A stretch of 64,000 nt of DNA from Bdellovibrionales bacterium (GTDB lineage: Bacteria > Bdellovibrionota > Bdellovibrionia > Bdellovibrionales > UBA1609), in assembly GCA_965203095.1 (NCBI GenBank), contig OZ241877.1:384001-448000 (forward strand). The letters run 5' to 3'. The notes below the pieces were generated by a model that was not told where the DNA came from, did not search any database, and saw nothing but the letters and a program-made list of their open reading frames with translations. The position numbers and the translations under genes are program-made. Of this stretch, positions 1-64,000 are shown piece after piece (the first letter of the stretch is position 1; the number at the start of each line of letters is the position of its first letter).

Positions 1-84
1 TTACAGGATGAGTCTGTTCGAGACGACATACAAAAAGTCAAAGAGGCTTTTGATACATATCAAACTAAAAATAAAAACAGTTAA
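1..84 (+). CDS. 3' end of an ORF entering from the left (…LQDESVRDDIQKVKEAFDTYQTKNKNS*), product unknown
   Basis: Open frame from base 1 to TAA at 82-84, 14 bp before the next ATG. Confidence 0.4.
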   Translation, partial: LQDESVRDDIQKVKEAFDTYQTKNKNS

Positions 85-98
85 AATAAGGCTTTATA

Positions 99-908
99 AT
101 GCTGGAACTGCATAAATTGCTCTGGGTTATTCCCGGTGTTATTTTCATTCATATTTACAATAAAAGAAGACCTATTGACAGCATCAATTTGTCAGGTTGG
201 TCTTATCTTTTTTCTTTAGTGATTATAGCGGTTTTTATATGGTTGCCTGTTGAGATTTTTTTTCAGAATAAATTAGATGTTTTTGGAAAATGGGGAGGAT
301 TGGTCTTGCCTACTGTTTCAGGACTTTTGTCCTTTTGCATCGCTTTGGCGTTTACTTCAAGTGCAATTATAAAATGGCCCAGTTGGTCTTATTTTTTTGC
401 TTCTCTGGCCATAGCGACAATAATATGGCTATCTGTTGAGATTATTCTCCTTGATGGTTTGAATTTTTTTGACAAGCAACGGGTAACGCGGACTTGGATA
501 CCGGTTGCTTTTGGATTCATCCTTTTTCTTTTACCCTCATTGCTTATTAAACTTTCAAATATTATGTTTTTTAATGTGCAAGATTCTTTTCTTTCGGATT
601 GTATCCAGTGGGAAAATTTGCCTGTTATATTAAGCCTTCGGAATGATAAAGTTTATATAGGCATTTTATTAAAATACCCTGAAAACCCAAGAGCAAGAAG
701 TGAATCCCAAACAATTTCCATTATACCTTTAATAAGCGGAGGAAGAAATAGAAACACAAAAGAGGTAAAATGGGGAATTTTTTATCCAAGGGATGATTCG
801 CAAGATTATGAAATTTCAATTCCCAGGAGTGAAATAATCACCTTTGGAAAATTCAATGAGAAAATTTTTAAACATTTTAACAGCAACATTTCCGGAAAAT
901 CCATTTAA
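99..908 (+). CDS. Multi-pass membrane protein with soluble C-terminal domain (DUF6338-like) and an internal 62-aa duplication
   Basis: N-terminal IPG-containing TM helix, several TM segments, C-terminal LSLRNDKVYIGIL…ISIIPLISGGR…IPRSEI beta-rich domain. Confidence 0.6.
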   Translation: MLELHKLLWVIPGVIFIHIYNKRRPIDSINLSGWSYLFSLVIIAVFIWLPVEIFFQNKLDVFGKWGGLVLPTVSGLLSFCIALAFTSSAIIKWPSWSYFFASLAIATIIWLSVEIILLDGLNFFDKQRVTRTWIPVAFGFILFLLPSLLIKLSNIMFFNVQDSFLSDCIQWENLPVILSLRNDKVYIGILLKYPENPRARSESQTISIIPLISGGRNRNTKEVKWGIFYPRDDSQDYEISIPRSEIITFGKFNEKIFKHFNSNISGKSI

Positions 909-932
909 GCCGAGAACAAGAGATAAAAACTC

Positions 933-3900
933 ATGCCAAAAATTTACGATAATAGGGAGATTTCTTTTTTATCTGGTTTGAGATCGGCACTGGATCGATC
1001 TTATAGGTCGGACATTTCCACAGCTTATTTTAACTTGCGAGGCTGGAAAAAGATAGCCGACTGTATTGATAAATACAAAGGCAAGGGGGATAGCCAATGT
1101 CGCTTGCTTTTAGGGATGTTTGCCCCGGATTATCATTTAAAACAAGAGCTATTGCAAAACGAAAATGACTGGAAGATTGACAATAAAAAAGCAAAAAAAT
1201 TGAGAGCAGAAACTCTTAAAAAATTTAGAAAACAACTAATGACAGGCCCGCCTTCTAATGAGGATGAACGAGGCTTGAGGAATTTGGCCCGTCAGTTGAA
1301 AGAACAAAAAATCAAAGTCAAATGCTTTACCCGTCACCCCTTGCATGCCAAGCTTTATTTGACTTTCAATAAAAAAGAGTTTGCCGGAAAAATAGGTTTT
1401 GTAGGAAGTAGCAACCTGACTTATGCGGGGTTGGAAAAAAACGGTGAGCTGAATATAGATGTTTTGGATCAAAAATCCTGTGCAGATTTGAGCCAGTGGT
1501 TTGAGGACAAATGGAAAGATCCATTTAGCTTAGATATATCAGAACAAATCATTCATCTTATTGAAGAAAGCTGGGCTGGGAAAGAGCTATTGCCTCCCTA
1601 CCATATTTATATGAAAATGGCCTATCACCTCTCAGAAGACGCCAGAAAGGGGCTGACGGATTTTTTTATTCCGAAAGATTTAAAAAATATTCTTTTTGAT
1701 TTTCAATCTGCCGCGGTGAGAATTTCTGCCCGCTATCTCTATTATAAAAATGGGGTTTTGATTGGGGATGTAGTAGGGCTGGGGAAAACCCTTATGGCCA
1801 TAGCCACCGCTAAAATTTTAGAAGAAGAGAGAGGCTTTCAAACTCTTATTTTATGCCCTAAAAATCTACAGGAAATGTGGGAGGATCAAAAACAGAAATA
1901 CTACCTTCGGGGAACAGTCATCCCCATAAGCCAAGCCCAGCAAAAACTTCCGTCCTTGAGAAGGCATCATATTGTGATCATAGATGAAAGCCATAACTTA
2001 AGAAATCCACTGGGGAAAAGATATCAGATCATCAAAGATTATATTGAACAAAATGACAGCAAGTGCATTCTGCTTTCTGCCACCCCCTATAATAAAACTT
2101 ATAAGGATCTGTCCAGCCAGTTAGGGCTGTTTATTGATCCCGATTTGGATTTGGGCATTCGCCCTGATAGGTTTCTGGCAGAAAACGAGGAAAAGTTTGA
2201 AGGCTCTGTTTCCACCTTAAAAGCTTTTGAAAAATCCTCTTATGCTGAAGATTGGCAACAGCTTATGGCTCAATTTTTAGTAAGAAGAACAAGAAGTTTT
2301 ATTAAAGAAAACTATGGAAAAAGAAATGAAAATGGCAGGTATTATTTGGAGGATTCTAATAGGAAAAAAAAGTTTTTTCCAGAAAGAATTGCTAAAACCA
2401 TCTCTTATCCATTAGATGAACAATATAAAATGCTTTTTTCAGAAGAGGTTGTGGATATGATAAACCATTTGAAACTTGCAAGATATGACCTCATCCAATA
2501 CAAAAAAGAAGGTTTACAAAATATTACAAATAAAGAAAAAGAAATTTTTAGAGACCTCCAACAATCTCGTGGCTATCCTAAAGGTTTTTGTCGCATTAAC
2601 TTATTCAAGAGGCTGGAAAGTAGTGGTTTTTCTTTTTTGCGATCCGTTCAAAGACATATTTTAAGAAACTGCATTTTTATTTATGCTATTGAGACGAAGC
2701 AAGACCTTATGATTGGTGAAAAAGGGGGAGAAGTAATTGCCTCCGCTTTTGAAGATAAAGAAAGTGGGATTACCGGGTTTCAAGCAGAAAATGAGGAAGA
2801 GACAAACTGGTTTTCGACAGATTTTGATTCTTTTTACAAACAAGCAAAAAAAACTTATGAAAAATATAAGCAAAAAAACAGCCGGAGCCTTCGTTGGATT
2901 TCTTCTTCTTACTGGACAGATCAACTAAAAGAGGATTTGAAGAAAGACACAGATCAATTTATCTCTCTTCTTAAAAAATCAAAAAACTGGGATCCAGAAA
3001 AAGACTTAAAATTAAAAAAACTGGAAGATTTATTGAAAGAGAAAAAAAAGCAAAAAGTTTTGATTTTTACACAGTCAAGAGAGACTGCTGTTTATTTAAA
3101 AGATCAGTTGGAAAATCGCGGAGTCCAAAAATTGGGCCTCATCACTGGAGGGATGGAAGGTATCCAAAGCATTATAAAAAAATTCAGCCCTCAAAGCAAT
3201 GAGTTTGACATAAAACAATCAGGCCAAACTGAGATAGATATTTTAATAACAACAGATGTTTTAAGTGAGGGGCAAAATCTTCAGGATTGTCATATTGTTG
3301 TAAATTACGATCTTCCTTGGGCTATTATTAAGCTTATCCAAAGGATAGGTAGGGTGGATCGGATTGGGCAGGAGGCGAGTAAAATTTTTTGCTGGTCTTT
3401 TATGCCAGATAAAGAGTTGGATCGCTTAATAAATTTGCGAGGTCGCATCCAGCAAAGGTTGAAAGAGAACGCAGAAGTCATAGGAACAGATGAACGATTT
3501 TTTGAAAATGAACAAAAAATTCTTTTAGATTTATATAATGAAAGGTCGGAAACTTTAGAGAAGGAAATATCAGAAGATATTGATCTATCCTCTTTTGCCT
3601 TAGAAATATGGAATAAGGGGATAAAACAAGATCCCTCTTTAGAAGGAAAAATAAAAAATATGCCGGATGTAGTTCACTCCTCAAAAGAGATTAAAAATAA
3701 GGCCGGAGGAATTTTGCTTTTTGCAAAATCACATATAAATAATTATTTACTTTATCTTAATGAAAAAGGAGAAAACTTTGCAAAAGATCAAATGAGCATT
3801 TTAAAACTGGCAAAATGTTCTCCAGAAGAACCTCCTTTAAAAAGGACAGAACCACATTATAAAATTGTTAAGTCCGGCTTAAACCTTATTCAAAAAAGCC

Positions 3901-4226
3901 TTAGTCAAATCAGTTTGGCCAATCGTTTAGGGACCAGCCGGAACCCCAGAAGAAAACTTTTTGAAAGATTAAATGATTTGCCTGATAAAACCGAAAAGGA
4001 CAAACAAATTTTAGATGATATTCATAACTATCCTTTGTCCCATTCCGCTGAGCAAACTTTTAAAAGAATGTTCCAAAGAAAAATCCCCAATAAAGAAATA
4101 TTTGAGCTGGTTCGGGAAAAACATAACAGCGAAACTCTTTTAAACAAAAAAGAGACTAAAAGTATGGATGAAAAACCTCGTATTATATGTTCTATGGGAC
4201 TTGTGAAAAAACATGAGATAATTTAA
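933..4226 (+). CDS. Phospholipase-D (HKD) nuclease domain fused to SNF2-type SF2 helicase; restriction/defence-associated type
   Basis: HAKLY…GSSNLT PLD motif; GDVVGLGKT Walker A; DESH; LSATP; TDVLSEGQNLQ; QRIGRVDRIG. Confidence 0.85.
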   Translation: MPKIYDNREISFLSGLRSALDRSYRSDISTAYFNLRGWKKIADCIDKYKGKGDSQCRLLLGMFAPDYHLKQELLQNENDWKIDNKKAKKLRAETLKKFRKQLMTGPPSNEDERGLRNLARQLKEQKIKVKCFTRHPLHAKLYLTFNKKEFAGKIGFVGSSNLTYAGLEKNGELNIDVLDQKSCADLSQWFEDKWKDPFSLDISEQIIHLIEESWAGKELLPPYHIYMKMAYHLSEDARKGLTDFFIPKDLKNILFDFQSAAVRISARYLYYKNGVLIGDVVGLGKTLMAIATAKILEEERGFQTLILCPKNLQEMWEDQKQKYYLRGTVIPISQAQQKLPSLRRHHIVIIDESHNLRNPLGKRYQIIKDYIEQNDSKCILLSATPYNKTYKDLSSQLGLFIDPDLDLGIRPDRFLAENEEKFEGSVSTLKAFEKSSYAEDWQQLMAQFLVRRTRSFIKENYGKRNENGRYYLEDSNRKKKFFPERIAKTISYPLDEQYKMLFSEEVVDMINHLKLARYDLIQYKKEGLQNITNKEKEIFRDLQQSRGYPKGFCRINLFKRLESSGFSFLRSVQRHILRNCIFIYAIETKQDLMIGEKGGEVIASAFEDKESGITGFQAENEEETNWFSTDFDSFYKQAKKTYEKYKQKNSRSLRWISSSYWTDQLKEDLKKDTDQFISLLKKSKNWDPEKDLKLKKLEDLLKEKKKQKVLIFTQSRETAVYLKDQLENRGVQKLGLITGGMEGIQSIIKKFSPQSNEFDIKQSGQTEIDILITTDVLSEGQNLQDCHIVVNYDLPWAIIKLIQRIGRVDRIGQEASKIFCWSFMPDKELDRLINLRGRIQQRLKENAEVIGTDERFFENEQKILLDLYNERSETLEKEISEDIDLSSFALEIWNKGIKQDPSLEGKIKNMPDVVHSSKEIKNKAGGILLFAKSHINNYLLYLNEKGENFAKDQMSILKLAKCSPEEPPLKRTEPHYKIVKSGLNLIQKSLSQISLANRLGTSRNPRRKLFERLNDLPDKTEKDKQILDDIHNYPLSHSAEQTFKRMFQRKIPNKEIFELVREKHNSETLLNKKETKSMDEKPRIICSMGLVKKHEII

Positions 4227-4240
4227 GATATGGTGGATAT

Positions 4241-4480
4241 ATGGCGGATAAAAATAATAAATATGAACAAAATGTCCCTGGGCCTTATTATGTGGACAAA
4301 GAGTGCATTAACTGTGATGCCTGCCTCTTAGTTGCGGAACAACATTTTAAAATTAACGAGGAGGAAGGCTATGCTTATGTTTGCAAACAACCTCAAACGG
4401 AAGAAGAGCACTCTCTTTGTCAAGAGGCCATAGAGGCATGCCCTGTATCAGCTATTGGAGATGATGGGGGAGAGCCTTAA
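4241..4480 (+). CDS. Ferredoxin (single cluster)
   Basis: CINCDAC…CQEAIEACPVSAIG; NVPGPYYVD N-terminus. Confidence 0.9.
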   Translation: MADKNNKYEQNVPGPYYVDKECINCDACLLVAEQHFKINEEEGYAYVCKQPQTEEEHSLCQEAIEACPVSAIGDDGGEP

Positions 4481-5690
4481 TGATAGCAAAACCACTACCT
4501 TCCTTCTTAAAATTAGTGATTTGCCCCTGATAGCAACGGGCAGTCACTTGTTGGATCTGATCTTCATAAGCATAAGCCCTAAAATCTGTTTTCCATTTTA
4601 CTCCTTGAGAGTCCTCTATTACAGAGGGAGGGATAAACTCCTGAACCAAGGCTTTTATCAAGAAAAACTCTTCCAGCTTTTTTCGAGTGAGACTGGCCCC
4701 TCGATAAGCTCGTTTTCCGCCATGGCTTTGTTTGACTTTAAAGAAATATTTTTTACGATTTTCCCAAACTGCTCCTTTGTTTTTAGAATCTAAAGCCTCC
4801 GAGTAAGGGATATGTTTGGAGATGGTTTTTAATTCTTCCCAAGATTGCTTTTCTTGAAACCAGTCACAGAGGCGACTTTTATCAGACAACAAAAAATACT
4901 CTCTGGGATGAGGGCTTATGGCACAAGTCCCTTTTAAATAAGCTTTAGCTATTTGAGGATGCTGTTCAAAATAAAAATCCACAGATCGATTATACACAAA
5001 ATCAATGAGATGGCCTTCAGAAGTATATAAAAAGCCTTTATCATCTGTTTTTAAAGAGCGAGAATCGCAAATCTCAAAGGGCCAACCCATGGACTCAAAA
5101 AAATCCTTAAACATAAAAAACTCTAAAGCCATTTTCTGGTTTAAAGGATCTTCGTCAATCAAAACAGTTTTTTTAGGCTGAGAGCTTTTTTGGCCCTTTC
5201 TAAATTTATCCCATTCGGATTGAAAAGATTTTTTTAAACTATCTATAGATTTTTTATAAGGCTGGTTTTGAAATTGACAAAAAGAGTTAAAAAGCAAAAA
5301 TCCAGAACCATTAGTGTTGACTTCAATAAGTTTAACTTCCCCCTCATGCAAATGAAAATCATAAGCCATTAAAACTGAATCTAAATTTTGGCTTTTTAAA
5401 GCTGTTTTGAGCTGATTTTGGTTAAAACTCTGTTCCGCTTTTAAGGAGAGGCTTTTTTGATAATTTGCCCGACATTTTAGCTGAAATAGAGAGGCAATCA
5501 CTTGCTGGATTTGCCGGTAATTTTTTAAAGGCAAGTGGACCTGTTCAGGAAAAAAAATCGGCTGATAAGAGTGCGTTTGCAAAAACGAAAATGCATGAGG
5601 ATATTCTTTTTTTAAAAATGTTTTAAAGCTAAAAAAATCTATCACAGAGTATTTTATATCAAAAAGATTTTGCTGATGTATGTATGACAA
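4452..5690 (-). CDS. ATP-grasp fold protein (circularly permuted / glutathionylspermidine synthase-like)
   Basis: YDFHL…KLIEVNTNG, VYNRSVDFY, FFKVKQSHGGK, LVQEFIPP, DFRAY motifs. Confidence 0.65.
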   Translation of the reverse strand: MSYIHQQNLFDIKYSVIDFFSFKTFLKKEYPHAFSFLQTHSYQPIFFPEQVHLPLKNYRQIQQVIASLFQLKCRANYQKSLSLKAEQSFNQNQLKTALKSQNLDSVLMAYDFHLHEGEVKLIEVNTNGSGFLLFNSFCQFQNQPYKKSIDSLKKSFQSEWDKFRKGQKSSQPKKTVLIDEDPLNQKMALEFFMFKDFFESMGWPFEICDSRSLKTDDKGFLYTSEGHLIDFVYNRSVDFYFEQHPQIAKAYLKGTCAISPHPREYFLLSDKSRLCDWFQEKQSWEELKTISKHIPYSEALDSKNKGAVWENRKKYFFKVKQSHGGKRAYRGASLTRKKLEEFFLIKALVQEFIPPSVIEDSQGVKWKTDFRAYAYEDQIQQVTARCYQGQITNFKKEGSGFAIIKALPHHLQ

Positions 5691-5712
5691 TGCCTCATCT
5701 TAACAAACGGAA

Positions 5713-6246
5713 TCAATCTTTATCTAAAAAGGCTTTGCCGGCAGTGGCTTTAGTTTGCCCTTGGTATTTGCCCCGATAGGGCTTTTCCGCTGGTTGATCC
5801 ATCTGAAAAAGAATCAACTGGCAGATCCTTTTCCCTCTTTTTAAACGAATGGGCAAAATATTGGCGTTGTAAAGCTCTAAAGTGAATTTGCCTTTAAATC
5901 CAGGAGCCGCTACAGAGGCATTTTGAATAAAAAGCCCCATCCGGCCCACAGAGCTTCGGCCCTCCACAAAGCCAGAAATGTCATTTGGCAATTCCACATA
6001 CTCTTCAGTTGTGGCCAAAATAAAAGATTGGGGTGGGATGATAATTTCCTTCCCTGTAATTTTTTGATGTCCTACTTTGGAGTCCAAATCCAAAACCCCC
6101 TTAGTGGCCCAATGTTTTAAAATCAAAGCGTCCGAGCCTAAGGTTAAATCTATAGAACTGGGCTGAATAGCCTCTCTCCCCAGGTTTTTGATAATTAGTT
6201 TTTTGTCTTTTATAAGCTTTTGAATGCTTTTGTCAGAAAGTATCAT
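5713..6246 (-). CDS. dcd: dCTP deaminase
   Basis: MILSD start, IQPSSIDLTL, EGRSSVGRMG, PGFKG..TLEL, YRGKYQGQ. Confidence 0.92.
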   Translation of the reverse strand: MILSDKSIQKLIKDKKLIIKNLGREAIQPSSIDLTLGSDALILKHWATKGVLDLDSKVGHQKITGKEIIIPPQSFILATTEEYVELPNDISGFVEGRSSVGRMGLFIQNASVAAPGFKGKFTLELYNANILPIRLKRGKRICQLILFQMDQPAEKPYRGKYQGQTKATAGKAFLDKD

Positions 6247-6335
6247 TTCCCCCTCCTAAACTTTTTTCCCTTAAGCCAGCTAAGCCCGACTCCGTGTCAG
6301 AAAGTATCATTTCCCCCTCTCCTTAAACTTTTTTC
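6231..6335. repeat. ~40-bp direct duplication of the dcd RBS and first five codons
   Basis: tgtcagaaagtatcatttccccctc at 6231-6255 and 6295-6319, each followed by (c/tcct)taaacttttttc. Confidence 0.9.
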
Positions 6336-6959
6336 TTAAACTCCAAAAATTTGCATAAAAGCCACACCAAGATAGCGAAATAAATATTTGATTCCCGCCA
6401 CCTCATGACATTGCCAGTGCGTTCCGTCATAGCCCACTTTAACATATTTTTTTGGATCCTCTTTTGGATCTATAGGAAGAGACTGGCGAAGGCCATCGCC
6501 CTCAATATCAATGCTTGAATAAAATTTTGGAGGCCCTTCCACAAACTCTAAAGGCCCTTGGCTAAACGGTGGAGAATAAGGATAATTTTTTTTAAACAGA
6601 CGAATATACTCGTCATAATTTTTTGACTTTATATAATAAACCCAGGATTTTGTGAGAACTTTTTTAATTTTATGAAAACGATAAACTTCTAAAGTTCCCC
6701 ATTTGTCAGGAGGATAAACATAATACAAAAAATTGTTTTTGAGTTGAGACAGGACAGGGGAATGATCCAAGCCCTGTTTAAAGTCGGCTTGATAAGACTC
6801 ACTGCTTATTTTTTTATAAAAAAACATGCGGTTAAAGTATTCGTTAGGGTGATTCCCCTCGTCTACAAATGGAGTGCCTAAATAATCACAAAAAAAATTC
6901 CTTTTCTGGCCTTGTGCCAAAAAAACAAAAAAACCAACAAAAAAAACCAGAAACTTCAT
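6336..6959 (-). CDS. Hypothetical secreted protein
   Basis: ~207-aa ORF, MKFLVFFVGFFVFLAQG signal-like N-terminus; no family recognised. Confidence 0.6.
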   Translation of the reverse strand: MKFLVFFVGFFVFLAQGQKRNFFCDYLGTPFVDEGNHPNEYFNRMFFYKKISSESYQADFKQGLDHSPVLSQLKNNFLYYVYPPDKWGTLEVYRFHKIKKVLTKSWVYYIKSKNYDEYIRLFKKNYPYSPPFSQGPLEFVEGPPKFYSSIDIEGDGLRQSLPIDPKEDPKKYVKVGYDGTHWQCHEVAGIKYLFRYLGVAFMQIFGV

Positions 6960-7123
6960 TCTTGACAAAATTTACCCAGAGTTTAAGGGAATGGCAAGAA
7001 CAATGCCATTAAAAAGCGAATAAAAAGTTAGAGATAACTTTATTGGACTGATCACAGCTGAAAGTTCCGGTCAAAACAGAGTGAGAAGGCAAAAATTTTC
7101 AAACAAAATCAGCCAAACATATC

Positions 7124-9229
7124 TTACTTGGCTTTAGCCATTTTTTTAGCCTGATACTCTTTAACCAGTTTCTCTTGAATATTCCCCGGAACACGGGCAT
7201 AGCGGGAAAATTCCATAGTGAACTCCCCTTTGCCCTGAGTGGCCGATCTCAGTTCTGTAGAGTATTCAAACATTTCTGCCAGTGGGACTTCCGCCCTTAC
7301 TGAGGTAAAGGCATCTAAAGTCTCCGACCCCTTGATCAGCCCTCGCCTTTGATTGATTTGCCCAATAACCTGCCCCTGAAATTCCTCCGGGCAAGAAACC
7401 TCTAAGTCCATAATCGGCTCTAAAGCTATGGGCCGACCCTTCATATAAGATTCTCGAAATGCGGCCATTGCACATATCCGAAAAGCCATTTCACTGGAAT
7501 CCACATCATGATAAGCCCCATCGGCAAGAGTGGCCCTAATGCTCACTATGGGAAAACCAATAAGTGGGCCTTTAGCCATCTGCTCTTGAAAACCTTTGTT
7601 CACAGCAGGAATATATTCTTTAGGAATGCGTCCGCTCACAATTTTATCTACAAACTCATAGTTGTTCTCTGGGTTTTCTCCTAAAAAGTCCAGTTGGCCA
7701 ACCACTTTGGCAAACTGTCCGGCTCCACCGGTTTGCTTTTTATGAGTGTAATCAAAAGTTGTGGTTTGGCTGATGGTCTCTCTATAAGCCACCTGAGGTT
7801 TGCCCACATCCACCTCACAGTTAAATTCCCTTTTCATTCGCTCAACATAAATATTGAGATGAAGTTCACCCATACCAGCAATAATGGTTTGCCCCGACTC
7901 CTCATCCCTACGAACTACAAAAGTAGGATCTTCCCTTCGGAATTTTTGAAGAGATTTTGTAAAATTCCCACTGGCACTTTGCTCCTTAGGGGCAATGGCT
8001 AAGGACATAACCGGGTCGGGAACAAACATGGAGCTCATAGCCCAGTTGATTTTACCATCGGTCCAACTATCCCCTGAGGCACATTCCATACCAAAAACAG
8101 CTACAATGTCGCCAGCTTCTGCCTGATCTATATCCTCCATGTCATCGGCATGCATATAAACCAATCGTGGGACTTTGTGTTTTTTCCCTGTTCGGACATT
8201 GATGATAAAATGGCCTTTTTTAATAACCCCTTGGTAAACTCTCATATAAGTCAACTGGCCAAAACGAGTGTCTTCCAACTTGAAAGCCAAAAGGAGAAGG
8301 GGCTTTTCAGAATAAGGCTCTACTTCTCGTTCCTTTTCCTCCTGATCTAAATCTTTAGCAGTGTTTTTTACTTCTGTGGGGTTGGGCAAAAATTTTTGAA
8401 CCCCGTCTAAAAGAGGCTGAACCCCTTTGTTTTTATAAGCAGAGCCCATAAAAACCAAAGTGATTTTTAAATCTATCGTGGCTTTACGGGCTGTGGAGTA
8501 AAGCTCTTCGGGGGAGATTTCCTCTTCGTTTAAAAACTTTTCTGCCAGTTTGTCGTCAAAATCCGCCAGAGCCTCAATCATTTTTTGCCTTTGCTCTTGA
8601 GCTGAAGTTTTTAAATGCTCTGGGATTTCCTTTTCCAAAAGCTTTTCGCCATGCTCCCCTTCAAAATAAAAAGCTTTCATTGTGAAGAGATCCACTACTC
8701 CTTCATGTTGTTCCTCTAAGCCAATGGGAATTTGAGTCAAAATGGCATTATGCCTGAGCTTTTCCCTTAGTGCCTCTGCAACACGAAAGGGGTTGGCCCC
8801 TGCACGATCCAATTTGTTGATAAAAGCGATCCGGGGGACATTATAACGACGCATCTGCCGATCCACAGTGATGGACTGTGATTGCACCCCAGCCACCCCA
8901 CACAAAACCAAAATGGCTCCGTCTAAAACTCGCAAAGCCCTCTCTACCTCAATAGTGAAATCAACATGGCCGGGGGTGTCGATAATGTTTATGTTTATAT
9001 CTTTCCAAGAGACATTGGTGGCAGCAGATTTAATAGTGATGCCTCTCTCCTTTTCCAGCTCCATAGAGTCCATTTTGGCCCCTACGCCGTCTTTTCCCTT
9101 GACATCGTGAATGGCATGGATCCGCCCCGTGTAAAACAAAACCCTCTCTGTTAAGGTGGTTTTGCCTGAGTCAATATGGGCAGAAATGCCTATATTTCTA
9201 ACCTTTGTCACATCCCATTTTTTAGCCAT
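7124..9229 (-). CDS. fusA: Elongation factor G (spdEFG1 / mitochondrial EFG1-like subtype)
   Basis: [56 protein letters not shown]. Confidence 0.97.
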
Positions 9230-9339
9230 TTGAAAACTCCTTTCATTTTTTTAACATTCAAATTTTAAAAAAGTGAATTTATCACTTTACCCCTCATTAT
9301 ACTAAACATTTTTTAAAAAACTATAAAAATAATTCAAAG

Positions 9340-9354
9340 TTTTTCACGGACGAC
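9340..9354. repeat. Solo terminal inverted repeat of the MITE family
   Basis: tttttcacggacgac is the exact reverse complement of the 49513 left TIR; followed by taagta. Confidence 0.75.
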
Positions 9355-9370
9355 TAAGTAGCTCTTCTGG

Positions 9371-10810
9371 TTAATTTTTGTTAAAATTAAGCTCTTTTTT
9401 AAAATAATCTTCAAAAGACCAGCTTTGAAGAGCTGGCAAACTATCATCAGCTAAACCTTCTAATGGAACTTTTAATGAAGAATGACCGTAAACCACAACA
9501 TGAAGTGGTCCCGACAAAACAAACTCTTTAATAAGCTGATTCACTTCTTCAAGAGATATGTTATTTAAAGTGCTTGTATAATTTTTTAAAAAGCGAGGAT
9601 CTAAAGCCAAATGATGAGCATAATGAACCCATAAACTCAACTGCCCCTCCGGCCTTTCTATTTTCGAAAGATGTCTTCTGATTAAAATCTCACGGGCCCC
9701 CTTCAGCTCATCAAGGCTTATGCCCTCTTCCCGAAATCGCTTTAAAACCTTTAAAGCCTCTTGCAAAAACTCTGGAGTGGTTTCGGTTCTGGAAGATCCC
9801 TCAACTGTGAAAAAACCATAAAATTTGCCAAAGGATATACCTGATCTCACAGAGTAAGTTAAACCTCTTTTCTCCCTCAACTCCATGTGTAAACGACTAT
9901 TACTTGCTCCACCTAAAATAGAATTAGCAATTTGCAAAACTAAAAACTTATTAGGCTCTTCAACAGGAAAGGGACCTATAGGATAACCCAGGCGAATCTG
10001 TGACTGAACCAACTGATCATTGGTTAAAAGCTGAAACTTTGGCTCCAACTCAGTTAAAGAAAAATCCTCAGACTTCTTCTGATAAGAAAAACGCTCTTCC
10101 ACAAAAGAGATAATTTTCTTTTTTAAAGAGTTATCGTATTTGCCTACAAGCACAAACAAAGGATTACCGTTTAAATATCGACTTTTGTGAAATTGTTTAA
10201 TATCCTCTAAGGATATTTTTGAAAGGGAGATTAAAGTCCCATCATCACTGGCTCCAACAGGACCACTAAAAAGCTCTCGCCTCCATACAAAATCCGCCAC
10301 AAAATCCGTTTGATCCAACTGTCGTCTGCGACGGGATAGGGCCTGGCCTCTTAAAATGCCCACTTCTTTTTCTTCAAAATGAGGTTCTGATAAAATTTTT
10401 TGAAAAAACTCCCACAAAGCCTCCCCATGCCAACTCAAACCACTGAGAAAAAAGCTGGCCCTTTGTCTTCCAACAAAAACTTCCAAACTGGTCCCTAACT
10501 GGTTGATTTCCTCTTGCAACTGTGAGGAGCTAAGCCCCCCCGCCCCCTGATCGCTCAACAAAGCGGTAAAGCCAGCCAAACCGCTTTTACCTTCAAAATC
10601 ATAATCCGCTCCGGCATGAAGGAAATAAGCCCCTAACCGAACATAAGGCAAACTCTCATCTCGGATAAAAAGGATTTTTAATCCCGAATCCGTTTTGACC
10701 TCCTCATAGTCAAAGGAAAAAAAATCATTTGATTGCATAACAGCTCCTCTTATCACAAAAAACGCTAACAAGATAAAAATAAAAGAGAAAAAAAATAATA
10801 ACCATCTCAT
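9371..10810 (-). CDS. M16 family peptidase, non-catalytic subunit
   Basis: GKSGLAGFTALL (no HxxEH), ILGG..SRL..ELREKRGLTY. Confidence 0.88.
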   Translation of the reverse strand: MRWLLFFFSFIFILLAFFVIRGAVMQSNDFFSFDYEEVKTDSGLKILFIRDESLPYVRLGAYFLHAGADYDFEGKSGLAGFTALLSDQGAGGLSSSQLQEEINQLGTSLEVFVGRQRASFFLSGLSWHGEALWEFFQKILSEPHFEEKEVGILRGQALSRRRRQLDQTDFVADFVWRRELFSGPVGASDDGTLISLSKISLEDIKQFHKSRYLNGNPLFVLVGKYDNSLKKKIISFVEERFSYQKKSEDFSLTELEPKFQLLTNDQLVQSQIRLGYPIGPFPVEEPNKFLVLQIANSILGGASNSRLHMELREKRGLTYSVRSGISFGKFYGFFTVEGSSRTETTPEFLQEALKVLKRFREEGISLDELKGAREILIRRHLSKIERPEGQLSLWVHYAHHLALDPRFLKNYTSTLNNISLEEVNQLIKEFVLSGPLHVVVYGHSSLKVPLEGLADDSLPALQSWSFEDYFKKELNFNKN

Positions 10811-10820
10811 CTGTTAAGCT

Positions 10821-12176
10821 CTACTTAGCCAAAGGCCTTAAAATCACATACGACAAGCGATGAGGATGGAGATATTTCTCCCCTGTTTTTTGAACAAAAT
10901 CAAGAGACATACTGTCTATTTGATCCAACTTCTCATATATTTTTTTATAATCACTAAATAAAATTTCATAATCTAAAATCATACGAGCACGGGATCTGTT
11001 CTTTTTAAGAGAATCCAACATTTCATTTAAAAAAATATTTTTGACCTTTTCTAAAGACCGATTGTTTAATTGCTCAATCCCCTCTTGCATTTCTTTTAAA
11101 ACTTGATTTTTTACTTTTTCCTCCAAGGACAGATCTGTTAAAGGATAACCAACATAAAACACACTATAATCCAACAAATCTATCAAACCTGTATTTATGG
11201 AAGATAGCCAAGCCTGATCTCGAACCATTTTTTTATACAAAACAGAGGACTCGCCAGATCCCAGTATATGATGAATAAAATCTAAAGCATAAAACTCTTT
11301 ACTGGCCTTAGGCGGGGCCAAATAAGCCATGATCACTTGAGGCATTTGGACTTTACGATTCAAAACACGGGAACGGCTTTGTTCTGGTTCTGGCTCCTTT
11401 ACTTTGATTTCCTCTGGAGTTTTTGAAGGGGTCGAAGAGGCCCAGGGGCCAAAGTATTTTTCAATCTGTTTTTTTGCCTTAGAGGGGTTAAAAGCACCAG
11501 AGAGAACCAACACCGCATTATTAGGAGAATAGTATGTGTGATACCACTTGTTTAAATCTTCTAAACGATAATTGGAAATGTCTTTAGAATAACCAATGAT
11601 CGGTTGCCGATAAGAATGTTTTACAAACAACAAGTCAAACATATTTTCTACAAGAAAGCCAAAAGGGCTGTTGTCTGTTCGCAGTTTTCGCTCTTCTAAA
11701 ACAATATTCTTTTCTTTATCTAAATCTTTTTGACTGACAGTGAGATTCATCATTCTGTCCGATTCCACATCTAAAACTAAATCCAGCCTTTCCGGAAGAA
11801 AATAAGACAAATAAGCTGTATAATCATGTGAGGTGAATGCATTGGATGAAACCCCCTTTTCTGTATAAGTTTTTTCAAAATGAGGGTATTTTTTTGTTCC
11901 ATTAAACATCAAATGCTCAAACATGTGGGATATGCCTGTAATCCCCGGCCCCTCATGCCGACTCCCTGTAGCCACTCCTAAAATAAAATAAATTGTTCGA
12001 TCTTTTTTGTCCGGGTTCAACAAGACTTTTAGGCCATTTTTCAGCTTATACTCTTCAACAGGAATATGAAATTGAGAGGACAGGCTTTCAGAAAGAGCGG
12101 GTGAAGACATAAAACAAAATATCCAAGATATATAAAACCAAAGCATAAAAAATTTTTTTAAACCTAAAACAACCAC
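10821..12176 (-). CDS. M16 (pitrilysin-family) zinc peptidase, catalytic subunit
   Basis: GISHMFEHLMF (HxxEH), NAFTSHDYTAY, YYSPNNAVLV. Confidence 0.92.
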   Translation of the reverse strand: MVVLGLKKFFMLWFYISWIFCFMSSPALSESLSSQFHIPVEEYKLKNGLKVLLNPDKKDRTIYFILGVATGSRHEGPGITGISHMFEHLMFNGTKKYPHFEKTYTEKGVSSNAFTSHDYTAYLSYFLPERLDLVLDVESDRMMNLTVSQKDLDKEKNIVLEERKLRTDNSPFGFLVENMFDLLFVKHSYRQPIIGYSKDISNYRLEDLNKWYHTYYSPNNAVLVLSGAFNPSKAKKQIEKYFGPWASSTPSKTPEEIKVKEPEPEQSRSRVLNRKVQMPQVIMAYLAPPKASKEFYALDFIHHILGSGESSVLYKKMVRDQAWLSSINTGLIDLLDYSVFYVGYPLTDLSLEEKVKNQVLKEMQEGIEQLNNRSLEKVKNIFLNEMLDSLKKNRSRARMILDYEILFSDYKKIYEKLDQIDSMSLDFVQKTGEKYLHPHRLSYVILRPLAK

Positions 12177-12259
12177 TTGTCAACAAAACTTTGTGCTTGT
12201 TTTTATCTTATTTTAACCTCCGCGAAAAGCCTTAGCCGGTCATTCTTTCTGTTTTTTGC

Positions 12260-13402
12260 TTAATCAAATTGTTGGAATAGTTTGTCTTTAGAGCGGTCAT
12301 CTCTGATCAGATTGACTATTCTTTTAGCTAATGTTTCAAACAAGTTTTTAAACATTCTCTGGTTTTCTTGCATTTCTAAAAGAGAATAACCACTCTGTTT
12401 AATTTCTTCTTCAGTTAAAGAAAATATAGGTTTTTGGTTTTCTTGAGAAGTAGCAATTAAAGAATTAAAATCACCAATACTAATCAAATTATAAGGAAGT
12501 TCATCTTTTACAAGAGAAATAAAAGAATCTCTATCTATTACCATATTTTTAGATTTTAATGTTTTAGCTAACCGAGTATCAGAAGCGGTTCGTATTTTAT
12601 CAATCCATTTTTGATAAGCTTTAGCTATCCTTTTTTTTCTTTCTTCAAGCTTTTTCTCTCCAATAAGAGGTATTTTTTCCAAAATTGCTTTTTTCCTGGG
12701 TGTATAAATTCTGTATTTTTGAGAGATGATTCCCAGCATTTTAGGAGGCTTTTCTGGAAGAGGGTTAGGGGCTGAAAAATCACGAAACTTGTTAAAAAGA
12801 TCATTCCAAGAGATAAACATTTTTCCAAGGTTTTGTATGGCTTGATATGAGAAAAAATCAGGAGATGTCGGTATTAAAAAATAATCACTACTCATTAAAA
12901 TGCTTCTATTCATAGCTCCTGAACTGGGACTCATATCAACTAATACCAACTCACATTTATTAATTTTAGCAGTTTCTCTTATAACAGCGTTTAAAGAACC
13001 AACAAATTGCTTTGCAAAATTTGCCAATTCACTACCTAAAAGACCAATACTAATTTGTATATCAATGTCAGACATATTCAGATGGCCAGCTACAAGCTTT
13101 AAATTATCATGTAAAGTATCACAGGGTTTAACAGTTTGAATTTGTAAATTTTTTCCTGTGATTATTGGTTCTAAAATAGAATGGATGTCTTCGTTCTCTT
13201 TTTTGCTATAAAAATCCTCTATGGACTGATTTTCTTGTAAACCTAAAACATAAGCCGTCAAATTACATTGTGGATCGGTATCAACTATAAGGGTTTTTAA
13301 CCCTAATTCCGCTAATGTCCAACCTAAGTTAAATGTAGTGGTGGTTTTGCTAACACCTCCTTTATGATTAAACAAAGAGATTAAAATTGGATTTTGAGAC
13401 AT
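12260..13402 (-). CDS. ParA/Soj-family ATPase (stand-alone type)
   Basis: NHKGGVSKTT deviant Walker A, DTDPQCNLT, VDMSPS. Confidence 0.88.
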   Translation of the reverse strand: MSQNPILISLFNHKGGVSKTTTTFNLGWTLAELGLKTLIVDTDPQCNLTAYVLGLQENQSIEDFYSKKENEDIHSILEPIITGKNLQIQTVKPCDTLHDNLKLVAGHLNMSDIDIQISIGLLGSELANFAKQFVGSLNAVIRETAKINKCELVLVDMSPSSGAMNRSILMSSDYFLIPTSPDFFSYQAIQNLGKMFISWNDLFNKFRDFSAPNPLPEKPPKMLGIISQKYRIYTPRKKAILEKIPLIGEKKLEERKKRIAKAYQKWIDKIRTASDTRLAKTLKSKNMVIDRDSFISLVKDELPYNLISIGDFNSLIATSQENQKPIFSLTEEEIKQSGYSLLEMQENQRMFKNLFETLAKRIVNLIRDDRSKDKLFQQFD

Positions 13403-13581
13403 ATTTATATCACTGGTTTTGTAATCAGCCAGTTTTTTTATAAAAAGGCTGATTTAAAGTCAAGTGTATTAGGCCGTTCATTACAATAAGTCAAGTTTTC
13501 ATTTTTTATTATACCACATTTTTGGAAAAAATGGCCTTTGGCTAAAGAAATTAAAGATATAGTGCTTTTTAATAGGTTTTT

Positions 13582-14676
13582 TCACAGGCGAATAGATAGT
13601 TTGTGCAAGTAGCCATCCACAGAGAGAAAATAAATACTTTGAGCAGAATCTGTGCTCAATGCCGATAATCCCCGGCCAAATTTATGCTTTAAAAGAGTCT
13701 TTCCACTATGGGCACTAAGCACTATTAACTCTCCTTCAGAAACAGCTCCATAAACAAGATATTTTTTAAAAAGCAAGATAGACAGCTGATGAGACACCTC
13801 CTTTTGCCAAAGGGCTTGACCATCGGTTTTTTTTAAAGCATAAAGAGCCTTTCGATCCGTTTGATAAACTAAAGGCCCAGCAGGTAAATAAGAGGAAAAG
13901 CCTCCTTTAGCCTTCCAGCGGACCTTCCCATTCAAGGGATTAAGGCAAAACAGATGAAAATCAAATACAGGAACAAAAAGGCAGTTGTTCTCCCATTTTA
14001 AATTCTCCCTTATGGGCTGAGTGGAGGATAGAGATCTTTTCCACTGGACTTTTCCGGTATTTTTATCCAAAGCCACTAAAGAACCATTATAAAAACCCAT
14101 GTAAATCCAGTTTTTATAAATTGCCGGACGAGGTCGGCCCCGGACAAAAAAGCCCCTCGGAAGAGAAGGGCCGGAATAAATCCAAACTCGCTCTCCAGCC
14201 AAAGTGAGAGCATACATTTTTTGATTGTTAGCGGTCCAATAAAGCCGATCCTCATGAATTAAAGGGGGGCCAGAGTTTTCTGAACCGGTCCAAAATTTCC
14301 AATTCAACTGGCCACTTTCAGCTTGCAAACTGTAAAAAAAGCCATCCGCTGAGCCAAAATAAATATTCCCTCTATGCCAAAGTGCCGGACTGGAAGTGCC
14401 GGAGGGAATCAAAAAACTCCAAAGCTTTCGCCCACTTTCTTTGTTGTAAGCATTCATCCCACGAGCATGGCCCTGGAACAGCATATCTTGAATAATTAAA
14501 GGAGGGCTGGCCCGCTCTGTCCTTCGTCTCAATTCTCCAGAAAGACTATCCACAACCCATTCGGTTTGAATTTTAAGAGGTAGGGGAATATCCCTCTTCA
14601 TTAAAAACAGATCCCATTTAAAGCCTAAGCTGAAGATCACTACTAGCCCTACCCCTATTAAAAACTTCCCCCTCAT
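13582..14676 (-). CDS. PQQ-like beta-propeller protein (BamB-like)
   Basis: Repeated A/L-x-x-x-G-x-x-x-W blades; follows a YfgM-like TPR gene. Confidence 0.8.
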   Translation of the reverse strand: MRGKFLIGVGLVVIFSLGFKWDLFLMKRDIPLPLKIQTEWVVDSLSGELRRRTERASPPLIIQDMLFQGHARGMNAYNKESGRKLWSFLIPSGTSSPALWHRGNIYFGSADGFFYSLQAESGQLNWKFWTGSENSGPPLIHEDRLYWTANNQKMYALTLAGERVWIYSGPSLPRGFFVRGRPRPAIYKNWIYMGFYNGSLVALDKNTGKVQWKRSLSSTQPIRENLKWENNCLFVPVFDFHLFCLNPLNGKVRWKAKGGFSSYLPAGPLVYQTDRKALYALKKTDGQALWQKEVSHQLSILLFKKYLVYGAVSEGELIVLSAHSGKTLLKHKFGRGLSALSTDSAQSIYFLSVDGYLHKLSIRL

Positions 14677-15398
14677 TTCTCCTCCTTGAGCCTTCGGTTC
14701 AATAAAAGAAGATTTTTGTAATCCTGAGCTTTTCGCCCCATATAGCCCTCAGGATCTTCTTGAGCCAGATCTGTGTATCGGGCCAAAGCCTCATCATAGC
14801 GATTCATGTTTTCTAAACAAAGAGCCTCTTGCAACCGGCTCTCTAAATGAAGAGGCTGGGCTTTTTTATTTAAAGTGAGGGCGGACAAAAGAGGCAAAGC
14901 CTTTGCACACTCCCCTCTATCCATATAGTAAGAAGCCAATTGAAAAGAGGCCATCTGGTAAAGGCTGGAAGATTTTTTAGGAAGTGCAAAAAGGAGTAAA
15001 AGCTTTATGGCCTTATGGCTATCCCCCTGCCTATTATAAAAATCAGCTAAATCTATAGCAAAAGCTACGGATATTTTGTGCCTTTGTTTCTGCCGGAGGG
15101 CCTCCTCGTAAGCTTGGGCCTGATCTCTTAGTTTTTGTTGAATATTCTCATCAGGAGTAGCCGAATCTGAATCCAAAGTTTTTTGAGCTGAATTTTTGTT
15201 CTCTAATTTTTCCTCCAAAAGAGTTAAGGACTCTTTAAACTCATAGAGGACCGCCTGGGCTTTCTTTTCTAAACTCTCTTCCCTTTGATCATAAGCAATA
15301 AAGGCTAAAATGAGAACTGTGGAAATAGAGCAAAACAAAAGAATCCCTTTGAGATTCCCTTTGATTTTGGCTGAAATTTGATCCGGTCTCAATCTCAT
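14673..15398 (-). CDS. Membrane-anchored TPR protein (YfgM-like)
   Basis: N-terminal TM then TPR-like helices; yfgM-bamB gene order. Confidence 0.7.
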   Translation of the reverse strand: MRLRPDQISAKIKGNLKGILLFCSISTVLILAFIAYDQREESLEKKAQAVLYEFKESLTLLEEKLENKNSAQKTLDSDSATPDENIQQKLRDQAQAYEEALRQKQRHKISVAFAIDLADFYNRQGDSHKAIKLLLLFALPKKSSSLYQMASFQLASYYMDRGECAKALPLLSALTLNKKAQPLHLESRLQEALCLENMNRYDEALARYTDLAQEDPEGYMGRKAQDYKNLLLLNRRLKEEK

Positions 15399-15410
15399 TT
15401 TCTATACCCC

Positions 15411-16463
15411 TTAAGATGAAGATCTTTTGATCTTTTCTTTGGCCATGAGCAAGGCCATTTGAGCTGTATCTATCCCCTCTTCTGAGGCAAATTCACAAAC
15501 TTTTCGAATGACTTTAGGAATCCGTTTGATTTTATCCTCAATCCACTCATTGGATTTTTTAGGAGATAAGTAAGAGGAGACATAAATCAAACCACCACTG
15601 TTAATGACAAAATCAGGGATATAAAGTATGCCTTTTTCCACTAACTGTTGCCCTATAAGGGGATGGCTCAGCTGGTTGTTGGCACCCCCTGCCACAATAG
15701 AGCAATTGAGTTTTTTAATGGATTTTTCGTTGATCACTGAACCTACAGAACAGGGGGAAAAAACATCACATGGAATAGATAAAACTTCTTCTTCTGTGGA
15801 TAGAACTCTGACTTGAGGGAATTTTAATTTTAATTCCTCCATAGGGCCTGGCCTCACATCAAAGGCAAAAATTTCTGCCTGATCCTGTATTAAAAACTCC
15901 ACAAGGTTTAAGCCCACAGCCCCAAGGCCCTGGACCGCCACCTTCAAACCCTTTAAAGAATCCTTTTTGAGATGAAATAAAACTGCCTCTTTAATGCCAT
16001 AATAAACGCCCTGAGCTGTAGATCGACTGGGGTCACCCACCCCTCCTCGGGCCACTGGTCGCCCCACCACATAAGCACTTTGATCCCCTATATACTGGAG
16101 ATCTTCTGTGGTGATTCCCATATCTTTGGCCGCTACATATCTTCCTCCTAAAGACTCCACATGAGTGCCAAAAGACCATAAAAGCTCTGGCGTTTTATCT
16201 CTTTCCGGATCGGCAATAATTACAGACTTGCCTCCACCCAATTTTAAGCCGGCCATAGCGGCCTTATAGCTCATAGATGAAGAAAGGCGAAGAACATCCT
16301 CTAAAGCCTGATTCTCTGTAGGATAGGGGAACATACGACAGCCACCCAGTGCGGGGCCTAAGCTCGCACTGTGAATAGCGATAATGGCCTTTAAACCCGT
16401 TTCGGCATTGGAGCAAAAAATCACTTGCTCATGACCCTGATCTTCAAAAGCTTTAAAAAGCAT
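15411..16463 (-). CDS. Leu/Phe/Val amino-acid dehydrogenase
   Basis: LGPALGGCRM, MSYKAA, GGGKSVI, QGLGAVG, GGANNQL, PDFVINSGG. Confidence 0.93.
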   Translation of the reverse strand: MLFKAFEDQGHEQVIFCSNAETGLKAIIAIHSASLGPALGGCRMFPYPTENQALEDVLRLSSSMSYKAAMAGLKLGGGKSVIIADPERDKTPELLWSFGTHVESLGGRYVAAKDMGITTEDLQYIGDQSAYVVGRPVARGGVGDPSRSTAQGVYYGIKEAVLFHLKKDSLKGLKVAVQGLGAVGLNLVEFLIQDQAEIFAFDVRPGPMEELKLKFPQVRVLSTEEEVLSIPCDVFSPCSVGSVINEKSIKKLNCSIVAGGANNQLSHPLIGQQLVEKGILYIPDFVINSGGLIYVSSYLSPKKSNEWIEDKIKRIPKVIRKVCEFASEEGIDTAQMALLMAKEKIKRSSS

Positions 16464-16681
16464 TAAGCCACCTCATATTGGCCTCTGATCCTCTAAAAAA
16501 ACAGAGAAATCATCATTAGCTAAAAAAAATCATAAAAAAGCTTAAAATCTAAAACCGAATCAGTTTATATAAAAAATATCCCTATAGGCAATAAAAAAAT
16601 GACTGTCCCTATCAATTCTAAAAAAAAATAAGGAAAGCTTGACAAGCAGGATAAAAACTCTCATTTTATTTTAAAACAATT

Positions 16682-17602
16682 ATGATACAGGCTCAAAACC
16701 TTACAAAAAGATACGGGTCCAGAAAGGCCATTTCAAATGTGAGCTTCACTGTCAATAGAGGTGAAGTGGTGGGTTTTCTCGGCCCTAATGGAGCAGGAAA
16801 AACCACCACCATGAAAATCCTCACTGGCTATATGGCCCCTCATAAAGGTTCTGTCTATTTGGACAGGGTGGATGTTTTTGAAAACCCCTTTACAGCTAAA
16901 AAAAAGTTAGGCTATTTGCCAGAAGTCCCTCCCCTTTACTTTGACATGATTGTGGAGGATTACCTTAAATATGTAACCCGGCTTAAGCTCTGCCCTAAGA
17001 AAAAGATTTCTCACTTAGTGGAAGAGGCCATTAAAAAAGCAGGGCTAAAGGATGTGAGAAAGCGTCTCATTCAAAACCTATCCAAGGGTTTTAAACAGAG
17101 AACAGGCCTTGCCCAAGCCTTAGTGAGTGATCCGGATATTCTTGTTTTAGACGAGCCTACTGTGGGTTTAGACCCTCAACAAGTTGTGGAATTTCGGGAC
17201 ACTTTAAAAAAGTTAAAAGGCCAGCACACCATTATTTTATCCACGCATATTTTGCCGGAAGTTCAGGCCACTTGTGATCGTGTCATTATCATCAATGAAG
17301 GAAAAATTGTGACAGAGGATAGCCTGGATAGCCTAAACCAAAAAAGTGCGAAGAGGAGAATTTTTGTCCGGATGAGAAAGCCCTCCGATTTTGTCCTAAA
17401 ACAAATCAAATCCATTAAAGGGGTTTTATCGGTTCAAAAATCCGGTTCCGGTTGTGAGGTAGATTTAGGGTTGGACGAAAATCTGGAAGAAAAAGTAGCT
17501 AAAGCTGTAATAGATAGCTCTGGGGGCCTTATGGAGTTAAAAGTGCAGGACAGTTTAGAAAACCTATTCATCCACTTCACCGGCAAAAAAGAAGGCAAAT
17601 AA
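16682..17602 (+). CDS. ABC transporter ATP-binding protein (GldA-like)
   Basis: GPNGAGKTT, LSKGFKQR, LDEPTVGLD, STH. Confidence 0.92.
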   Translation: MIQAQNLTKRYGSRKAISNVSFTVNRGEVVGFLGPNGAGKTTTMKILTGYMAPHKGSVYLDRVDVFENPFTAKKKLGYLPEVPPLYFDMIVEDYLKYVTRLKLCPKKKISHLVEEAIKKAGLKDVRKRLIQNLSKGFKQRTGLAQALVSDPDILVLDEPTVGLDPQQVVEFRDTLKKLKGQHTIILSTHILPEVQATCDRVIIINEGKIVTEDSLDSLNQKSAKRRIFVRMRKPSDFVLKQIKSIKGVLSVQKSGSGCEVDLGLDENLEEKVAKAVIDSSGGLMELKVQDSLENLFIHFTGKKEGK

Positions 17603-17617
17603 AGAGGAATCAAAAAA

Positions 17618-18412
17618 ATGACAAAGATTCAACTATTTTTCCGGCAAACTTTGTTGATCACAGGGCAGGAGTTGAAGCGACTTGTCCTCAGCCCCTTGTT
17701 TTTTATATGGGTAGGTATAAACTTTATTCTGTTAAGCTATATCTTTCCAAGAGATCTGTTCCGTTTTGCTATGTCTTACACTATGCCTGTTTTTGCCGGA
17801 AGTCCGGCACAGGGGAGGAATATTCACTTTGAGGTTTTTGTCGCCCATGTCTCTTATATCAACTTGATATTTCTTCTTGCTATTCCCGTCCTGGGGATGA
17901 AACTGCTGGCTGAAGAAAAACGAAACCGCACTTTTGACCTACTCATGACCTCTCCTATATCTTCAGGACAAATTGTTTTAGGGAAATACTTATCCCTTTT
18001 GCTGGCTCTAAACTTGTTTTTGATTTTCTCCCTCGCATATCCTCTATCCACAGCCCTTTTTACAGAAATCCCTTGGGGACCTCTCTTCAGCTCTTATATT
18101 GGTTTGTTAGCTCTCACCTCAGCTTACAGTGCCATCTGCTTGTTTGCCTCTTCTTTAAGTTCATCTTTAGTCCTCAGTGCCGTTATTGGCATGATTTTAA
18201 ACATTGGTCTATGGTTTATCTCTCAACAAGGGCAGAGCTTTTCATCCGCCACTTTAACAAGCATTATGGATTATCTGTCCATGTCTCGGCATTTAACTGA
18301 CTTCATTAAAGGTTCTTTGATTATTAATTCCTTTGTTTTTTTCTTCAGCCTTTCGGTTTTTTTCCTCTTTTTGGCTATTAAATCTATTGAAATCACAAGA
18401 TGGAGATCTTAA
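17618..18412 (+). CDS. ABC-2 permease (GldF-like)
   Basis: AEEKRNRTFDLLMTSP..IVLGKYL; multiple TMs. Confidence 0.88.
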   Translation: MTKIQLFFRQTLLITGQELKRLVLSPLFFIWVGINFILLSYIFPRDLFRFAMSYTMPVFAGSPAQGRNIHFEVFVAHVSYINLIFLLAIPVLGMKLLAEEKRNRTFDLLMTSPISSGQIVLGKYLSLLLALNLFLIFSLAYPLSTALFTEIPWGPLFSSYIGLLALTSAYSAICLFASSLSSSLVLSAVIGMILNIGLWFISQQGQSFSSATLTSIMDYLSMSRHLTDFIKGSLIINSFVFFFSLSVFFLFLAIKSIEITRWRS

Positions 18413-20004
18413 AAATGAATTTTTGGAATAAAAAAAATCTCAATCAAGCCTCTCTTCTACTCAGCGGTTTTTGCCTAATTGTAATAGTGAGTGTCCGGAT
18501 GATCCTGGGCTTATGGCATCCTTTTCTTTATGGCTTTTTAGTCTTTCTTCTTGCTGGGCTGATGGGCCACATCTTTTGGAGTTATAAATTTTATCTTGAT
18601 TTTTTATCCATAAAAACAGCTAAAAAGGGGCTTAGCCTGGGTTGGTCTTTTTTGATTCTAATTGTGTTTCTTTCAGCCATATCCTACTTAGGGAATCGTT
18701 TTAACCGATCTCTTGATCTCACAGAGGAGGGGATCAACTCTTTATCTGAGCAAAGCCAGTCAGCATTAAAAACCCTGACAGAAGATCTGACATTTTACAT
18801 CTTTTACAAAGGGGGGAAAATATCCCCACAAAGCCAAGCGATAAAACAAGATATAAAAAACAATTTGAGCCTTTATAAGCAGAACAGTCCCCGGATAAAA
18901 ACTCTTTTTTTAGATAGCTACAAAAACAACTTGAAGGCAGAAAAGTATTTGTCCGATCTTCCGGACAAAAATGATCAAGAGATTTTTGTCTTTGCCCAAT
19001 ACAAGGATCGTAAAATTAGGGCCGAGGCCCCTTTTGCTGAAGAATCCCTCACCTCTGCCATCATAAAAGCTCAAAAAAGGGAGTTTAAAGAGATCTTATT
19101 TCTCACAGGGCATGGGGAAAAGTCTTTGAATAATGAAAAACCGAGCGGTTTAAAAATTTTAAAAAAATCCCTTGAAGATTCTGGCTTTATTTTAAAGGAG
19201 TGGAATTTTATTCAAAACAATGCCCCTCAAAATCCGCCAGCACTGATTATAAATGCCGGCCCTCGTAAGCCCTTCTTGGATTTGGAAAAAACTTATCTAA
19301 AAAGCTATTTGGAACAAGGGGGAAGTTTGCTTTTGGCCCTGGATCCAAAAGAAAAACATGCCCTTCAAGATTTTTTAAAAAGTTATGGGCTTATTTTTAA
19401 AGATGATTTTGTTTTAAGTCAAATAGGCTTGCTTTATGGGGGAATTACAAAAGCCTTGGGGGTGGAGTTGGATCCCACTCATCCCATTAGTAGGCAAATG
19501 AAAGGGCAGGCTGTGTTTTTTGAAAAAGCCAGTTCTATAAGCATTCAGCCCTCTACTTTTGAAAAATTTAAAGTCTCCCAGTTAGTGAAAAGTCATAGGC
19601 AGAGTTTTGCTGTTCCGGAGTTAAAAGAAAAAATTAAAGTCGGCCAGATGGATTCTCTCAACTTAGCTGTGGAATTAAGTAAGAAAGAATCAGCCCCGGA
19701 GACATCCAAAAAAAAACCTTCTGAGTCCAAGGACAAACCCTTTCGCCTCCTTCTTTTTGGCGATAGTGATTTTTTAAGCAATCGCTACATTTATGAAGGG
19801 GCCAATAAGGATTTGATTTTAAATGCTGTGGTTTTTCTCACAGGAGAGGAGGAGCTTGTCAGCATTCGCCCCAAACAACCTAAGGGGACAAAGCTCAGCT
19901 TAAATCGCCCGGAAAAAGTCAGTTTAATTCTTTTTTATATTGTTTGGACTCTTGTGTTTTTACTCACTGGTTTTTGGATCTGGTTTAGAAGGAGAGAGGC
20001 TTAA
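18400..20004 (+). CDS. GldG-like ABC auxiliary component
   Basis: DLTEEGINSLS, FLTGHGEK, GDSDFLSN, N.DLILNAV; start may be 18415. Confidence 0.85.
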   Translation: MEILKMNFWNKKNLNQASLLLSGFCLIVIVSVRMILGLWHPFLYGFLVFLLAGLMGHIFWSYKFYLDFLSIKTAKKGLSLGWSFLILIVFLSAISYLGNRFNRSLDLTEEGINSLSEQSQSALKTLTEDLTFYIFYKGGKISPQSQAIKQDIKNNLSLYKQNSPRIKTLFLDSYKNNLKAEKYLSDLPDKNDQEIFVFAQYKDRKIRAEAPFAEESLTSAIIKAQKREFKEILFLTGHGEKSLNNEKPSGLKILKKSLEDSGFILKEWNFIQNNAPQNPPALIINAGPRKPFLDLEKTYLKSYLEQGGSLLLALDPKEKHALQDFLKSYGLIFKDDFVLSQIGLLYGGITKALGVELDPTHPISRQMKGQAVFFEKASSISIQPSTFEKFKVSQLVKSHRQSFAVPELKEKIKVGQMDSLNLAVELSKKESAPETSKKKPSESKDKPFRLLLFGDSDFLSNRYIYEGANKDLILNAVVFLTGEEELVSIRPKQPKGTKLSLNRPEKVSLILFYIVWTLVFLLTGFWIWFRRREA

Positions 20005-20013
20005 ATACACGGG

Positions 20014-21351
20014 ATGAAAACCAAGCTGATAGGTCCTATTTTTACCTCTGTTATTGCTCTTGCCGTAGGGGCCTGGGCTTTTTATGAGTTTCAGCAATCC
20101 CAAAAAGATCAAGAGCAAAAAGAAAAAGCCTCCTCTTTGTTATCCTTGGAGTTAGAAGAGTTAAAATCCTTTCGCATTGTAAAAGAAGACAGCCAACTAA
20201 AGATCCTTAAAAAAGAGGAGCAATGGTTCTTAGAAGAACCGGTGCAGGATCGAGCTTCTTTTTCCGAAATCTCCCGATGGTTTGATGAGATCAAAAATCA
20301 AAAAGTTCAAAAAATACAAATAAAGGAGGATATAGACTGGAAAAGTTATCACCTGGACTCTTCTCCGATGGTGGAAATCCAAAGCTCCTCTAAAAAAATA
20401 TCCTTTTCCGTAAGCAAAAAAAGCTCTTTTGACGGAAAATATTTTATCAAAAAAGGGAAGGAGCTTTTTATTGGCGAATCTTATCTTCACTCTGAAGTGA
20501 ATCAAAAGGATTTTGAATCTTTCAGAAGCAAAAAACTTTTGCCTGCTTTTTTAGGCCATGCACAAAAAATCGAGTTCCAAGGGAAATGGAAAGGCACTCT
20601 TCATTGGAAAAATCACAAGTGGTCAATGGAAAACTTAAAAGGTCTCCCCTTAGACTCGGTCCGTTTGGATGGCTTTTGGACAGATTTGAGCAGTATGCAG
20701 GCAAAGGCTATTCATGAGGTTCTCTCCCCTTCCACTTTAAAAAAATACAACTTAAACAATCAAACAAAAATCACCTTTCACTATCCACAAAAAAAAATCC
20801 ATCTCCAAATCAGCCCTATTAAGGAGGGTTCTGCTTTTGTGACAGTATCTCATAGAAATTTTATTTTAGAGCTTTCAGAAGAATCGGCAAAAAAGCTGAT
20901 TTTATCTGATCAGGAAATAAGAGATCATGGCTTTCCCTTTGATTATGAAACAAGATCCATTGCTCAAATAGAGAGAAAAAGCAATAAAACCAGCTTTTCA
21001 ATTAAAAAAGAAAAAGGGGAATGGCAATCACTAAATAAGAAAGAGAAAGTGGATCCCAAACAAGTGAAACAGCTTTTAGATAAAATACAAAACTTAAGAG
21101 GTAAAAAATACAAAAAAGCAGAACCTTCAGCAAAAAGCCTAAGGGCCATTCAAATCAAAAATGCAAAAGCAGAGTTGATTTTTGAGTTAAAAGAGATTGC
21201 TACCAATAAACTCAACACTTGGCTAAAAACCAATTTATGGGCAGAAGAGATAGCTGTCCCTAAGAAAGATCTGGAAGACATACTAAATAAAAAAATCTTT
21301 CTCACTGATAAAACAAAAACTGAAGAGAAAAAAGATCTTAAAACACAATAA
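20014..21351 (+). CDS. DUF4340-domain protein
   Basis: N-terminal TM, repeated W..EEP/W..S units; fourth gene of the GldA/F/G module. Confidence 0.75.
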   Translation: MKTKLIGPIFTSVIALAVGAWAFYEFQQSQKDQEQKEKASSLLSLELEELKSFRIVKEDSQLKILKKEEQWFLEEPVQDRASFSEISRWFDEIKNQKVQKIQIKEDIDWKSYHLDSSPMVEIQSSSKKISFSVSKKSSFDGKYFIKKGKELFIGESYLHSEVNQKDFESFRSKKLLPAFLGHAQKIEFQGKWKGTLHWKNHKWSMENLKGLPLDSVRLDGFWTDLSSMQAKAIHEVLSPSTLKKYNLNNQTKITFHYPQKKIHLQISPIKEGSAFVTVSHRNFILELSEESAKKLILSDQEIRDHGFPFDYETRSIAQIERKSNKTSFSIKKEKGEWQSLNKKEKVDPKQVKQLLDKIQNLRGKKYKKAEPSAKSLRAIQIKNAKAELIFELKEIATNKLNTWLKTNLWAEEIAVPKKDLEDILNKKIFLTDKTKTEEKKDLKTQ

Positions 21352-21396
21352 GTCAGATTATTCCCACAGGTAAAAAGCTGATATTCCTCAAATACT

Positions 21397-22164
21397 CTAT
21401 CGGATCCCCCTAAAGATCCTTTTGCCTCTAAGGCTTAATGGATGGCACAAAATCCTTAAGGAAAAAAAAGATTCCTCACAACTGAGCCATATTCCAAAAG
21501 CTCTCCCCATGATATTGTCCATTGGCAAAGCCCCCCAATAACGACTGTCTTTAGATTCATCTCGGTTGTCCCCTAAAACAAAAACAGAGTCTTCGGGAAT
21601 TTTATAAACATCTGTAGCCCAGCGAGTATAAACTAAATGCCTTTGTATGATGCGATACCGGTGCTCCTCAGTCTCTTCCACAAAAAAATTATAACGGCTA
21701 TAGCTGGCCCCCAAACTTCTCTCACTCAGCTGATAAAATTCCTGGGAGTTTTTAGGATCGGCTATTTTTGAGCGAGTGAGTTTTTGGCTATTGAGCCACA
21801 CCTGCCCCTTTTCATCAATAAAAATAGTTTCACCCGGAAGGCCCACTACCCTTTTGACCATAAACTTTCGATCTTCGGTGGAACGAAAAACCACCACATC
21901 CCCCCTTTTAGGAATAGCTCTCCTCCACAGATACTTTTTTGTGAAAGGATAACGGATCCCATAAGCCATCTTGCTCACTGCAATATGATCTCTAATTAAG
22001 AGGCTGGGGATCATACTCCCGGAGGGTATTACAAAAGGTTCTATAAATAACCAACGAAAAGCCAAAATTAAAAGGACCAGCCCCGCTGTAGAGCTAAAGC
22101 TTTTAAGCAATTCAATAAATAAATTCTTTTTCTTTTTTTTTATATTTTTTTTTGATTTAGACAT
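21397..22164 (-). CDS. lepB: Signal peptidase I
   Basis: IPSGSMIPSL, RGDVVVF, VKRVVGLPG, GDNRDESKDSR; start moved to the ATG with a GAGG RBS. Confidence 0.95.
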   Translation of the reverse strand: MSKSKKNIKKKKKNLFIELLKSFSSTAGLVLLILAFRWLFIEPFVIPSGSMIPSLLIRDHIAVSKMAYGIRYPFTKKYLWRRAIPKRGDVVVFRSTEDRKFMVKRVVGLPGETIFIDEKGQVWLNSQKLTRSKIADPKNSQEFYQLSERSLGASYSRYNFFVEETEEHRYRIIQRHLVYTRWATDVYKIPEDSVFVLGDNRDESKDSRYWGALPMDNIMGRAFGIWLSCEESFFSLRILCHPLSLRGKRIFRGIR

Positions 22165-22261
22165 TAAAACCTCTGTTTGCAAAAGGTGAAAAATGAACTC
22201 AATGCCTCTTGCCTGTAAAAGCAAAGGCTTTAAAAGTCAAGTTTTTTATAGGTTAAAATTA

Positions 22262-22963
22262 TCAGGTTTTTCCCTCTTTTTCCAAAAAATCCACAGTGGA
22301 GGGAAGGCTTTTTAAAACATCTTTGATTTTTTTGTTCTCTTGTTCGTCTTTTTGATAGGGGATTTTAACTGAACTTTTGAGATCTGGAGGCAGGGCTTGC
22401 AAGCCTTGGTCTTGAGAGCTGGCCTCACTTGTTAAAAGCTCTTCAATTTCTTCTTGAGAGGGCAGATCTTTTAAGCTTTCCATACCAAAGACTTCTAAAA
22501 ATTTATGGCTGGTTTTGTAAAGGGAGGCTCTTCCGGGAAGATCACTTCTCCCAGATATTCGGATAAGCTCTTTTTCCATAAGGGATCGAAGGAGATGGCC
22601 GGAATCCATCCCGCGAATTTCATCAATTTCCATTTTAGAACAAGGTTGTTCAAAAGCGACAATGGCTAAAACCTCTAAACTGGGGCGAGAGAGGCGGAAC
22701 CGGCCCTTGGTTTTGATTTTTAAAAGATAAGCTTTGTTTTCTGTTTTGGTTTTGAGTTGCCAGCCTTTGCTTGTTTTTGCCAAACAGATACCTCGATCGT
22801 CCTGGGAGTAGGATTTTTTAAGCTCCTTTAAAAGGGCCTTCAGCTCCTGGGGAGAAAGCTCCCCTTTAAAAAGAATCTCAAAATCACTTAAAGGCCGAGG
22901 CTCAAGGCTCATAAAAAGTAGGCTTTCTATTACAGAAAAGGCTTTGTTTTTAGAAATTTTCAT
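22262..22963 (-). CDS. scpB: SMC-Scp complex subunit ScpB
   Basis: IESLLF, LSRPSLEVLAIVAFEQP…IDEIRG, FLEVFG…L.DLP. Confidence 0.92.
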   Translation of the reverse strand: MKISKNKAFSVIESLLFMSLEPRPLSDFEILFKGELSPQELKALLKELKKSYSQDDRGICLAKTSKGWQLKTKTENKAYLLKIKTKGRFRLSRPSLEVLAIVAFEQPCSKMEIDEIRGMDSGHLLRSLMEKELIRISGRSDLPGRASLYKTSHKFLEVFGMESLKDLPSQEEIEELLTSEASSQDQGLQALPPDLKSSVKIPYQKDEQENKKIKDVLKSLPSTVDFLEKEGKT

Positions 22964-23813
22964 AATTTTCCTTAGCTGTCTCTATGGAGAGATTTTTGAT
23001 TCCCATTTTTGTAATTGTTTTTTTAACAAGGATTTCTATTTTTGAAAATGGCTTTTTTTGAAAAAGTGAAACAAAGCCCGACTTAGACAGCTCTAAAATG
23101 GAGAGAAAACTTAACAGCCGGCTTTGTTTTTCCTCCCTTTGGCGAATCAGTTGGCTAAGCGGGAGGCGAACCCCCACAATGAGCTCTGCCCCTATACGCT
23201 TTATATGGCTTAAAAGGCTGGGAAAAGCCTTTGGGATCTTATAATTCTCCCTGGATTTTTTATCCATAAGCTTTTGGTGATAGGCTTGAGTGAGCCAAGA
23301 AAGGGCCATCTCTTTGTCCACTTCAATTTTTGTCTCTCTTTCCAGCTTTGATTTGAGAGATCGAGGGCTTTTCCAACAGTCTCTTCCTAAGATGACCCTA
23401 CTATATAAAAGCATTCCCACTTTTTGAAATTTTTGGCAAAGAGCCATCCGCCGGGACAATTTATTTTTTAATTCAGAAAGCTCTGGCCCTTCCTCCAGTT
23501 CTTTTTTAGGGAGCAGTTCTTTAGATTTGATATAAAGCAACCAACTGGCCATGCGGATAAAATCTCCGGCATCTTCCAGATCCGCCCCTTCTTTTTTCTG
23601 GAGGGAGCTTATATATCGGCAAGTAATGGAATGAATATCAATTTGCAAAATGTCCCTCTCCCGTTTTCGCACAAGATCTATCAAAAGATCCAAAGGCTCA
23701 AGCTGAGATTTTGTTGGAGTTAAAAAAGAAGTGGGGTTTTGCTCTTTCATATTTAACATTGTTTTATATATACAGCTTTGCTTTGGTTTTTCAAGAAGAT
23801 ATTTTTGCCTCAA
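22950..23813 (-). CDS. scpA: Segregation/condensation protein ScpA (start uncertain)
   Basis: PLDLLIDLV, DFIRMASWLLYIKSKELLP, FLSILEL; adjacent to scpB. Confidence 0.88.
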   Translation of the reverse strand: MRQKYLLEKPKQSCIYKTMLNMKEQNPTSFLTPTKSQLEPLDLLIDLVRKRERDILQIDIHSITCRYISSLQKKEGADLEDAGDFIRMASWLLYIKSKELLPKKELEEGPELSELKNKLSRRMALCQKFQKVGMLLYSRVILGRDCWKSPRSLKSKLERETKIEVDKEMALSWLTQAYHQKLMDKKSRENYKIPKAFPSLLSHIKRIGAELIVGVRLPLSQLIRQREEKQSRLLSFLSILELSKSGFVSLFQKKPFSKIEILVKKTITKMGIKNLSIETAKENYENF

Positions 23814-23885
23814 AACCCTCGGATTTTTTAGCCCGCTTTGCAGAGAACTATCCTCTTAACTGCTTTTATCCAAAGAAACTACAAA

Positions 23886-24019
23886 GTTGCCTATAAAAAA
23901 TCTCTTGTTTTTTATCGCATAAGCAAAAGCCAGCAGTGAGGGTCCAAGGTATTGCCGTCCCGAACAAGCTGGACTTTTGCTTATGCGATCTATTAAATAT
24001 AGACTTTTTCACGGGCGAC
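23886..24019. mobile_element. Short (134-bp) variant of the palindromic MITE-like family
   Basis: Degenerate left TIR gttgcctataaaaaa, right TIR tttttcacgggcgac, central hairpin atcgcataagcaaaag-ccagc…gctgg-acttttgcttatgcgat enclosing the 27-nt core at 23938-23964. Confidence 0.75.
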
Positions 24020-24080
24020 TAAAGAATAATGCTTTAATGACTGGACTTTTTCACATGCCACTATTTATATCTTAGGATCT

Positions 24081-25199
24081 ATGAGCCTTATACAGGAAGT
24101 GAAAAACCATAACCCCTTTTTTTTGGCCCCAATGGCTGGGGTGACAGTCCCGCCCTTTCGTGCTTTTATGCGGGAAATGGGCTGTGGTGTCATTACCTCT
24201 GAGCTGGTATCTGCTCGTGCCCTTAAAGACAAAAATCAAAAAACACTTCAGCTTATGGAGTTTTCTGCAAGCCAAAAGCCTTATGGGATTCAGCTCTTTG
24301 GGGAAGACCCCTTAATTATTGCTGAAGGGGCCCAGCAAGCGGAAGACTTTGGTGCGGATTTTATAGATTTAAATTTGGGTTGCCCGGTAAATAAAATTAT
24401 TAAAAAAGGAGCGGGTTCTGCCCTTCTAAAGGATTTAAAAAAGCTTTCAAAAATTTTGCACTCACTTAAATCCAGTGTTAAAATTCCTGTCACATTAAAA
24501 GTCAGAACGGGTTGGGATAGTCAAAGCCTCAATGCCGATCAAGTGGCTCGAATAGCTTTTGAAGAGGGTTTTTCTTGGATGAGCATTCACGGTCGGACCC
24601 GCTCTCAGGCTTACTCCGGAAAAGCGGATTGGAATTATATTAAAGAGGTTAAATCCCGTTCTTCTATTCCTATTGTGGGTAATGGCGATTTGATTTCCGG
24701 AGCTATGGCTTTTTCAGCCTTGTGTTTTAGTGGTTGCGATGGGGTGATGATCGGGAGAGGTTGCTTAAATGACCCTTGGATTTTTTTATCCGCTTTAGAA
24801 CTGTTGAAGAAAAATCGCTCAATGGCAGAGGGGGTAGGTTCTCCCCGCGAAAAAACAATGGATGGGGAAGAGAAAAGCACCTGGATTGGCCCCAACAAAA
24901 ACAATATAACACTTGATTTTATTAGTCCAAAAGGCAAAAACTTTAAATTGGTAATGGATCGGTTAAAAAATCACTTGGAGGAATTTTATGATGAGCGACT
25001 CTTCCTTTTACAGATTAAAAAGTTTTCTGCATGGTTTTCTGCCGGCTTTCCCCACTCGACAGAATTTCGAAAATCTCTTTTTCAGGAAAAAGACAAACAG
25101 ATAGCCTTGCAAAAAATTGATGAATTTTTTACAGAGGTTCAAGATGAACAAAAGCCCCCTCCAGTTTATGAGCCTTTTTTAATGAAAGGGCATGGATAG
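24081..25199 (+). CDS. tRNA-dihydrouridine synthase (DusB-like)
   Basis: LAPMAGVT, QLFG, DLNLGCP, TLKVRTGW, IHGRT, GNGD, GVMIGRG. Confidence 0.92.
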   Translation: MSLIQEVKNHNPFFLAPMAGVTVPPFRAFMREMGCGVITSELVSARALKDKNQKTLQLMEFSASQKPYGIQLFGEDPLIIAEGAQQAEDFGADFIDLNLGCPVNKIIKKGAGSALLKDLKKLSKILHSLKSSVKIPVTLKVRTGWDSQSLNADQVARIAFEEGFSWMSIHGRTRSQAYSGKADWNYIKEVKSRSSIPIVGNGDLISGAMAFSALCFSGCDGVMIGRGCLNDPWIFLSALELLKKNRSMAEGVGSPREKTMDGEEKSTWIGPNKNNITLDFISPKGKNFKLVMDRLKNHLEEFYDERLFLLQIKKFSAWFSAGFPHSTEFRKSLFQEKDKQIALQKIDEFFTEVQDEQKPPPVYEPFLMKGHG

Positions 25200-25210
25200 T
25201 TTATTTAGGT

Positions 25211-25235
25211 GGATTCCCGCTTTCGCGGGAATGAC
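25211..25235. repeat. dRS3-like palindrome GGATTCCCGCTTTCGCGGGAATGAC
   Basis: Exact ATTCCC-N8-GGGAAT pattern. Confidence 0.85.
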
Positions 25236-25269
25236 TTGCTTTCGCGGAGGGCTATTTTAGAGGTTTGTT

Positions 25270-27258
25270 ATGAATGGAGTAAAAAAATTTCAGTTAAAAT
25301 CTCCTTTTTCTCCTAAAGGGGATCAGCCTCAAGCTATAAAGCAGTTATGCAATAATTTTAAAAACAAAATCAAAAGGCAAACCCTATTGGGTGTGACAGG
25401 TTCCGGAAAAACATTAACTATGGCTCATGTAATAAAAAATCTGAATGAACCGGCCCTGGTTTTAGCCCCTAACAAAACTTTGGCCGCCCAGTTGTTTGTA
25501 GAATTTAAAGAGCTTTTCCCAAAAAATGCTGTAGAATATTTTGTGAGCTATTATGATTACTATCAACCAGAAGCCTATATCCCCTCAACCAATACTTATA
25601 TTGAAAAGGATGCCTCCATTAACGAGCAAATTGATTTGATGAGGCATTCGGCCACAAGATCTCTTTTAGAGCAAAAAAATGTTATTATTGTTAGCAGTAT
25701 TTCCTGCATTTACGGCCTGGGTAGCCCCTTGCAATATGAGCAGTTATCCATTTCGTTGGAAAAAAACCAAAACATAGTGAGAGAGGATCTGTTGAAAAAA
25801 TTAGTGAACATTCAATACAAGAGATCAGATGCAGATTTTTACAGAGGGACTTTCCGGTGCCGAGGCGATGTGGTGGATATTTTTCCCGCTTATGAGGACA
25901 GCAGGGCTTTGCGAGTGGAGTTTTTTGGTGACTATATAGATTCTCTCAAGATTTTTGATCCTTTAACTGGAGGTTCTACAAAGGAAGTTCTGTTATCTAA
26001 AATTTATCCGGCCAGCCATTATGTCAGTGCGAAGGAAAGGGTCCGCCAGGCCATAGAGCAGATCCAGGAAGAATTAAAAAAACATCTTTTGGTTTTAGAA
26101 AAAGAAAAAAAGATAGAGGAAAGAGATCGCCTCCAACAAAGAACACTTTACGACTTGGAGATTCTTTCTGAAATGGGGACTTGCCCCGGAGTGGAAAACT
26201 ACTCTCGCCATCTGACCGGACGAAAACCGGGCCAGCCACCACCCACTTTGTTAGAGTATTTTCCAAAAAAATTTATTAGCTTTATTGATGAAAGCCATAT
26301 CAGCATCCCCCAAGCGGGTGGAATGTTCCGAGGGGACAGGAATCGAAAACTCACATTAGTGCAACATGGTTATAGGTTGCCTTCCGCTTTAGATAACCGT
26401 CCGCTCAATTTTCAAGAGTTTGAAAACAGTTGGGATAAGGTGGTTTTTGTCTCTGCCACACCGGGGGATTATGAGTTAAAAAACAGTAAAGCGGTTGTAG
26501 AGCAAATTATCCGCCCCACAGGGCTTTTAGATCCTAAAATTTTTGTTCGCCCGGCAAAGGGCCAAGTTGATGATCTTTTAGAAGAGATTAAAAAAAGAGT
26601 TGAGAGAAAAGAACGATCTCTCGTCACCACCCTTACAAAAAAAATGGCTGAAAAGCTCACAAGCTATTACCAAAACCTTAACATAAAAACAAAATATTTG
26701 CACAGTGACATAAAAACTATAGAGAGAACAGAGATTCTGGGAGATCTAAGAGCTGGTGTTTTTGATGTCCTGGTGGGGATCAATTTGTTAAGGGAGGGTT
26801 TAGATCTTCCGGAAGTCAGCCTTGTAGCGGTTTTTGACTGTGACAAAGAGGGTTTTTTGCGATCGGAGAGATCCCTCATTCAAATTATTGGCCGGTCCGC
26901 TCGAAACCTTAATGGAATTGTGATACTTTATGCAGATCGCAGGACAGAATCCATGAAAAAAGCCATTAAAGAAACCGAACGGCGAAGAAAGATCCAGCAA
27001 TCTCACAACAAGCAAAAAGGCATTCGTCCTCAGTCTGTCAAAAAGCTTTTAAGAAAAGGCCTTGCGGAAATTTACGGTTTTGCCCCACAAGAACCTGAAA
27101 TTTTAAAATCAAAATGGCCAGAGAGCAAAGTGAGAGAAAAAATCAAAAAGCTGAAAAAACAGATGCAAAAGGCCGCTAACAGTTTAGATTTTGAGCAGGC
27201 GGCCCGGCTAAGAGATCGCATTAAAGGCTTGGAGTTAAAAGAGATGGATATGTCTTAA
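25270..27258 (+). CDS. uvrB: Excinuclease ABC subunit B
   Basis: GDQPQAI, GVTGSGKT, YYDYYQPEAY, DESH, SALDNRPL, C-terminal UVR domain. Confidence 0.98.
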   Translation: MNGVKKFQLKSPFSPKGDQPQAIKQLCNNFKNKIKRQTLLGVTGSGKTLTMAHVIKNLNEPALVLAPNKTLAAQLFVEFKELFPKNAVEYFVSYYDYYQPEAYIPSTNTYIEKDASINEQIDLMRHSATRSLLEQKNVIIVSSISCIYGLGSPLQYEQLSISLEKNQNIVREDLLKKLVNIQYKRSDADFYRGTFRCRGDVVDIFPAYEDSRALRVEFFGDYIDSLKIFDPLTGGSTKEVLLSKIYPASHYVSAKERVRQAIEQIQEELKKHLLVLEKEKKIEERDRLQQRTLYDLEILSEMGTCPGVENYSRHLTGRKPGQPPPTLLEYFPKKFISFIDESHISIPQAGGMFRGDRNRKLTLVQHGYRLPSALDNRPLNFQEFENSWDKVVFVSATPGDYELKNSKAVVEQIIRPTGLLDPKIFVRPAKGQVDDLLEEIKKRVERKERSLVTTLTKKMAEKLTSYYQNLNIKTKYLHSDIKTIERTEILGDLRAGVFDVLVGINLLREGLDLPEVSLVAVFDCDKEGFLRSERSLIQIIGRSARNLNGIVILYADRRTESMKKAIKETERRRKIQQSHNKQKGIRPQSVKKLLRKGLAEIYGFAPQEPEILKSKWPESKVREKIKKLKKQMQKAANSLDFEQAARLRDRIKGLELKEMDMS

Positions 27259-27277
27259 ATTAAAGTCAGAGATTTAG

Positions 27278-27325
27278 GTTTTGTGGGGAATGTGGCTTTT
27301 CTGGATTCCCGCTTTCACGAAATTT
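27278..27325. repeat. Degenerate dRS3-like/long-repeat fragment
   Basis: gttttgtggggaatgtggcttttctggattcccgctttcacg resembles the module at 36086-36125. Confidence 0.55.
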
Positions 27326-27332
27326 GCAAGAG

Positions 27333-28832
27333 TCATTTCATTTGAATAGTCATGTTGGCTTGGCTCTCTTCCCCTGTCTCAAACCAACGGGCACTGATGG
27401 TTTTGGTTTCTGTCCAAAAGCGAATGGCCTGCTTGCCGTAAGCGTGCAAATCACCGTAAAAAGAGTCCTTCCATCCTGTAAAAGAGAAAAAAGGTAAGGG
27501 GACAGGTATAGGCAAATTGATGCCCACTTGACCCACTTCCACTTCGTGTTGAAATCGGCGAGCCATTCCTCCAGAATTTGTGAAAATAGAAGTCCCATTG
27601 CCATAAGGATTTTTGTTAATGAGCTGGATGGCTGAGGAAAGATTTTTTACTCGGACACATAAAAGAACAGGGCCAAAAATTTCTTCTTTATAAATGCTCA
27701 TCTCTGGAGTCACATGGTCAAAAAGTGTGGGGCCAACAAAATTCCCCTCCGGCCACTCTTTTACTCGGTAGTTTGAGCCATCCAAAAGCAAAGTCGCCCC
27801 CTCAGCCCGGCCCTCCGCTATCAAAGACAAAACCCTCTGGCGAGCCTCTTTAGATATGAGTGGGCCAAAATCCGCCCTTTTATCTCTCCAACTGCCAGGC
27901 TTTAGCTGGGCCATTTCCGCCTTTAACTCCGGAATCCAACGGCAGGAATCACCAACAAAAACCGCTACACTGATAGCCATGCACCTTTGGCCGGCAGAAC
28001 CGCAACTGGCCCCTACAAGGGCATGTATCAGCTTTTTTTTATTGGCATCCGGCAAAGCCACAAGGTGATTTTTAGCCCCAGAAAAAGCTTGTGCCCTTTT
28101 TAAATTGTGTGTGGCTTTCCTATAAACCGATCGGGCCACCTGAGCCGAACCCACAAAAGACACTGCCCGAATATCGGGGTGCTCTAAAATCTGATCCACT
28201 TGATCCCTCCCACCATGAATAACATTTAAAAGCCCTTTGGGAAAACCGCATTCTTGAAAAAGCTCAGCCAGTTTATTTGCTGTTAAAGGGTCTTGCTCAG
28301 AAGGTTTTAGAATAAAAGAATTTCCACAAGCTATAGATAGAGGGAACATCCACAAAGGGATCATTGCGGGAAAATTAAAAGGTGTAATGCCAGCACAAGG
28401 ACCTATAGGTTGAATGAGGGAATATGTGTCTATCCGGCGGGAGACATTTTCCACTGTTTCACCCATCATCAGGGAGGGGATCTGCCCAGCCAACTCCACA
28501 ACCTCAATCCCTCGCCAAACATCCCCCTTAGCATCTTCAAAAGTTTTCCCGTTGTCCTCAGATAAAATACGGGCAATATCCTCTTCATGTTTTTTTAAAA
28601 GGGCTTGATATTTTAAGAAAAAACGGGCTCTTTCCGGAACAGGCACCTCCCTCCACTCCATAAAAGCCTCCTTAGCCTTTTTTACAGCCTGATCAATTTC
28701 CCGCTTTTCAGCATAAGGAACATAAGCCAGCCGTTTATTTGTGGAAGGATCTAAAATTGCTTTTTTCTCTAAAGAACTGCTCTTCACAAATTCCCCTCCA
28801 ATAAAAAGAGGAATACTTTTTTTATTGTCCAT
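27333..28832 (-). CDS. mmsA: CoA-acylating methylmalonate-semialdehyde dehydrogenase
   Basis: [45 protein letters not shown]. Confidence 0.95.
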
Positions 28833-28872
28833 TATGTTCTCCTGAAACTAAAAAACCTTTGCCAAGCCAATT

Positions 28873-29889
28873 TTAAGATCCATTAACGGATGAAGCAAAA
28901 CCTTTGAAAAATGCTCCCTCTTTATCCGATGGCCGGTATTCAAACTTGGGTTCTCCAAAATTACAATAGCTGGAGTAAATAAACAAGGGATGATCCCCCT
29001 CTTTTCTACCACTCATGCCCTCACACATAAATTTTAATTCGTTAAAAAGGCAAAATTGCTCTGTCTCATAACTATTGCATTTTAAATGATTCCCAGTGAG
29101 AAATTTATTTAATGAATTTAAGTTAATGACTCTGGTCTCTGTCTTCGTGCCTGAGTAAAGAACACCCACCACCTCATTTTTCTCATTAAATACGGGGCTC
29201 CCGCTGGCACCGGAGAAGTCATCACCTTGATACTGATCATTATCCACTTTAAAAGAGTATTTATCCACACCCTCAGCTTGCCCTATCAATTGCCTTTTAA
29301 TAATAAAATGGCCCGGATAACCTATGTTAAACAAATATTTATACCTTGTCTCTTTTTCTCGGCTAATAGACAAATAGTGCTCTACAGGCGATTCGCTCTC
29401 TAAAAAAGCCAGATCATATATGGCAGAAACTGCTGAAATATGAGCCTTCATCCCATTTATTTCCTGATTGTCCTCATGATCACTATGCAGGCTCAAGCTT
29501 AAGGAAACCGATTCAATTTCTGGACGACTATTTTTCAAGCTCTCAATAGAATCTTTGTTTAAAAAACCACTGATGACATGAAAATTAGTGATGATCTGCC
29601 GGGGGTTGACAAAAAAACCGGTGCCGTGAGAGAGTTTTTCTGTCCGAGTTCTGGTCTGTTTTTCCCTGGTGGGGGATCCCCCTTTAACGGGATAAATATA
29701 ATAACTTTCGGTAATTACTAAATTGAGTCTCACTTCCCAAACAGCTCTCTCCACAGTGTCAAAATCAGGAGCTATAGGTTTTTTTTGCTCCATAAAATTC
29801 CCTGGTGAGGAATGGCTGGCCTGATAAATCATGGGATTACGACAATGAGAAAAAACAAAAAATAAAATAAAAAACCCAAGCCATCTCAT
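28873..29889 (-). CDS. Trypsin-like (S1) serine protease, probable lipoprotein
   Basis: GTGFFV…TNFHV (His), YDLA (Asp), GASGSPV (Ser); lipobox-like FSHC. Confidence 0.85.
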   Translation of the reverse strand: MRWLGFFILFFVFSHCRNPMIYQASHSSPGNFMEQKKPIAPDFDTVERAVWEVRLNLVITESYYIYPVKGGSPTREKQTRTRTEKLSHGTGFFVNPRQIITNFHVISGFLNKDSIESLKNSRPEIESVSLSLSLHSDHEDNQEINGMKAHISAVSAIYDLAFLESESPVEHYLSISREKETRYKYLFNIGYPGHFIIKRQLIGQAEGVDKYSFKVDNDQYQGDDFSGASGSPVFNEKNEVVGVLYSGTKTETRVINLNSLNKFLTGNHLKCNSYETEQFCLFNELKFMCEGMSGRKEGDHPLFIYSSYCNFGEPKFEYRPSDKEGAFFKGFASSVNGS

Positions 29890-29931
29890 AACATTTTATC
29901 GGTCCTAATAAAAACTCTCAGATTTGCAAGT

Positions 29932-30591
29932 TTAAATTTTAAACTTTTTTCTCCATTCCTGAATTTGTCCATTACTATGAACGGCATCCTTACCTGCCGA
30001 GTCCGCCCAAGACAAAATCTCTTCGGCTTTATCCATACGATTGTGAGAAACCAAAACCTCTAAATAAGACTCCATAATGGTCACCATTAAAACATGGGGG
30101 CGACTTCGCAATATGGAATCAAAATACTGAATGGCCGATTCAATATCCCCTGTTTTGGCCAAACAGTGAGCGTAGTAATAAGCGGCTTTATAGCTCTGCC
30201 CTTTTTTTGAAAAATAAAGTCTATAAGTTTTTTTGGCCTCAGAGATTTTTTCTCTTTTAAATTGAAGTTCTCCTAACTTTTCTAAAAAAGCTATATCCTC
30301 TGTTTTTTTAAAAAGCTTCCCGTAATTTTTCTCCATACAGTCATATTTTTTTAAATCCGAACATATTTCCACTTTTTTAGAAGGACCAGCAAAAAACACG
30401 GCAAAGCCATGTGATCCCCATTGGAAGAAATGAAACAAAAAGCCTGAAACTAAGGTGAAGGCCAAAACCATACCTATAATGACTGTTTTTTGAGAGGCCT
30501 CCTCTCTTTTAGAATATGTCCAGCCACACTTACATATTAAAGTATCGCTCACTCGCTCTGTGAGGTTTCCGCATCTGGGACAATTTTTCAT
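29932..30591 (-). CDS. Zinc-ribbon + TM + TPR protein
   Basis: CPRC…CKC N-terminus, one TM, TPR-like YYYAHCLAKTGDIESAIQYF. Confidence 0.7.
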   Translation of the reverse strand: MKNCPRCGNLTERVSDTLICKCGWTYSKREEASQKTVIIGMVLAFTLVSGFLFHFFQWGSHGFAVFFAGPSKKVEICSDLKKYDCMEKNYGKLFKKTEDIAFLEKLGELQFKREKISEAKKTYRLYFSKKGQSYKAAYYYAHCLAKTGDIESAIQYFDSILRSRPHVLMVTIMESYLEVLVSHNRMDKAEEILSWADSAGKDAVHSNGQIQEWRKKFKI

Positions 30592-30818
30592 AAATCACTC
30601 CTTGATTTTTTTTATTTGCCTATGACTTATAAATCGGAAATTTAATTTCAGACCTTTAATAAAAATTGCCAGTTTTTTATGAAAAAGCTAAAAAAAATGT
30701 GTGAGAAGGGCAAAAAATAATTTTTCCTGCCTCCGGCCCCACTTTGTGAGAGAATATAGTCCTTCCCACTAAACCAGTCCCTCGTAAAAAAACCTGCCCA
30801 AAAGTCCAGAAAAAGCTT

Positions 30819-32090
30819 TTATAGGTATTCCGTCCCCATATATTTGAGCAGGGCTGGAGGTGTTCTCACTTTGCCCTGGGCCTCCCGGTGATTTTCCAAA
30901 ATAGCGGCCAAAACTCTGGGGGTGGCCAGGCCCGACCCGTTCAATGTATGAGGATAAACAATATGTTTCCCCTCCCGATAGCGAATTTGGGATCGCCGGC
31001 TCTGATAATCTGTAAAAAGCCCCACTGAAGAGGCTTCCAACCAGGTTTTTGTCCCTGGAGAATAGAGTTCAATATCATAAGTTCTGGCAGAGCTAAAAGT
31101 CATATCCCCTGCACAAAGATCCATCACCCTGAAGGGGAGTTTTAAAAGGCGAATGGGCTTTAAGGCATCTTCTAAAAGGCTTTTCAGTTCCTGCTTTGCA
31201 GAGGAGGCTTTGCAAATTTTAACCAACTCCACTTTGTGAAACTCATGTAGCCTTTGTAAACCCCGGCTGGCCCCACCAGCGGCCCCGGCCTCCCTTCTAA
31301 AACAGGGGGTATAGGCCATATATTTTAAAGGAAGGAGTTTTTCGTCTAAAATTTCCTGCCGGTGCAGGGCTGTCAAGGGGGCCTCCCCCGTGGGGATGGC
31401 CCAAAGGTCATCTTTTTCCATGTGATAAGCCTCTTCAGCAAACTTAGGTAGTTGGCCTGTGCCCCTGAGGCTTTCTGAATTGACTAATGAGGGGACGATA
31501 AACTCTGTGTAATCTTTCTCAAAAAGGTCTATGGCAAAAGCAATTAAGGCACGAAGGAGCTTAGCCCCAGAACCTTTTAAAACAGCAAACATAGAGCCGG
31601 AGATCTTGCCCGCCCTTTTTTGATCAAAAATGCCCAATTCCTCCATGATTTCCCAATGAGGCAAAAAACTCTTTTCTGATGAAAAAACTTGCGGATCAAA
31701 ATTCTCCCTTAAAATCTCCACATTTTGTTGAGGAGAACTTCCCTCAGGAGCTTTTTCATCCGGAAAATTGGGAATGTTTAAAAGAAGGGCCTCCAGCTCT
31801 ACTTTGAACTGGGAGAGCCGGGCGGAAGCCTTTTCTAAACGGCTTTTTAACTGAAGGACCTGATTTCGAGCCTGTTGGGCCTGAGCTGTTTCCTTTTTGG
31901 CCATAAAACCGGCAATTTCGCGAGAGATTTTGTTTTTTTGACTTCGGATCTGCTCTGTCTCCACTATGCTTTGATTCCTCTTTAAAAGCAGGTCACGAAT
32001 TTTTAAAAGCTCTGACTTCAAAACCCCTTTCCGGTGGAGGTTTTGAACACAAAACTCCCAATCCTCAAGCAAAAGTCGGCTGTCAATCAT
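30819..32090 (-). CDS. serS: Serine--tRNA ligase
   Basis: GTGQLPKF, IPTGE, CFRREAG, RLHEFHKVE, HTLNGSGLA. Confidence 0.97.
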   Translation of the reverse strand: MIDSRLLLEDWEFCVQNLHRKGVLKSELLKIRDLLLKRNQSIVETEQIRSQKNKISREIAGFMAKKETAQAQQARNQVLQLKSRLEKASARLSQFKVELEALLLNIPNFPDEKAPEGSSPQQNVEILRENFDPQVFSSEKSFLPHWEIMEELGIFDQKRAGKISGSMFAVLKGSGAKLLRALIAFAIDLFEKDYTEFIVPSLVNSESLRGTGQLPKFAEEAYHMEKDDLWAIPTGEAPLTALHRQEILDEKLLPLKYMAYTPCFRREAGAAGGASRGLQRLHEFHKVELVKICKASSAKQELKSLLEDALKPIRLLKLPFRVMDLCAGDMTFSSARTYDIELYSPGTKTWLEASSVGLFTDYQSRRSQIRYREGKHIVYPHTLNGSGLATPRVLAAILENHREAQGKVRTPPALLKYMGTEYL

Positions 32091-32225
32091 TTACTGGACT
32101 CCTTAAAAATTAAGGCTTTATTTTGATTTGTTTGAGCTTTTTTGTCAAACATTTGAAAAAAAGTAGACATCGCCTATTTTTTTCTCTATGCTGGGTTTTA
32201 TTTAACGAAATACAAGGAGTTTAAA

Positions 32226-33050
32226 ATGACAAAAAAAACAAATTCATGGCTATTAGCCATTTTTACCTTTGGTCTACTTTCCACCTTTTCTTGTAGCCAT
32301 TTTTATAAAAAAGCCTGTTGCGGGAAAAAAAGAAGTGCTGTGGGGGGGAAAGCCATCGTCACAGCCATTGATGGTAGCAGTATAAAAGGAACAGTCCTTT
32401 TTGAACCCACAGGCCGACATAAATTTAAAGTGAGTGCCCAGTTTGAAGGTTTAAAGCCTAATCAAAAATGGGGCTTTCATGTGCATGAGTTTGGAATATG
32501 CGAAAAGAAAGCTCTACTGGCTGGTGCCCATTTTAATCCTAATGGCCAAAAACACGGAGGCCCGCGGGGCAAAAAAAGGCATTTGGGTGATCTTGGCAAC
32601 CTCAGCTCGAACAGTGAGGGTGTGGCCACTTACACTCTTTTGACAACTGGCAAACTGAAGAAATTTTTAGGGCGATCGGTAATTGTTCATGCCCAGCCGG
32701 ACGATTTAAAAAGCCAGCCCACAGGACAATCCGGCCAGCGACTGGCTTGTGGAGTGATAAGGGCTGTCCCGCCTTTTTCCACAAAAACAAGTGCTCCGTA
32801 TAAAAGAAGGTTTGAAGATTATACAAGGACTCGAAGACGCAATGTGATTCCTGCTACTATAGAACCTTCAAAAATTATAAAAGCCAGTGAGGTTGCGGTT
32901 TCTCCTACTACTCCTACTAAAGAGGAAGAGAGTAAGAAAGAGGCCCCTTCACCAGAACTCAGCCCTACAGAGGCGGAAGGGGAGGCCCCTTCACCAGCTC
33001 CCAGCCCATCACAAGCTGAGGGCACCACTCCTCCGGCCACAACAAATTGA
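32226..33050 (+). CDS. sodC: Cu/Zn superoxide dismutase, lipoprotein, with Pro/Glu/Thr-rich tail
   Basis: GFHVHE, AHFNP..KHG, RHLGDLGNL, VHAQPDD, G.RLACG; lipobox FSC. Confidence 0.92.
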   Translation: MTKKTNSWLLAIFTFGLLSTFSCSHFYKKACCGKKRSAVGGKAIVTAIDGSSIKGTVLFEPTGRHKFKVSAQFEGLKPNQKWGFHVHEFGICEKKALLAGAHFNPNGQKHGGPRGKKRHLGDLGNLSSNSEGVATYTLLTTGKLKKFLGRSVIVHAQPDDLKSQPTGQSGQRLACGVIRAVPPFSTKTSAPYKRRFEDYTRTRRRNVIPATIEPSKIIKASEVAVSPTTPTKEEESKKEAPSPELSPTEAEGEAPSPAPSPSQAEGTTPPATTN

Positions 33051-33058
33051 TATAAAAT

Positions 33059-33072
33059 TTTTTACGGGCGAC
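33059..33072. repeat. Solo TIR lying back-to-back with the long repeat copy
   Basis: tttttacgggcgac, a 10-nt spacer, then gtcgcccgg. Confidence 0.7.
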
Positions 33073-33082
33073 TACTAAAATG

Positions 33083-33265
33083 GTCGCCCGGCAAGTTTTC
33101 GGCTTGCTCCCAGAAAACCTCAATCCTACAAAAGTAAGAATCCAAAAAAATCTATCCTTTCCACAAAACTTACTAAAAAGCATTATTCTTTAATTTCTTT
33201 GTCCAAAGCCCCGCCCCATTTCGGGACGGCAATACCTTGGACCCTCATGGGGCTGGGCTTTTGTC
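33083..33265 (-). repeat. Long (~185-bp) variant of the palindromic repeat family, inverted relative to 35988-36169
   Basis: Reverse complement carries the 27-nt core (33220-33246), then taaagaataatgctttttagtaag, tggattc, gcaagccgaaaa and a TIR-like end, colinear with 35988-36169. Confidence 0.75.
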
Positions 33266-33329
33266 TGTCTTTTCCGGCTTTTGGCCTTTTCAATAAAAAA
33301 TACAAAAGATATGCTTTTTATAGTAAAAA

Positions 33330-35840
33330 ATGGAAAAAAGCATGCAGAAAAAACACAGCCAGGGCCAGATAGCCATTTTTGTGGTTTTGATTTTTCAAGT
33401 TCTTTTTATCTTGTTTGGCATGACCATTAATGTGGCCATGACAGTTTATGATAAAATCAATTTTCAAAATGCCTTAGATTTAGCGGCTTATTATGGGGCC
33501 AAACAACAGGCGGAAGTTTTAAACGCTATGGCCCATATCAACTATCAGATGCGACAGAACTGGAAACTTCTTTCCTGGAGATACCGCATTTTAGGCACAT
33601 TGACTCAAGATAAAGGGCATCCTCACAACCAATCTCCAAAAGCTTATTGGTGCCCTCAAAATAAGCTTAGCAATGGAAATGGACAAAACATCCAATGTTC
33701 CCAGCAAAAGATTAGTTTTCATGGAACTCCAATTGAAAAACAAAAATGTTCACAAGCCAAGTCCTCCCATTATCGTGACAATAACATCTATCCCGGTTAC
33801 TGCGACAGTCGCTACTTTATTTGCACTTCCAACAATGCATGGATTAGAGGAATAGAGCCTAATGAGCAAAATTTATGCCAATTAGCCAATATAACAATTC
33901 CACCCATTCCAGAACCTGCTATTCCTGGAAACATTTTGCCTATAGCTAATGTAGCCAGCCATGCCATAGATAAACTCCGACAGGAAATTGGTCGAAGTTG
34001 CCCTAAAGAAGGGGCTTTAAATGCACTGTTAGCTCATTTATTTTTAATCCATTTTAGAGAGGATCAGCAGGACAGAAGGGGGATGATCCAGCATATTTTT
34101 AAAAAATCTTTAGAAGCCGGTAATGATTTGAATGGGGATCCTATCCTAAAAGGGGCCAGCAAGGTTTTTTGTAATAATTTAAGCCAAAATAATTTACGAA
34201 GTATTAATCCTACTGATTCTACTCCTGAAGGTTGTTTTAGTTCTGATGTTCTACAAGATTTCAACTCTGTTGAGGATAAGGATTTCGAAGTTTTTTTTGA
34301 GCCTATCCGGGTGACTCCCGTCCTACAAATTTTAGATTTAAAAGGAAATCAGAGTAGCGTTGAAAGCTGTCCCTCTATTATAAGACCGCATTATGATACT
34401 GATGGTTCCTCAGCAAGACCAACTCCAAATGGTTTTGATATAAAATACAAAATAACAACCCAAGGAATTATCAATAGACTATATGATAATCCCAATCCGC
34501 ACCCTTTATACGGGTTTCTAAACCAACCTGCTATAAAACAAGAATTAGAGATACAAATAGATGTATACAATATGAGTAATTATTTTAATCCTCAAAACAA
34601 ATTGTTGTTAGGTTTTTCTAAAAAAACAGACCAACAGATCTATTATGGCCTGCGAATAGAGCTTCCCTCTTATAAACCCAACATATTTGCCCTCCCCCTC
34701 CCCTCCTCACAAACAATTCTATTTAAGGCCAGCTCTATTGCTAAACCCTTTGGGGGTGTTTTTGGGCCAAAACCAAAATCTGATCCTTTTATCAAAACAA
34801 CTACGGACCCGAATAACATAAACCCTTATACTTTACAACCCAACTACTCTCGCTATCCGGGAGATCCTTGGGGGCTTATAGATTATAAAATTCATGATCC
34901 TGCACACCCATCCCGATTTTTAAACAAACTGAAAGTAATGAAGCACAACAGTAAAAGAGTTTGGACTATAGATGCCTTTTTCCGGTGGACTTTGTATGCA
35001 CCGGCAGATATAAGGGATCCTTTGGCCTGGCCCTTTCAAGTTGAAGAAGATGAAGTATCAAAATCTTTTATGAGATTAATGGAGCTTATAGCCATTCATC
35101 CTGATATTTATGATTTATCCCATTACTCCATTGCTGGGAATTATATGCAGACTTATTTCCCAAAAATTTGTAAATTGTTAACAGAAAATAAAGATAATTG
35201 TAATCAATTAAAATTAAATCCAGAGATAATAAAGAACATACAACAAATAACAGATGGAATAGCCTTTGACGATTTGTATAGAAAAACAAATGGGCTGAAA
35301 AAATATTATATTCGTGGAGATTTGGGCTGGCCTTATCCTGATCTTGTTGATGCAAATGGTAAAGCTCTATCCATCGCTCCTGTTTTTTTGGAGGGAAATT
35401 TAAATAATTCTGGTAAAATTATTCCTCTGGCTTACAACCACTTTTCTCCTACTTCCCCTCATCCTAATACCTCCCCCCTTAGGGTGATTGGCAAATCATT
35501 CCAACTTAATACAGGGCCTTATGCCTTGGCCGGTCCCATTCTAAATCAAGATCATTTTGGCTACCCTTGGTTGGCCCAATTGCCAGAAGAAATTTTAAGC
35601 TCCTGGGCACCACCCATCCCCGAAAATGGGAAAATGGATTATTCGGATTATACCCCACCACAACCAAAAGGAGGTAAATTATTTATGAAATGTGATACTG
35701 AAGTGACAACTGCCAATAAACCCAACACTTCCGGCTGTATTGTGGGAGGGCGAAGTGGTTATTCCGTCAAACTGATCTCCTGCTCTGCATTGGAGGACAA
35801 TTCTCCCCTGAAAAATGACACTGAGTGGTGTAGTCAATAG
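33330..35840 (+). CDS. Large Tad/TadG-like pilus-associated protein (Bdellovibrionota type)
   Basis: SQGQIAIFVVLIF…INVAMTVYDKINFQNALDLAAYYGA N-terminal Tad domain; Cys-rich body; GRSGYSVKLIS C-terminus. Confidence 0.75.
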   Translation: MEKSMQKKHSQGQIAIFVVLIFQVLFILFGMTINVAMTVYDKINFQNALDLAAYYGAKQQAEVLNAMAHINYQMRQNWKLLSWRYRILGTLTQDKGHPHNQSPKAYWCPQNKLSNGNGQNIQCSQQKISFHGTPIEKQKCSQAKSSHYRDNNIYPGYCDSRYFICTSNNAWIRGIEPNEQNLCQLANITIPPIPEPAIPGNILPIANVASHAIDKLRQEIGRSCPKEGALNALLAHLFLIHFREDQQDRRGMIQHIFKKSLEAGNDLNGDPILKGASKVFCNNLSQNNLRSINPTDSTPEGCFSSDVLQDFNSVEDKDFEVFFEPIRVTPVLQILDLKGNQSSVESCPSIIRPHYDTDGSSARPTPNGFDIKYKITTQGIINRLYDNPNPHPLYGFLNQPAIKQELEIQIDVYNMSNYFNPQNKLLLGFSKKTDQQIYYGLRIELPSYKPNIFALPLPSSQTILFKASSIAKPFGGVFGPKPKSDPFIKTTTDPNNINPYTLQPNYSRYPGDPWGLIDYKIHDPAHPSRFLNKLKVMKHNSKRVWTIDAFFRWTLYAPADIRDPLAWPFQVEEDEVSKSFMRLMELIAIHPDIYDLSHYSIAGNYMQTYFPKICKLLTENKDNCNQLKLNPEIIKNIQQITDGIAFDDLYRKTNGLKKYYIRGDLGWPYPDLVDANGKALSIAPVFLEGNLNNSGKIIPLAYNHFSPTSPHPNTSPLRVIGKSFQLNTGPYALAGPILNQDHFGYPWLAQLPEEILSSWAPPIPENGKMDYSDYTPPQPKGGKLFMKCDTEVTTANKPNTSGCIVGGRSGYSVKLISCSALEDNSPLKNDTEWCSQ

Positions 35841-35878
35841 CCCCACCTTCACAAGGACAAGCCACAAAAAGTCTACAG

Positions 35879-35943
35879 ATTTTTTAACAAGATTTATAGG
35901 AAAGAAAAAGATACCTTGATTCCCGCTCAAGGCGGGAATTGAC
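35879..35943. repeat. TTTTTAACAA module plus dRS3-like hairpin
   Basis: attcccgctcaaggcgggaat at 35919-35939; same layout as 36075-36125 and the reverse complement of 61535-61600. Confidence 0.7.
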
Positions 35944-35987
35944 TGTGTTCGCGATAGCCAAGCTGAACGGAAACGACCACTTAACTG

Positions 35988-36169
35988 CTTTTGCCCAAAG
36001 CCATTCCATGAGGGTCCAAGGTATTCCCGTCCCGAAATGGAATGGCCTTTGGGCAAAGAACCTAAAGAATAGGCTTTTTAACAAGCTTTGCGGAAAGACA
36101 AACTCTTCTGGATTCCCGCTTTCGCTGGATTTCGGCTTCCGGGGGCAAGCCGAAAAAAGTCCGGAGGAT
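35988..36169 (+). repeat. Long variant of the palindromic repeat family
   Basis: ttttgcccaaagccattccat-[core 36010-36036]-atggaatggcctttgggcaaag, then ctaaagaataggctttttaacaa, ggattcccgctttcgc, gcaagccgaaaa, ccggaggat. Confidence 0.8.
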
Positions 36170-36211
36170 CTTTAGGCAAAGTTTATGTGTTTTTTCCAAA
36201 AAAACAGCGGT

Positions 36212-36242
36212 GAGGGTCCAAGGTGTTTTCCCGCAAAATGGC
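36212..36242 (+). repeat. Degenerate extra copy of the 27-nt core
   Basis: gagggtccaaggt matches the first 13 nt of the core exactly. Confidence 0.65.
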
Positions 36243-36294
36243 AGAAAGTTTTTATGCTTTACCAACAAAATTAGGGGCAGTTCCAGCTTTAAAG

Positions 36295-36348
36295 TGTCCA
36301 AATTAGCCTTAATTTGGGCCCTAAGATGTCCAAATTCAGGCTAATTTG
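36295..36348. promoter_or_regulatory. Tandem palindromic operator-like sites with 32-bp period
   Basis: caaatta-gcct-taatttg (36299-36316) and caaattc-aggc-taatttg (36331-36348), each preceded by tgtc. Confidence 0.55.
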
Positions 36349-36424
36349 TTGCTTTTTTCCAAAAAAAGCTTTATTTTTCTAATAAAGGGTTAGGCTCAAA
36401 CAAATATAAAAAGGGATAGGAACC

Positions 36425-37609
36425 ATGTATATTCAAAGAGAGATCAAACAGGATATAAAGAGCAAACTTTTGCGAGAGAAGGCAAAAATCATTATTATCT
36501 ATGGAGCCAGACAAGTAGGTAAAACCAGCCTGACAGAACATATTTTAAAGGATCTTAATAAAAAAATTCTCAGGTTAAACGGGGATGAGGCCCAAACAGC
36601 CATTGCTTTTTCCAGTCGTAGTCGGGAAAAACTGCAAAATATATCCTCTGGTTATGATATTGTATTTATAGATGAGGCACAAAGGATTGAAAATATAGGT
36701 CTTAATCTAAAAATTTTGCATGACAGCCAGCCTCACTTAAAAATCATAGTCACTGGTTCTTCCTCCTTTGATCTGGCAAGCTCTATTCAGGAATCTTTAA
36801 CAGGACGAGCATGGGTTTATCATTTGTCCCCTCTGGCTATATGTGAATTAAAAAATCATTTCCCTCCTTATGAGTTGTCTCAAAATTTGGCAAAGCTGTT
36901 GATTTTTGGTTCTTATCCAGAGCTTTTTTCTCTCAAAAACATATCTGAAAAACAAGATTATTTGCACACTTTGGCTGAAAACTATTTGTATAAGGATATC
37001 TTGGCAATAGAGGGTATAAAAGGCAGTCAAAAAATTAGGAAACTCTTGCAACTTTTGGCATTTCAAGTAGGATCGGAAGTATCCCTCACAGAGCTAAGCC
37101 AGCAGATGGAAATCCACAAAAAAACAGTAGAACGATATATTCATCTTCTGGAAAAGTTTTTTGTTATTTTCCCTTTGACTGGTTTTAGACGAAATTTAAG
37201 AAAAGAACTAACACAAAAGCCAAAAATTTATTTTTGTGATATGGGTATCCGGAATGCTCTTATCAATAATTTTAATGATCTGGAAAATAGAAACGATGTA
37301 GGAATACTTTGGGAAAATTTTATTATAGCCGAGAGATTAAAATTCAACTCCTACCATAAGCGATTTGTATCTTCTTATTTTTGGAGGACTTACACAGGGG
37401 CGGAGTTAGATTATGTGGAGGAATATGGAGGTCAGTTGAATGGATATGAGATCAAATGGATGAAAAAAGCTTCTGCCCCAAGAACATGGAAAGAAAGCTA
37501 CAAAGCCAGTTTTAAATATATCAATCAAGATAATTTTTTAAGTTTTATCAGTGGGAAAAAGGGAAAAGGGAGAAAAAGCAAAAGCTCTGAGAAAAGTAAA
37601 AAAGTATGA
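36425..37609 (+). CDS. AAA+ ATPase (AAA_14) with DUF4143 / PD-(D/E)XK C-terminus
   Basis: GARQVGKT, FIDEAQ, VTGSS, ESLTGR, KIYFCDMGIRN, LWENF, ELDYV…YEIKW. Confidence 0.9.
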   Translation: MYIQREIKQDIKSKLLREKAKIIIIYGARQVGKTSLTEHILKDLNKKILRLNGDEAQTAIAFSSRSREKLQNISSGYDIVFIDEAQRIENIGLNLKILHDSQPHLKIIVTGSSSFDLASSIQESLTGRAWVYHLSPLAICELKNHFPPYELSQNLAKLLIFGSYPELFSLKNISEKQDYLHTLAENYLYKDILAIEGIKGSQKIRKLLQLLAFQVGSEVSLTELSQQMEIHKKTVERYIHLLEKFFVIFPLTGFRRNLRKELTQKPKIYFCDMGIRNALINNFNDLENRNDVGILWENFIIAERLKFNSYHKRFVSSYFWRTYTGAELDYVEEYGGQLNGYEIKWMKKASAPRTWKESYKASFKYINQDNFLSFISGKKGKGRKSKSSEKSKKV

Positions 37610-37629
37610 GCTGAGGGAAAAAGTGAACT

Positions 37630-37665
37630 CTTTTTAAAGTATGACTTAATACCCACTTTAAAAAG
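37630..37665. terminator. Hairpin between convergent genes, possible terminator
   Basis: ctttttaaagt…actttaaaaag 11-bp inverted repeat. Confidence 0.35.
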
Positions 37666-37686
37666 GATAAGGCCATAGTAAAGTTT

Positions 37687-38706
37687 TTAAAAAAAATCCT
37701 TCTCTAAAGGCTGAGGGGAGCAGGGCATGTTTAAACCGTCCCTTTTCCCCCTTAAAAAATATTTTAAACCAGTAAAGGCAATCATAGCACCGTTATCAGT
37801 GCAAAATATTTTTTTAGGAAAGGCCAAAGGGACAGAGTTTTTTTGAGACCATTCCCTCAACCGGTGCCTTAAAAGGCTATTGGCACTCACCCCTCCCCCT
37901 AACAGAGCCTGGCCCAAGGGATATTTTTTATAAGCTCTCACCCATTTTTCCATTAAATGCTCCACAAGCCTCTCTTGATAGCTGGCAGAGAGTTGAGCCT
38001 TATTCTTTTCCACCCAACTTTGGGATCGGCCCTGAATCAGCCTCCGCCCCTGGCTTTTTAAACCAGAAAAACTAAAAGACAGATCATCCGTTTTTATTTT
38101 TGAAAAAAAAGATTTTTCTTTAGAAACATTTTGAGACAAACTATCTAAAATCGCCCCACCGGGCCAAGGGAGACCCAACAAACGGGCAAACTTATCTAAA
38201 GCCTCCCCTGCAGAATCATCTCTGGTTTGAGCCACCAATACCGATCGCCCTATATCTTTTACATAAAAAAGTGAGCTGTGCCCCCCGCTAACAATTAGAG
38301 CCAAAGCGGGAAGGGATATTTTCTCCCCCTTCTCCCCACTCAAAAAAAGGGCTGGGCTAAAAATATGGGCCTCAATATGATTGACCCCTATTAAGGGTTT
38401 ACCCCAAAGCCAACTCAAAATTTTAGCTGTCATTGAGCCCACCAAAAGAGATCCCAAAAGTCCGGGGCGGTTGGTGACGGCAATCAGATCAATTTTCTTA
38501 ATAGGAACAGTTTTTAAAGCCTGTTCAATAAGAGGCAAAATTTGCTCTCCTTGGGCCCGGCTGGCCAACTCCGGCACAATCCCCCCAAACTTTTCGTGAA
38601 TGGAGTTCTGGCCACTTTGGCTTAAAAACAAAACCTCCCCGTCCTCTTTAACCAGGGATACAGAGCAATCATCGCAACTGGTCTCTATGCCCAGGGCAAT
38701 AGCCAT
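37687..38706 (-). CDS. tsaD: tRNA N6-adenosine threonylcarbamoyltransferase
   Basis: LGIETSCDD, GGIVPELASR, HIEAH, SGGHS, DDSAGEALDK, TDNGAMIA. Confidence 0.96.
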   Translation of the reverse strand: MAIALGIETSCDDCSVSLVKEDGEVLFLSQSGQNSIHEKFGGIVPELASRAQGEQILPLIEQALKTVPIKKIDLIAVTNRPGLLGSLLVGSMTAKILSWLWGKPLIGVNHIEAHIFSPALFLSGEKGEKISLPALALIVSGGHSSLFYVKDIGRSVLVAQTRDDSAGEALDKFARLLGLPWPGGAILDSLSQNVSKEKSFFSKIKTDDLSFSFSGLKSQGRRLIQGRSQSWVEKNKAQLSASYQERLVEHLMEKWVRAYKKYPLGQALLGGGVSANSLLRHRLREWSQKNSVPLAFPKKIFCTDNGAMIAFTGLKYFLRGKRDGLNMPCSPQPLEKDFF

Positions 38707-38707
38707 T

Positions 38708-39415
38708 TCAATCCTCTAAAAGTTTTTTGGCTTTTTGCCCCCATATAGATTCGGGATGGGAGTGAACAATCTCTTTAAAAAAAACTTGAGCTTCAATAGG
38801 CATTTTTAACCGCTGAAAAGACAGTCCAATATAAAAAGTAGCTGTGAGGTAAAAAGGGCCTTTGGGGTTTTCATCACGATATTTTTGAAAATGGGAAATG
38901 GCTTTTTCATATTCCTTTTCCTTAAACAATTTATGGGCTAAGGCCAATTCGCTCTCACTTATTTTTTTTAAAGCCTCTTTTTGGCTTTGATAAAGTGGAG
39001 TCTCTTCTAAAAAAGCCTCTTCGCCAGCTGGTTTTTCCGTAAAATGTTCTTTCTCTAAATTTTCCTCTGCTAAAGATCCCTCTTCTGTTCCCGCTAGTGT
39101 CTCCTCTTCGGGCTGTGGTTTTTCAAAAGCCTTTTTCTGGAGCAAACTTTCCAACTGATTCTCTATCAAGGCCAGCTGGTCCTTCATTTTACTGTAATTT
39201 TTGATTACCTCTTTCATTTTTTTTATAACAAACTGCCAGTTCCTGCCTTTAAATTCAGAAACAGTTTTTAAGTGGGCCACTTCTCTTGAGATTTTTTTTT
39301 GCGGGCGGGTTTTCTTTGTTTTTGTGGATGGGGAGACTGCGACTTTTTCAGTAGTAGAGCAGGATGTTAACACTATGAGGCAAAAAAAAAGAGGAAATAT
39401 TTTAAGAAAACTCAT
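38708..39415 (-). CDS. CpoB/YbgF-like TPR lipoprotein
   Basis: Lipobox LTSC, coiled coil, C-terminal TPRs; lies downstream of pal. Confidence 0.7.
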   Translation of the reverse strand: MSFLKIFPLFFCLIVLTSCSTTEKVAVSPSTKTKKTRPQKKISREVAHLKTVSEFKGRNWQFVIKKMKEVIKNYSKMKDQLALIENQLESLLQKKAFEKPQPEEETLAGTEEGSLAEENLEKEHFTEKPAGEEAFLEETPLYQSQKEALKKISESELALAHKLFKEKEYEKAISHFQKYRDENPKGPFYLTATFYIGLSFQRLKMPIEAQVFFKEIVHSHPESIWGQKAKKLLED

Positions 39416-39705
39416 TCCGATTCCTTTAGAGTTTTTAAACGAGCATTAAATTCCGCCTTTTCTGACCACTTAAGGGATTCTTCAAAAGCCAGGCTGGCCT
39501 CATTATATTGTTGTTTTTTATATAAAGCCAACGCCTTTTTATAAAACGAAAGGGCTTTGGAATAGGACCTGTGGCTCCTCTTATTGGCCTTCGCCTTTTT
39601 GGCTGATAAAAGGGCTATTTGTGCCAAAGCATATTCCTTTTGGGAGTTTGTAGAAGCACAGGCCAGAAGGCCACAAAAAAACATTAACATTAAAAATAAT
39701 CGCAT
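39412..39705 (-). CDS. Small lipoprotein (DUF4398-like)
   Basis: Lipobox LLAC, Ala-rich helices. Confidence 0.6.
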   Translation of the reverse strand: MRLFLMLMFFCGLLACASTNSQKEYALAQIALLSAKKAKANKRSHRSYSKALSFYKKALALYKKQQYNEASLAFEESLKWSEKAEFNARLKTLKESE

Positions 39706-39707
39706 TT

Positions 39708-40217
39708 TTAATACTGAGGGACAAAGTTCACCCTTCGGTTCAAGCTGTTTTCTGTTTCAGAAATCAGTTTTTCCTCTCCATAACTTATCAGGCTCATTTT
39801 TTCCGGAGCCAAACCAATGCTTTTCAGGTAGTTGAAAACACTTTGTGCCCTCCTCTCACCCAAACCCACATTGTAAGCCTCTGATCCTAAGGGGTCACAA
39901 TGCCCCTCTAAAAGAATCCTTTGGACTTCGGGATGACTGTCCATCCAGGCCTTGTTGGCATGGAGAGTCTCTTTGACAGCTGATGTCAAACGAGAAGAAT
40001 CCAGCTCAAAGTGAACTGTGCGAAGGCCCTCAATCCGGCCCGAATCACTTCCGGGGCTGTCCGAATCAATATCCATGTCGGCAATCTCTTCAATAGCTGA
40101 GCCTTCCATTTCTGGCCGACCCTGAAGGCGATCTTGGGCCTTTTGTAGGTAAGAACAAGAAATAAAAAAGGAGCATAAAAAAAGCAAAACCAAGATTTTT
40201 TTTATTGTCCAGTGCAT
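39708..40217 (-). CDS. pal: Peptidoglycan-associated lipoprotein (OmpA-C domain)
   Basis: VHFELDSS, LEGHCD..GS..YN..LGERRA, SYGEE, NRRV; lipobox FISC. Confidence 0.88.
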   Translation of the reverse strand: MHWTIKKILVLLFLCSFFISCSYLQKAQDRLQGRPEMEGSAIEEIADMDIDSDSPGSDSGRIEGLRTVHFELDSSRLTSAVKETLHANKAWMDSHPEVQRILLEGHCDPLGSEAYNVGLGERRAQSVFNYLKSIGLAPEKMSLISYGEEKLISETENSLNRRVNFVPQY

Positions 40218-40293
40218 AAAACCTCCTTTATTTGACTAATATGAAATAAAATTATAAATAATTTTATAGTATTTTTAGAAAAAATCAAGTTTT

Positions 40294-40785
40294 ATGGAAT
40301 CAGAAAAAACCAAATCTTGGATCTACAAATGCCTGAAGGGGGATAAACCTAACATTCCCTTGGAAAACCTTGAAGAAGAGGACCTTGAGGATTGGACTTA
40401 TGAATTTTTACTTGATCTTCGCTCTATTTTTGAGAATTTCATCCAGGCCTTTGAAGAACTGAAAACCAAGGATGGCCCGCCAGATATGGCGGAAAAGCTT
40501 AAAAGTTCCCTATTTATTTATGACTTGGCCGATAAAAAGGGCTTTATGCTGTTCAGGAAGGAAGGCTATCGGCTAACTTTCTCTTATGTTCGCCCCGGTT
40601 GTATAAGGGTTCATTTTTTCAAGCAAAATCCTTTTTCTGAGCCCGAAAGCTTTGTGGACAGCCACATAAGAGCACTTACCAATGACACACTGTCTATCAA
40701 CTGGGTCCATGAGGGGCGAAAAGGCTTTGTGGATATTCAGGTTTTGGCCCGTTATTATATGAAACGTTTTCTCCAAGAAATTTAA
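40294..40785 (+). CDS. Hypothetical protein
   Basis: 163-aa ORF with IYDLAD..GFMLFR.GYRL.F segment; no family named. Confidence 0.65.
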   Translation: MESEKTKSWIYKCLKGDKPNIPLENLEEEDLEDWTYEFLLDLRSIFENFIQAFEELKTKDGPPDMAEKLKSSLFIYDLADKKGFMLFRKEGYRLTFSYVRPGCIRVHFFKQNPFSEPESFVDSHIRALTNDTLSINWVHEGRKGFVDIQVLARYYMKRFLQEI

Positions 40786-40798
40786 AATACTGGTAAGT

Positions 40799-41224
40799 TT
40801 ATCGTTTTGAGTATTGAGGGCTTTTTCTGGCTTTGTGATGGCCATACTTTTTTCGCTCAACCATTCGAGAATCCCTTGTCAGAAAACCCTTTTGCTTAAG
40901 GGCCGGACGATGCTCTGCAGAATGCTCTATCAAAGCCCTGGACAAACCATGGCGGATAGCTTCAGCTTGACTTGAAAAGCCCCCTCCCTTCACCGTGACC
41001 ATTATATCAAAGGATTTTTGCAAACTTAAGGTTTCAAGAGGGGCCAAAACCGCCTGTATCTGTTGGGGCTGAGTAAAGTATTTTTTGAGATCAATAAAGC
41101 CCTTTTCTTTACCCTTATTTTTTTTAATACGAAAAAGCCCCTGCCCCGGTTTTACAAAAACCCGTGCCGAGCTGGTTTTCCTCCTGCCCGTTCCGTAAAA
41201 ATAAGTCTTTTTTCCTGCTAACAT
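40799..41224 (-). CDS. rpsI: 30S ribosomal protein S9
   Basis: GTGRRKTSSARV, GGG.SSQAEAIRHG, LTRDSRMVERKKYG, QYSKR. Confidence 0.98.
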   Translation of the reverse strand: MLAGKKTYFYGTGRRKTSSARVFVKPGQGLFRIKKNKGKEKGFIDLKKYFTQPQQIQAVLAPLETLSLQKSFDIMVTVKGGGFSSQAEAIRHGLSRALIEHSAEHRPALKQKGFLTRDSRMVERKKYGHHKARKSPQYSKR

Positions 41225-41236
41225 AAGGATCTCTTT

Positions 41237-41662
41237 TTAATTAAAAAGCAATTCTTTTGGCTTTTTATCTTGGTATTTGTGATGGGAATCCTTAAAAATT
41301 TTTAACCGTTTAAGGGCTTTTGACCTGTGCTTGTTTTTAGGCAACATCCCCGAAACGGCCTTTTTGAGCAGTTCCTCAGAAGGCATATCCTTGGCCTTTT
41401 TCTCTTTAAGCGAACCGATAAAACGGGAATGCCTATAATAACTTTTTTGCAATAGCTTTTTCCCCGTCAATTTGATTTTATCTGAATTGATGACAATCAC
41501 AAAATCCCCTCCCATCACATGAGGAGTAAATTGAGCTTTGTCCTTCCCTATTAAAATTTTTGCCACCCGGCTGGCCAAACGGCCCAGGGGTTTTCCCTCC
41601 GCATCCAATATTCTCCATCCTCTTTTTACATCCTCATCTTTTTGAGACCATGTTTTTGACAT
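41237..41662 (-). CDS. rplM: 50S ribosomal protein L13
   Basis: W.ILDAEGKPLGRLAS, GDFVIVIN, AVSGMLPKN; start set at the ATG with a GGAGG RBS. Confidence 0.97.
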   Translation of the reverse strand: MSKTWSQKDEDVKRGWRILDAEGKPLGRLASRVAKILIGKDKAQFTPHVMGGDFVIVINSDKIKLTGKKLLQKSYYRHSRFIGSLKEKKAKDMPSEELLKKAVSGMLPKNKHRSKALKRLKIFKDSHHKYQDKKPKELLFN

Positions 41663-41684
41663 TGCTCCTCCTGAAAAGAGTTTT

Positions 41685-42455
41685 TTACAATTTAGTGGAA
41701 GCTCTGTCAAGACTTAGAGGATAAAAGACTTTTTTTAAATAAAGCCCTTGTCCGGGAGCGGTTTTTCCTGCTGTTCTTCGATCTTCAGCCTTTAATATGC
41801 TTTTAAATTGTTTTTCAGGAGTCTTTTCCTTTAAAAGATCGATATAAGTCCCCACTAAATTTCTCACCATCTGTTTTAAAAATCCTGATCCAGTGATTTT
41901 GTAGCAATAAAAAGAAGGGGATATACGCACCCATTGGGATTGATATATCTTTCTCACAGTGTCCTTAACTGGAGAACCCGAACTTTGAAAGCTTTTAAAA
42001 TTTTTAAGCCCTAAGATAAGAACAGCTATTTTGTTGAGTTGTTTTAAGGGCAAATCGCCTTTTTTCCACCAGATCAGGTCTTGAAACAAGACGGGAGGGC
42101 TTTCCCCCGTCCAAATAAAATACCAATAGCTCTTTTTTTTCGCACTGAATCGAGCATGAAAATCCTCCGGCACTCGCCAGCAATCTAAAACCGCTATATC
42201 ATTAGGCAAGTAGTAATTGAGAGCCTGACTCAGAGGGATTTTTTTAAATAAGCTTGCCTCTATCTCAAAATGAGCGGTTTGCCCCAGGGCATGAACGCCG
42301 GTGTCCGTTCGGCCAGAACCAATAATAGGGATTTTTTTTTTAAATAGTTGAAACAAAGCCTTTTCCATTTCCCCCTGGACTGTCCTTTTGCCCACCTGTT
42401 TTTGCCAGCCAAAAAAAAGGCTACCTTTATAGGATAAGAGGAGTCTTACTTTCAT
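41685..42455 (-). CDS. truA: tRNA pseudouridine(38-40) synthase
   Basis: YKGSLFFGWQ, GSGRTDTGVHA, FHARF, GFLKQMVR, TAPGQGL. Confidence 0.95.
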   Translation of the reverse strand: MKVRLLLSYKGSLFFGWQKQVGKRTVQGEMEKALFQLFKKKIPIIGSGRTDTGVHALGQTAHFEIEASLFKKIPLSQALNYYLPNDIAVLDCWRVPEDFHARFSAKKKSYWYFIWTGESPPVLFQDLIWWKKGDLPLKQLNKIAVLILGLKNFKSFQSSGSPVKDTVRKIYQSQWVRISPSFYCYKITGSGFLKQMVRNLVGTYIDLLKEKTPEKQFKSILKAEDRRTAGKTAPGQGLYLKKVFYPLSLDRASTKL

Positions 42456-42459
42456 CAAA

Positions 42460-43122
42460 TCAAAAGGATATTTGAAGGCCCAAATCACAAAGGGGGTATT
42501 TGAAGGCTCTGCTCTTCTTCATAAGGTCATAATGCAAGCACTCTGCCCGGAGGCCCATGTCATTGATCCCATAATCTTGATCCAAGGAATAGACACCGGA
42601 CCGATCCAACAATTTAAAACTCAGGAAAAAACCATAAGACAAATAATGGTTCAGATCCCTTTTGTCATTAGATACGCGAGGCTCAGCTTGAGATCGACAT
42701 ATTGACCTCGCAAGCCCTCCCCCTACAAAAGCTTGAATGTCCTCTAAGTAAGCCATTTTTGCAGTCAAACCCAAATGATAAGCTATGGGATAAGCTGTCC
42801 GACAGAGATTATAGTTTTCTCCCTCAGACCCCTTTAACCATTTAAAAAAATGAGAACCGATTTGAAGTCCAGGGACAAAAACTTTTTCATAACCTGATGG
42901 CAAAACAGATTCTATTTCTGGAAAATACAAGTTGTATTTGATAAAAAAAGCCGGAAAGTTGCTAAAAAAATCCTTTTTCCACTCAAAGCTACCGGTGAAG
43001 ATGGAAAAACCAGTCATCAGCTCATGCCTTTCCGTTGAGGGCTGGGGCTTGTATTGGATTTGCCCTTGTAAAGACATAGGCAAAATAAAACAGAGGCTAA
43101 AAAGAATTTTTTTGATCCTCAT
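42460..43122 (-). CDS. Hypothetical secreted / outer-membrane beta-strand protein
   Basis: Signal-like N-terminus after an AAGGAGG RBS; amphipathic strands; ends GLQISF. Confidence 0.55.
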   Translation of the reverse strand: MRIKKILFSLCFILPMSLQGQIQYKPQPSTERHELMTGFSIFTGSFEWKKDFFSNFPAFFIKYNLYFPEIESVLPSGYEKVFVPGLQIGSHFFKWLKGSEGENYNLCRTAYPIAYHLGLTAKMAYLEDIQAFVGGGLARSICRSQAEPRVSNDKRDLNHYLSYGFFLSFKLLDRSGVYSLDQDYGINDMGLRAECLHYDLMKKSRAFKYPLCDLGLQISF

Positions 43123-43214
43123 AAAAACCCTCCTTAGGGAGCGGTTTTGTTGAAGTGAGCTTATGCCCTTTTTTTGCCTAAAAATAGAATTTTTCCTATA
43201 GTTATTACTGCAAC

Positions 43215-44186
43215 TCATTTAAGCTCCCATAGCTTTTCAGCAATTTGCAAGCCATTGAGGCTGGCCCCTTTTAAAAGATTATCAGCCACTAAGCACATTA
43301 GCCAAGAGTTTTCTCCAAAACTGTCTTTATGGATGCGACCGGCAAAAACCCCTTTTTTGCCAGAGGACTGGCGGGCATGGGGGGGAGGATCCAAAACAAA
43401 GACATGGGGGGAAAGGGCAGAGGCTATCTCCTCTTTTGAGGAAGGGCTTTTTTTGAGAGAAAAGCGGATCACTTCAGAATGCCCATTAAGGCAGGGCACA
43501 CGAACAGTCCATGCAGAGATGGGAAGTTTTGGCAGATTTAAAATTTTCCGGCTCTCGGACATAATTTTCATTTCTTCCTGACAAAAACCTTCAGAGTTTA
43601 TAGGGCCTATAAAGGGAACACAGTTGAAGGCATAGCTTATTTCTTCCTTTTCATAAGGCTCTTTTCCATCTAAAATATTTTGGCTTTCCTGCTTTAAGCT
43701 TTCAAGAGCAGGCCCCCCAGCCCCACTGATGGACTGCAAACTCAGCACATGAACCGACTCCAAACCAAAAGCCTTGTGAAGAGCCTGAAGAGCCACAACC
43801 AACTGAATAGTTGAACAGTTAGGGTTGGATATGATTTGAGGCTTATAGCTTAAAAGATGGGCATTGATTTCCGGAACAATTAAGAGCTTTTGAGGATCTG
43901 AGCGAAAGGCGGAGGAGTTATCAATCACAATCACCCCCTTTTTGAGGGCCAGAGGGCACCATGTCCGGCTAACTTCCTCCCCGGCGGAAAAAAAGCAAAT
44001 ATCCAAAGCCTCAAAACCTTCCTCACTCAGGCTTTGGCTCCTTTGTTTTTTTCCAGAAAAAAAGCAAGTTTTAGCTGTCCGAGAAAAAAGCCGGAGTTCA
44101 TGAATGGGGAATGAAGGCTTTTGTTCTAAAAGCTTTAAAAAATTTTGGCCCACTAAACCAGTGGCACCTACAACTCCTATTTTCAT
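43215..44186 (-). CDS. asd: Aspartate-semialdehyde dehydrogenase
   Basis: VVGATGLVG, IDNSSAFR, NPNCSTIQ, QSISGAG, RVP..GHS, DNLLKGA. Confidence 0.95.
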   Translation of the reverse strand: MKIGVVGATGLVGQNFLKLLEQKPSFPIHELRLFSRTAKTCFFSGKKQRSQSLSEEGFEALDICFFSAGEEVSRTWCPLALKKGVIVIDNSSAFRSDPQKLLIVPEINAHLLSYKPQIISNPNCSTIQLVVALQALHKAFGLESVHVLSLQSISGAGGPALESLKQESQNILDGKEPYEKEEISYAFNCVPFIGPINSEGFCQEEMKIMSESRKILNLPKLPISAWTVRVPCLNGHSEVIRFSLKKSPSSKEEIASALSPHVFVLDPPPHARQSSGKKGVFAGRIHKDSFGENSWLMCLVADNLLKGASLNGLQIAEKLWELK

Positions 44187-44301
44187 AAAAAAATATTTTT
44201 CCTCCTCATTCCTATTAGTCTATTTTTTTCTAAAATATGTCAAGAGTTGAAAGGGCTTGTTAAAAAAGCCAAACAGCTATACTTTAAAAAAACCAGCTTT
44301 T

Positions 44302-44378
44302 CGGACCGTAGCGCAGCCCGGTAGCGTGCCACCATGGGGCGGTGGAGGTCGCAGGTTCAAATCCTGTCGGTCCGACCA
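44302..44378 (+). tRNA. tRNA-Pro (anticodon GGG)
   Basis: Acceptor cggaccg/cggtccg, anticodon arm ccacc-atggggc-ggtgg, T-loop ggttcaaatcc, encoded CCA. Confidence 0.97.
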
Positions 44379-44547
44379 TTTTTTATAAAAATAAGATTCC
44401 TAAGATTCCCGTTTTCACAGAAATAACAAAGTTTCGCGGAAATAAAATAAAAAAAGTTGTATTTTTATTGCCTGGCCCACTGTCTTATAGTATTCGTCAA
44501 ACAAAACTGAGGGAGTTGAAAATTTATTTAATAAGGAGGAAGGCTTT

Positions 44548-44718
44548 ATGGCTGTGCCTAAGAAAAGAACCAGCAGATCCCGCCGAGGCATGAGGAGATC
44601 TCACAGGGCATTGGCCTTTCATGGTTTAAGTAGCTGTTCCCACTGCCGGGCACCAGTGAGGCCACATCATCTCTGCCTATCCTGTGGCCATTACAAAAAT
44701 AGGCCGATTTTAGCTTAA
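44548..44718 (+). CDS. rpmF: 50S ribosomal protein L32 (Zn-ribbon type); absent from the ORF track
   Basis: Translates MAVPKKRTSRSRRGMRRSH…CSHC…PHHLCLSCGHYK…*; AAGGAGG RBS. Confidence 0.95.
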   Translation: MAVPKKRTSRSRRGMRRSHRALAFHGLSSCSHCRAPVRPHHLCLSCGHYKNRPILA

Positions 44719-44736
44719 TTTTTAAGAGAGAAGGCA

Positions 44737-44970
44737 ATGGACATTCAAAAAGAAGTGATGAGTTTAATTGCCAAACAACTGAATCTACAGTTAAAAGATA
44801 TAAAAATGAGCAATGCATTCATTACCGATCTGAAAGCAGACAGCCTGGATGTGGTGGAGTTGGTCATGTCCCTGGAGGAAAAGTTTGGCATTTCCATCCC
44901 TGATGAAGAGGCAGAAAAGCTGGAAACCATCCAAAAAATGGTGGATTATATTAAAAAGCAAAAATCTTAA
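44737..44970 (+). CDS. acpP: Acyl carrier protein
   Basis: DLKADSLDVVELVM.LEEKF. Confidence 0.95.
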   Translation: MDIQKEVMSLIAKQLNLQLKDIKMSNAFITDLKADSLDVVELVMSLEEKFGISIPDEEAEKLETIQKMVDYIKKQKS

Positions 44971-44986
44971 AATTTTTTAAAAAAGC

Positions 44987-45430
44987 ATGCTCCCCTACTC
45001 TCTTCCCCTTTTAATAGCTTCTGATCATGCCGGTTGGCCTTTAAAGCAAGAACTAAAAAAATATCGAAGGGGCCTCCAATGGAAAGACCTGGGTTGCCAC
45101 AGCAAAAAACGAACCGATTATCCTGACTATGCCCAACGGCTTTGCCAGGCCTTACAAAAAAATATGATAGGGGTTTTAATTTGTGGTTCCGGGCAGGGAA
45201 TGTGCATACAGGCCAACCGCTACCCACATATCCGTGCGGCACTCTGCTGGGATGAAAACACCGCCAAACTCTCTAAAGCTCATAACAAAGCCAATGTCCT
45301 TTGCCTTCCGGGGCGAATATTGCCCCCCTCTACAGCCCTTAAAATTTTAGATTGTTTTTTAAAAACAGATTTTGACTCCCAAGAGGACTATAAAAGAAGG
45401 GTAAAAAAACTTTCGCCCCAAGCTTTTTAA
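44987..45430 (+). CDS. rpiB: Ribose-5-phosphate isomerase B
   Basis: ASDHAG, DYPDYA, ICGSGQG, ANR, HNKANVL. Confidence 0.92.
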   Translation: MLPYSLPLLIASDHAGWPLKQELKKYRRGLQWKDLGCHSKKRTDYPDYAQRLCQALQKNMIGVLICGSGQGMCIQANRYPHIRAALCWDENTAKLSKAHNKANVLCLPGRILPPSTALKILDCFLKTDFDSQEDYKRRVKKLSPQAF

Positions 45431-45436
45431 AAATAT

Positions 45437-45871
45437 TTAGAGCGAAAGTTTTCTTAAAATCTCCTCCTCAAAACCTTTGTAAAAAAGAAAATTTCTTAAA
45501 CGGAGAGCCTTTTCCTTATCGGATAACTGGCCCAAGGTGAGGCTTTTTTTTGATAGTAAATTTTTAGCCTTCTCCAATTCTCTATCTTCATCGTAAGGAG
45601 GGATAGGAAGACCTTTTTGAAAAAGAAAATTTTTCATATATCTCCAACTTTTATTTTTTTTGTGCAGGCTCTCAACTACTTTTTCACAAAGATCCTTTTC
45701 CGACTCTATCCATTTTTTTTGCTGAGCCTCTTTTAAAGCTTGCTCTATTACTAAGGAAGAAAACTTTTTAGAAAGCTTAAAAACTATCTCTTTTTTTGAA
45801 TGAGAGCGACGGCTCAAAAGATCAGCAATTTTTTTTAAAGCTTTTTTTTGATCTGTTGATTTTTCTGGCAT
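45437..45871 (-). CDS. recX: Regulatory protein RecX
   Basis: LLSRRSHSKKEI…KL, LF.KG repeats, FLFYKGF; start at the ATG with a GGAGG RBS. Confidence 0.75.
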   Translation of the reverse strand: MPEKSTDQKKALKKIADLLSRRSHSKKEIVFKLSKKFSSLVIEQALKEAQQKKWIESEKDLCEKVVESLHKKNKSWRYMKNFLFQKGLPIPPYDEDRELEKAKNLLSKKSLTLGQLSDKEKALRLRNFLFYKGFEEEILRKLSL

Positions 45872-45906
45872 ACCTCCGCTCTCCTTTAGTTCAGGGTATT
45901 GTAAAG

Positions 45907-45950
45907 GGCCTTGGGGCAAACTAAAGAATAGGCTTTTTAGCAAGCTTTTT
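45907..45950. repeat. Fragment of the long repeat family upstream of recX
   Basis: ggccttggggcaaactaaagaataggctttttagcaagcttt versus 36044-36089 ggcctttgggcaaagaacctaaagaataggctttttaacaagcttt. Confidence 0.7.
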
Positions 45951-45964
45951 CAAGATCGCCCCAT

Positions 45965-47335
45965 TTAAGAACCTCTTTTCTGAATAAAAAAACTCCCCTT
46001 TTGATAAAATTCAAAACCCTCCCTCTTTAAATCCTCCGTAGGGAAAAGCCCTCTCCCATCCACAAGCAAAGGCCGAGCGAGCTTTTTTTTGATAACTCCC
46101 AAGGGGATTTTAAATTCATCCCAATCCGAGGCAACGATTAAGGCTTGCCGGGCAGGGAGTGCGTCCAAAGCCTTTTTATGAAAAAACAGCTTTCCAGCAA
46201 AAATTTTCTTCCTTAAAAACTTTATAGAATCTTCTTGAAATGAGTTCCGGTTTTTATCTAAAAACATAAAAACTCTCTCTTTAACAAAAAGAGGATCATA
46301 TACATGACACTCTGCCCCTGCCCTCAAAAGCCGGCAGAGCAAGGCCAAAGCTGGAGAGTTTTTTAAATCATCTGTCCCCTTTTTAAAACTGATCCCATAA
46401 AAGGCCAGAGTGCTTTTTCTTAATTGAAGAATTTTTTTTATCACTTTAAAAAAATCAAGATAAAGAGAGGAGTTGATTTTTTGAGCACTTTTAAGCAATC
46501 TCATTTTGTGGCCATAAGCTTTCCCCTCGTAAAGGCTTAAAGCCACATCCTTAGGAAGACAAGTCCCCCCATAACCCAAACCGGGGGTTAAAAAGCCCTT
46601 CCCCATACGAGGATCCGATTCCAAAATCAGCTTTAATTTTTGAGGATTGCCTTGCAAGCTTTCACAAAGTTGACTCCATTCATTGGCAAAACTGATTTTG
46701 ACAGCTAAAAAAGAGTTGCTGGCCAATTTTGAAAGCTCAGCGGTTTCGGGATCAGTTTGAATAATTTTTTTGGGATGGGAAAACTTTTTATAAAGCTCCT
46801 CCAACTTTTGCCCAGTGGCCCGGGTCCTGGCTCCAATCACCAATCTTTCCGGGTTTTTAAGATCACTTAGAGCCTGACCCTGCCGTAAAAACTCTGGGCA
46901 GGTGATAATATTCAGAGTTTTCTTGTCTTTGAGCTTATCTTGAAGTTTCCGATTTGTCCCCAAAGGCAAAGTGCTTTTAATAATTAAAAACTGTTCCTTT
47001 TGTCTTTTCGAGAGAGTGGCCTGTTGAACAGCCATTTTAACCCAACAAAAAACCTCATGGAGATCCAATTCTCCTGATTTTTTAACAGGAGTATTCAAAC
47101 AGAAAAAAATAAAATCATTGGATAAAATATCCCTTTTAGATTCAGTCCAAAACATATTGGCTTGATTTTGTTTTATCAGATCTTTCAATTCAGCTGAATA
47201 AGTGAGATCCTGCCCCTTCACAGCCTGTTTTCTCTTGGGGTTTTTATCTGTAATAAAAACTTTACAGCCCGATTCTGCCAAAAGCCCGCCCAAAGGCAGG
47301 CCCACACGGCCTGCACCTATGATTGAAATTTTCAT
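45965..47335 (-). CDS. UDP-glucose/GDP-mannose dehydrogenase
   Basis: IGAGRVG, IKSTLP.G, PEFLRQG, AELSKLASN, GYGGTCLPKD, FKKGTDDL. Confidence 0.92.
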   Translation of the reverse strand: MKISIIGAGRVGLPLGGLLAESGCKVFITDKNPKRKQAVKGQDLTYSAELKDLIKQNQANMFWTESKRDILSNDFIFFCLNTPVKKSGELDLHEVFCWVKMAVQQATLSKRQKEQFLIIKSTLPLGTNRKLQDKLKDKKTLNIITCPEFLRQGQALSDLKNPERLVIGARTRATGQKLEELYKKFSHPKKIIQTDPETAELSKLASNSFLAVKISFANEWSQLCESLQGNPQKLKLILESDPRMGKGFLTPGLGYGGTCLPKDVALSLYEGKAYGHKMRLLKSAQKINSSLYLDFFKVIKKILQLRKSTLAFYGISFKKGTDDLKNSPALALLCRLLRAGAECHVYDPLFVKERVFMFLDKNRNSFQEDSIKFLRKKIFAGKLFFHKKALDALPARQALIVASDWDEFKIPLGVIKKKLARPLLVDGRGLFPTEDLKREGFEFYQKGSFFIQKRGS

Positions 47336-47380
47336 AACTTTAAGAGATAATCACAGTTCAGTAAAAAAGTTAAGGCCAAA

Positions 47381-47962
47381 ATGTTTTTAAGGGATCGAGT
47401 TATTGTTTTAAAAAATCATGCTTTTTCTGAGTCGGATCTGATCATTCGAGGGATCAACTCTAAAGGTTGTCAGCTCTCTTTTATAGCTAAGGGGGCTTTA
47501 AAAAGCAAAAGGCGATTTTCCGGAGCTGTATTAGAGCCTACCGCCTATATCGAGCTGGAATATCGCCCATCTAAAAGAGCCTTGCACAATCTCCGTGAGG
47601 CCTGGCTGTTAGAGGATTTTTCCGCCTTGAGAGAGGATTACCTCCGGCTCCAAACCGCACTTTACTTTGTCCAAGTGACAAGTCGGCTAAGCCATGGGGA
47701 AACAGAAGATTCCAAGGAGCTATTCCACATCCTGGGAAATGCCCTAACCGTCGCACAAACAAGCCCTTGTTTGGATATTCTCAAGATTTGCTTTCAAGAA
47801 AAGGTTTTATTTCTCCAAGGAGTTTTACCCAAAGAGCTTATTATCCCAGAAATTTTAAAAAGCCCTTTAAGCCAGCACAGCCAGATAAAAATAGCGAAAG
47901 AGAGCAAAAACAACCTGCTCCAAAAACTGGATCAAAGCTTTAAGCTTTACTTGGATGGATAA
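47381..47962 (+). CDS. recO: DNA repair protein RecO (short form)
   Basis: ESDLII…IAKGALKSKRRF.GAVLEP. Confidence 0.88.
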   Translation: MFLRDRVIVLKNHAFSESDLIIRGINSKGCQLSFIAKGALKSKRRFSGAVLEPTAYIELEYRPSKRALHNLREAWLLEDFSALREDYLRLQTALYFVQVTSRLSHGETEDSKELFHILGNALTVAQTSPCLDILKICFQEKVLFLQGVLPKELIIPEILKSPLSQHSQIKIAKESKNNLLQKLDQSFKLYLDG

Positions 47963-47981
47963 GGGTAAGGATTTTTTTAGA

Positions 47982-48425
47982 TCAAAATAAAAAGCTTTCT
48001 AACCAAATTTGAAGTTTTTTAATGTAATTTTCAGCAAAAATCAACAAACCTGAGAGAATCATCAAAGACCCATAAATCATTCTCAAATAAAAATTAAGGA
48101 TAAATTTAGAGAACTTCTTAGTGAGAGAGGCCACAAATTGAGGATAAAAAAGCCATAAACTGGCTTTTAATGTGAGGACCCAACCGATAAATGTCACCAC
48201 CACCGTCCAACTCCAATACCAGTCATTGTGAACCCATATAGTGATAAGCCCTAAAAGAAGAAACATGCTCGCCGCTAAATAATTCAAGGTTTCATGTTTT
48301 TCCACCTGAGTGAATGTGTTGTAAAAAGACTGGATGATCCGACCATTGATCATAAGGGCCAAACCCCACAAAATGAGGGCACTGGCTGTGACGCTTTCCA
48401 CTAAAGAATACATGTCAATAAGCAT
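47982..48425 (-). CDS. Small integral membrane protein
   Basis: Four TM segments, HNDW…VVTFIGW..LK..L.LF.P motif. Confidence 0.65.
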   Translation of the reverse strand: MLIDMYSLVESVTASALILWGLALMINGRIIQSFYNTFTQVEKHETLNYLAASMFLLLGLITIWVHNDWYWSWTVVVTFIGWVLTLKASLWLFYPQFVASLTKKFSKFILNFYLRMIYGSLMILSGLLIFAENYIKKLQIWLESFLF

Positions 48426-48527
48426 TTTGAAACCTCTTTTTTATTAAAGGGCCTGCCACTGCCATTTTAGACATAAAAAGCCACAATTTGAGCAAAGCAA
48501 GACTTTTTGTGAATGTCAAACTTTTTT

Positions 48528-49439
48528 TTAATTTTTTATATGCTTTTTAATGTTTTTAGCTAAGCCTTCCAACTGCTTGAGTTGGTCATGTTTTCTCAAT
48601 TTGAGATCTTCAGGATTTTCCCCTTTCAGTAAAGCTTTAATATACCTTTCAAAAGCATAAACGGGGCCATAAATTTTATTTGAGAGGTAAATGAAAAAAA
48701 TACCAATAAAAACACAAATCAAAAATAAAAAGAAAAAGGAATATTTTAAAAAACTAAAGCTGATTTGCCGGATATTGGCAAAATTAGTGATCTGAATAAA
48801 ACCTATAAATTGGTAATTTATTAAAAGGAAAAAAGTAGACAAAATAAAAAAAGCCAAAGCAGAATAACCAATAAATTGAAGCTGATAAGATCTCATGATA
48901 ATCAACTGCTTTCTTCTATCCTCAGGAAAAGTCTTTTTGAGGAAAAAAAACTGAGCAATAATAAGCCCCCAAGCTAAAGTTTGAAAAATATCGGCTAAAT
49001 TAAAGTAAAGATCAAAATCCTTAGAAGGGGACCATTTTATAAAATCCAAAACATAACCATTAAATATTTTATTGACAATGTTGCTTAAAAATCCAGCAAA
49101 TAAAATACTAATCCCCGTTTGTAGGTAAAAGAAAGCTTTAGGGATAAAAATCAAAGAGATCACATAGTAAAAAAGAAATAAGCAGAGAATGGCCGTAAAG
49201 TAAGTGGGGGGCAAAAACGAATCACTACCCAATTTCAAATTCAGGACAAGATCAAAGTTTTTAACAGGTGGAATAAAAGAGAAAGTCAAAAAATCACTCC
49301 CTGGTTCCTTAAAGGAGTGAAAGGCGAATTGCTTGCTTATCTGATCGACAACAACAAGAAATATAAAAATGGAGAGATGAATAATGATATATCGGCTTTT
49401 TAACCATTGGCTTTTGAGTTTCTTAAAAAATAAAGACAT
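48528..49439 (-). CDS. lspA: Lipoprotein signal peptidase II fused to a 2-TM/HAMP-like C-terminal domain
   Basis: DQISK, GYVLDFI, FNLAD catalytic motifs; C-terminal SNKIYGPVYAFER…LRKHD. Confidence 0.75.
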   Translation of the reverse strand: MSLFFKKLKSQWLKSRYIIIHLSIFIFLVVVDQISKQFAFHSFKEPGSDFLTFSFIPPVKNFDLVLNLKLGSDSFLPPTYFTAILCLFLFYYVISLIFIPKAFFYLQTGISILFAGFLSNIVNKIFNGYVLDFIKWSPSKDFDLYFNLADIFQTLAWGLIIAQFFFLKKTFPEDRRKQLIIMRSYQLQFIGYSALAFFILSTFFLLINYQFIGFIQITNFANIRQISFSFLKYSFFFLFLICVFIGIFFIYLSNKIYGPVYAFERYIKALLKGENPEDLKLRKHDQLKQLEGLAKNIKKHIKN

Positions 49440-49512
49440 CGAAAGACCCTCCTTTTAAACAAAACTTTTATAGAAAAAAACCAAAGTCAAGGAGTTTTAA
49501 TAAACTATAATA

Positions 49513-49665
49513 GTCGTCCGTGAAAAAGCTGGACAAAAAACCTCGTCCTCTTTTTCCTGCTTTTGTCCAAAGGCCATTCGGTGCTGGTCCAAGGTATTGT
49601 AATACCGAAATGGAATGGTCCTTTGGACAAAAAAAGTTAAAAAACAAAGGTTTTTCACGGGCGAT
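49513..49665 (+). mobile_element. MITE-like palindromic element, copy 1
   Basis: TIRs gtcgtccgtgaaaaa / tttttcacgggcgat; tataata on both sides (49506-49512, 49666-49672); internal hairpin with a variant core. Confidence 0.85.
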
Positions 49666-49704
49666 TATAATAAACTAAAAAAATAATGCAAGGCAAAAAA
49701 AACC

Positions 49705-50703
49705 TCAAATCCTTTTTTTAATAAAACGCCCATAAAAAGCTCCCGCTGAGTAAAAAAAATGCTGACTGGTCCAAAATACAGGGACCCACCCACTGAGGGC
49801 TTTTTTACTCCTTATGAAAAGCTCCAAAGCGGCCCCAAACAAAATCCCCAAATAAATGAGCAATCCCAAAAAAAATACTTTTTCAAAAATTCCTAAAATA
49901 AAAAAGCTTATCATAAAGGGAGAGAAACAAAGGCGAATGTAATATAGCACTTTACTTCCATCCGAACCATAATTTAAATGGATAGGGGCCCGCACAGCTC
50001 CAAAAGCAAACAGCCTTTTGAGCACGGCCAGGTAAGAGCAGGCATAATTGTTGATAACTAAGGGATAAGGGAACAGGATCATATCTCCTTTTTGTGTTAG
50101 CCTCAAGCCCAAATCTAAATCTTCCCCAAGGCTTTTATATTTTGCAGAAAAATTTCCGCAATTTAAGACAGCTTGTTTTAAAAATAAGCCATTTGTTGTA
50201 GGGATGTGAAATACTTTTTTTGCTCCTCTCACTTGTTCAGCCTGTGGGCTATAACCATGGCCGAAAGGATGACTTAAGCTCAAATTGAGGACTTTTTGCC
50301 ATAATCTTTTTGAAGGGAGGCGGTTAGGCCCTCCCACAGCCACAACTGAAGAACTGGCCTTCTCATAGTTTAAAATAAGAGTTTCCAACCAATTTTTTGG
50401 GAGACGGCAGTCACTATCAGTAAAGGCAAGTAAATCGGACTGAGCACGATCAACTAAAACAGAACGGGCAGAACCCAAGTTATTTATAGAAGAAGAAAAA
50501 ATTTTTAAAGGGAGTTGATTTAAAAAGCTTTCTGCCACTTTTGTTGTTTGAGAACAGGCTGAGTTTAAAAAAATAAGAACTTCCTTTATCCTATCCAAGG
50601 CATTTTGATTTTTTATGTCTTTTAAGGTGAGGGCTAAAGCCTCCTTTTCCCGATGGCTAACTATCGCTACTGTGATTTTTTTAAGGAAATCTAACTTTAA
50701 CAT
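49705..50703 (-). CDS. Glycosyltransferase family 2
   Basis: AFTDSDC (DxD), VAVGGP, GEDLDL, C-terminal TMs. Confidence 0.85.
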   Translation of the reverse strand: MLKLDFLKKITVAIVSHREKEALALTLKDIKNQNALDRIKEVLIFLNSACSQTTKVAESFLNQLPLKIFSSSINNLGSARSVLVDRAQSDLLAFTDSDCRLPKNWLETLILNYEKASSSVVAVGGPNRLPSKRLWQKVLNLSLSHPFGHGYSPQAEQVRGAKKVFHIPTTNGLFLKQAVLNCGNFSAKYKSLGEDLDLGLRLTQKGDMILFPYPLVINNYACSYLAVLKRLFAFGAVRAPIHLNYGSDGSKVLYYIRLCFSPFMISFFILGIFEKVFFLGLLIYLGILFGAALELFIRSKKALSGWVPVFWTSQHFFYSAGAFYGRFIKKRI

Positions 50704-50770
50704 ATTATTGGCCTTTTTAATATAGCCTAAAATTTGACAAAATTTAATTTTGAGTTAAGATGGCTATGTT

Positions 50771-51235
50771 ATGCAATGGTTTTTTGTATTTTTTGTTTTG
50801 TTTTTTCCTTTTTCCGGAAAAACCATTTACAATTTAAAAACCAGCCAGGAGAATCTCCCGGACACAAAGGCCAAACATTGGCTTTTGTTGTCTCAATCTT
50901 GCCACTCCTGTGCTGAGCTGATAGTCCGTTTGGAGACATTTTGCACTGGGAAAAAACCCTCTCCCTCTCAAATTGGTTTTTGGGCTATAGGTTCCAGCCC
51001 TTCAGCTCTTTTAAAAAAATTAAGGAGTTTTAAATCGGATTATGAGATTTTTTCTGGTTCTCTCAATGAGTTTTATGAAACTTACAAAGTGATGGGGACA
51101 CCCAGCTTAAAAATTAAGGGCAAGGCTCAATCTATTAGAGGGAAAGGGCCTATTTTAAAATACTTAACAAAAGCCTCTGGTTTTTGCTTGGCTACTGACC
51201 ATTCTCAAAACCTGTCCTTCCTGAAAGTGGCATGA
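50771..51235 (+). CDS. Secreted thioredoxin-like CxxC protein
   Basis: Signal-like N-terminus, SCHSC motif, cis-Pro-type GTP loop. Confidence 0.6.
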   Translation: MQWFFVFFVLFFPFSGKTIYNLKTSQENLPDTKAKHWLLLSQSCHSCAELIVRLETFCTGKKPSPSQIGFWAIGSSPSALLKKLRSFKSDYEIFSGSLNEFYETYKVMGTPSLKIKGKAQSIRGKGPILKYLTKASGFCLATDHSQNLSFLKVA

Positions 51236-51278
51236 GGGAAAAATTGAACTATACTAAGGACTGTTCCCCGGCCAGTAT

Positions 51279-52406
51279 TTATAATGTGTTTTTGCGTAAT
51301 AATATGTTTTGTTCTAATGTTTGTCTCTCTTGGCTTTTCTTAAAAGCTCTATGACATACACTGGCAATGGGAACCACCGTCATAGATAATAGAGCTTGTG
51401 CCACCAGCTCTAAACCTACAGAGGCTTGAGACACATGGGCTGGTGGAAAAAAGTTTTCTGTAACAGTGAGCGGTTGGCCTACACTCCAACCAATTACATG
51501 TGCAAATAATAAAGGAAAGAGAGGATACCACCAACCTTTTGGAATGGGAGTACGCTTTTTATAGCCTTTTCCTATATGGTTTTCAAGTGCTATGTAGGCC
51601 GACTGATTCCCCTCTGAGGCGGCCAGTTCAGTCAATTTGTCACCGGTGAGAAAAAACCTCCTAACATCTTTATTTTCCCTCAAACCCATAAAAGGATTTT
51701 TGTATAATAGTGGCTCGTTGCTTAGGGAAAACAGGTCTTTAATATATCCTCCCGCAGTCCTTCCATCTTTGGATTCAGCGTAAGAAACACGAATAATATC
51801 AGAAACAGGGCCTTCCAATATGAGCTTATGAAGGAGTTGCCTTACCTTTTCCTTGTTTTTTGATAAAATGGCCTGGCCAATGGCTGTCTCTTCTAAAGGA
51901 GGGATGAGTATTGTCTCGTTCCCCAATGCGATGAGTCTGTGATTTTTAAGAGGATGTTGTTCAGTTTTTGAATCCAAACCGAAACCAAACCTTTGCCCAA
52001 GAGTGAGTTGAAATAGAGGCTCGCCAGACATTAAAAACAGTAAAGTCCTCATTTCTGAAGAAAATTCTTCTCGGTGTTTTTTGGCTTTAATCATGAGATG
52101 AATAATGCTGTTGCCTTTTTCATCCCAATAAGAGATGGCCTCAGCAAACTCATCTAAAGGGGCTGATAACAGGCGACTCATCTCATAGTAATAAGCCTCT
52201 ATGTCTGACTTCTGGACTGTTTTATAAAGGGGAGAAGGGCTTGTTGCTCGAGGAATTTCTAACAATTGCCTCATTTTATTCTCATAAGAGCCCTGATTGG
52301 GGTCCAACATTCTTGACAACTGTTCAAAGGCTTTATAGCCCGTTCCATGGGAGTGAACATGGTATTGTAGGAAAAAAATAAGTAAGGACAACTTCAAAAG
52401 TTTCAT
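51279..52406 (-). CDS. Secreted/membrane hypothetical protein with degenerate ankyrin-like segments
   Basis: Signal peptide MKLLKLSLLIFF; DEKGNSIIHLMI, KDGRTA, ELAASEGN; two C-terminal hydrophobic helices. Confidence 0.55.
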   Translation of the reverse strand: MKLLKLSLLIFFLQYHVHSHGTGYKAFEQLSRMLDPNQGSYENKMRQLLEIPRATSPSPLYKTVQKSDIEAYYYEMSRLLSAPLDEFAEAISYWDEKGNSIIHLMIKAKKHREEFSSEMRTLLFLMSGEPLFQLTLGQRFGFGLDSKTEQHPLKNHRLIALGNETILIPPLEETAIGQAILSKNKEKVRQLLHKLILEGPVSDIIRVSYAESKDGRTAGGYIKDLFSLSNEPLLYKNPFMGLRENKDVRRFFLTGDKLTELAASEGNQSAYIALENHIGKGYKKRTPIPKGWWYPLFPLLFAHVIGWSVGQPLTVTENFFPPAHVSQASVGLELVAQALLSMTVVPIASVCHRAFKKSQERQTLEQNILLRKNTL

Positions 52407-52651
52407 AGTGGGCTGTTTTATAGATAATTTACTTGATATTGTCAAATATTTTTTTTGGACAGGAATTTTTTACACTCATACTGGAATTGTTGAGCAAAAT
52501 TTGTGGGAAAGATTGACTTAAATAGTCTAACACAGTATTAAGATTCTGAGCTTTATACCAATTTTGTTTGAAAATTCCTGTTTTCTCTACTTTGTTTTGA
52601 CTGGAAATTTCAACTGTGATCAGTATAAGAAAAAATTGTTAGCTGGATATT

Positions 52652-53464
52652 ATGGCAAAAAATCAGTTTGAAATCCCTAAAATGGGTTTTGGAACTTATG
52701 GCTTAAAAGGGGAGGAGACTTTTCAAGCCGTCTCTACCGCTTTAGAGGCTGGATTAAGGCATATTGACACGGCCCCCATTTATGGCAATGAGGCGGAAGT
52801 GGGGAGAGCCATAAAAAGATCCCCTATAGTTAGGGATGAGCTTTTTCTAACCACAAAAGTATGGAGGACCTCTTTAACTTATGAAAAAGTAAAACAGAGT
52901 CTTTATAAAAGCCTAAACCATCTAAAAACAGAATATGTGGATCTTCTACTCATCCATTGGCCCAATAGGGAAGTCTCCTTAGAGGAGAGCTTACAGGCTT
53001 TTAAAGATCTAAAAAAAGCAAATAAAATTCTTCATATTGGGGTCAGTAATTTCCCCCTCTCTCTTTTAAAAAAAGCCAAAGCCTTTTGTCCGGACTTATT
53101 AACTAATCAAGTGGAGTATCATCCCCTTTTGTCTCAAAAAACATTATTGGATTACATGGGGCCGGAAAACCTGTTTTTAACAGCCTATTGCCCCTTGATA
53201 CGAGGCCATGTTTTTCGCCTCCAGCAAATAGTCCTTATGGCTAAAAAATATAGAAAAACCCCGGCTCAGATCACTTTAAAATGGCTTATAGAGCAAAAAA
53301 ATGTTTCCGCCATTTTTAGATCTAAAAATAAAAAGCATATTGAGGAAAATTGCAATATTTTTGATTTTGATTTAGAAGAGAAGGATAGGGAACAGCTTTT
53401 CCGCTTGAGCCGGAACCAAAGGAGAATCCTCAACCCTCCCTTTGCCCCTGAATGGGATGACTGA
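52652..53464 (+). CDS. Aldo/keto reductase
   Basis: GFGTY, IDTAPIYGNE, TTKVW, DLLLIHWP, IGVSNF, NQVEYHP. Confidence 0.95.
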   Translation: MAKNQFEIPKMGFGTYGLKGEETFQAVSTALEAGLRHIDTAPIYGNEAEVGRAIKRSPIVRDELFLTTKVWRTSLTYEKVKQSLYKSLNHLKTEYVDLLLIHWPNREVSLEESLQAFKDLKKANKILHIGVSNFPLSLLKKAKAFCPDLLTNQVEYHPLLSQKTLLDYMGPENLFLTAYCPLIRGHVFRLQQIVLMAKKYRKTPAQITLKWLIEQKNVSAIFRSKNKKHIEENCNIFDFDLEEKDREQLFRLSRNQRRILNPPFAPEWDD

Positions 53465-53474
53465 TGGCTAAATA

Positions 53475-53627
53475 GTTGTCCGTGAAAAATCTTTGTTTTT
53501 TAACTTTTTTTGTCCAAAGGACCATTCCATTTCGGGACGGCAATACCTTGGACCCTCATGGAATGGCCTTTGGACAAAAGCAGGAAAAAGAGGACGAGGC
53601 TTTTTGTCCAGCTTTTTCACGGAGGAC
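53475..53627 (-). mobile_element. MITE-like palindromic element, copy 2 (inverted)
   Basis: TIRs gttgtccgtgaaaaa / tttttcacggaggac; taaata on both sides; perfect core on the minus strand at 53531-53557. Confidence 0.85.
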
Positions 53628-53681
53628 TAAATAGAATTTTAATGATAGACATGGAGTGATATTTTAGAGCATAATCCACTT

Positions 53682-54233
53682 GTGCAACTTTTGCAGAAAG
53701 ATAAAACACAAAAATCCAAAGGCTTTAGCCTTATAGAGGTTTTGGCCAGTCTGCTTATCTTAGCCGGACTGCTTTCCATTATATCCCAGCTGTTTTATGG
53801 GAATAACCGGCGGATAAGAAAAGCCCGGCAGTTGGAAAAAATAGCCAGTCTTTTAGAGCTTAAAATGATCCAATTAGAGGAGGAATTTTCCGGCCCGAAA
53901 ATTGTCCAGTTGCCAAATCAGGATAAAGGAGAGTTTAAAAATGAGGAAAACTATTTTTGGAGTTACCAAACTCAAGCTATACTTTTGCCTTCCCCCAGGA
54001 TTTTGTTATCTCTATCCCGTCTTCCAGAATCAGAACTTTATCTCAAAATGGCTCAAATATTGACAGATATTTTGTCTGATAGCCTTGTGGAGCTTGAGCT
54101 TACAGTTCATTATAGGGGGAAGGGGAGGGAAGTGAGCTATTCCCTCAGCTCATATTTTGTCAATTATGAAACCGCTCCGGATTTTATTCTTAAATCTATA
54201 AGCCAGTTTTTGCCGGAAAGGGGAGCTTTGTAA
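53682..54233 (+). CDS. T2SS minor pseudopilin, GspI-like
   Basis: Prepilin site KG|FSLIEVL; order I-J-K-L-M-N. Confidence 0.75.
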   Translation: MQLLQKDKTQKSKGFSLIEVLASLLILAGLLSIISQLFYGNNRRIRKARQLEKIASLLELKMIQLEEEFSGPKIVQLPNQDKGEFKNEENYFWSYQTQAILLPSPRILLSLSRLPESELYLKMAQILTDILSDSLVELELTVHYRGKGREVSYSLSSYFVNYETAPDFILKSISQFLPERGAL

Positions 54234-55102
54234 TGCATTGTCCAACTCACTGTTTTTTTAAAAAATCAGCCCGATCCATTTATGGGATGACTCTTTTAGA
54301 AATGCTTTTGGCTCTTGGCCTTTTTGCTTTTATGTCTGTTTTTATTTCCCAAACTTTGAGACAAAGCTATCGCCATGCTCGCAAAGTGGGGCAGGATATT
54401 CAGTTTAAAAACTCCCTTTCCCATGTTTTGTCTTTGATCCGAAAGGATCTCCTCAGCACGGCTTATTTGTTAGATATCAATGCCAATTTTAACATTCACT
54501 TTCCCATTGAGGAAATGGCTGAAGAAGAGGAGAAAGAAGAACCTGCTAAAAAGGAAACTGCGGGCAAAGTGGAGCAACGATTCCCTGTTTTTTTAAATCC
54601 GCTTTTTATTTTTGAAGGGAGTAGCTCTGAGATGAGTTTTGTTTCCCATAGTTATTCTCAAAAAGCTTTAGATCCCTCTTCTCCTCAATGGGTGCGGATC
54701 CGCTATTCTGTTCAAAATTGTGATCTTGTGGAAGAAGGCTTGCTTGGCAAATGTTTGATTCGCTCAGTCTATCATTATTGGCAATCTATTGAAGAAAGGG
54801 AACCGGAAGAACAGGTCGTTTTGTTTAGAGCTTGGGATTCTTTGGAATTTTCCTATTCTGGAAAAAAAGAGCTTTTAGAATCAGAATGGAAAAGTGAATG
54901 GGAGGAGGAAGAAAGCCCGTCCCGTTCAGAAATTTTGCCTGTTCTTATAAAAATGGAAATGACAAAAAAGGATCGAGACAATAGCCTTTTATTTCCCGTA
55001 TCCCAGGATCTGTTGAGGAATTGGAATCCCAAAAGCAAGGCTTACCTCGGATTCCCTAAGAGAAAACCCCCTCAGCCCAAAAAAACGGAGCCTTCAAAGT
55101 GA
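54233..55102 (+). CDS. T2SS minor pseudopilin, GspJ-like
   Basis: YG|MTLLEML, IRKDL, C-terminal W..EW…LP.LIK.E. Confidence 0.78.
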   Translation: MHCPTHCFFKKSARSIYGMTLLEMLLALGLFAFMSVFISQTLRQSYRHARKVGQDIQFKNSLSHVLSLIRKDLLSTAYLLDINANFNIHFPIEEMAEEEEKEEPAKKETAGKVEQRFPVFLNPLFIFEGSSSEMSFVSHSYSQKALDPSSPQWVRIRYSVQNCDLVEEGLLGKCLIRSVYHYWQSIEEREPEEQVVLFRAWDSLEFSYSGKKELLESEWKSEWEEEESPSRSEILPVLIKMEMTKKDRDNSLLFPVSQDLLRNWNPKSKAYLGFPKRKPPQPKKTEPSK

Positions 55103-56316
55103 AACAGTCCCCTCTAAAAAAACAGTCCGGAGCGGCCCTGCTCATTATTTTAGCTGTGGTCAGCTTGATCCTACCCTTAGTCCAAGGGCTGTGGTTGGAT
55201 TCTCAAATTGAGTATCGCTTTAAGCAAAATCGCATGAGTGAATTGCAGGCCCAATATCAAGCCAAATCCGGCCTTTCTCTCAGTTTACTAAGAGTTTATA
55301 TTTTTAAAGGAATGGAAAAGTCTCTCCAAGGCCAATTCCAATCCATAGCTCTCCCCATTTTAGACAGAGTGTGGGCCTTTCCCTTTATGTGGCCCTTGCC
55401 CAAAGCCAAAGATCTTTTGGAAAGTGAAAAACAGGAACTGGAAAGCTTAAGCCAGCAGTCTTTTTTAAAAGGTTCTTATAAGGTTTTTATCACTCCAGAA
55501 GATGGCCTTTTAGATGTAAATGACTTGGCCAGCCCTCTTCCCTCTTTAAAGGAATGGACTTATGGGATATTTATGTCCCTTTTTACAGAGCTTTTAGAGG
55601 AAAAGCTCCAAGGAAAATACAGTCCCGAAGATATGAAAAAAACGCTCAATAATATTTCCGATTGGGTAGATCATGATAATAACAGCCAAAATGGAGGTTT
55701 AGAAGAGTTTGTAGAAGAGGGAAAAAAGCCTCTCAACCGCTCTTTTGTTGATGTGGAAGAGATTAAAAAAGTCCCTGGAATGAGTTTGGAGCTGTTTTCT
55801 GCCTTAACACCTTATATCACAGCTCATGGGGCTAAAGGCTTGAATATCAATTATGCCCCAAAGGGGCTTTTGCAAGCTCTCTTTTCAGAAGAGCTGGTGG
55901 AAGCTATTTTGTCTCGAACTCAAATGCATTCCGAATATTATGAGCCTTTTGCCAATAGGGAAAGTTTTTGTGATTTTGTTAGTGAATGGGCTGGTTCTTC
56001 TTTTTGTGAGGGGGAGGCTCAAGATCTCCTAACTTTTCTCCGTTTTGAGCGACCAGTGGCTTTTCGCATAAGCTCCCAAGGGAAATACAAGAAAAAATCT
56101 GTGCTTTTATCAGCCCTTTTGTTGGATCTGTCCTCATTGGCCTTGATCTATCAGGAGAGCTTATCTCGTGAAAAACAAAAACAAGAGGAGTTAGAGGAAA
56201 AGCCTACTGGTGAGTCCTCAACTGAAAAGCCCTCTCAGCAAAAGTCTGAACCATTGAAATTTGATTATTCCCATTTTAAATCTTTAGTTATAATGTATCT
56301 AAAAGGCCCTTTTTGA
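55099..56316 (+). CDS. gspK: T2SS pseudopilin GspK
   Basis: SG|AALLIIL, A.Y.AKSG, EDG.LDVN, DWVD.D, EIKKVPGM, LNINYAP. Confidence 0.85.
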   Translation: MKQSPLKKQSGAALLIILAVVSLILPLVQGLWLDSQIEYRFKQNRMSELQAQYQAKSGLSLSLLRVYIFKGMEKSLQGQFQSIALPILDRVWAFPFMWPLPKAKDLLESEKQELESLSQQSFLKGSYKVFITPEDGLLDVNDLASPLPSLKEWTYGIFMSLFTELLEEKLQGKYSPEDMKKTLNNISDWVDHDNNSQNGGLEEFVEEGKKPLNRSFVDVEEIKKVPGMSLELFSALTPYITAHGAKGLNINYAPKGLLQALFSEELVEAILSRTQMHSEYYEPFANRESFCDFVSEWAGSSFCEGEAQDLLTFLRFERPVAFRISSQGKYKKKSVLLSALLLDLSSLALIYQESLSREKQKQEELEEKPTGESSTEKPSQQKSEPLKFDYSHFKSLVIMYLKGPF

Positions 56317-56422
56317 TAGAGTGAGGATGGAAGTGAGCTAAATTTTTAAATGAAAAGGGAGTATTTAATGGGTATTGAGGGCCATAATGGCTTTTGTCAG
56401 TTTTTAAGAAGAGGATAATCTT

Positions 56423-58093
56423 ATGGTGAGTGTTGGTATTTGTATTGGGCAAGGTCGCCTTTGTATAGCTGAATTGGACTTAAAAGGGGGCCGGCCCCGC
56501 AAACTCTCTTTTGAAGAGCTGTTTCCTGAAAACTCAGACTCTCAAAAAGAGTTGTGGGCTTTACTCTCCCAGCAGTTGGCTAAAATTAAAAAACGACGAA
56601 TGGGGCAAAATCTTCGTTTTTGTTATGGCATTCCCCAAAGCTTCGTCACTAGTTTTTTGGTGGAATTTCCTTTTAAAGAGAAATTTAAAATTTTAAAAAC
56701 CTTGCCCTATGAAATTGAGGACAAATCCCCCTTCCGTTCAAACAAAGTTTTTTTTGATGCCAGAATATGCCAGATAAAGGACAAAAACAAAAGCTCCGCC
56801 TTATGCTTTGTGACTCCGGAAGAGCATGTCCAGTCCTTTATTGAAAAGAGTCAATCTTTGGAAAAGTCAGCTTATCTCCTCAGTTGTGAAGGTTCTGCTT
56901 TGGCTAACCTTTTGGAATTTTGGGGCCGGCCTTTGTCTCAACCTCAAAACACAGGCTCCCTTTACATTTATCTTGGGGTGCATAACAGCCAGTGGTTTTT
57001 TTATAAAAATGGGCACTTACAAAATGTTTCTGTTTTGGATTGGTCTGCAAAGCCTATCATAAAAGAGATGGAAAAACTGTATAAGCTTTCAGAAAAAAAG
57101 GCTTGGGAAGAGTTTTTTAAAAAGTCCTTTATTTTGACTTCTAACAAAAACTGGACTAAAGAGCAGGTGTTTTTTTCTAACTTAATTAAAAAGCATATCC
57201 AATTATTGATTCCCCAATTGGATTTGCTTAAGCTTTCTCTTGGGGCTGAGCAGGGGCTTTCCATTTCATCAGCTGTTCTTTTTGGCCCCGGTTCCGCTAT
57301 AAAAAATTTAACTGCTTTTTTAACTGCACAAGTGCCCGTTCGTTTTTCTCGTCTTCAAAATCTCCCGGACTTTCCGGATTTTAATTTAGAAAGCCATCCC
57401 TCCTCTTGTATAGCTTTAGGCTTGGCTTTAGAGGGTTTAAAAAGATCTCCCTATTCGGGACTTAACTTTTTGCGATCGGTTAAAAGGGAGAGCTTTTCCT
57501 TTTATCCCAAGAAATGGAAAAAACTGGCTTTAGTTTTTGGGCTTTGTTTTTTTGTTTGGACCCTTTACTCTTTTGTAAGGATGCGGGAAAGCTCTAAAAT
57601 TTTAGATAAAGTGAAAGTAGCTTTTGTAGCTTATGGGAAAAAGATCGCTCGTTTACCGGAAAGCCAAGTTCATGAAGAATCTGTTAAATCTTTTTTAAAA
57701 AAGAGAATGACTGAAACAGAAAGTGAAAGAGCTGTTCGACAGAGGCTTAAACAGCCCCAGCCCATGGATTATCTTCAGAAAATCACTCAAAAATTAGGTT
57801 CGGCAGAGCCATGGGGTTTGAGCATTCACTACCTCAAAATTGATGGTCCTTCTGCAGAGATTCGGGGGCAAGTGAATCGATCCTCTTTGGAAAAATTTAA
57901 GTCGCATATTCAAAATTTAGCCAAAGGCCCTGTTAAAGAAGGGGAAAAAGGAGGGCTAAACCTTCCTAAAAAAAACAAAATTCAACCACTGGTAGAGGGG
58001 GATCCGCTTCAACAGGCAGAGGCTTTAGGGGATGGCCATGCTCCACAAAAGGTCTTTTTTTCTTACTCTTTTCAATTTAAAAAAGAGCTTTAA
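56423..58093 (+). CDS. T2SS GspL (PilM/PilN-like actin-fold + TM)
   Basis: SVGICIG actin-like start, LPYEIED..PF, LFGPGS.IKNL, ALGLAL, TM then periplasmic domain. Confidence 0.75.
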   Translation: MVSVGICIGQGRLCIAELDLKGGRPRKLSFEELFPENSDSQKELWALLSQQLAKIKKRRMGQNLRFCYGIPQSFVTSFLVEFPFKEKFKILKTLPYEIEDKSPFRSNKVFFDARICQIKDKNKSSALCFVTPEEHVQSFIEKSQSLEKSAYLLSCEGSALANLLEFWGRPLSQPQNTGSLYIYLGVHNSQWFFYKNGHLQNVSVLDWSAKPIIKEMEKLYKLSEKKAWEEFFKKSFILTSNKNWTKEQVFFSNLIKKHIQLLIPQLDLLKLSLGAEQGLSISSAVLFGPGSAIKNLTAFLTAQVPVRFSRLQNLPDFPDFNLESHPSSCIALGLALEGLKRSPYSGLNFLRSVKRESFSFYPKKWKKLALVFGLCFFVWTLYSFVRMRESSKILDKVKVAFVAYGKKIARLPESQVHEESVKSFLKKRMTETESERAVRQRLKQPQPMDYLQKITQKLGSAEPWGLSIHYLKIDGPSAEIRGQVNRSSLEKFKSHIQNLAKGPVKEGEKGGLNLPKKNKIQPLVEGDPLQQAEALGDGHAPQKVFFSYSFQFKKEL

Positions 58094-58125
58094 AAAAGCC
58101 GTTTTTTTATGAGAGGAAATACGAA

Positions 58126-58848
58126 ATGAAGGAAAAAGCAAAAAATATAAAAAAACAGATTTTCGAACTTTGGAAAGGTTTTGAAAGTCGGCTTTTAGAA
58201 AGCGACAGCTTTAATATTTTAAGGGAAAAATATCAGTCTTTAGATGTCCTTCACCAAAAACTGTTACAACGTGTGTTAGCACTCTTTTTGCTTTTTGCCC
58301 TATTGGCTTGGCCACTTTATTGGTTTTTCTCTTCTGTTTTTTATTGGGGGGAATTTAAGAGCACACAAGATCTCAACTCACAGATGTTAAAAATGAGGAA
58401 AACTCCATCTATTTTTCGTTATTCCAAATCGAATCTCAAAAACAAAATAGAGAGAATTGTCAAAAAATACACTTCATCTGAATTTCAAATTAAAGATAAA
58501 AAATCTTTATTCTTAAAAAACAGCTCTATTTACCAAGTGGATTTTAATATTCGTTTAAATCATCTCAATATTAAACAAGTGGCTCGCTTAGGGGCAGAGT
58601 TAAACAGGCTCTCTCAATCCCGCTTGAGTGCTATCACTATGGAGGAAAACAAAAAATACCCTCAACATTATGATGTGGCTTATAGGCTTTCTGCTTTTAT
58701 TTCAGAAACTAAAAGAGGGACTTTTCGCCCAAAAACCCCCCGGACCATCCCCTTAAAGGGCAAAAGTTTAAAGGGGGAAAAATCAGCTCTTCCTAAAAGA
58801 AAAAAACGGAAGAAGAGAACAAAACCTAAAGGGCCACAGGTTGAGTAA
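58126..58848 (+). CDS. T2SS GspM-like protein
   Basis: Single TM, ferredoxin-like C-terminal part; lies between GspL and GspN. Confidence 0.6.
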   Translation: MKEKAKNIKKQIFELWKGFESRLLESDSFNILREKYQSLDVLHQKLLQRVLALFLLFALLAWPLYWFFSSVFYWGEFKSTQDLNSQMLKMRKTPSIFRYSKSNLKNKIERIVKKYTSSEFQIKDKKSLFLKNSSIYQVDFNIRLNHLNIKQVARLGAELNRLSQSRLSAITMEENKKYPQHYDVAYRLSAFISETKRGTFRPKTPRTIPLKGKSLKGEKSALPKRKKRKKRTKPKGPQVE

Positions 58849-58873
58849 AGTAATAGAATAAAAGGACTAAAAT

Positions 58874-59830
58874 ATGTTTTATGTTTTAAAAAAACTCATT
58901 GCTTTTGTTTGGAGACAAAAAGCAAAACTAATTCTTGTTTTTGTGTTTGCAGTTTTGTTTTTTTTCATCCGTTTTCCTTGGAATGATCTGTTGGAAAAGA
59001 AGGCTAAAGATTTTCAAAAAAAAATCCCTTCTACCCTGCAAACAGATTTTGAAAATATCCACCTTAAACTTATTCCCCCCGGCTTAGAGTTTGAAGATTT
59101 ATTTATTCATTATAAGGGGAAAAGCCTGACATTTCCCTCTATAGGCATTTTTCCTGCTTTTAAAGAGTGGTTGACATTAAAACCGGCATGGCGGGTTAAG
59201 GCACATCATAAAAATTCTTCTCTTTCCTTTGTTGTTTGGAAAAAGAAAAAGCCTTTAAAAGAAGGGCCTCCTGATTCTTCAATAGATATTTATTTTATTA
59301 AAGGCAATGCTCCTTTTTGGGAGTTAGAGGTTTTAAACAACTTATTTAAGGTGAAAATGTCAGGATTGGCCAGAGCTTTTTTTGATTATAAAGGTTCGCT
59401 TAAAAAGTTTGAGGAGGTTATAGCTTTTTTGAATTTGAAAGGGACAAATGTTCAGCTGTCGGGAACAGAGTTTAAAACTGCATTAGGCCCTTTAAATTTT
59501 CCTCCTATGAAATGGAAGGAAATAGAAATAGCCTCCCATTTAAAAGAGGGGGAATTGGTTTTTAAAACTTTTCGTTTAGGAGCTGTGGGAGATGATTTCA
59601 TTGTTCGGCTGAAGGGGAGCGGGGCTTTGTTATTCTCTTATGGAAAAGTTCGCTTAAACTCTTATGACATTCAACTGCAAATGGATGTGGATAAGGCCCT
59701 TTCAATAGGCATATTGGATTTGATGTTTGCCAATTTTAAAGAGGACAAAGGCTCTTTTTATAGATACAGCCTCCGTTTGAGGGGGCAAGGGCATCGGGTC
59801 CCTAATATGGAAAAACTACCAGAATTTTAA
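58874..59830 (+). CDS. T2SS GspN (deltaproteobacterial type)
   Basis: N-terminal TM ending FF.RFPW.DL, beta-rich body. Confidence 0.7.
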   Translation: MFYVLKKLIAFVWRQKAKLILVFVFAVLFFFIRFPWNDLLEKKAKDFQKKIPSTLQTDFENIHLKLIPPGLEFEDLFIHYKGKSLTFPSIGIFPAFKEWLTLKPAWRVKAHHKNSSLSFVVWKKKKPLKEGPPDSSIDIYFIKGNAPFWELEVLNNLFKVKMSGLARAFFDYKGSLKKFEEVIAFLNLKGTNVQLSGTEFKTALGPLNFPPMKWKEIEIASHLKEGELVFKTFRLGAVGDDFIVRLKGSGALLFSYGKVRLNSYDIQLQMDVDKALSIGILDLMFANFKEDKGSFYRYSLRLRGQGHRVPNMEKLPEF

Positions 59831-59873
59831 TTTTGAGGTTTTTGGGCAAGTTTTTTCACAAGCAACTATTATA

Positions 59874-60025
59874 GTCCCCCGTGAAAAAGCTGGACAAAAA
59901 ACCTCGTCCTCTTTTTCCTGCTTTTGTCCAAAGGCCATTCGGTGATGGTCCAAGGTATTGCCGTCCCGAAATGGAATGGTCCTTTGGACAAAAAAGTTAA
60001 AAAACAAAGCTTTTTCACGAGTCAT
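59874..60025 (+). mobile_element. MITE-like palindromic element, copy 3
   Basis: Nearly identical to copy 1; TIRs gtcccccgtgaaaaa / tttttcacgagtcat; preceded back-to-back by a degenerate TIR at 59852-59866. Confidence 0.85.
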
Positions 60026-60133
60026 TGATTATAGTATTTAAGAAAAATTAAAACTTAAGCCTTGTTTTGTGATTTTCTGTTTAAATATGGATCTTATATG
60101 CCGATAATATGTATACTGATGAGTTATTTTAAT

Positions 60134-61471
60134 ATGAAAACCCTTTTCTTCTGTCTGCTTTTCTTTTTATTGAGTTGTATGCAGGGTTCTTCCCCAACTA
60201 CTCCTACTGGTCTCACAGATGCTCCTCCACCCATTGAGAGGAAGTTCCCTAAACGACCAGACCCCATAAAACAAGCAGAATGCAATAAAAAAAGCCGTAG
60301 CAATGTATGTGAGGATAAGAAGGATTGTAAAGATATTTGCGATGATGTGTTTCGCTCTCGTGCGGACAAGAAGGACTGCTACAGGCTTCCGGAAAGCATA
60401 GTTGCTGAATTTGAAAAATTATTGGAGTTTGTAGAGGATGGGGATGTCCAGGATATAGACCCAGAGATTTTAGATTGTATGTTGGACATTGATGAGAGGG
60501 AGTTTGCCCGTTCGGTTAAAAAGATGAATCGGAGTGAGGCTAAGAGGTTTTTGGTAGCGGTTGCAGACGATGAGTCTTTAGCTGATGTGTTGGAGGGGGA
60601 AGATGATGAGTTTATGATTCTCAAGCAGGTTTTGAATAAGGGGACAGGGAGTAATGATTTGATTGTTCATTTGACTAAGGAGATTGATGATGACAAGAGT
60701 TTTTTTTGGCTATCGGCCGCTGGCAGTGAGAAGGCTTGGGAGTATTTTGATAATTATGTTGGGGATGAATGTGATAGTTCTCCGCCCGATATATGTTCTT
60801 CGGGGGATAATATTCAGGCTTATTGCAATGCCCTTGACGATGACCATATAAACAAGAGGGATTTAGAGGATTTTTTAACTGAGGCGGATCTTTTTGCTGA
60901 GGAATATGAGGAGGATGTGGAGGATGAGGATTATTTGTATGAGGTGGATGGTACTTCTGGCGACAATGATTTCCGGGATTGGTGTGAGAATACAGTTTTA
61001 TCTCCTAACCGCCCCACCCCTTGCCCTTCTGCTGGAACCGATCTTCCGGCAAATGAAAAATTAGCGACAATAACTTTTGCGGGAGCTACAGACCAATACT
61101 ATGTTATTGCTGGAGGTTTTTGTGGAAGAGGAAGTTCTCTAGACACTTTCGACCCGGGAATGGGTAGTGTGACTCCGGATCAAGATGTCATTCTCAAACT
61201 TAGTGATTACAGCACTGGGGAGTTGTATGTAGATAAAAGTAAAATAGGTTATAGCACTTCTAAAAAATACTATCTTTATATTGGAAATACCCCCCGACAT
61301 GACCTCAACGACAGTCCCGAAGATAGAACAGAAACTTGCCCAGAGATTACTAACCCCAGACCAGTTATCAGCTGGACCGGCTTTTTTGGCACTAATAGTT
61401 TCGATAGTCCTAAAGATGTTTGGTTAGCCAGTGATGACGGCAATGGCGGGAATTGCACATATTACAAATAA
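60134..61471 (+). CDS. Cys-rich acidic lipoprotein, two-domain
   Basis: Lipobox LLSC after MKTLFF; C-x(5)-C-x(3)-C repeats; Asp/Glu-rich middle; Pro linker; distinct C-terminal domain. Confidence 0.7.
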   Translation: MKTLFFCLLFFLLSCMQGSSPTTPTGLTDAPPPIERKFPKRPDPIKQAECNKKSRSNVCEDKKDCKDICDDVFRSRADKKDCYRLPESIVAEFEKLLEFVEDGDVQDIDPEILDCMLDIDEREFARSVKKMNRSEAKRFLVAVADDESLADVLEGEDDEFMILKQVLNKGTGSNDLIVHLTKEIDDDKSFFWLSAAGSEKAWEYFDNYVGDECDSSPPDICSSGDNIQAYCNALDDDHINKRDLEDFLTEADLFAEEYEEDVEDEDYLYEVDGTSGDNDFRDWCENTVLSPNRPTPCPSAGTDLPANEKLATITFAGATDQYYVIAGGFCGRGSSLDTFDPGMGSVTPDQDVILKLSDYSTGELYVDKSKIGYSTSKKYYLYIGNTPRHDLNDSPEDRTETCPEITNPRPVISWTGFFGTNSFDSPKDVWLASDDGNGGNCTYYK

Positions 61472-61493
61472 TCCATTAAACTTTTTTATCTTA

Positions 61494-61650
61494 AAGGCCA
61501 TTCCATTTCAATCTCAAGCATTCCAACCTTGTTCGTCGTTCCCGTTTTGAGCGGGAATCCATGAGTCTTTGTCCTTTTCACAAAGTTTGTTAAAAAGCCC
61601 CTACCCTTTAGCTTTTTTTAGCAAAAACGGCTCTTGTTCGGGACGAAATA
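61494..61650. repeat. Scrambled fragments of the repeat family, including a dRS3-like hairpin
   Basis: aaggccattccatttc (stem arm), gtcgttcccgttttgagcgggaatcc (61535-61560), aagtttgttaaaaagccc, gttcgggacg (core end). Confidence 0.7.
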
Positions 61651-61719
61651 TATCGAATCCAAACAAATTTATGGACTTTTTGCCTCAGTCAGCTATAATA
61701 ACAGCTCCAGGAGGGCAAA

Positions 61720-62403
61720 ATGGATTCATCTGATAGACAAAAAATAGACGAGATTTGGAGCATACTCAGAGAAACTGCTCGACGTCAAAAAGAGCGTCAG
61801 GAAGAACTGGCTCAACAAGAGAAACTGCGTGCTCAACAAAAGAAACTGCGTGCTCAACAAAAGAAACTGCGTGCTCAACAAGAGAAAAAGCAAAGGGAAG
61901 AGATGGCTCAACAAGAGAAAAAACGAAGGGAAGAGTTTGATCGGCACAGAAGAGAAACTGACCGGCGGATAAGGAAGTTAGATGAGCTTTTCACTTCTCA
62001 ATGGGGTCGCCTTATGGAAAGCCTTGTGGAAGGGGATTTGATTAAGGTTTTAGGAGAAAGAGGCGTTAAGATAGAAAATACCTATACCAATCTCAAAAAA
62101 GAATATGGGGAAGACCGATACGAATATGACATTATCGCGGCCAATGGGGAGGAAGTGGTGGTGGTTGAGGTTAAAACCACTTTGAGGGTCAAATATGTCA
62201 AGGCTTTTTTAGAGGATGTGCGAAAATTCACTACTCGGCGAAAGGTTTATAAGGGCCTTACAATTTATGGTGCGGTGGCTTTTTTGAGGACAGAGGAGGC
62301 GGCCAGCCGGTATGCTGAGTCTCAAGGTCTTTTTGTAATAAGGGCGACGGGGTCCAGTGCCAGCATAATCAACAAAGCCACTTTTAAACCCAAGCTTTTT
62401 TAA
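61720..62403 (+). CDS. Coiled-coil + PD-(D/E)XK nuclease-fold protein (DUF3782-like)
   Basis: N-terminal heptad repeats, WGRLMESLV, EYDIIA…VVVEVK.TL. Confidence 0.8.
   Translation: MDSSDRQKIDEIWSILRETARRQKERQEELAQQEKLRAQQKKLRAQQKKLRAQQEKKQREEMAQQEKKRREEFDRHRRETDRRIRKLDELFTSQWGRLMESLVEGDLIKVLGERGVKIENTYTNLKKEYGEDRYEYDIIAANGEEVVVVEVKTTLRVKYVKAFLEDVRKFTTRRKVYKGLTIYGAVAFLRTEEAASRYAESQGLFVIRATGSSASIINKATFKPKLF
61810..61935 (+). repeat. In-frame tandem repeats: 3 x 21 bp plus 2 x ~33 bp
   Basis: gctcaacaa(g/a)agaaactgcgt x3, then gctcaacaagagaaaaa(g/a)c(a/g)aagggaagag x2. Confidence 0.9.
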
Positions 62404-62482
62404 TTAAAACAGGAATTTTTTTTCACAATTCATTATCTAAAAGTGATTGCTTTATAGCTATTATTGGAATAAATGGGACGGG

Positions 62483-63220
62483 ATGAATATTCTCATTGTT
62501 TTTTGTTTTGCATTGGTTCTTTTCTTGTCCTGTTTGTTGGTGGCTCACTTTGGGAAAGGGTGGAATTTAAAACCTTTTGTGGCCTTTGGGGCCGGGGCTT
62601 TACTGTCGGTTTGTTTTTTGGATTTTCTCCCCCAGGCTTTTGATAAAAACCATGTTTTTGAAAAAACCCCTTTTTTTATCTTATTGGGGGTTATGGCTCA
62701 AAGTCTGGCCGATATTTACCTCCTCAACCGATTGAGCTTTTTAGACAAATGGCTCAAAACAGGTTCTTCCTCTCTCCCTCATGAGCACTCTCATACACTT
62801 AATCCGGGCACAGTGTGCTCTGTGACAGGTTGTTTGACTATATGCTCTTTTTTTGACGGTATTCGTTTATTTTCTGCTCTATTTATTGATGAGTTAGTGG
62901 CTTTCACGACAGCTGTGGGATTGTTTTTCCATCTCTTGTCTGAAGGGGTTTTGCTGGCTATTTTGGCCCTGTCTTCTGGCATTAAACTGCGGGTTCTTTT
63001 AATATTGGCACTGTGTATGGCTGGGGCTTTGATCTTAGGGGCTTTGTTGGCCCAGTCTTTTTCTGTTAGCTTTTCCTCCAGCTTGCTGATTGCTTTTTCT
63101 TCAGGAATTTTGATTTATGTTTGTTTTGTTCATCTTTTGCCACTTTGCCTGAAACAAAATAAAAAACTGTGGTTTTTTTCCGGTTTGGTTTTATTTTCTG
63201 CCTTTCATTTCCTTATTTGA
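62483..63220 (+). CDS. ZIP-family metal transporter
   Basis: AFGAGALLSVCFLDFLP, His-rich loop HEHSH, FHLLSEG, SSGILIYV. Confidence 0.8.
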   Translation: MNILIVFCFALVLFLSCLLVAHFGKGWNLKPFVAFGAGALLSVCFLDFLPQAFDKNHVFEKTPFFILLGVMAQSLADIYLLNRLSFLDKWLKTGSSSLPHEHSHTLNPGTVCSVTGCLTICSFFDGIRLFSALFIDELVAFTTAVGLFFHLLSEGVLLAILALSSGIKLRVLLILALCMAGALILGALLAQSFSVSFSSSLLIAFSSGILIYVCFVHLLPLCLKQNKKLWFFSGLVLFSAFHFLI

Positions 63221-63325
63221 AAACGAGCTTTTTTTGAAATGAGAATGTTTGCTAAAAGCCCTCCAACTTTTTGGTCCCGCGAAAATAGAAATTCAGAAAA
63301 GCGAGCCTAAAACCCCGGGCTTTTG

Positions 63326-63898
63326 TTAAGAAAAAACTTCCAAAAAATTTTCCGGTAAATTTAAAATCAGTTTTTTTTGAGAAAAAAATATCTCATGAAC
63401 ATACTCTTTCACAAAGGGGATCAAAAGGGCAGGTTCTTGTTCCTGCTGAACCAGCAAAAAATCTTGAAATGAATGAGAATAAAAAGCCTGAACCTCTCCT
63501 ATAAGCCCTCGGCCTAAGGCATGAACAGAAAAAGATCTCAACTCAGTGAGATAAATGAACTCTCCTTTTCGACTTTGGAATAGCGACTTGGGCAAAAAAA
63601 CAGCTTGATCTCTTAGGCTTTCAGCAGAAGACTTGTCCCTCACCTGATCCAAATAAAAAATAAGCCCTCCTTTGTGAACAGAATACTTTTTAACAGAAAA
63701 ATGGCTTTTCCCAATAAATAACTGTTTGATGGGCTGAGGCCATTTTAATGGATCATTTAAGCAGTAAACAAAAATTCCACCTTTTACCCCCTGAGGTTTA
63801 AGCACAGTGCCCACTTTTAAACATGAAGATGGATCGGGATAGAATGACTGCCGGATGGAGTTGGTTTTTTTAAAAACGAGGGGCAGGGCCTTTTTCAT
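63326..63898 (-). CDS. rimM: Ribosome maturation factor RimM
   Basis: VGTVLKPQGVKG, GEFIYL.EL, LLIPFV, khpA-rimM gene order. Confidence 0.85.
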   Translation of the reverse strand: MKKALPLVFKKTNSIRQSFYPDPSSCLKVGTVLKPQGVKGGIFVYCLNDPLKWPQPIKQLFIGKSHFSVKKYSVHKGGLIFYLDQVRDKSSAESLRDQAVFLPKSLFQSRKGEFIYLTELRSFSVHALGRGLIGEVQAFYSHSFQDFLLVQQEQEPALLIPFVKEYVHEIFFSQKKLILNLPENFLEVFS

Positions 63899-64000
63899 CT
63901 TCCTCAACAAGGTAAAAAACACAACGTTTGTTTTGTTTTACGCCAAATGCCCCCACGATAGTCCTCAGGGCCTCAATGTTTTTACCATTCCTTCCAATAA
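63870..64000 (-). CDS. khpA: KH-domain RNA-binding protein, 3' part (runs off the window)
   Basis: Minus-strand translation IGRNGKNIEALRTIVGAFGVKQNKRCVFYLVEEDEKGPAPRF*; GxxG KH loop. Confidence 0.85.
   Translation of the reverse strand, partial: IGRNGKNIEALRTIVGAFGVKQNKRCVFYLVEEDEKGPAPRF

Follow-up and report, generated by a model that had tools for sequence, protein, structure and literature searches.

The 27-nucleotide core that recurs along this contig is the conserved tip, or cap, of a hairpin, and the repeat that carries it is a gene-less MITE with IS5-family ends that has spread in a Bdellovibrio-like bacterium. Judged from sequence comparison, the cap is under position-specific constraint, and the fact that its fold is retained in distant species as well as on two different carrier repeats suggests that something reads the folded single strand. 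We favour an account in three layers, in which an IS5 MITE is the vehicle, the arms diversify and the cap is selected; as a whole we give it a probability of about 0.55.

Core copies in the window and in the source genome

The window is the whole 64,000-nucleotide stretch that was analysed. An earlier note on this DNA had placed exact cores at 23938 (+), 33220 (-) and 53531 (-) and single-change cores at 36010 (+) and 59944 (+), and a scan of the window bore out every position, giving a total of five copies that are exact or have one change; none of 100 shuffled windows contained any core match. The variant core reported at 49583 is present with six mismatches (covariance-model score 45.9 bits) and the partial copy at 36212 is a degenerate core (20.9 bits), while that near 61637 holds only the 3' half of the core (61633–61645, minus strand; nhmmer E 0.088). 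The four stem pairs that the note quoted all occur in the window; what it overlooked were outer 16-bp inverted ends and target duplications around 49513–49665, 53475–53627 and 59874–60025. The features are as follows.

23886..24019, plus strand: A-type element with a degenerate left end; arms at 23914–23934 and 23968–23989, right inverted end at 24004–24019
23938..23964, plus strand: conserved cap (core), exact
33200..33262, minus strand: hairpin with exact core at 33220–33246; outer left arm degenerate, ends unpaired, a lone end near 33059–33072
35989..36059, plus strand: end-less hairpin with core at 36010–36036; CGTC-type REP hairpins on either side, at about 35918–35943 and 36110–36131
36186..36267, plus strand: decayed copy with the partial core at 36212
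49513..49665, plus strand: complete B-type MITE of 153 bp with variant core at 49583–49609; 7-bp target duplication at 49506–49512 and 49666–49672
53475..53627, minus strand: complete B-type MITE of 153 bp with exact core at 53531–53557; 6-bp target duplication at 53469–53474 and 53628–53633
59874..60025, plus strand: B-type MITE of 152 bp with core at 59944–59970; right end worn, no exact duplication
about 59853–59866: second lone end, back to back with the MITE at 59874..60025
61476..61648, minus strand: remnants, comprising the core 3' half (61633–61645), a REP-like hairpin and a lone right arm (61476–61509)

All full-core copies in the window lie between annotated-type genes, and all six full elements fold as DNA with z scores of -3.7 to -6.3. 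The stems are about 22 bp long and differ in sequence among copies with pairing kept. In contigs of sequencing runs, loose ends occur at 49668 and 53469, at the margins of the two complete MITEs; no empty site was present in the contigs of four runs over 49300–60200.

Genome-wide collection of the core, as the earlier note had proposed, gave 43 exact copies in the source genome (G000) and 81 with up to three mismatches; nhmmer returned 140 matches at E < 0.01, 17 of which overlap crude ORF calls, mostly short ORFs or 5' extensions. Copies lie in both orientations between housekeeping genes. The core is better conserved than its arms, with a mean pairwise identity of 0.92 against 0.52 and 0.51 over 86 G000 windows, although the core value is inflated by anchoring the windows on the loop and about four of the 86 are chance matches. 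The core is seldom inverted relative to its linkers (4 of the 89 linker-core pairs that were scored).

The carrier is a MITE with IS5-family ends

The inverted ends of the carrier are 16 bp long (GT-N5-GTGAAAAA), they enclose a non-coding interior, which varies far less than end positions 3–7, and are flanked by a 6–7-bp target duplication of the pattern TA-NN-TA. Of the 59 end pairs in G000, 27 are flanked by exact 6- or 7-bp duplications (permutation p < 1/2000); in the portion of the related genome G114 that was covered, the figure is 39 of 77. The 6-bp duplications numbered 24 and 38 respectively, against maxima of 12 and 23 in 2000 permutations. Both ends were found within 125 bp of 44 of the 81 G000 cores, compared with 5 of 420 core-free gaps. 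Complete IS5-family elements with ends of the MITE type are present in three relatives (G119, G115 and G017); their transposase is of the NF033578 type (479.5 bits, cut-off 275), and 9 of 11 full copies have a 6–7-bp duplication. The IS5 group in the narrow sense makes a 4-bp YTAR duplication, unlike the elements described here.

No IS5 homologue or cognate transposase was found in the G000 assembly (90% complete) by tblastn and profile search, and profiles PF01797, PF05598, PF02371, PF13751 and PF00078 had no match there; the earlier note had suggested looking for a linked transposase, RAYT or IS110 gene, and G000 has neither Y1 nor IS110 genes, nor a reverse transcriptase. Its resident IS630 (six copies) and IS1634-like (four copies) elements were considered as a source and have different ends. 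The attC-like or Rickettsia palindromic element (RPE)-like mobility first envisaged is replaced by a DDE transposase of the IS5 family acting on terminal inverted repeats. On the evidence of ends and duplications, the vehicle is very probably a set of non-autonomous MITEs of 134–196 bp belonging to this IS5-family clade and spread in trans by a transposase now missing from G000. The transposase can do without the hairpin, which is missing from many full IS5 copies of the clade (G017, G115 L094/L102, G119 L093) that transpose all the same.

Distribution

The element is present in 8 of 109 genomes of the family, whose carriers have a median protein identity of 45%, and a model search of 150 genomes of the class matched members of genus g18 only, the genus with the longest and most varied hairpin forms. 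Over its full length the A-type element of G000 shares 82% identity with that of G114, and movement between genomes was probably horizontal. Core patterns, exact or gapped, had no match in the genome contig collection, which may exclude near relatives, and none was found in the plasmid and phage collections; two viral contig searches gave 0 and 3 matches and metagenome contigs gave 77 single matches. Of these 80, the 30 with the best-paired arms all scored below five true copies and look like chance matches. An 11-mer had at most eight matches in each of 400 phylum genomes (eight in G588), near control level. The earlier suggestion of an undescribed mobile, structured element is supported: a search of Rfam 15 at gathering and E-value thresholds matched only tRNAs, and no published description was found in a search of mainly open-access literature.

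Probable origin of the hairpin and diversification of its arms

At seven loci in G115 the hairpin is the right end of the element and comes after the transposase frame, whose stop codon falls within the left arm of the hairpin, and a variant hairpin is similarly placed at the end of a transposase frame in G114 (L105). One G115 MITE (L178) is a back-to-back fusion of two right ends, and chimeras with mismatched arms were found four times in G000 and once in G114. Given such intermediates, the hairpin may have begun in a single IS5 lineage, as its right-end segment, and the hairpin arms may have served as points of recombination and template switching, so that two right ends could join into a MITE; caps would then be swapped between stems by crossover in the common core, and the arms re-matched by copying one onto the other. 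Through fusion, swapping and re-matching the stems would become interchangeable and compensated with no need for selection on individual pairs, and we consider diversification by this route probable.

The earlier note took covarying stems to imply selection. Stems alone do not, as the cited part of one study (PMC8794818) describes template switching as producing multi-base compensatory changes in a single step, and arm homogenisation is described there and in part of a second (PMC8604942); because template switching can generate it, stem covariation alone is weak evidence of selection. Perfect covariation in long repeat hairpins may have this source in general, and by itself is no proof of a functional RNA.

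Constraint on the cap

The cap consists of a GA/GA pair, a 3-bp helix and a TCCAA/GT loop, with the apical motif Y-GA-NNN-TCCAA-G(S)...(S)C-GT-NNN-GA-R. The fold proposed earlier, GA/GA under a GGG/CCC helix, is real and covaries in relatives; in G000 itself none of 17 deviating copies is compensated. In G114, pairing survives 34 of the 35 double changes in the helix, and the unpaired letters are fixed: among 62 copies, with the variants GTG/CAC, AGG/CCT and GAG/CTC, 26 of 26 double changes are paired, and a held-out set of 22 copies gave 8 of 9. Each variant occurs on four or five of the five arm classes, and the three may represent only three events spread by recombination. Further substitutions, GG/CC to GC/GC in G115, G026 and G118 and closing T-A to C-G in G026, also keep pairing. 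The inner hairpin varies in length between 3 and about 150 nt, and TCCAA is unchanged throughout. Conversion of GA/GA to GA/TC was seen in none of 169 windows (86 from G000, 83 from G114) and had occurred in the sole G118 copy.

The case for selection lies in the unpaired letters that stay fixed between freely covarying pairs. The earlier note proposed a structure read by a trans factor; none was found for the core among the Y1, IS110 and reverse transcriptase genes sought in G000. We propose that a protein may read the folded GAGGG strand, such that copies keeping the cap would be duplicated or retained more often; our guess at the reader is not the IS5 transposase itself but a host enzyme that processes single-stranded DNA and initiates recombination or repair synthesis at the hairpin. 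We hold this selected layer to be a tentative reading with a little under even odds.

Strand preference and the RNA alternative

Mismatches in the arms are biased towards G-T over A-C (55:18), which identifies the GAGGG strand as the folding strand and supports the idea of folding in one strand. The bias is G-U compatible, and the leading alternative, though an unlikely one, is that the cap acts as RNA, either at the 3' end of the transposase mRNA (as a stability, termination or processing signal) or as a small RNA, with MITEs acting in read-through transcripts. The hairpin does lie in sense orientation at the transposase stop codon at all seven G115 loci; however, all seven descend from one element, and the constraint persists in MITEs that have no transposase. 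The UGA/GA pairing with an internal loop resembles k-turn and SECIS cores, one G115 copy has a GUAA tetraloop, and the long G119 forms have a multi-helix, RNA-like look (eight copies, six of them aligned, too alike for a covariation signal). Twister, hammerhead, SAM-I, box C/D and SECIS motifs, compared by eye, were rejected because partner strands or spacing are missing. An RNA role also sits poorly with the lack of any Rfam match, with the orientation of co-directional neighbours, which shows no bias (26 versus 24), and with the prevalence of divergent gaps (53 of 121, the commonest class), where read-through is least expected. Tips of the form GCGNAGC/GCGNNAGC in G026, G118 and G115 match a stable DNA mini-hairpin in the cited part of PMC13037366, and such GNA triloops favour DNA; the GCGTAAGC tip doubles as an RNA GNRA loop, and the commonest tips, TATT and TATTG, are of neither type. 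A substrate of single-stranded DNA is somewhat more likely than one of RNA.

A possible neutral origin, and copies without inverted ends

It is rather unlikely that the cap goes unread, in an ordinary MITE with template-switched arms and a core kept uniform by gene conversion and recent horizontal spread. Template switching can supply the compensatory changes and arm homogenisation (cited parts of PMC8794818 and PMC8604942), the core is the sole block common to all copies, its helix is uncompensated in G000, and the A-type identity between G000 and G114 implies that part of the likeness reflects recent transfer. Conversion of whole blocks, however, cannot account for fixed GA/GA and TCCAA flanking changing pairs in eight genomes with such varied inner hairpins, nor does neutrality predict the arm bias; and correction should erase GA/GA, as it did once in G118, yet GA/GA is never so corrected in the G000 and G114 windows.

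Inverted ends are absent from 21 of the 81 G000 cores and from nearly all copies in G109 and G120, and G120 has no IS5 match, so IS5 cannot be the sole route. An independent REP-like hairpin that has its own HUH (RAYT-like) or Ssn-like enzyme for movement, and gained IS5 ends later as mere carriers, would explain the dominance of end-less copies in G109 and G120 (some of them in a tandem array of six units with CGTC REPs), the CGTC-type REP within 200 bp of 15 of the 21 end-less G000 cores (38 of 420 core-free gaps) and the elaborate forms in g18, but is improbable given that there is no Y1 transposase in G000, G114, G120 or G109, that the Y1 genes of G115 and G119 are IS200-like with no cap within 1.5 kb at the two loci examined, that the three GIY-YIG matches in G000, a link the earlier note had raised, sit in frames of 263–621 amino acids with no short Ssn-like gene, that no gene recurs beside the 22 end-less loci listed, and that the hairpin foot has neither a GTAG nor a CGTC tag.

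Returning to the selected cap, a bolder extension, which we regard as unlikely, is that it is a selfish module independent of its vehicle: a folded single-stranded DNA signal that would recruit a host enzyme for recombination or priming, spread on any carrier repeat (IS5 ends or CGTC REP arrays), turn single IS ends into MITEs and cross genus borders, as one of a wide, unnamed class of hyperparasitic bacterial MITE cores. MITE interiors are usually regarded as dead weight between transposase sites. In this family the interior holds a small constrained motif in which paired positions vary and unpaired ones are fixed, on two unrelated carriers and in distantly related genomes. Natural variants of the family are at hand, together with its cognate transposase, chimeric intermediates and a visible instance of a MITE born from two IS right ends, so that the question of why some MITEs keep a folded core is directly testable.

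Comparison with known systems

Integron attC sites and RPEs keep their structure while stems vary, have a variable terminal hairpin, and fold better in one strand. The present element is like both in these respects (for RPEs, the cited part of PMC10969869), but differs in having neither cassette arrays nor conserved foot sites; its copies do not separate single-gene cassettes as same-orientation attC sites do, lying instead in both orientations among housekeeping genes, and they fall outside genes in the window, unlike RPEs inserted in frame within genes, while movement leaves DDE-type duplications. As for IS110 bridge RNAs, PF02371 is absent from G000 and the loop here is invariant rather than a variable guide.

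CGTC REPs and the Neisseria dRS3-NTS repeats with Ssn share with it dispersed hairpins and composite repeat clusters, and those hairpins are described as being read as single-stranded DNA (cited parts of PMC3733652 and PMC11893778). CGTC-type REPs adjoin end-less cap copies here. The cap hairpin, by contrast, has three times their length, lacks a CGTC tag and is conserved at its tip; it differs from the NTS repeat, and the RAYT profile PF01797 is absent from G000, G114, G120 and G109.

The closest likeness is to bacterial MITEs derived from DDE insertion sequences, described in part of PMC10969869 as short, non-coding and intergenic, with terminal inverted repeats, a target duplication and a stable hairpin, and with an autonomous partner having identical ends, which in this case resides in relatives; the present elements are set apart from these by a central cap with position-specific conservation that also occurs without the ends.

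Core copies in the window and host genome

Three exact copies of the 27-nt core and two with a single change lie in the window at the positions claimed by the earlier note, and no shuffled window (0/100) contained a match; the variant and partial copies it listed are real but degenerate.

23938 (+), core, exact
33220 (-), core, exact
53531 (-), core, exact
36010 (+), core, one change
59944 (+), core, one change
49583, core, degenerate variant
36212, core, degenerate partial copy
~61637, core, degenerate partial copy
25204-25233, CGTC-type (dRS3-like) REP hairpin
27296-27325, CGTC-type (dRS3-like) REP hairpin
36103-36132, CGTC-type (dRS3-like) REP hairpin
44403-44424, CGTC-type (dRS3-like) REP hairpin
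61810-61887, coding tandem repeat (21-bp unit) within a 227-aa protein

The window corresponds to G000:C1:384001-448000, and members of the host's family carry the label Bdellovibrionales. The host assembly (G000; 1.8 Mb, 38% GC, 90% complete) holds 81 cores at three or fewer mismatches, and a profile search gave 140 matches with E<0.01. Six full window elements folded, as DNA, into long hairpins (z -3.7 to -6.3). The core is more conserved than its arms (identity 0.92 versus about 0.51), the core figure being inflated because windows were anchored on the loop.

The 227-aa protein has a weak Hjc-type nuclease match and about eight host paralogues including itself. Other expanded host families are 13 Rpn-like proteins, a pentapeptide-repeat cluster of 38 ORFs and 11 tandemly grouped paralogues, each of about 320 aa. 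Contig C2 (17 kb), a tandem repeat with a unit of about 1.1 kb and without obvious bacterial genes, is possibly foreign to the genome.

Carrier MITEs and their IS5-family partner

Many of the hairpins are enclosed by 16-bp inverted ends, GT-N5-GTGAAAAA, as short gene-less MITEs. By a strict end pattern, 44 of the 81 host cores have both ends, 16 one and 21 none; both ends also occur in 5/420 core-free gaps. Perfectly matching duplications of 6 or 7 bp, TA-NN-TA in nearly every case, flank 27 of 59 host end pairs spaced 100-260 bp apart, and six-base flank matches numbered 24 against at most 12 after permuting right flanks. Such duplications were present at 39/77 end pairs in the part of related genome G114 examined and at two of the window's three complete MITEs; contigs from another study end exactly at the boundaries of duplication-flanked window MITEs. 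The IS630 and IS1634-like elements of the host were rejected as the source of these ends, as their own ends differ.

Back-to-back inverted ends sharing one TA-NN-TA are common (G000:C1:49278-49313, 294562-294598 and 1605951-1605986), which suggests insertion beside earlier copies. End positions 3-7 were much more variable than the interior in 14 host B-type MITEs (diversity 0.30, 0.17 versus 0.044); hairpin-bearing IS5 copies of G115 (L112, L116, L129, L133, L141, L147, L155, L163) showed the same variability, and hairpin-less IS5 copies of G017 did not.

In related genome G119, a 457-aa transposase is flanked by MITE-type ends and a TATTTA duplication; it belongs to the IS5 family (NF033578), as does a G115 homologue. 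Homologues occur in 9/109 family genomes, none being found in the 90% complete host assembly, and 9 of 11 full IS5 elements examined carry a 6-7-bp duplication. In one lineage the hairpin forms the right end of the IS (seven G115 loci, with a variant form at G114 L105): the left arm contains the transposase stop codon, and the cap, the folded hairpin tip, starts 5 nt downstream. Several IS5 lineages lack the hairpin (G017; G115 L094 and L102; G119 L093), and the transposase therefore does not need it. The left half of the G115 MITE L178 corresponds to the L112 right end, inverted, and the other half matches that of L179, making L178 a MITE born from two right ends fused at the hairpin. A resemblance of left linkers to inverted right linkers was seen in 10/87 host and 14/74 G114 cases (shuffles, 0 and 1).

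Cap covariation and distribution

A covariance model built from 27 hand-picked copies matched 8/109 family genomes, namely the host and 7/15 of genus g18; in 150 class genomes there was no match beyond the g18 carriers already known. The cap part common to carriers is Y-GA-NNN-TCCAA-G(S)...(S)C-GT-NNN-GA-R, although the GT strand is missing in some long forms; the inner hairpin ranges from 3 to about 150 nt. In 62 G114 copies, from sequence covering roughly one quarter to one third of the genome, all 26 double changes in the 3-bp helix still pair, giving three variants; 22 held-out copies added eight paired double changes and one unpaired. Each variant occurs on 4-5 of five arm classes, bearing out the interchangeable stems of the earlier note. 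At the base of the inner hairpin, G115, G026 and G118 have GC/GC in place of GG/CC, and in G026 the closing pair is C-G instead of T-A. Among host copies, 17 deviate in the 3-bp helix and none is compensated. Across the 27-row alignment, 11/13 named pairs showed double changes, unequalled in 500 shuffles and with slid controls far lower, a figure that is not a probability because the rows were selected for variety and are mutually related. Columns 18 and 70 of alignment A1, about 12 bp below the cap, form an A-T pair that is invariant in 27/27 copies; the remaining stem varies.

Template switching can make and mend stems in a single step, according to the available parts of PMC8794818 and PMC8604942, and its intermediates are present: four arm-mismatched chimeras in the host and one in G114, and GA/GA changed to GA/TC in one G118 copy. 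Matched arms therefore need no selection, and to that extent the earlier argument from covarying stems fails. Template switching should, however, erase the GA/GA and bulges too, and these persist in 86 host and 83 G114 windows; that unpaired letters stay fixed next to pairs that change points to selection on the folded strand.

Median protein identity between the host and G114 is 45% (213 pairs), and a whole A-type MITE is 82% identical across 137 nt. Nine congeners of the host lack it and gave no match to the covariance model. The simplest reading of these comparisons would be horizontal transfer from a g18-like donor; loss in the congeners is a less simple possibility.

Association with CGTC-type REPs

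Inverted ends are almost absent from copies in G109 and G120, which instead adjoin a second carrier, CGTC-type REPs, separate small hairpin repeats; G120 has a tandem array of six units. Such a REP lies within 200 bp of 15/21 end-less host cores versus 38/420 core-free gaps. An 18-bp hairpin unit, in one to three tandem repeats, directly follows the cap 3' in G120 (L150, L156, L171, L175).

Folded strand and proposed mechanism

Arm mispairs are G-T in 55 cases and A-C in 18, the copies not being independent, and this excess indicates that the GAGGG strand is the one that folds. We favour folding as single-stranded DNA, at a probability of roughly 0.55. Unbiased orientation in co-directional gaps (26 versus 24) and Y-GA-R, the context of tandem GA pairs, both count for DNA. 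So do the tips GCGNAGC and GCGNNAGC, found in G026 (2/3 copies), G118 and one G115 copy, which are of a type described as a stable DNA mini-hairpin in the part of PMC13037366 available. That the cap acts as an RNA structure is less likely, though the sense position at the transposase stop, one GNRA-compatible tip and the multi-helix long forms are in its favour. Folding as neither is improbable.

In the proposed mechanism the MITEs would be transposed in trans, their stems re-matched through template-switch repair and the cap maintained by copy-level selection. Of the linked enzymes proposed earlier, neither Y1 nor IS110 genes were found in the host, nor a short Ssn-like gene (for the proposed GIY-YIG). 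Reverse transcriptase genes were likewise not found there, nor any gene recurring beside copies. Our best guess for the putative reader of the cap is a host ssDNA-processing enzyme, because the cap is retained both where there is no IS5 transposase and where that enzyme can dispense with it.

Elsewhere, two long-form cap hairpins enclose a retron-like reverse transcriptase together with a 237-aa gene upstream of it (L273, G119:C1:118841-122401); in L274 (G120) and L275 (G115) a small gene lies upstream of a reverse transcriptase, by eye resembling a diversity-generating retroelement.

No Rfam family matches the hairpin, and we found no published description of it, general MITE papers being silent in the portions available. 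CGTC REPs are reported to have no transposase of their own (PMC3733652), and the Neisseria member is cleaved as ssDNA by Ssn nucleases (PMC11893778, in part). As a vehicle the MITE is ordinary; what stands out is the conserved cap, which occurs on two carriers and is testable.
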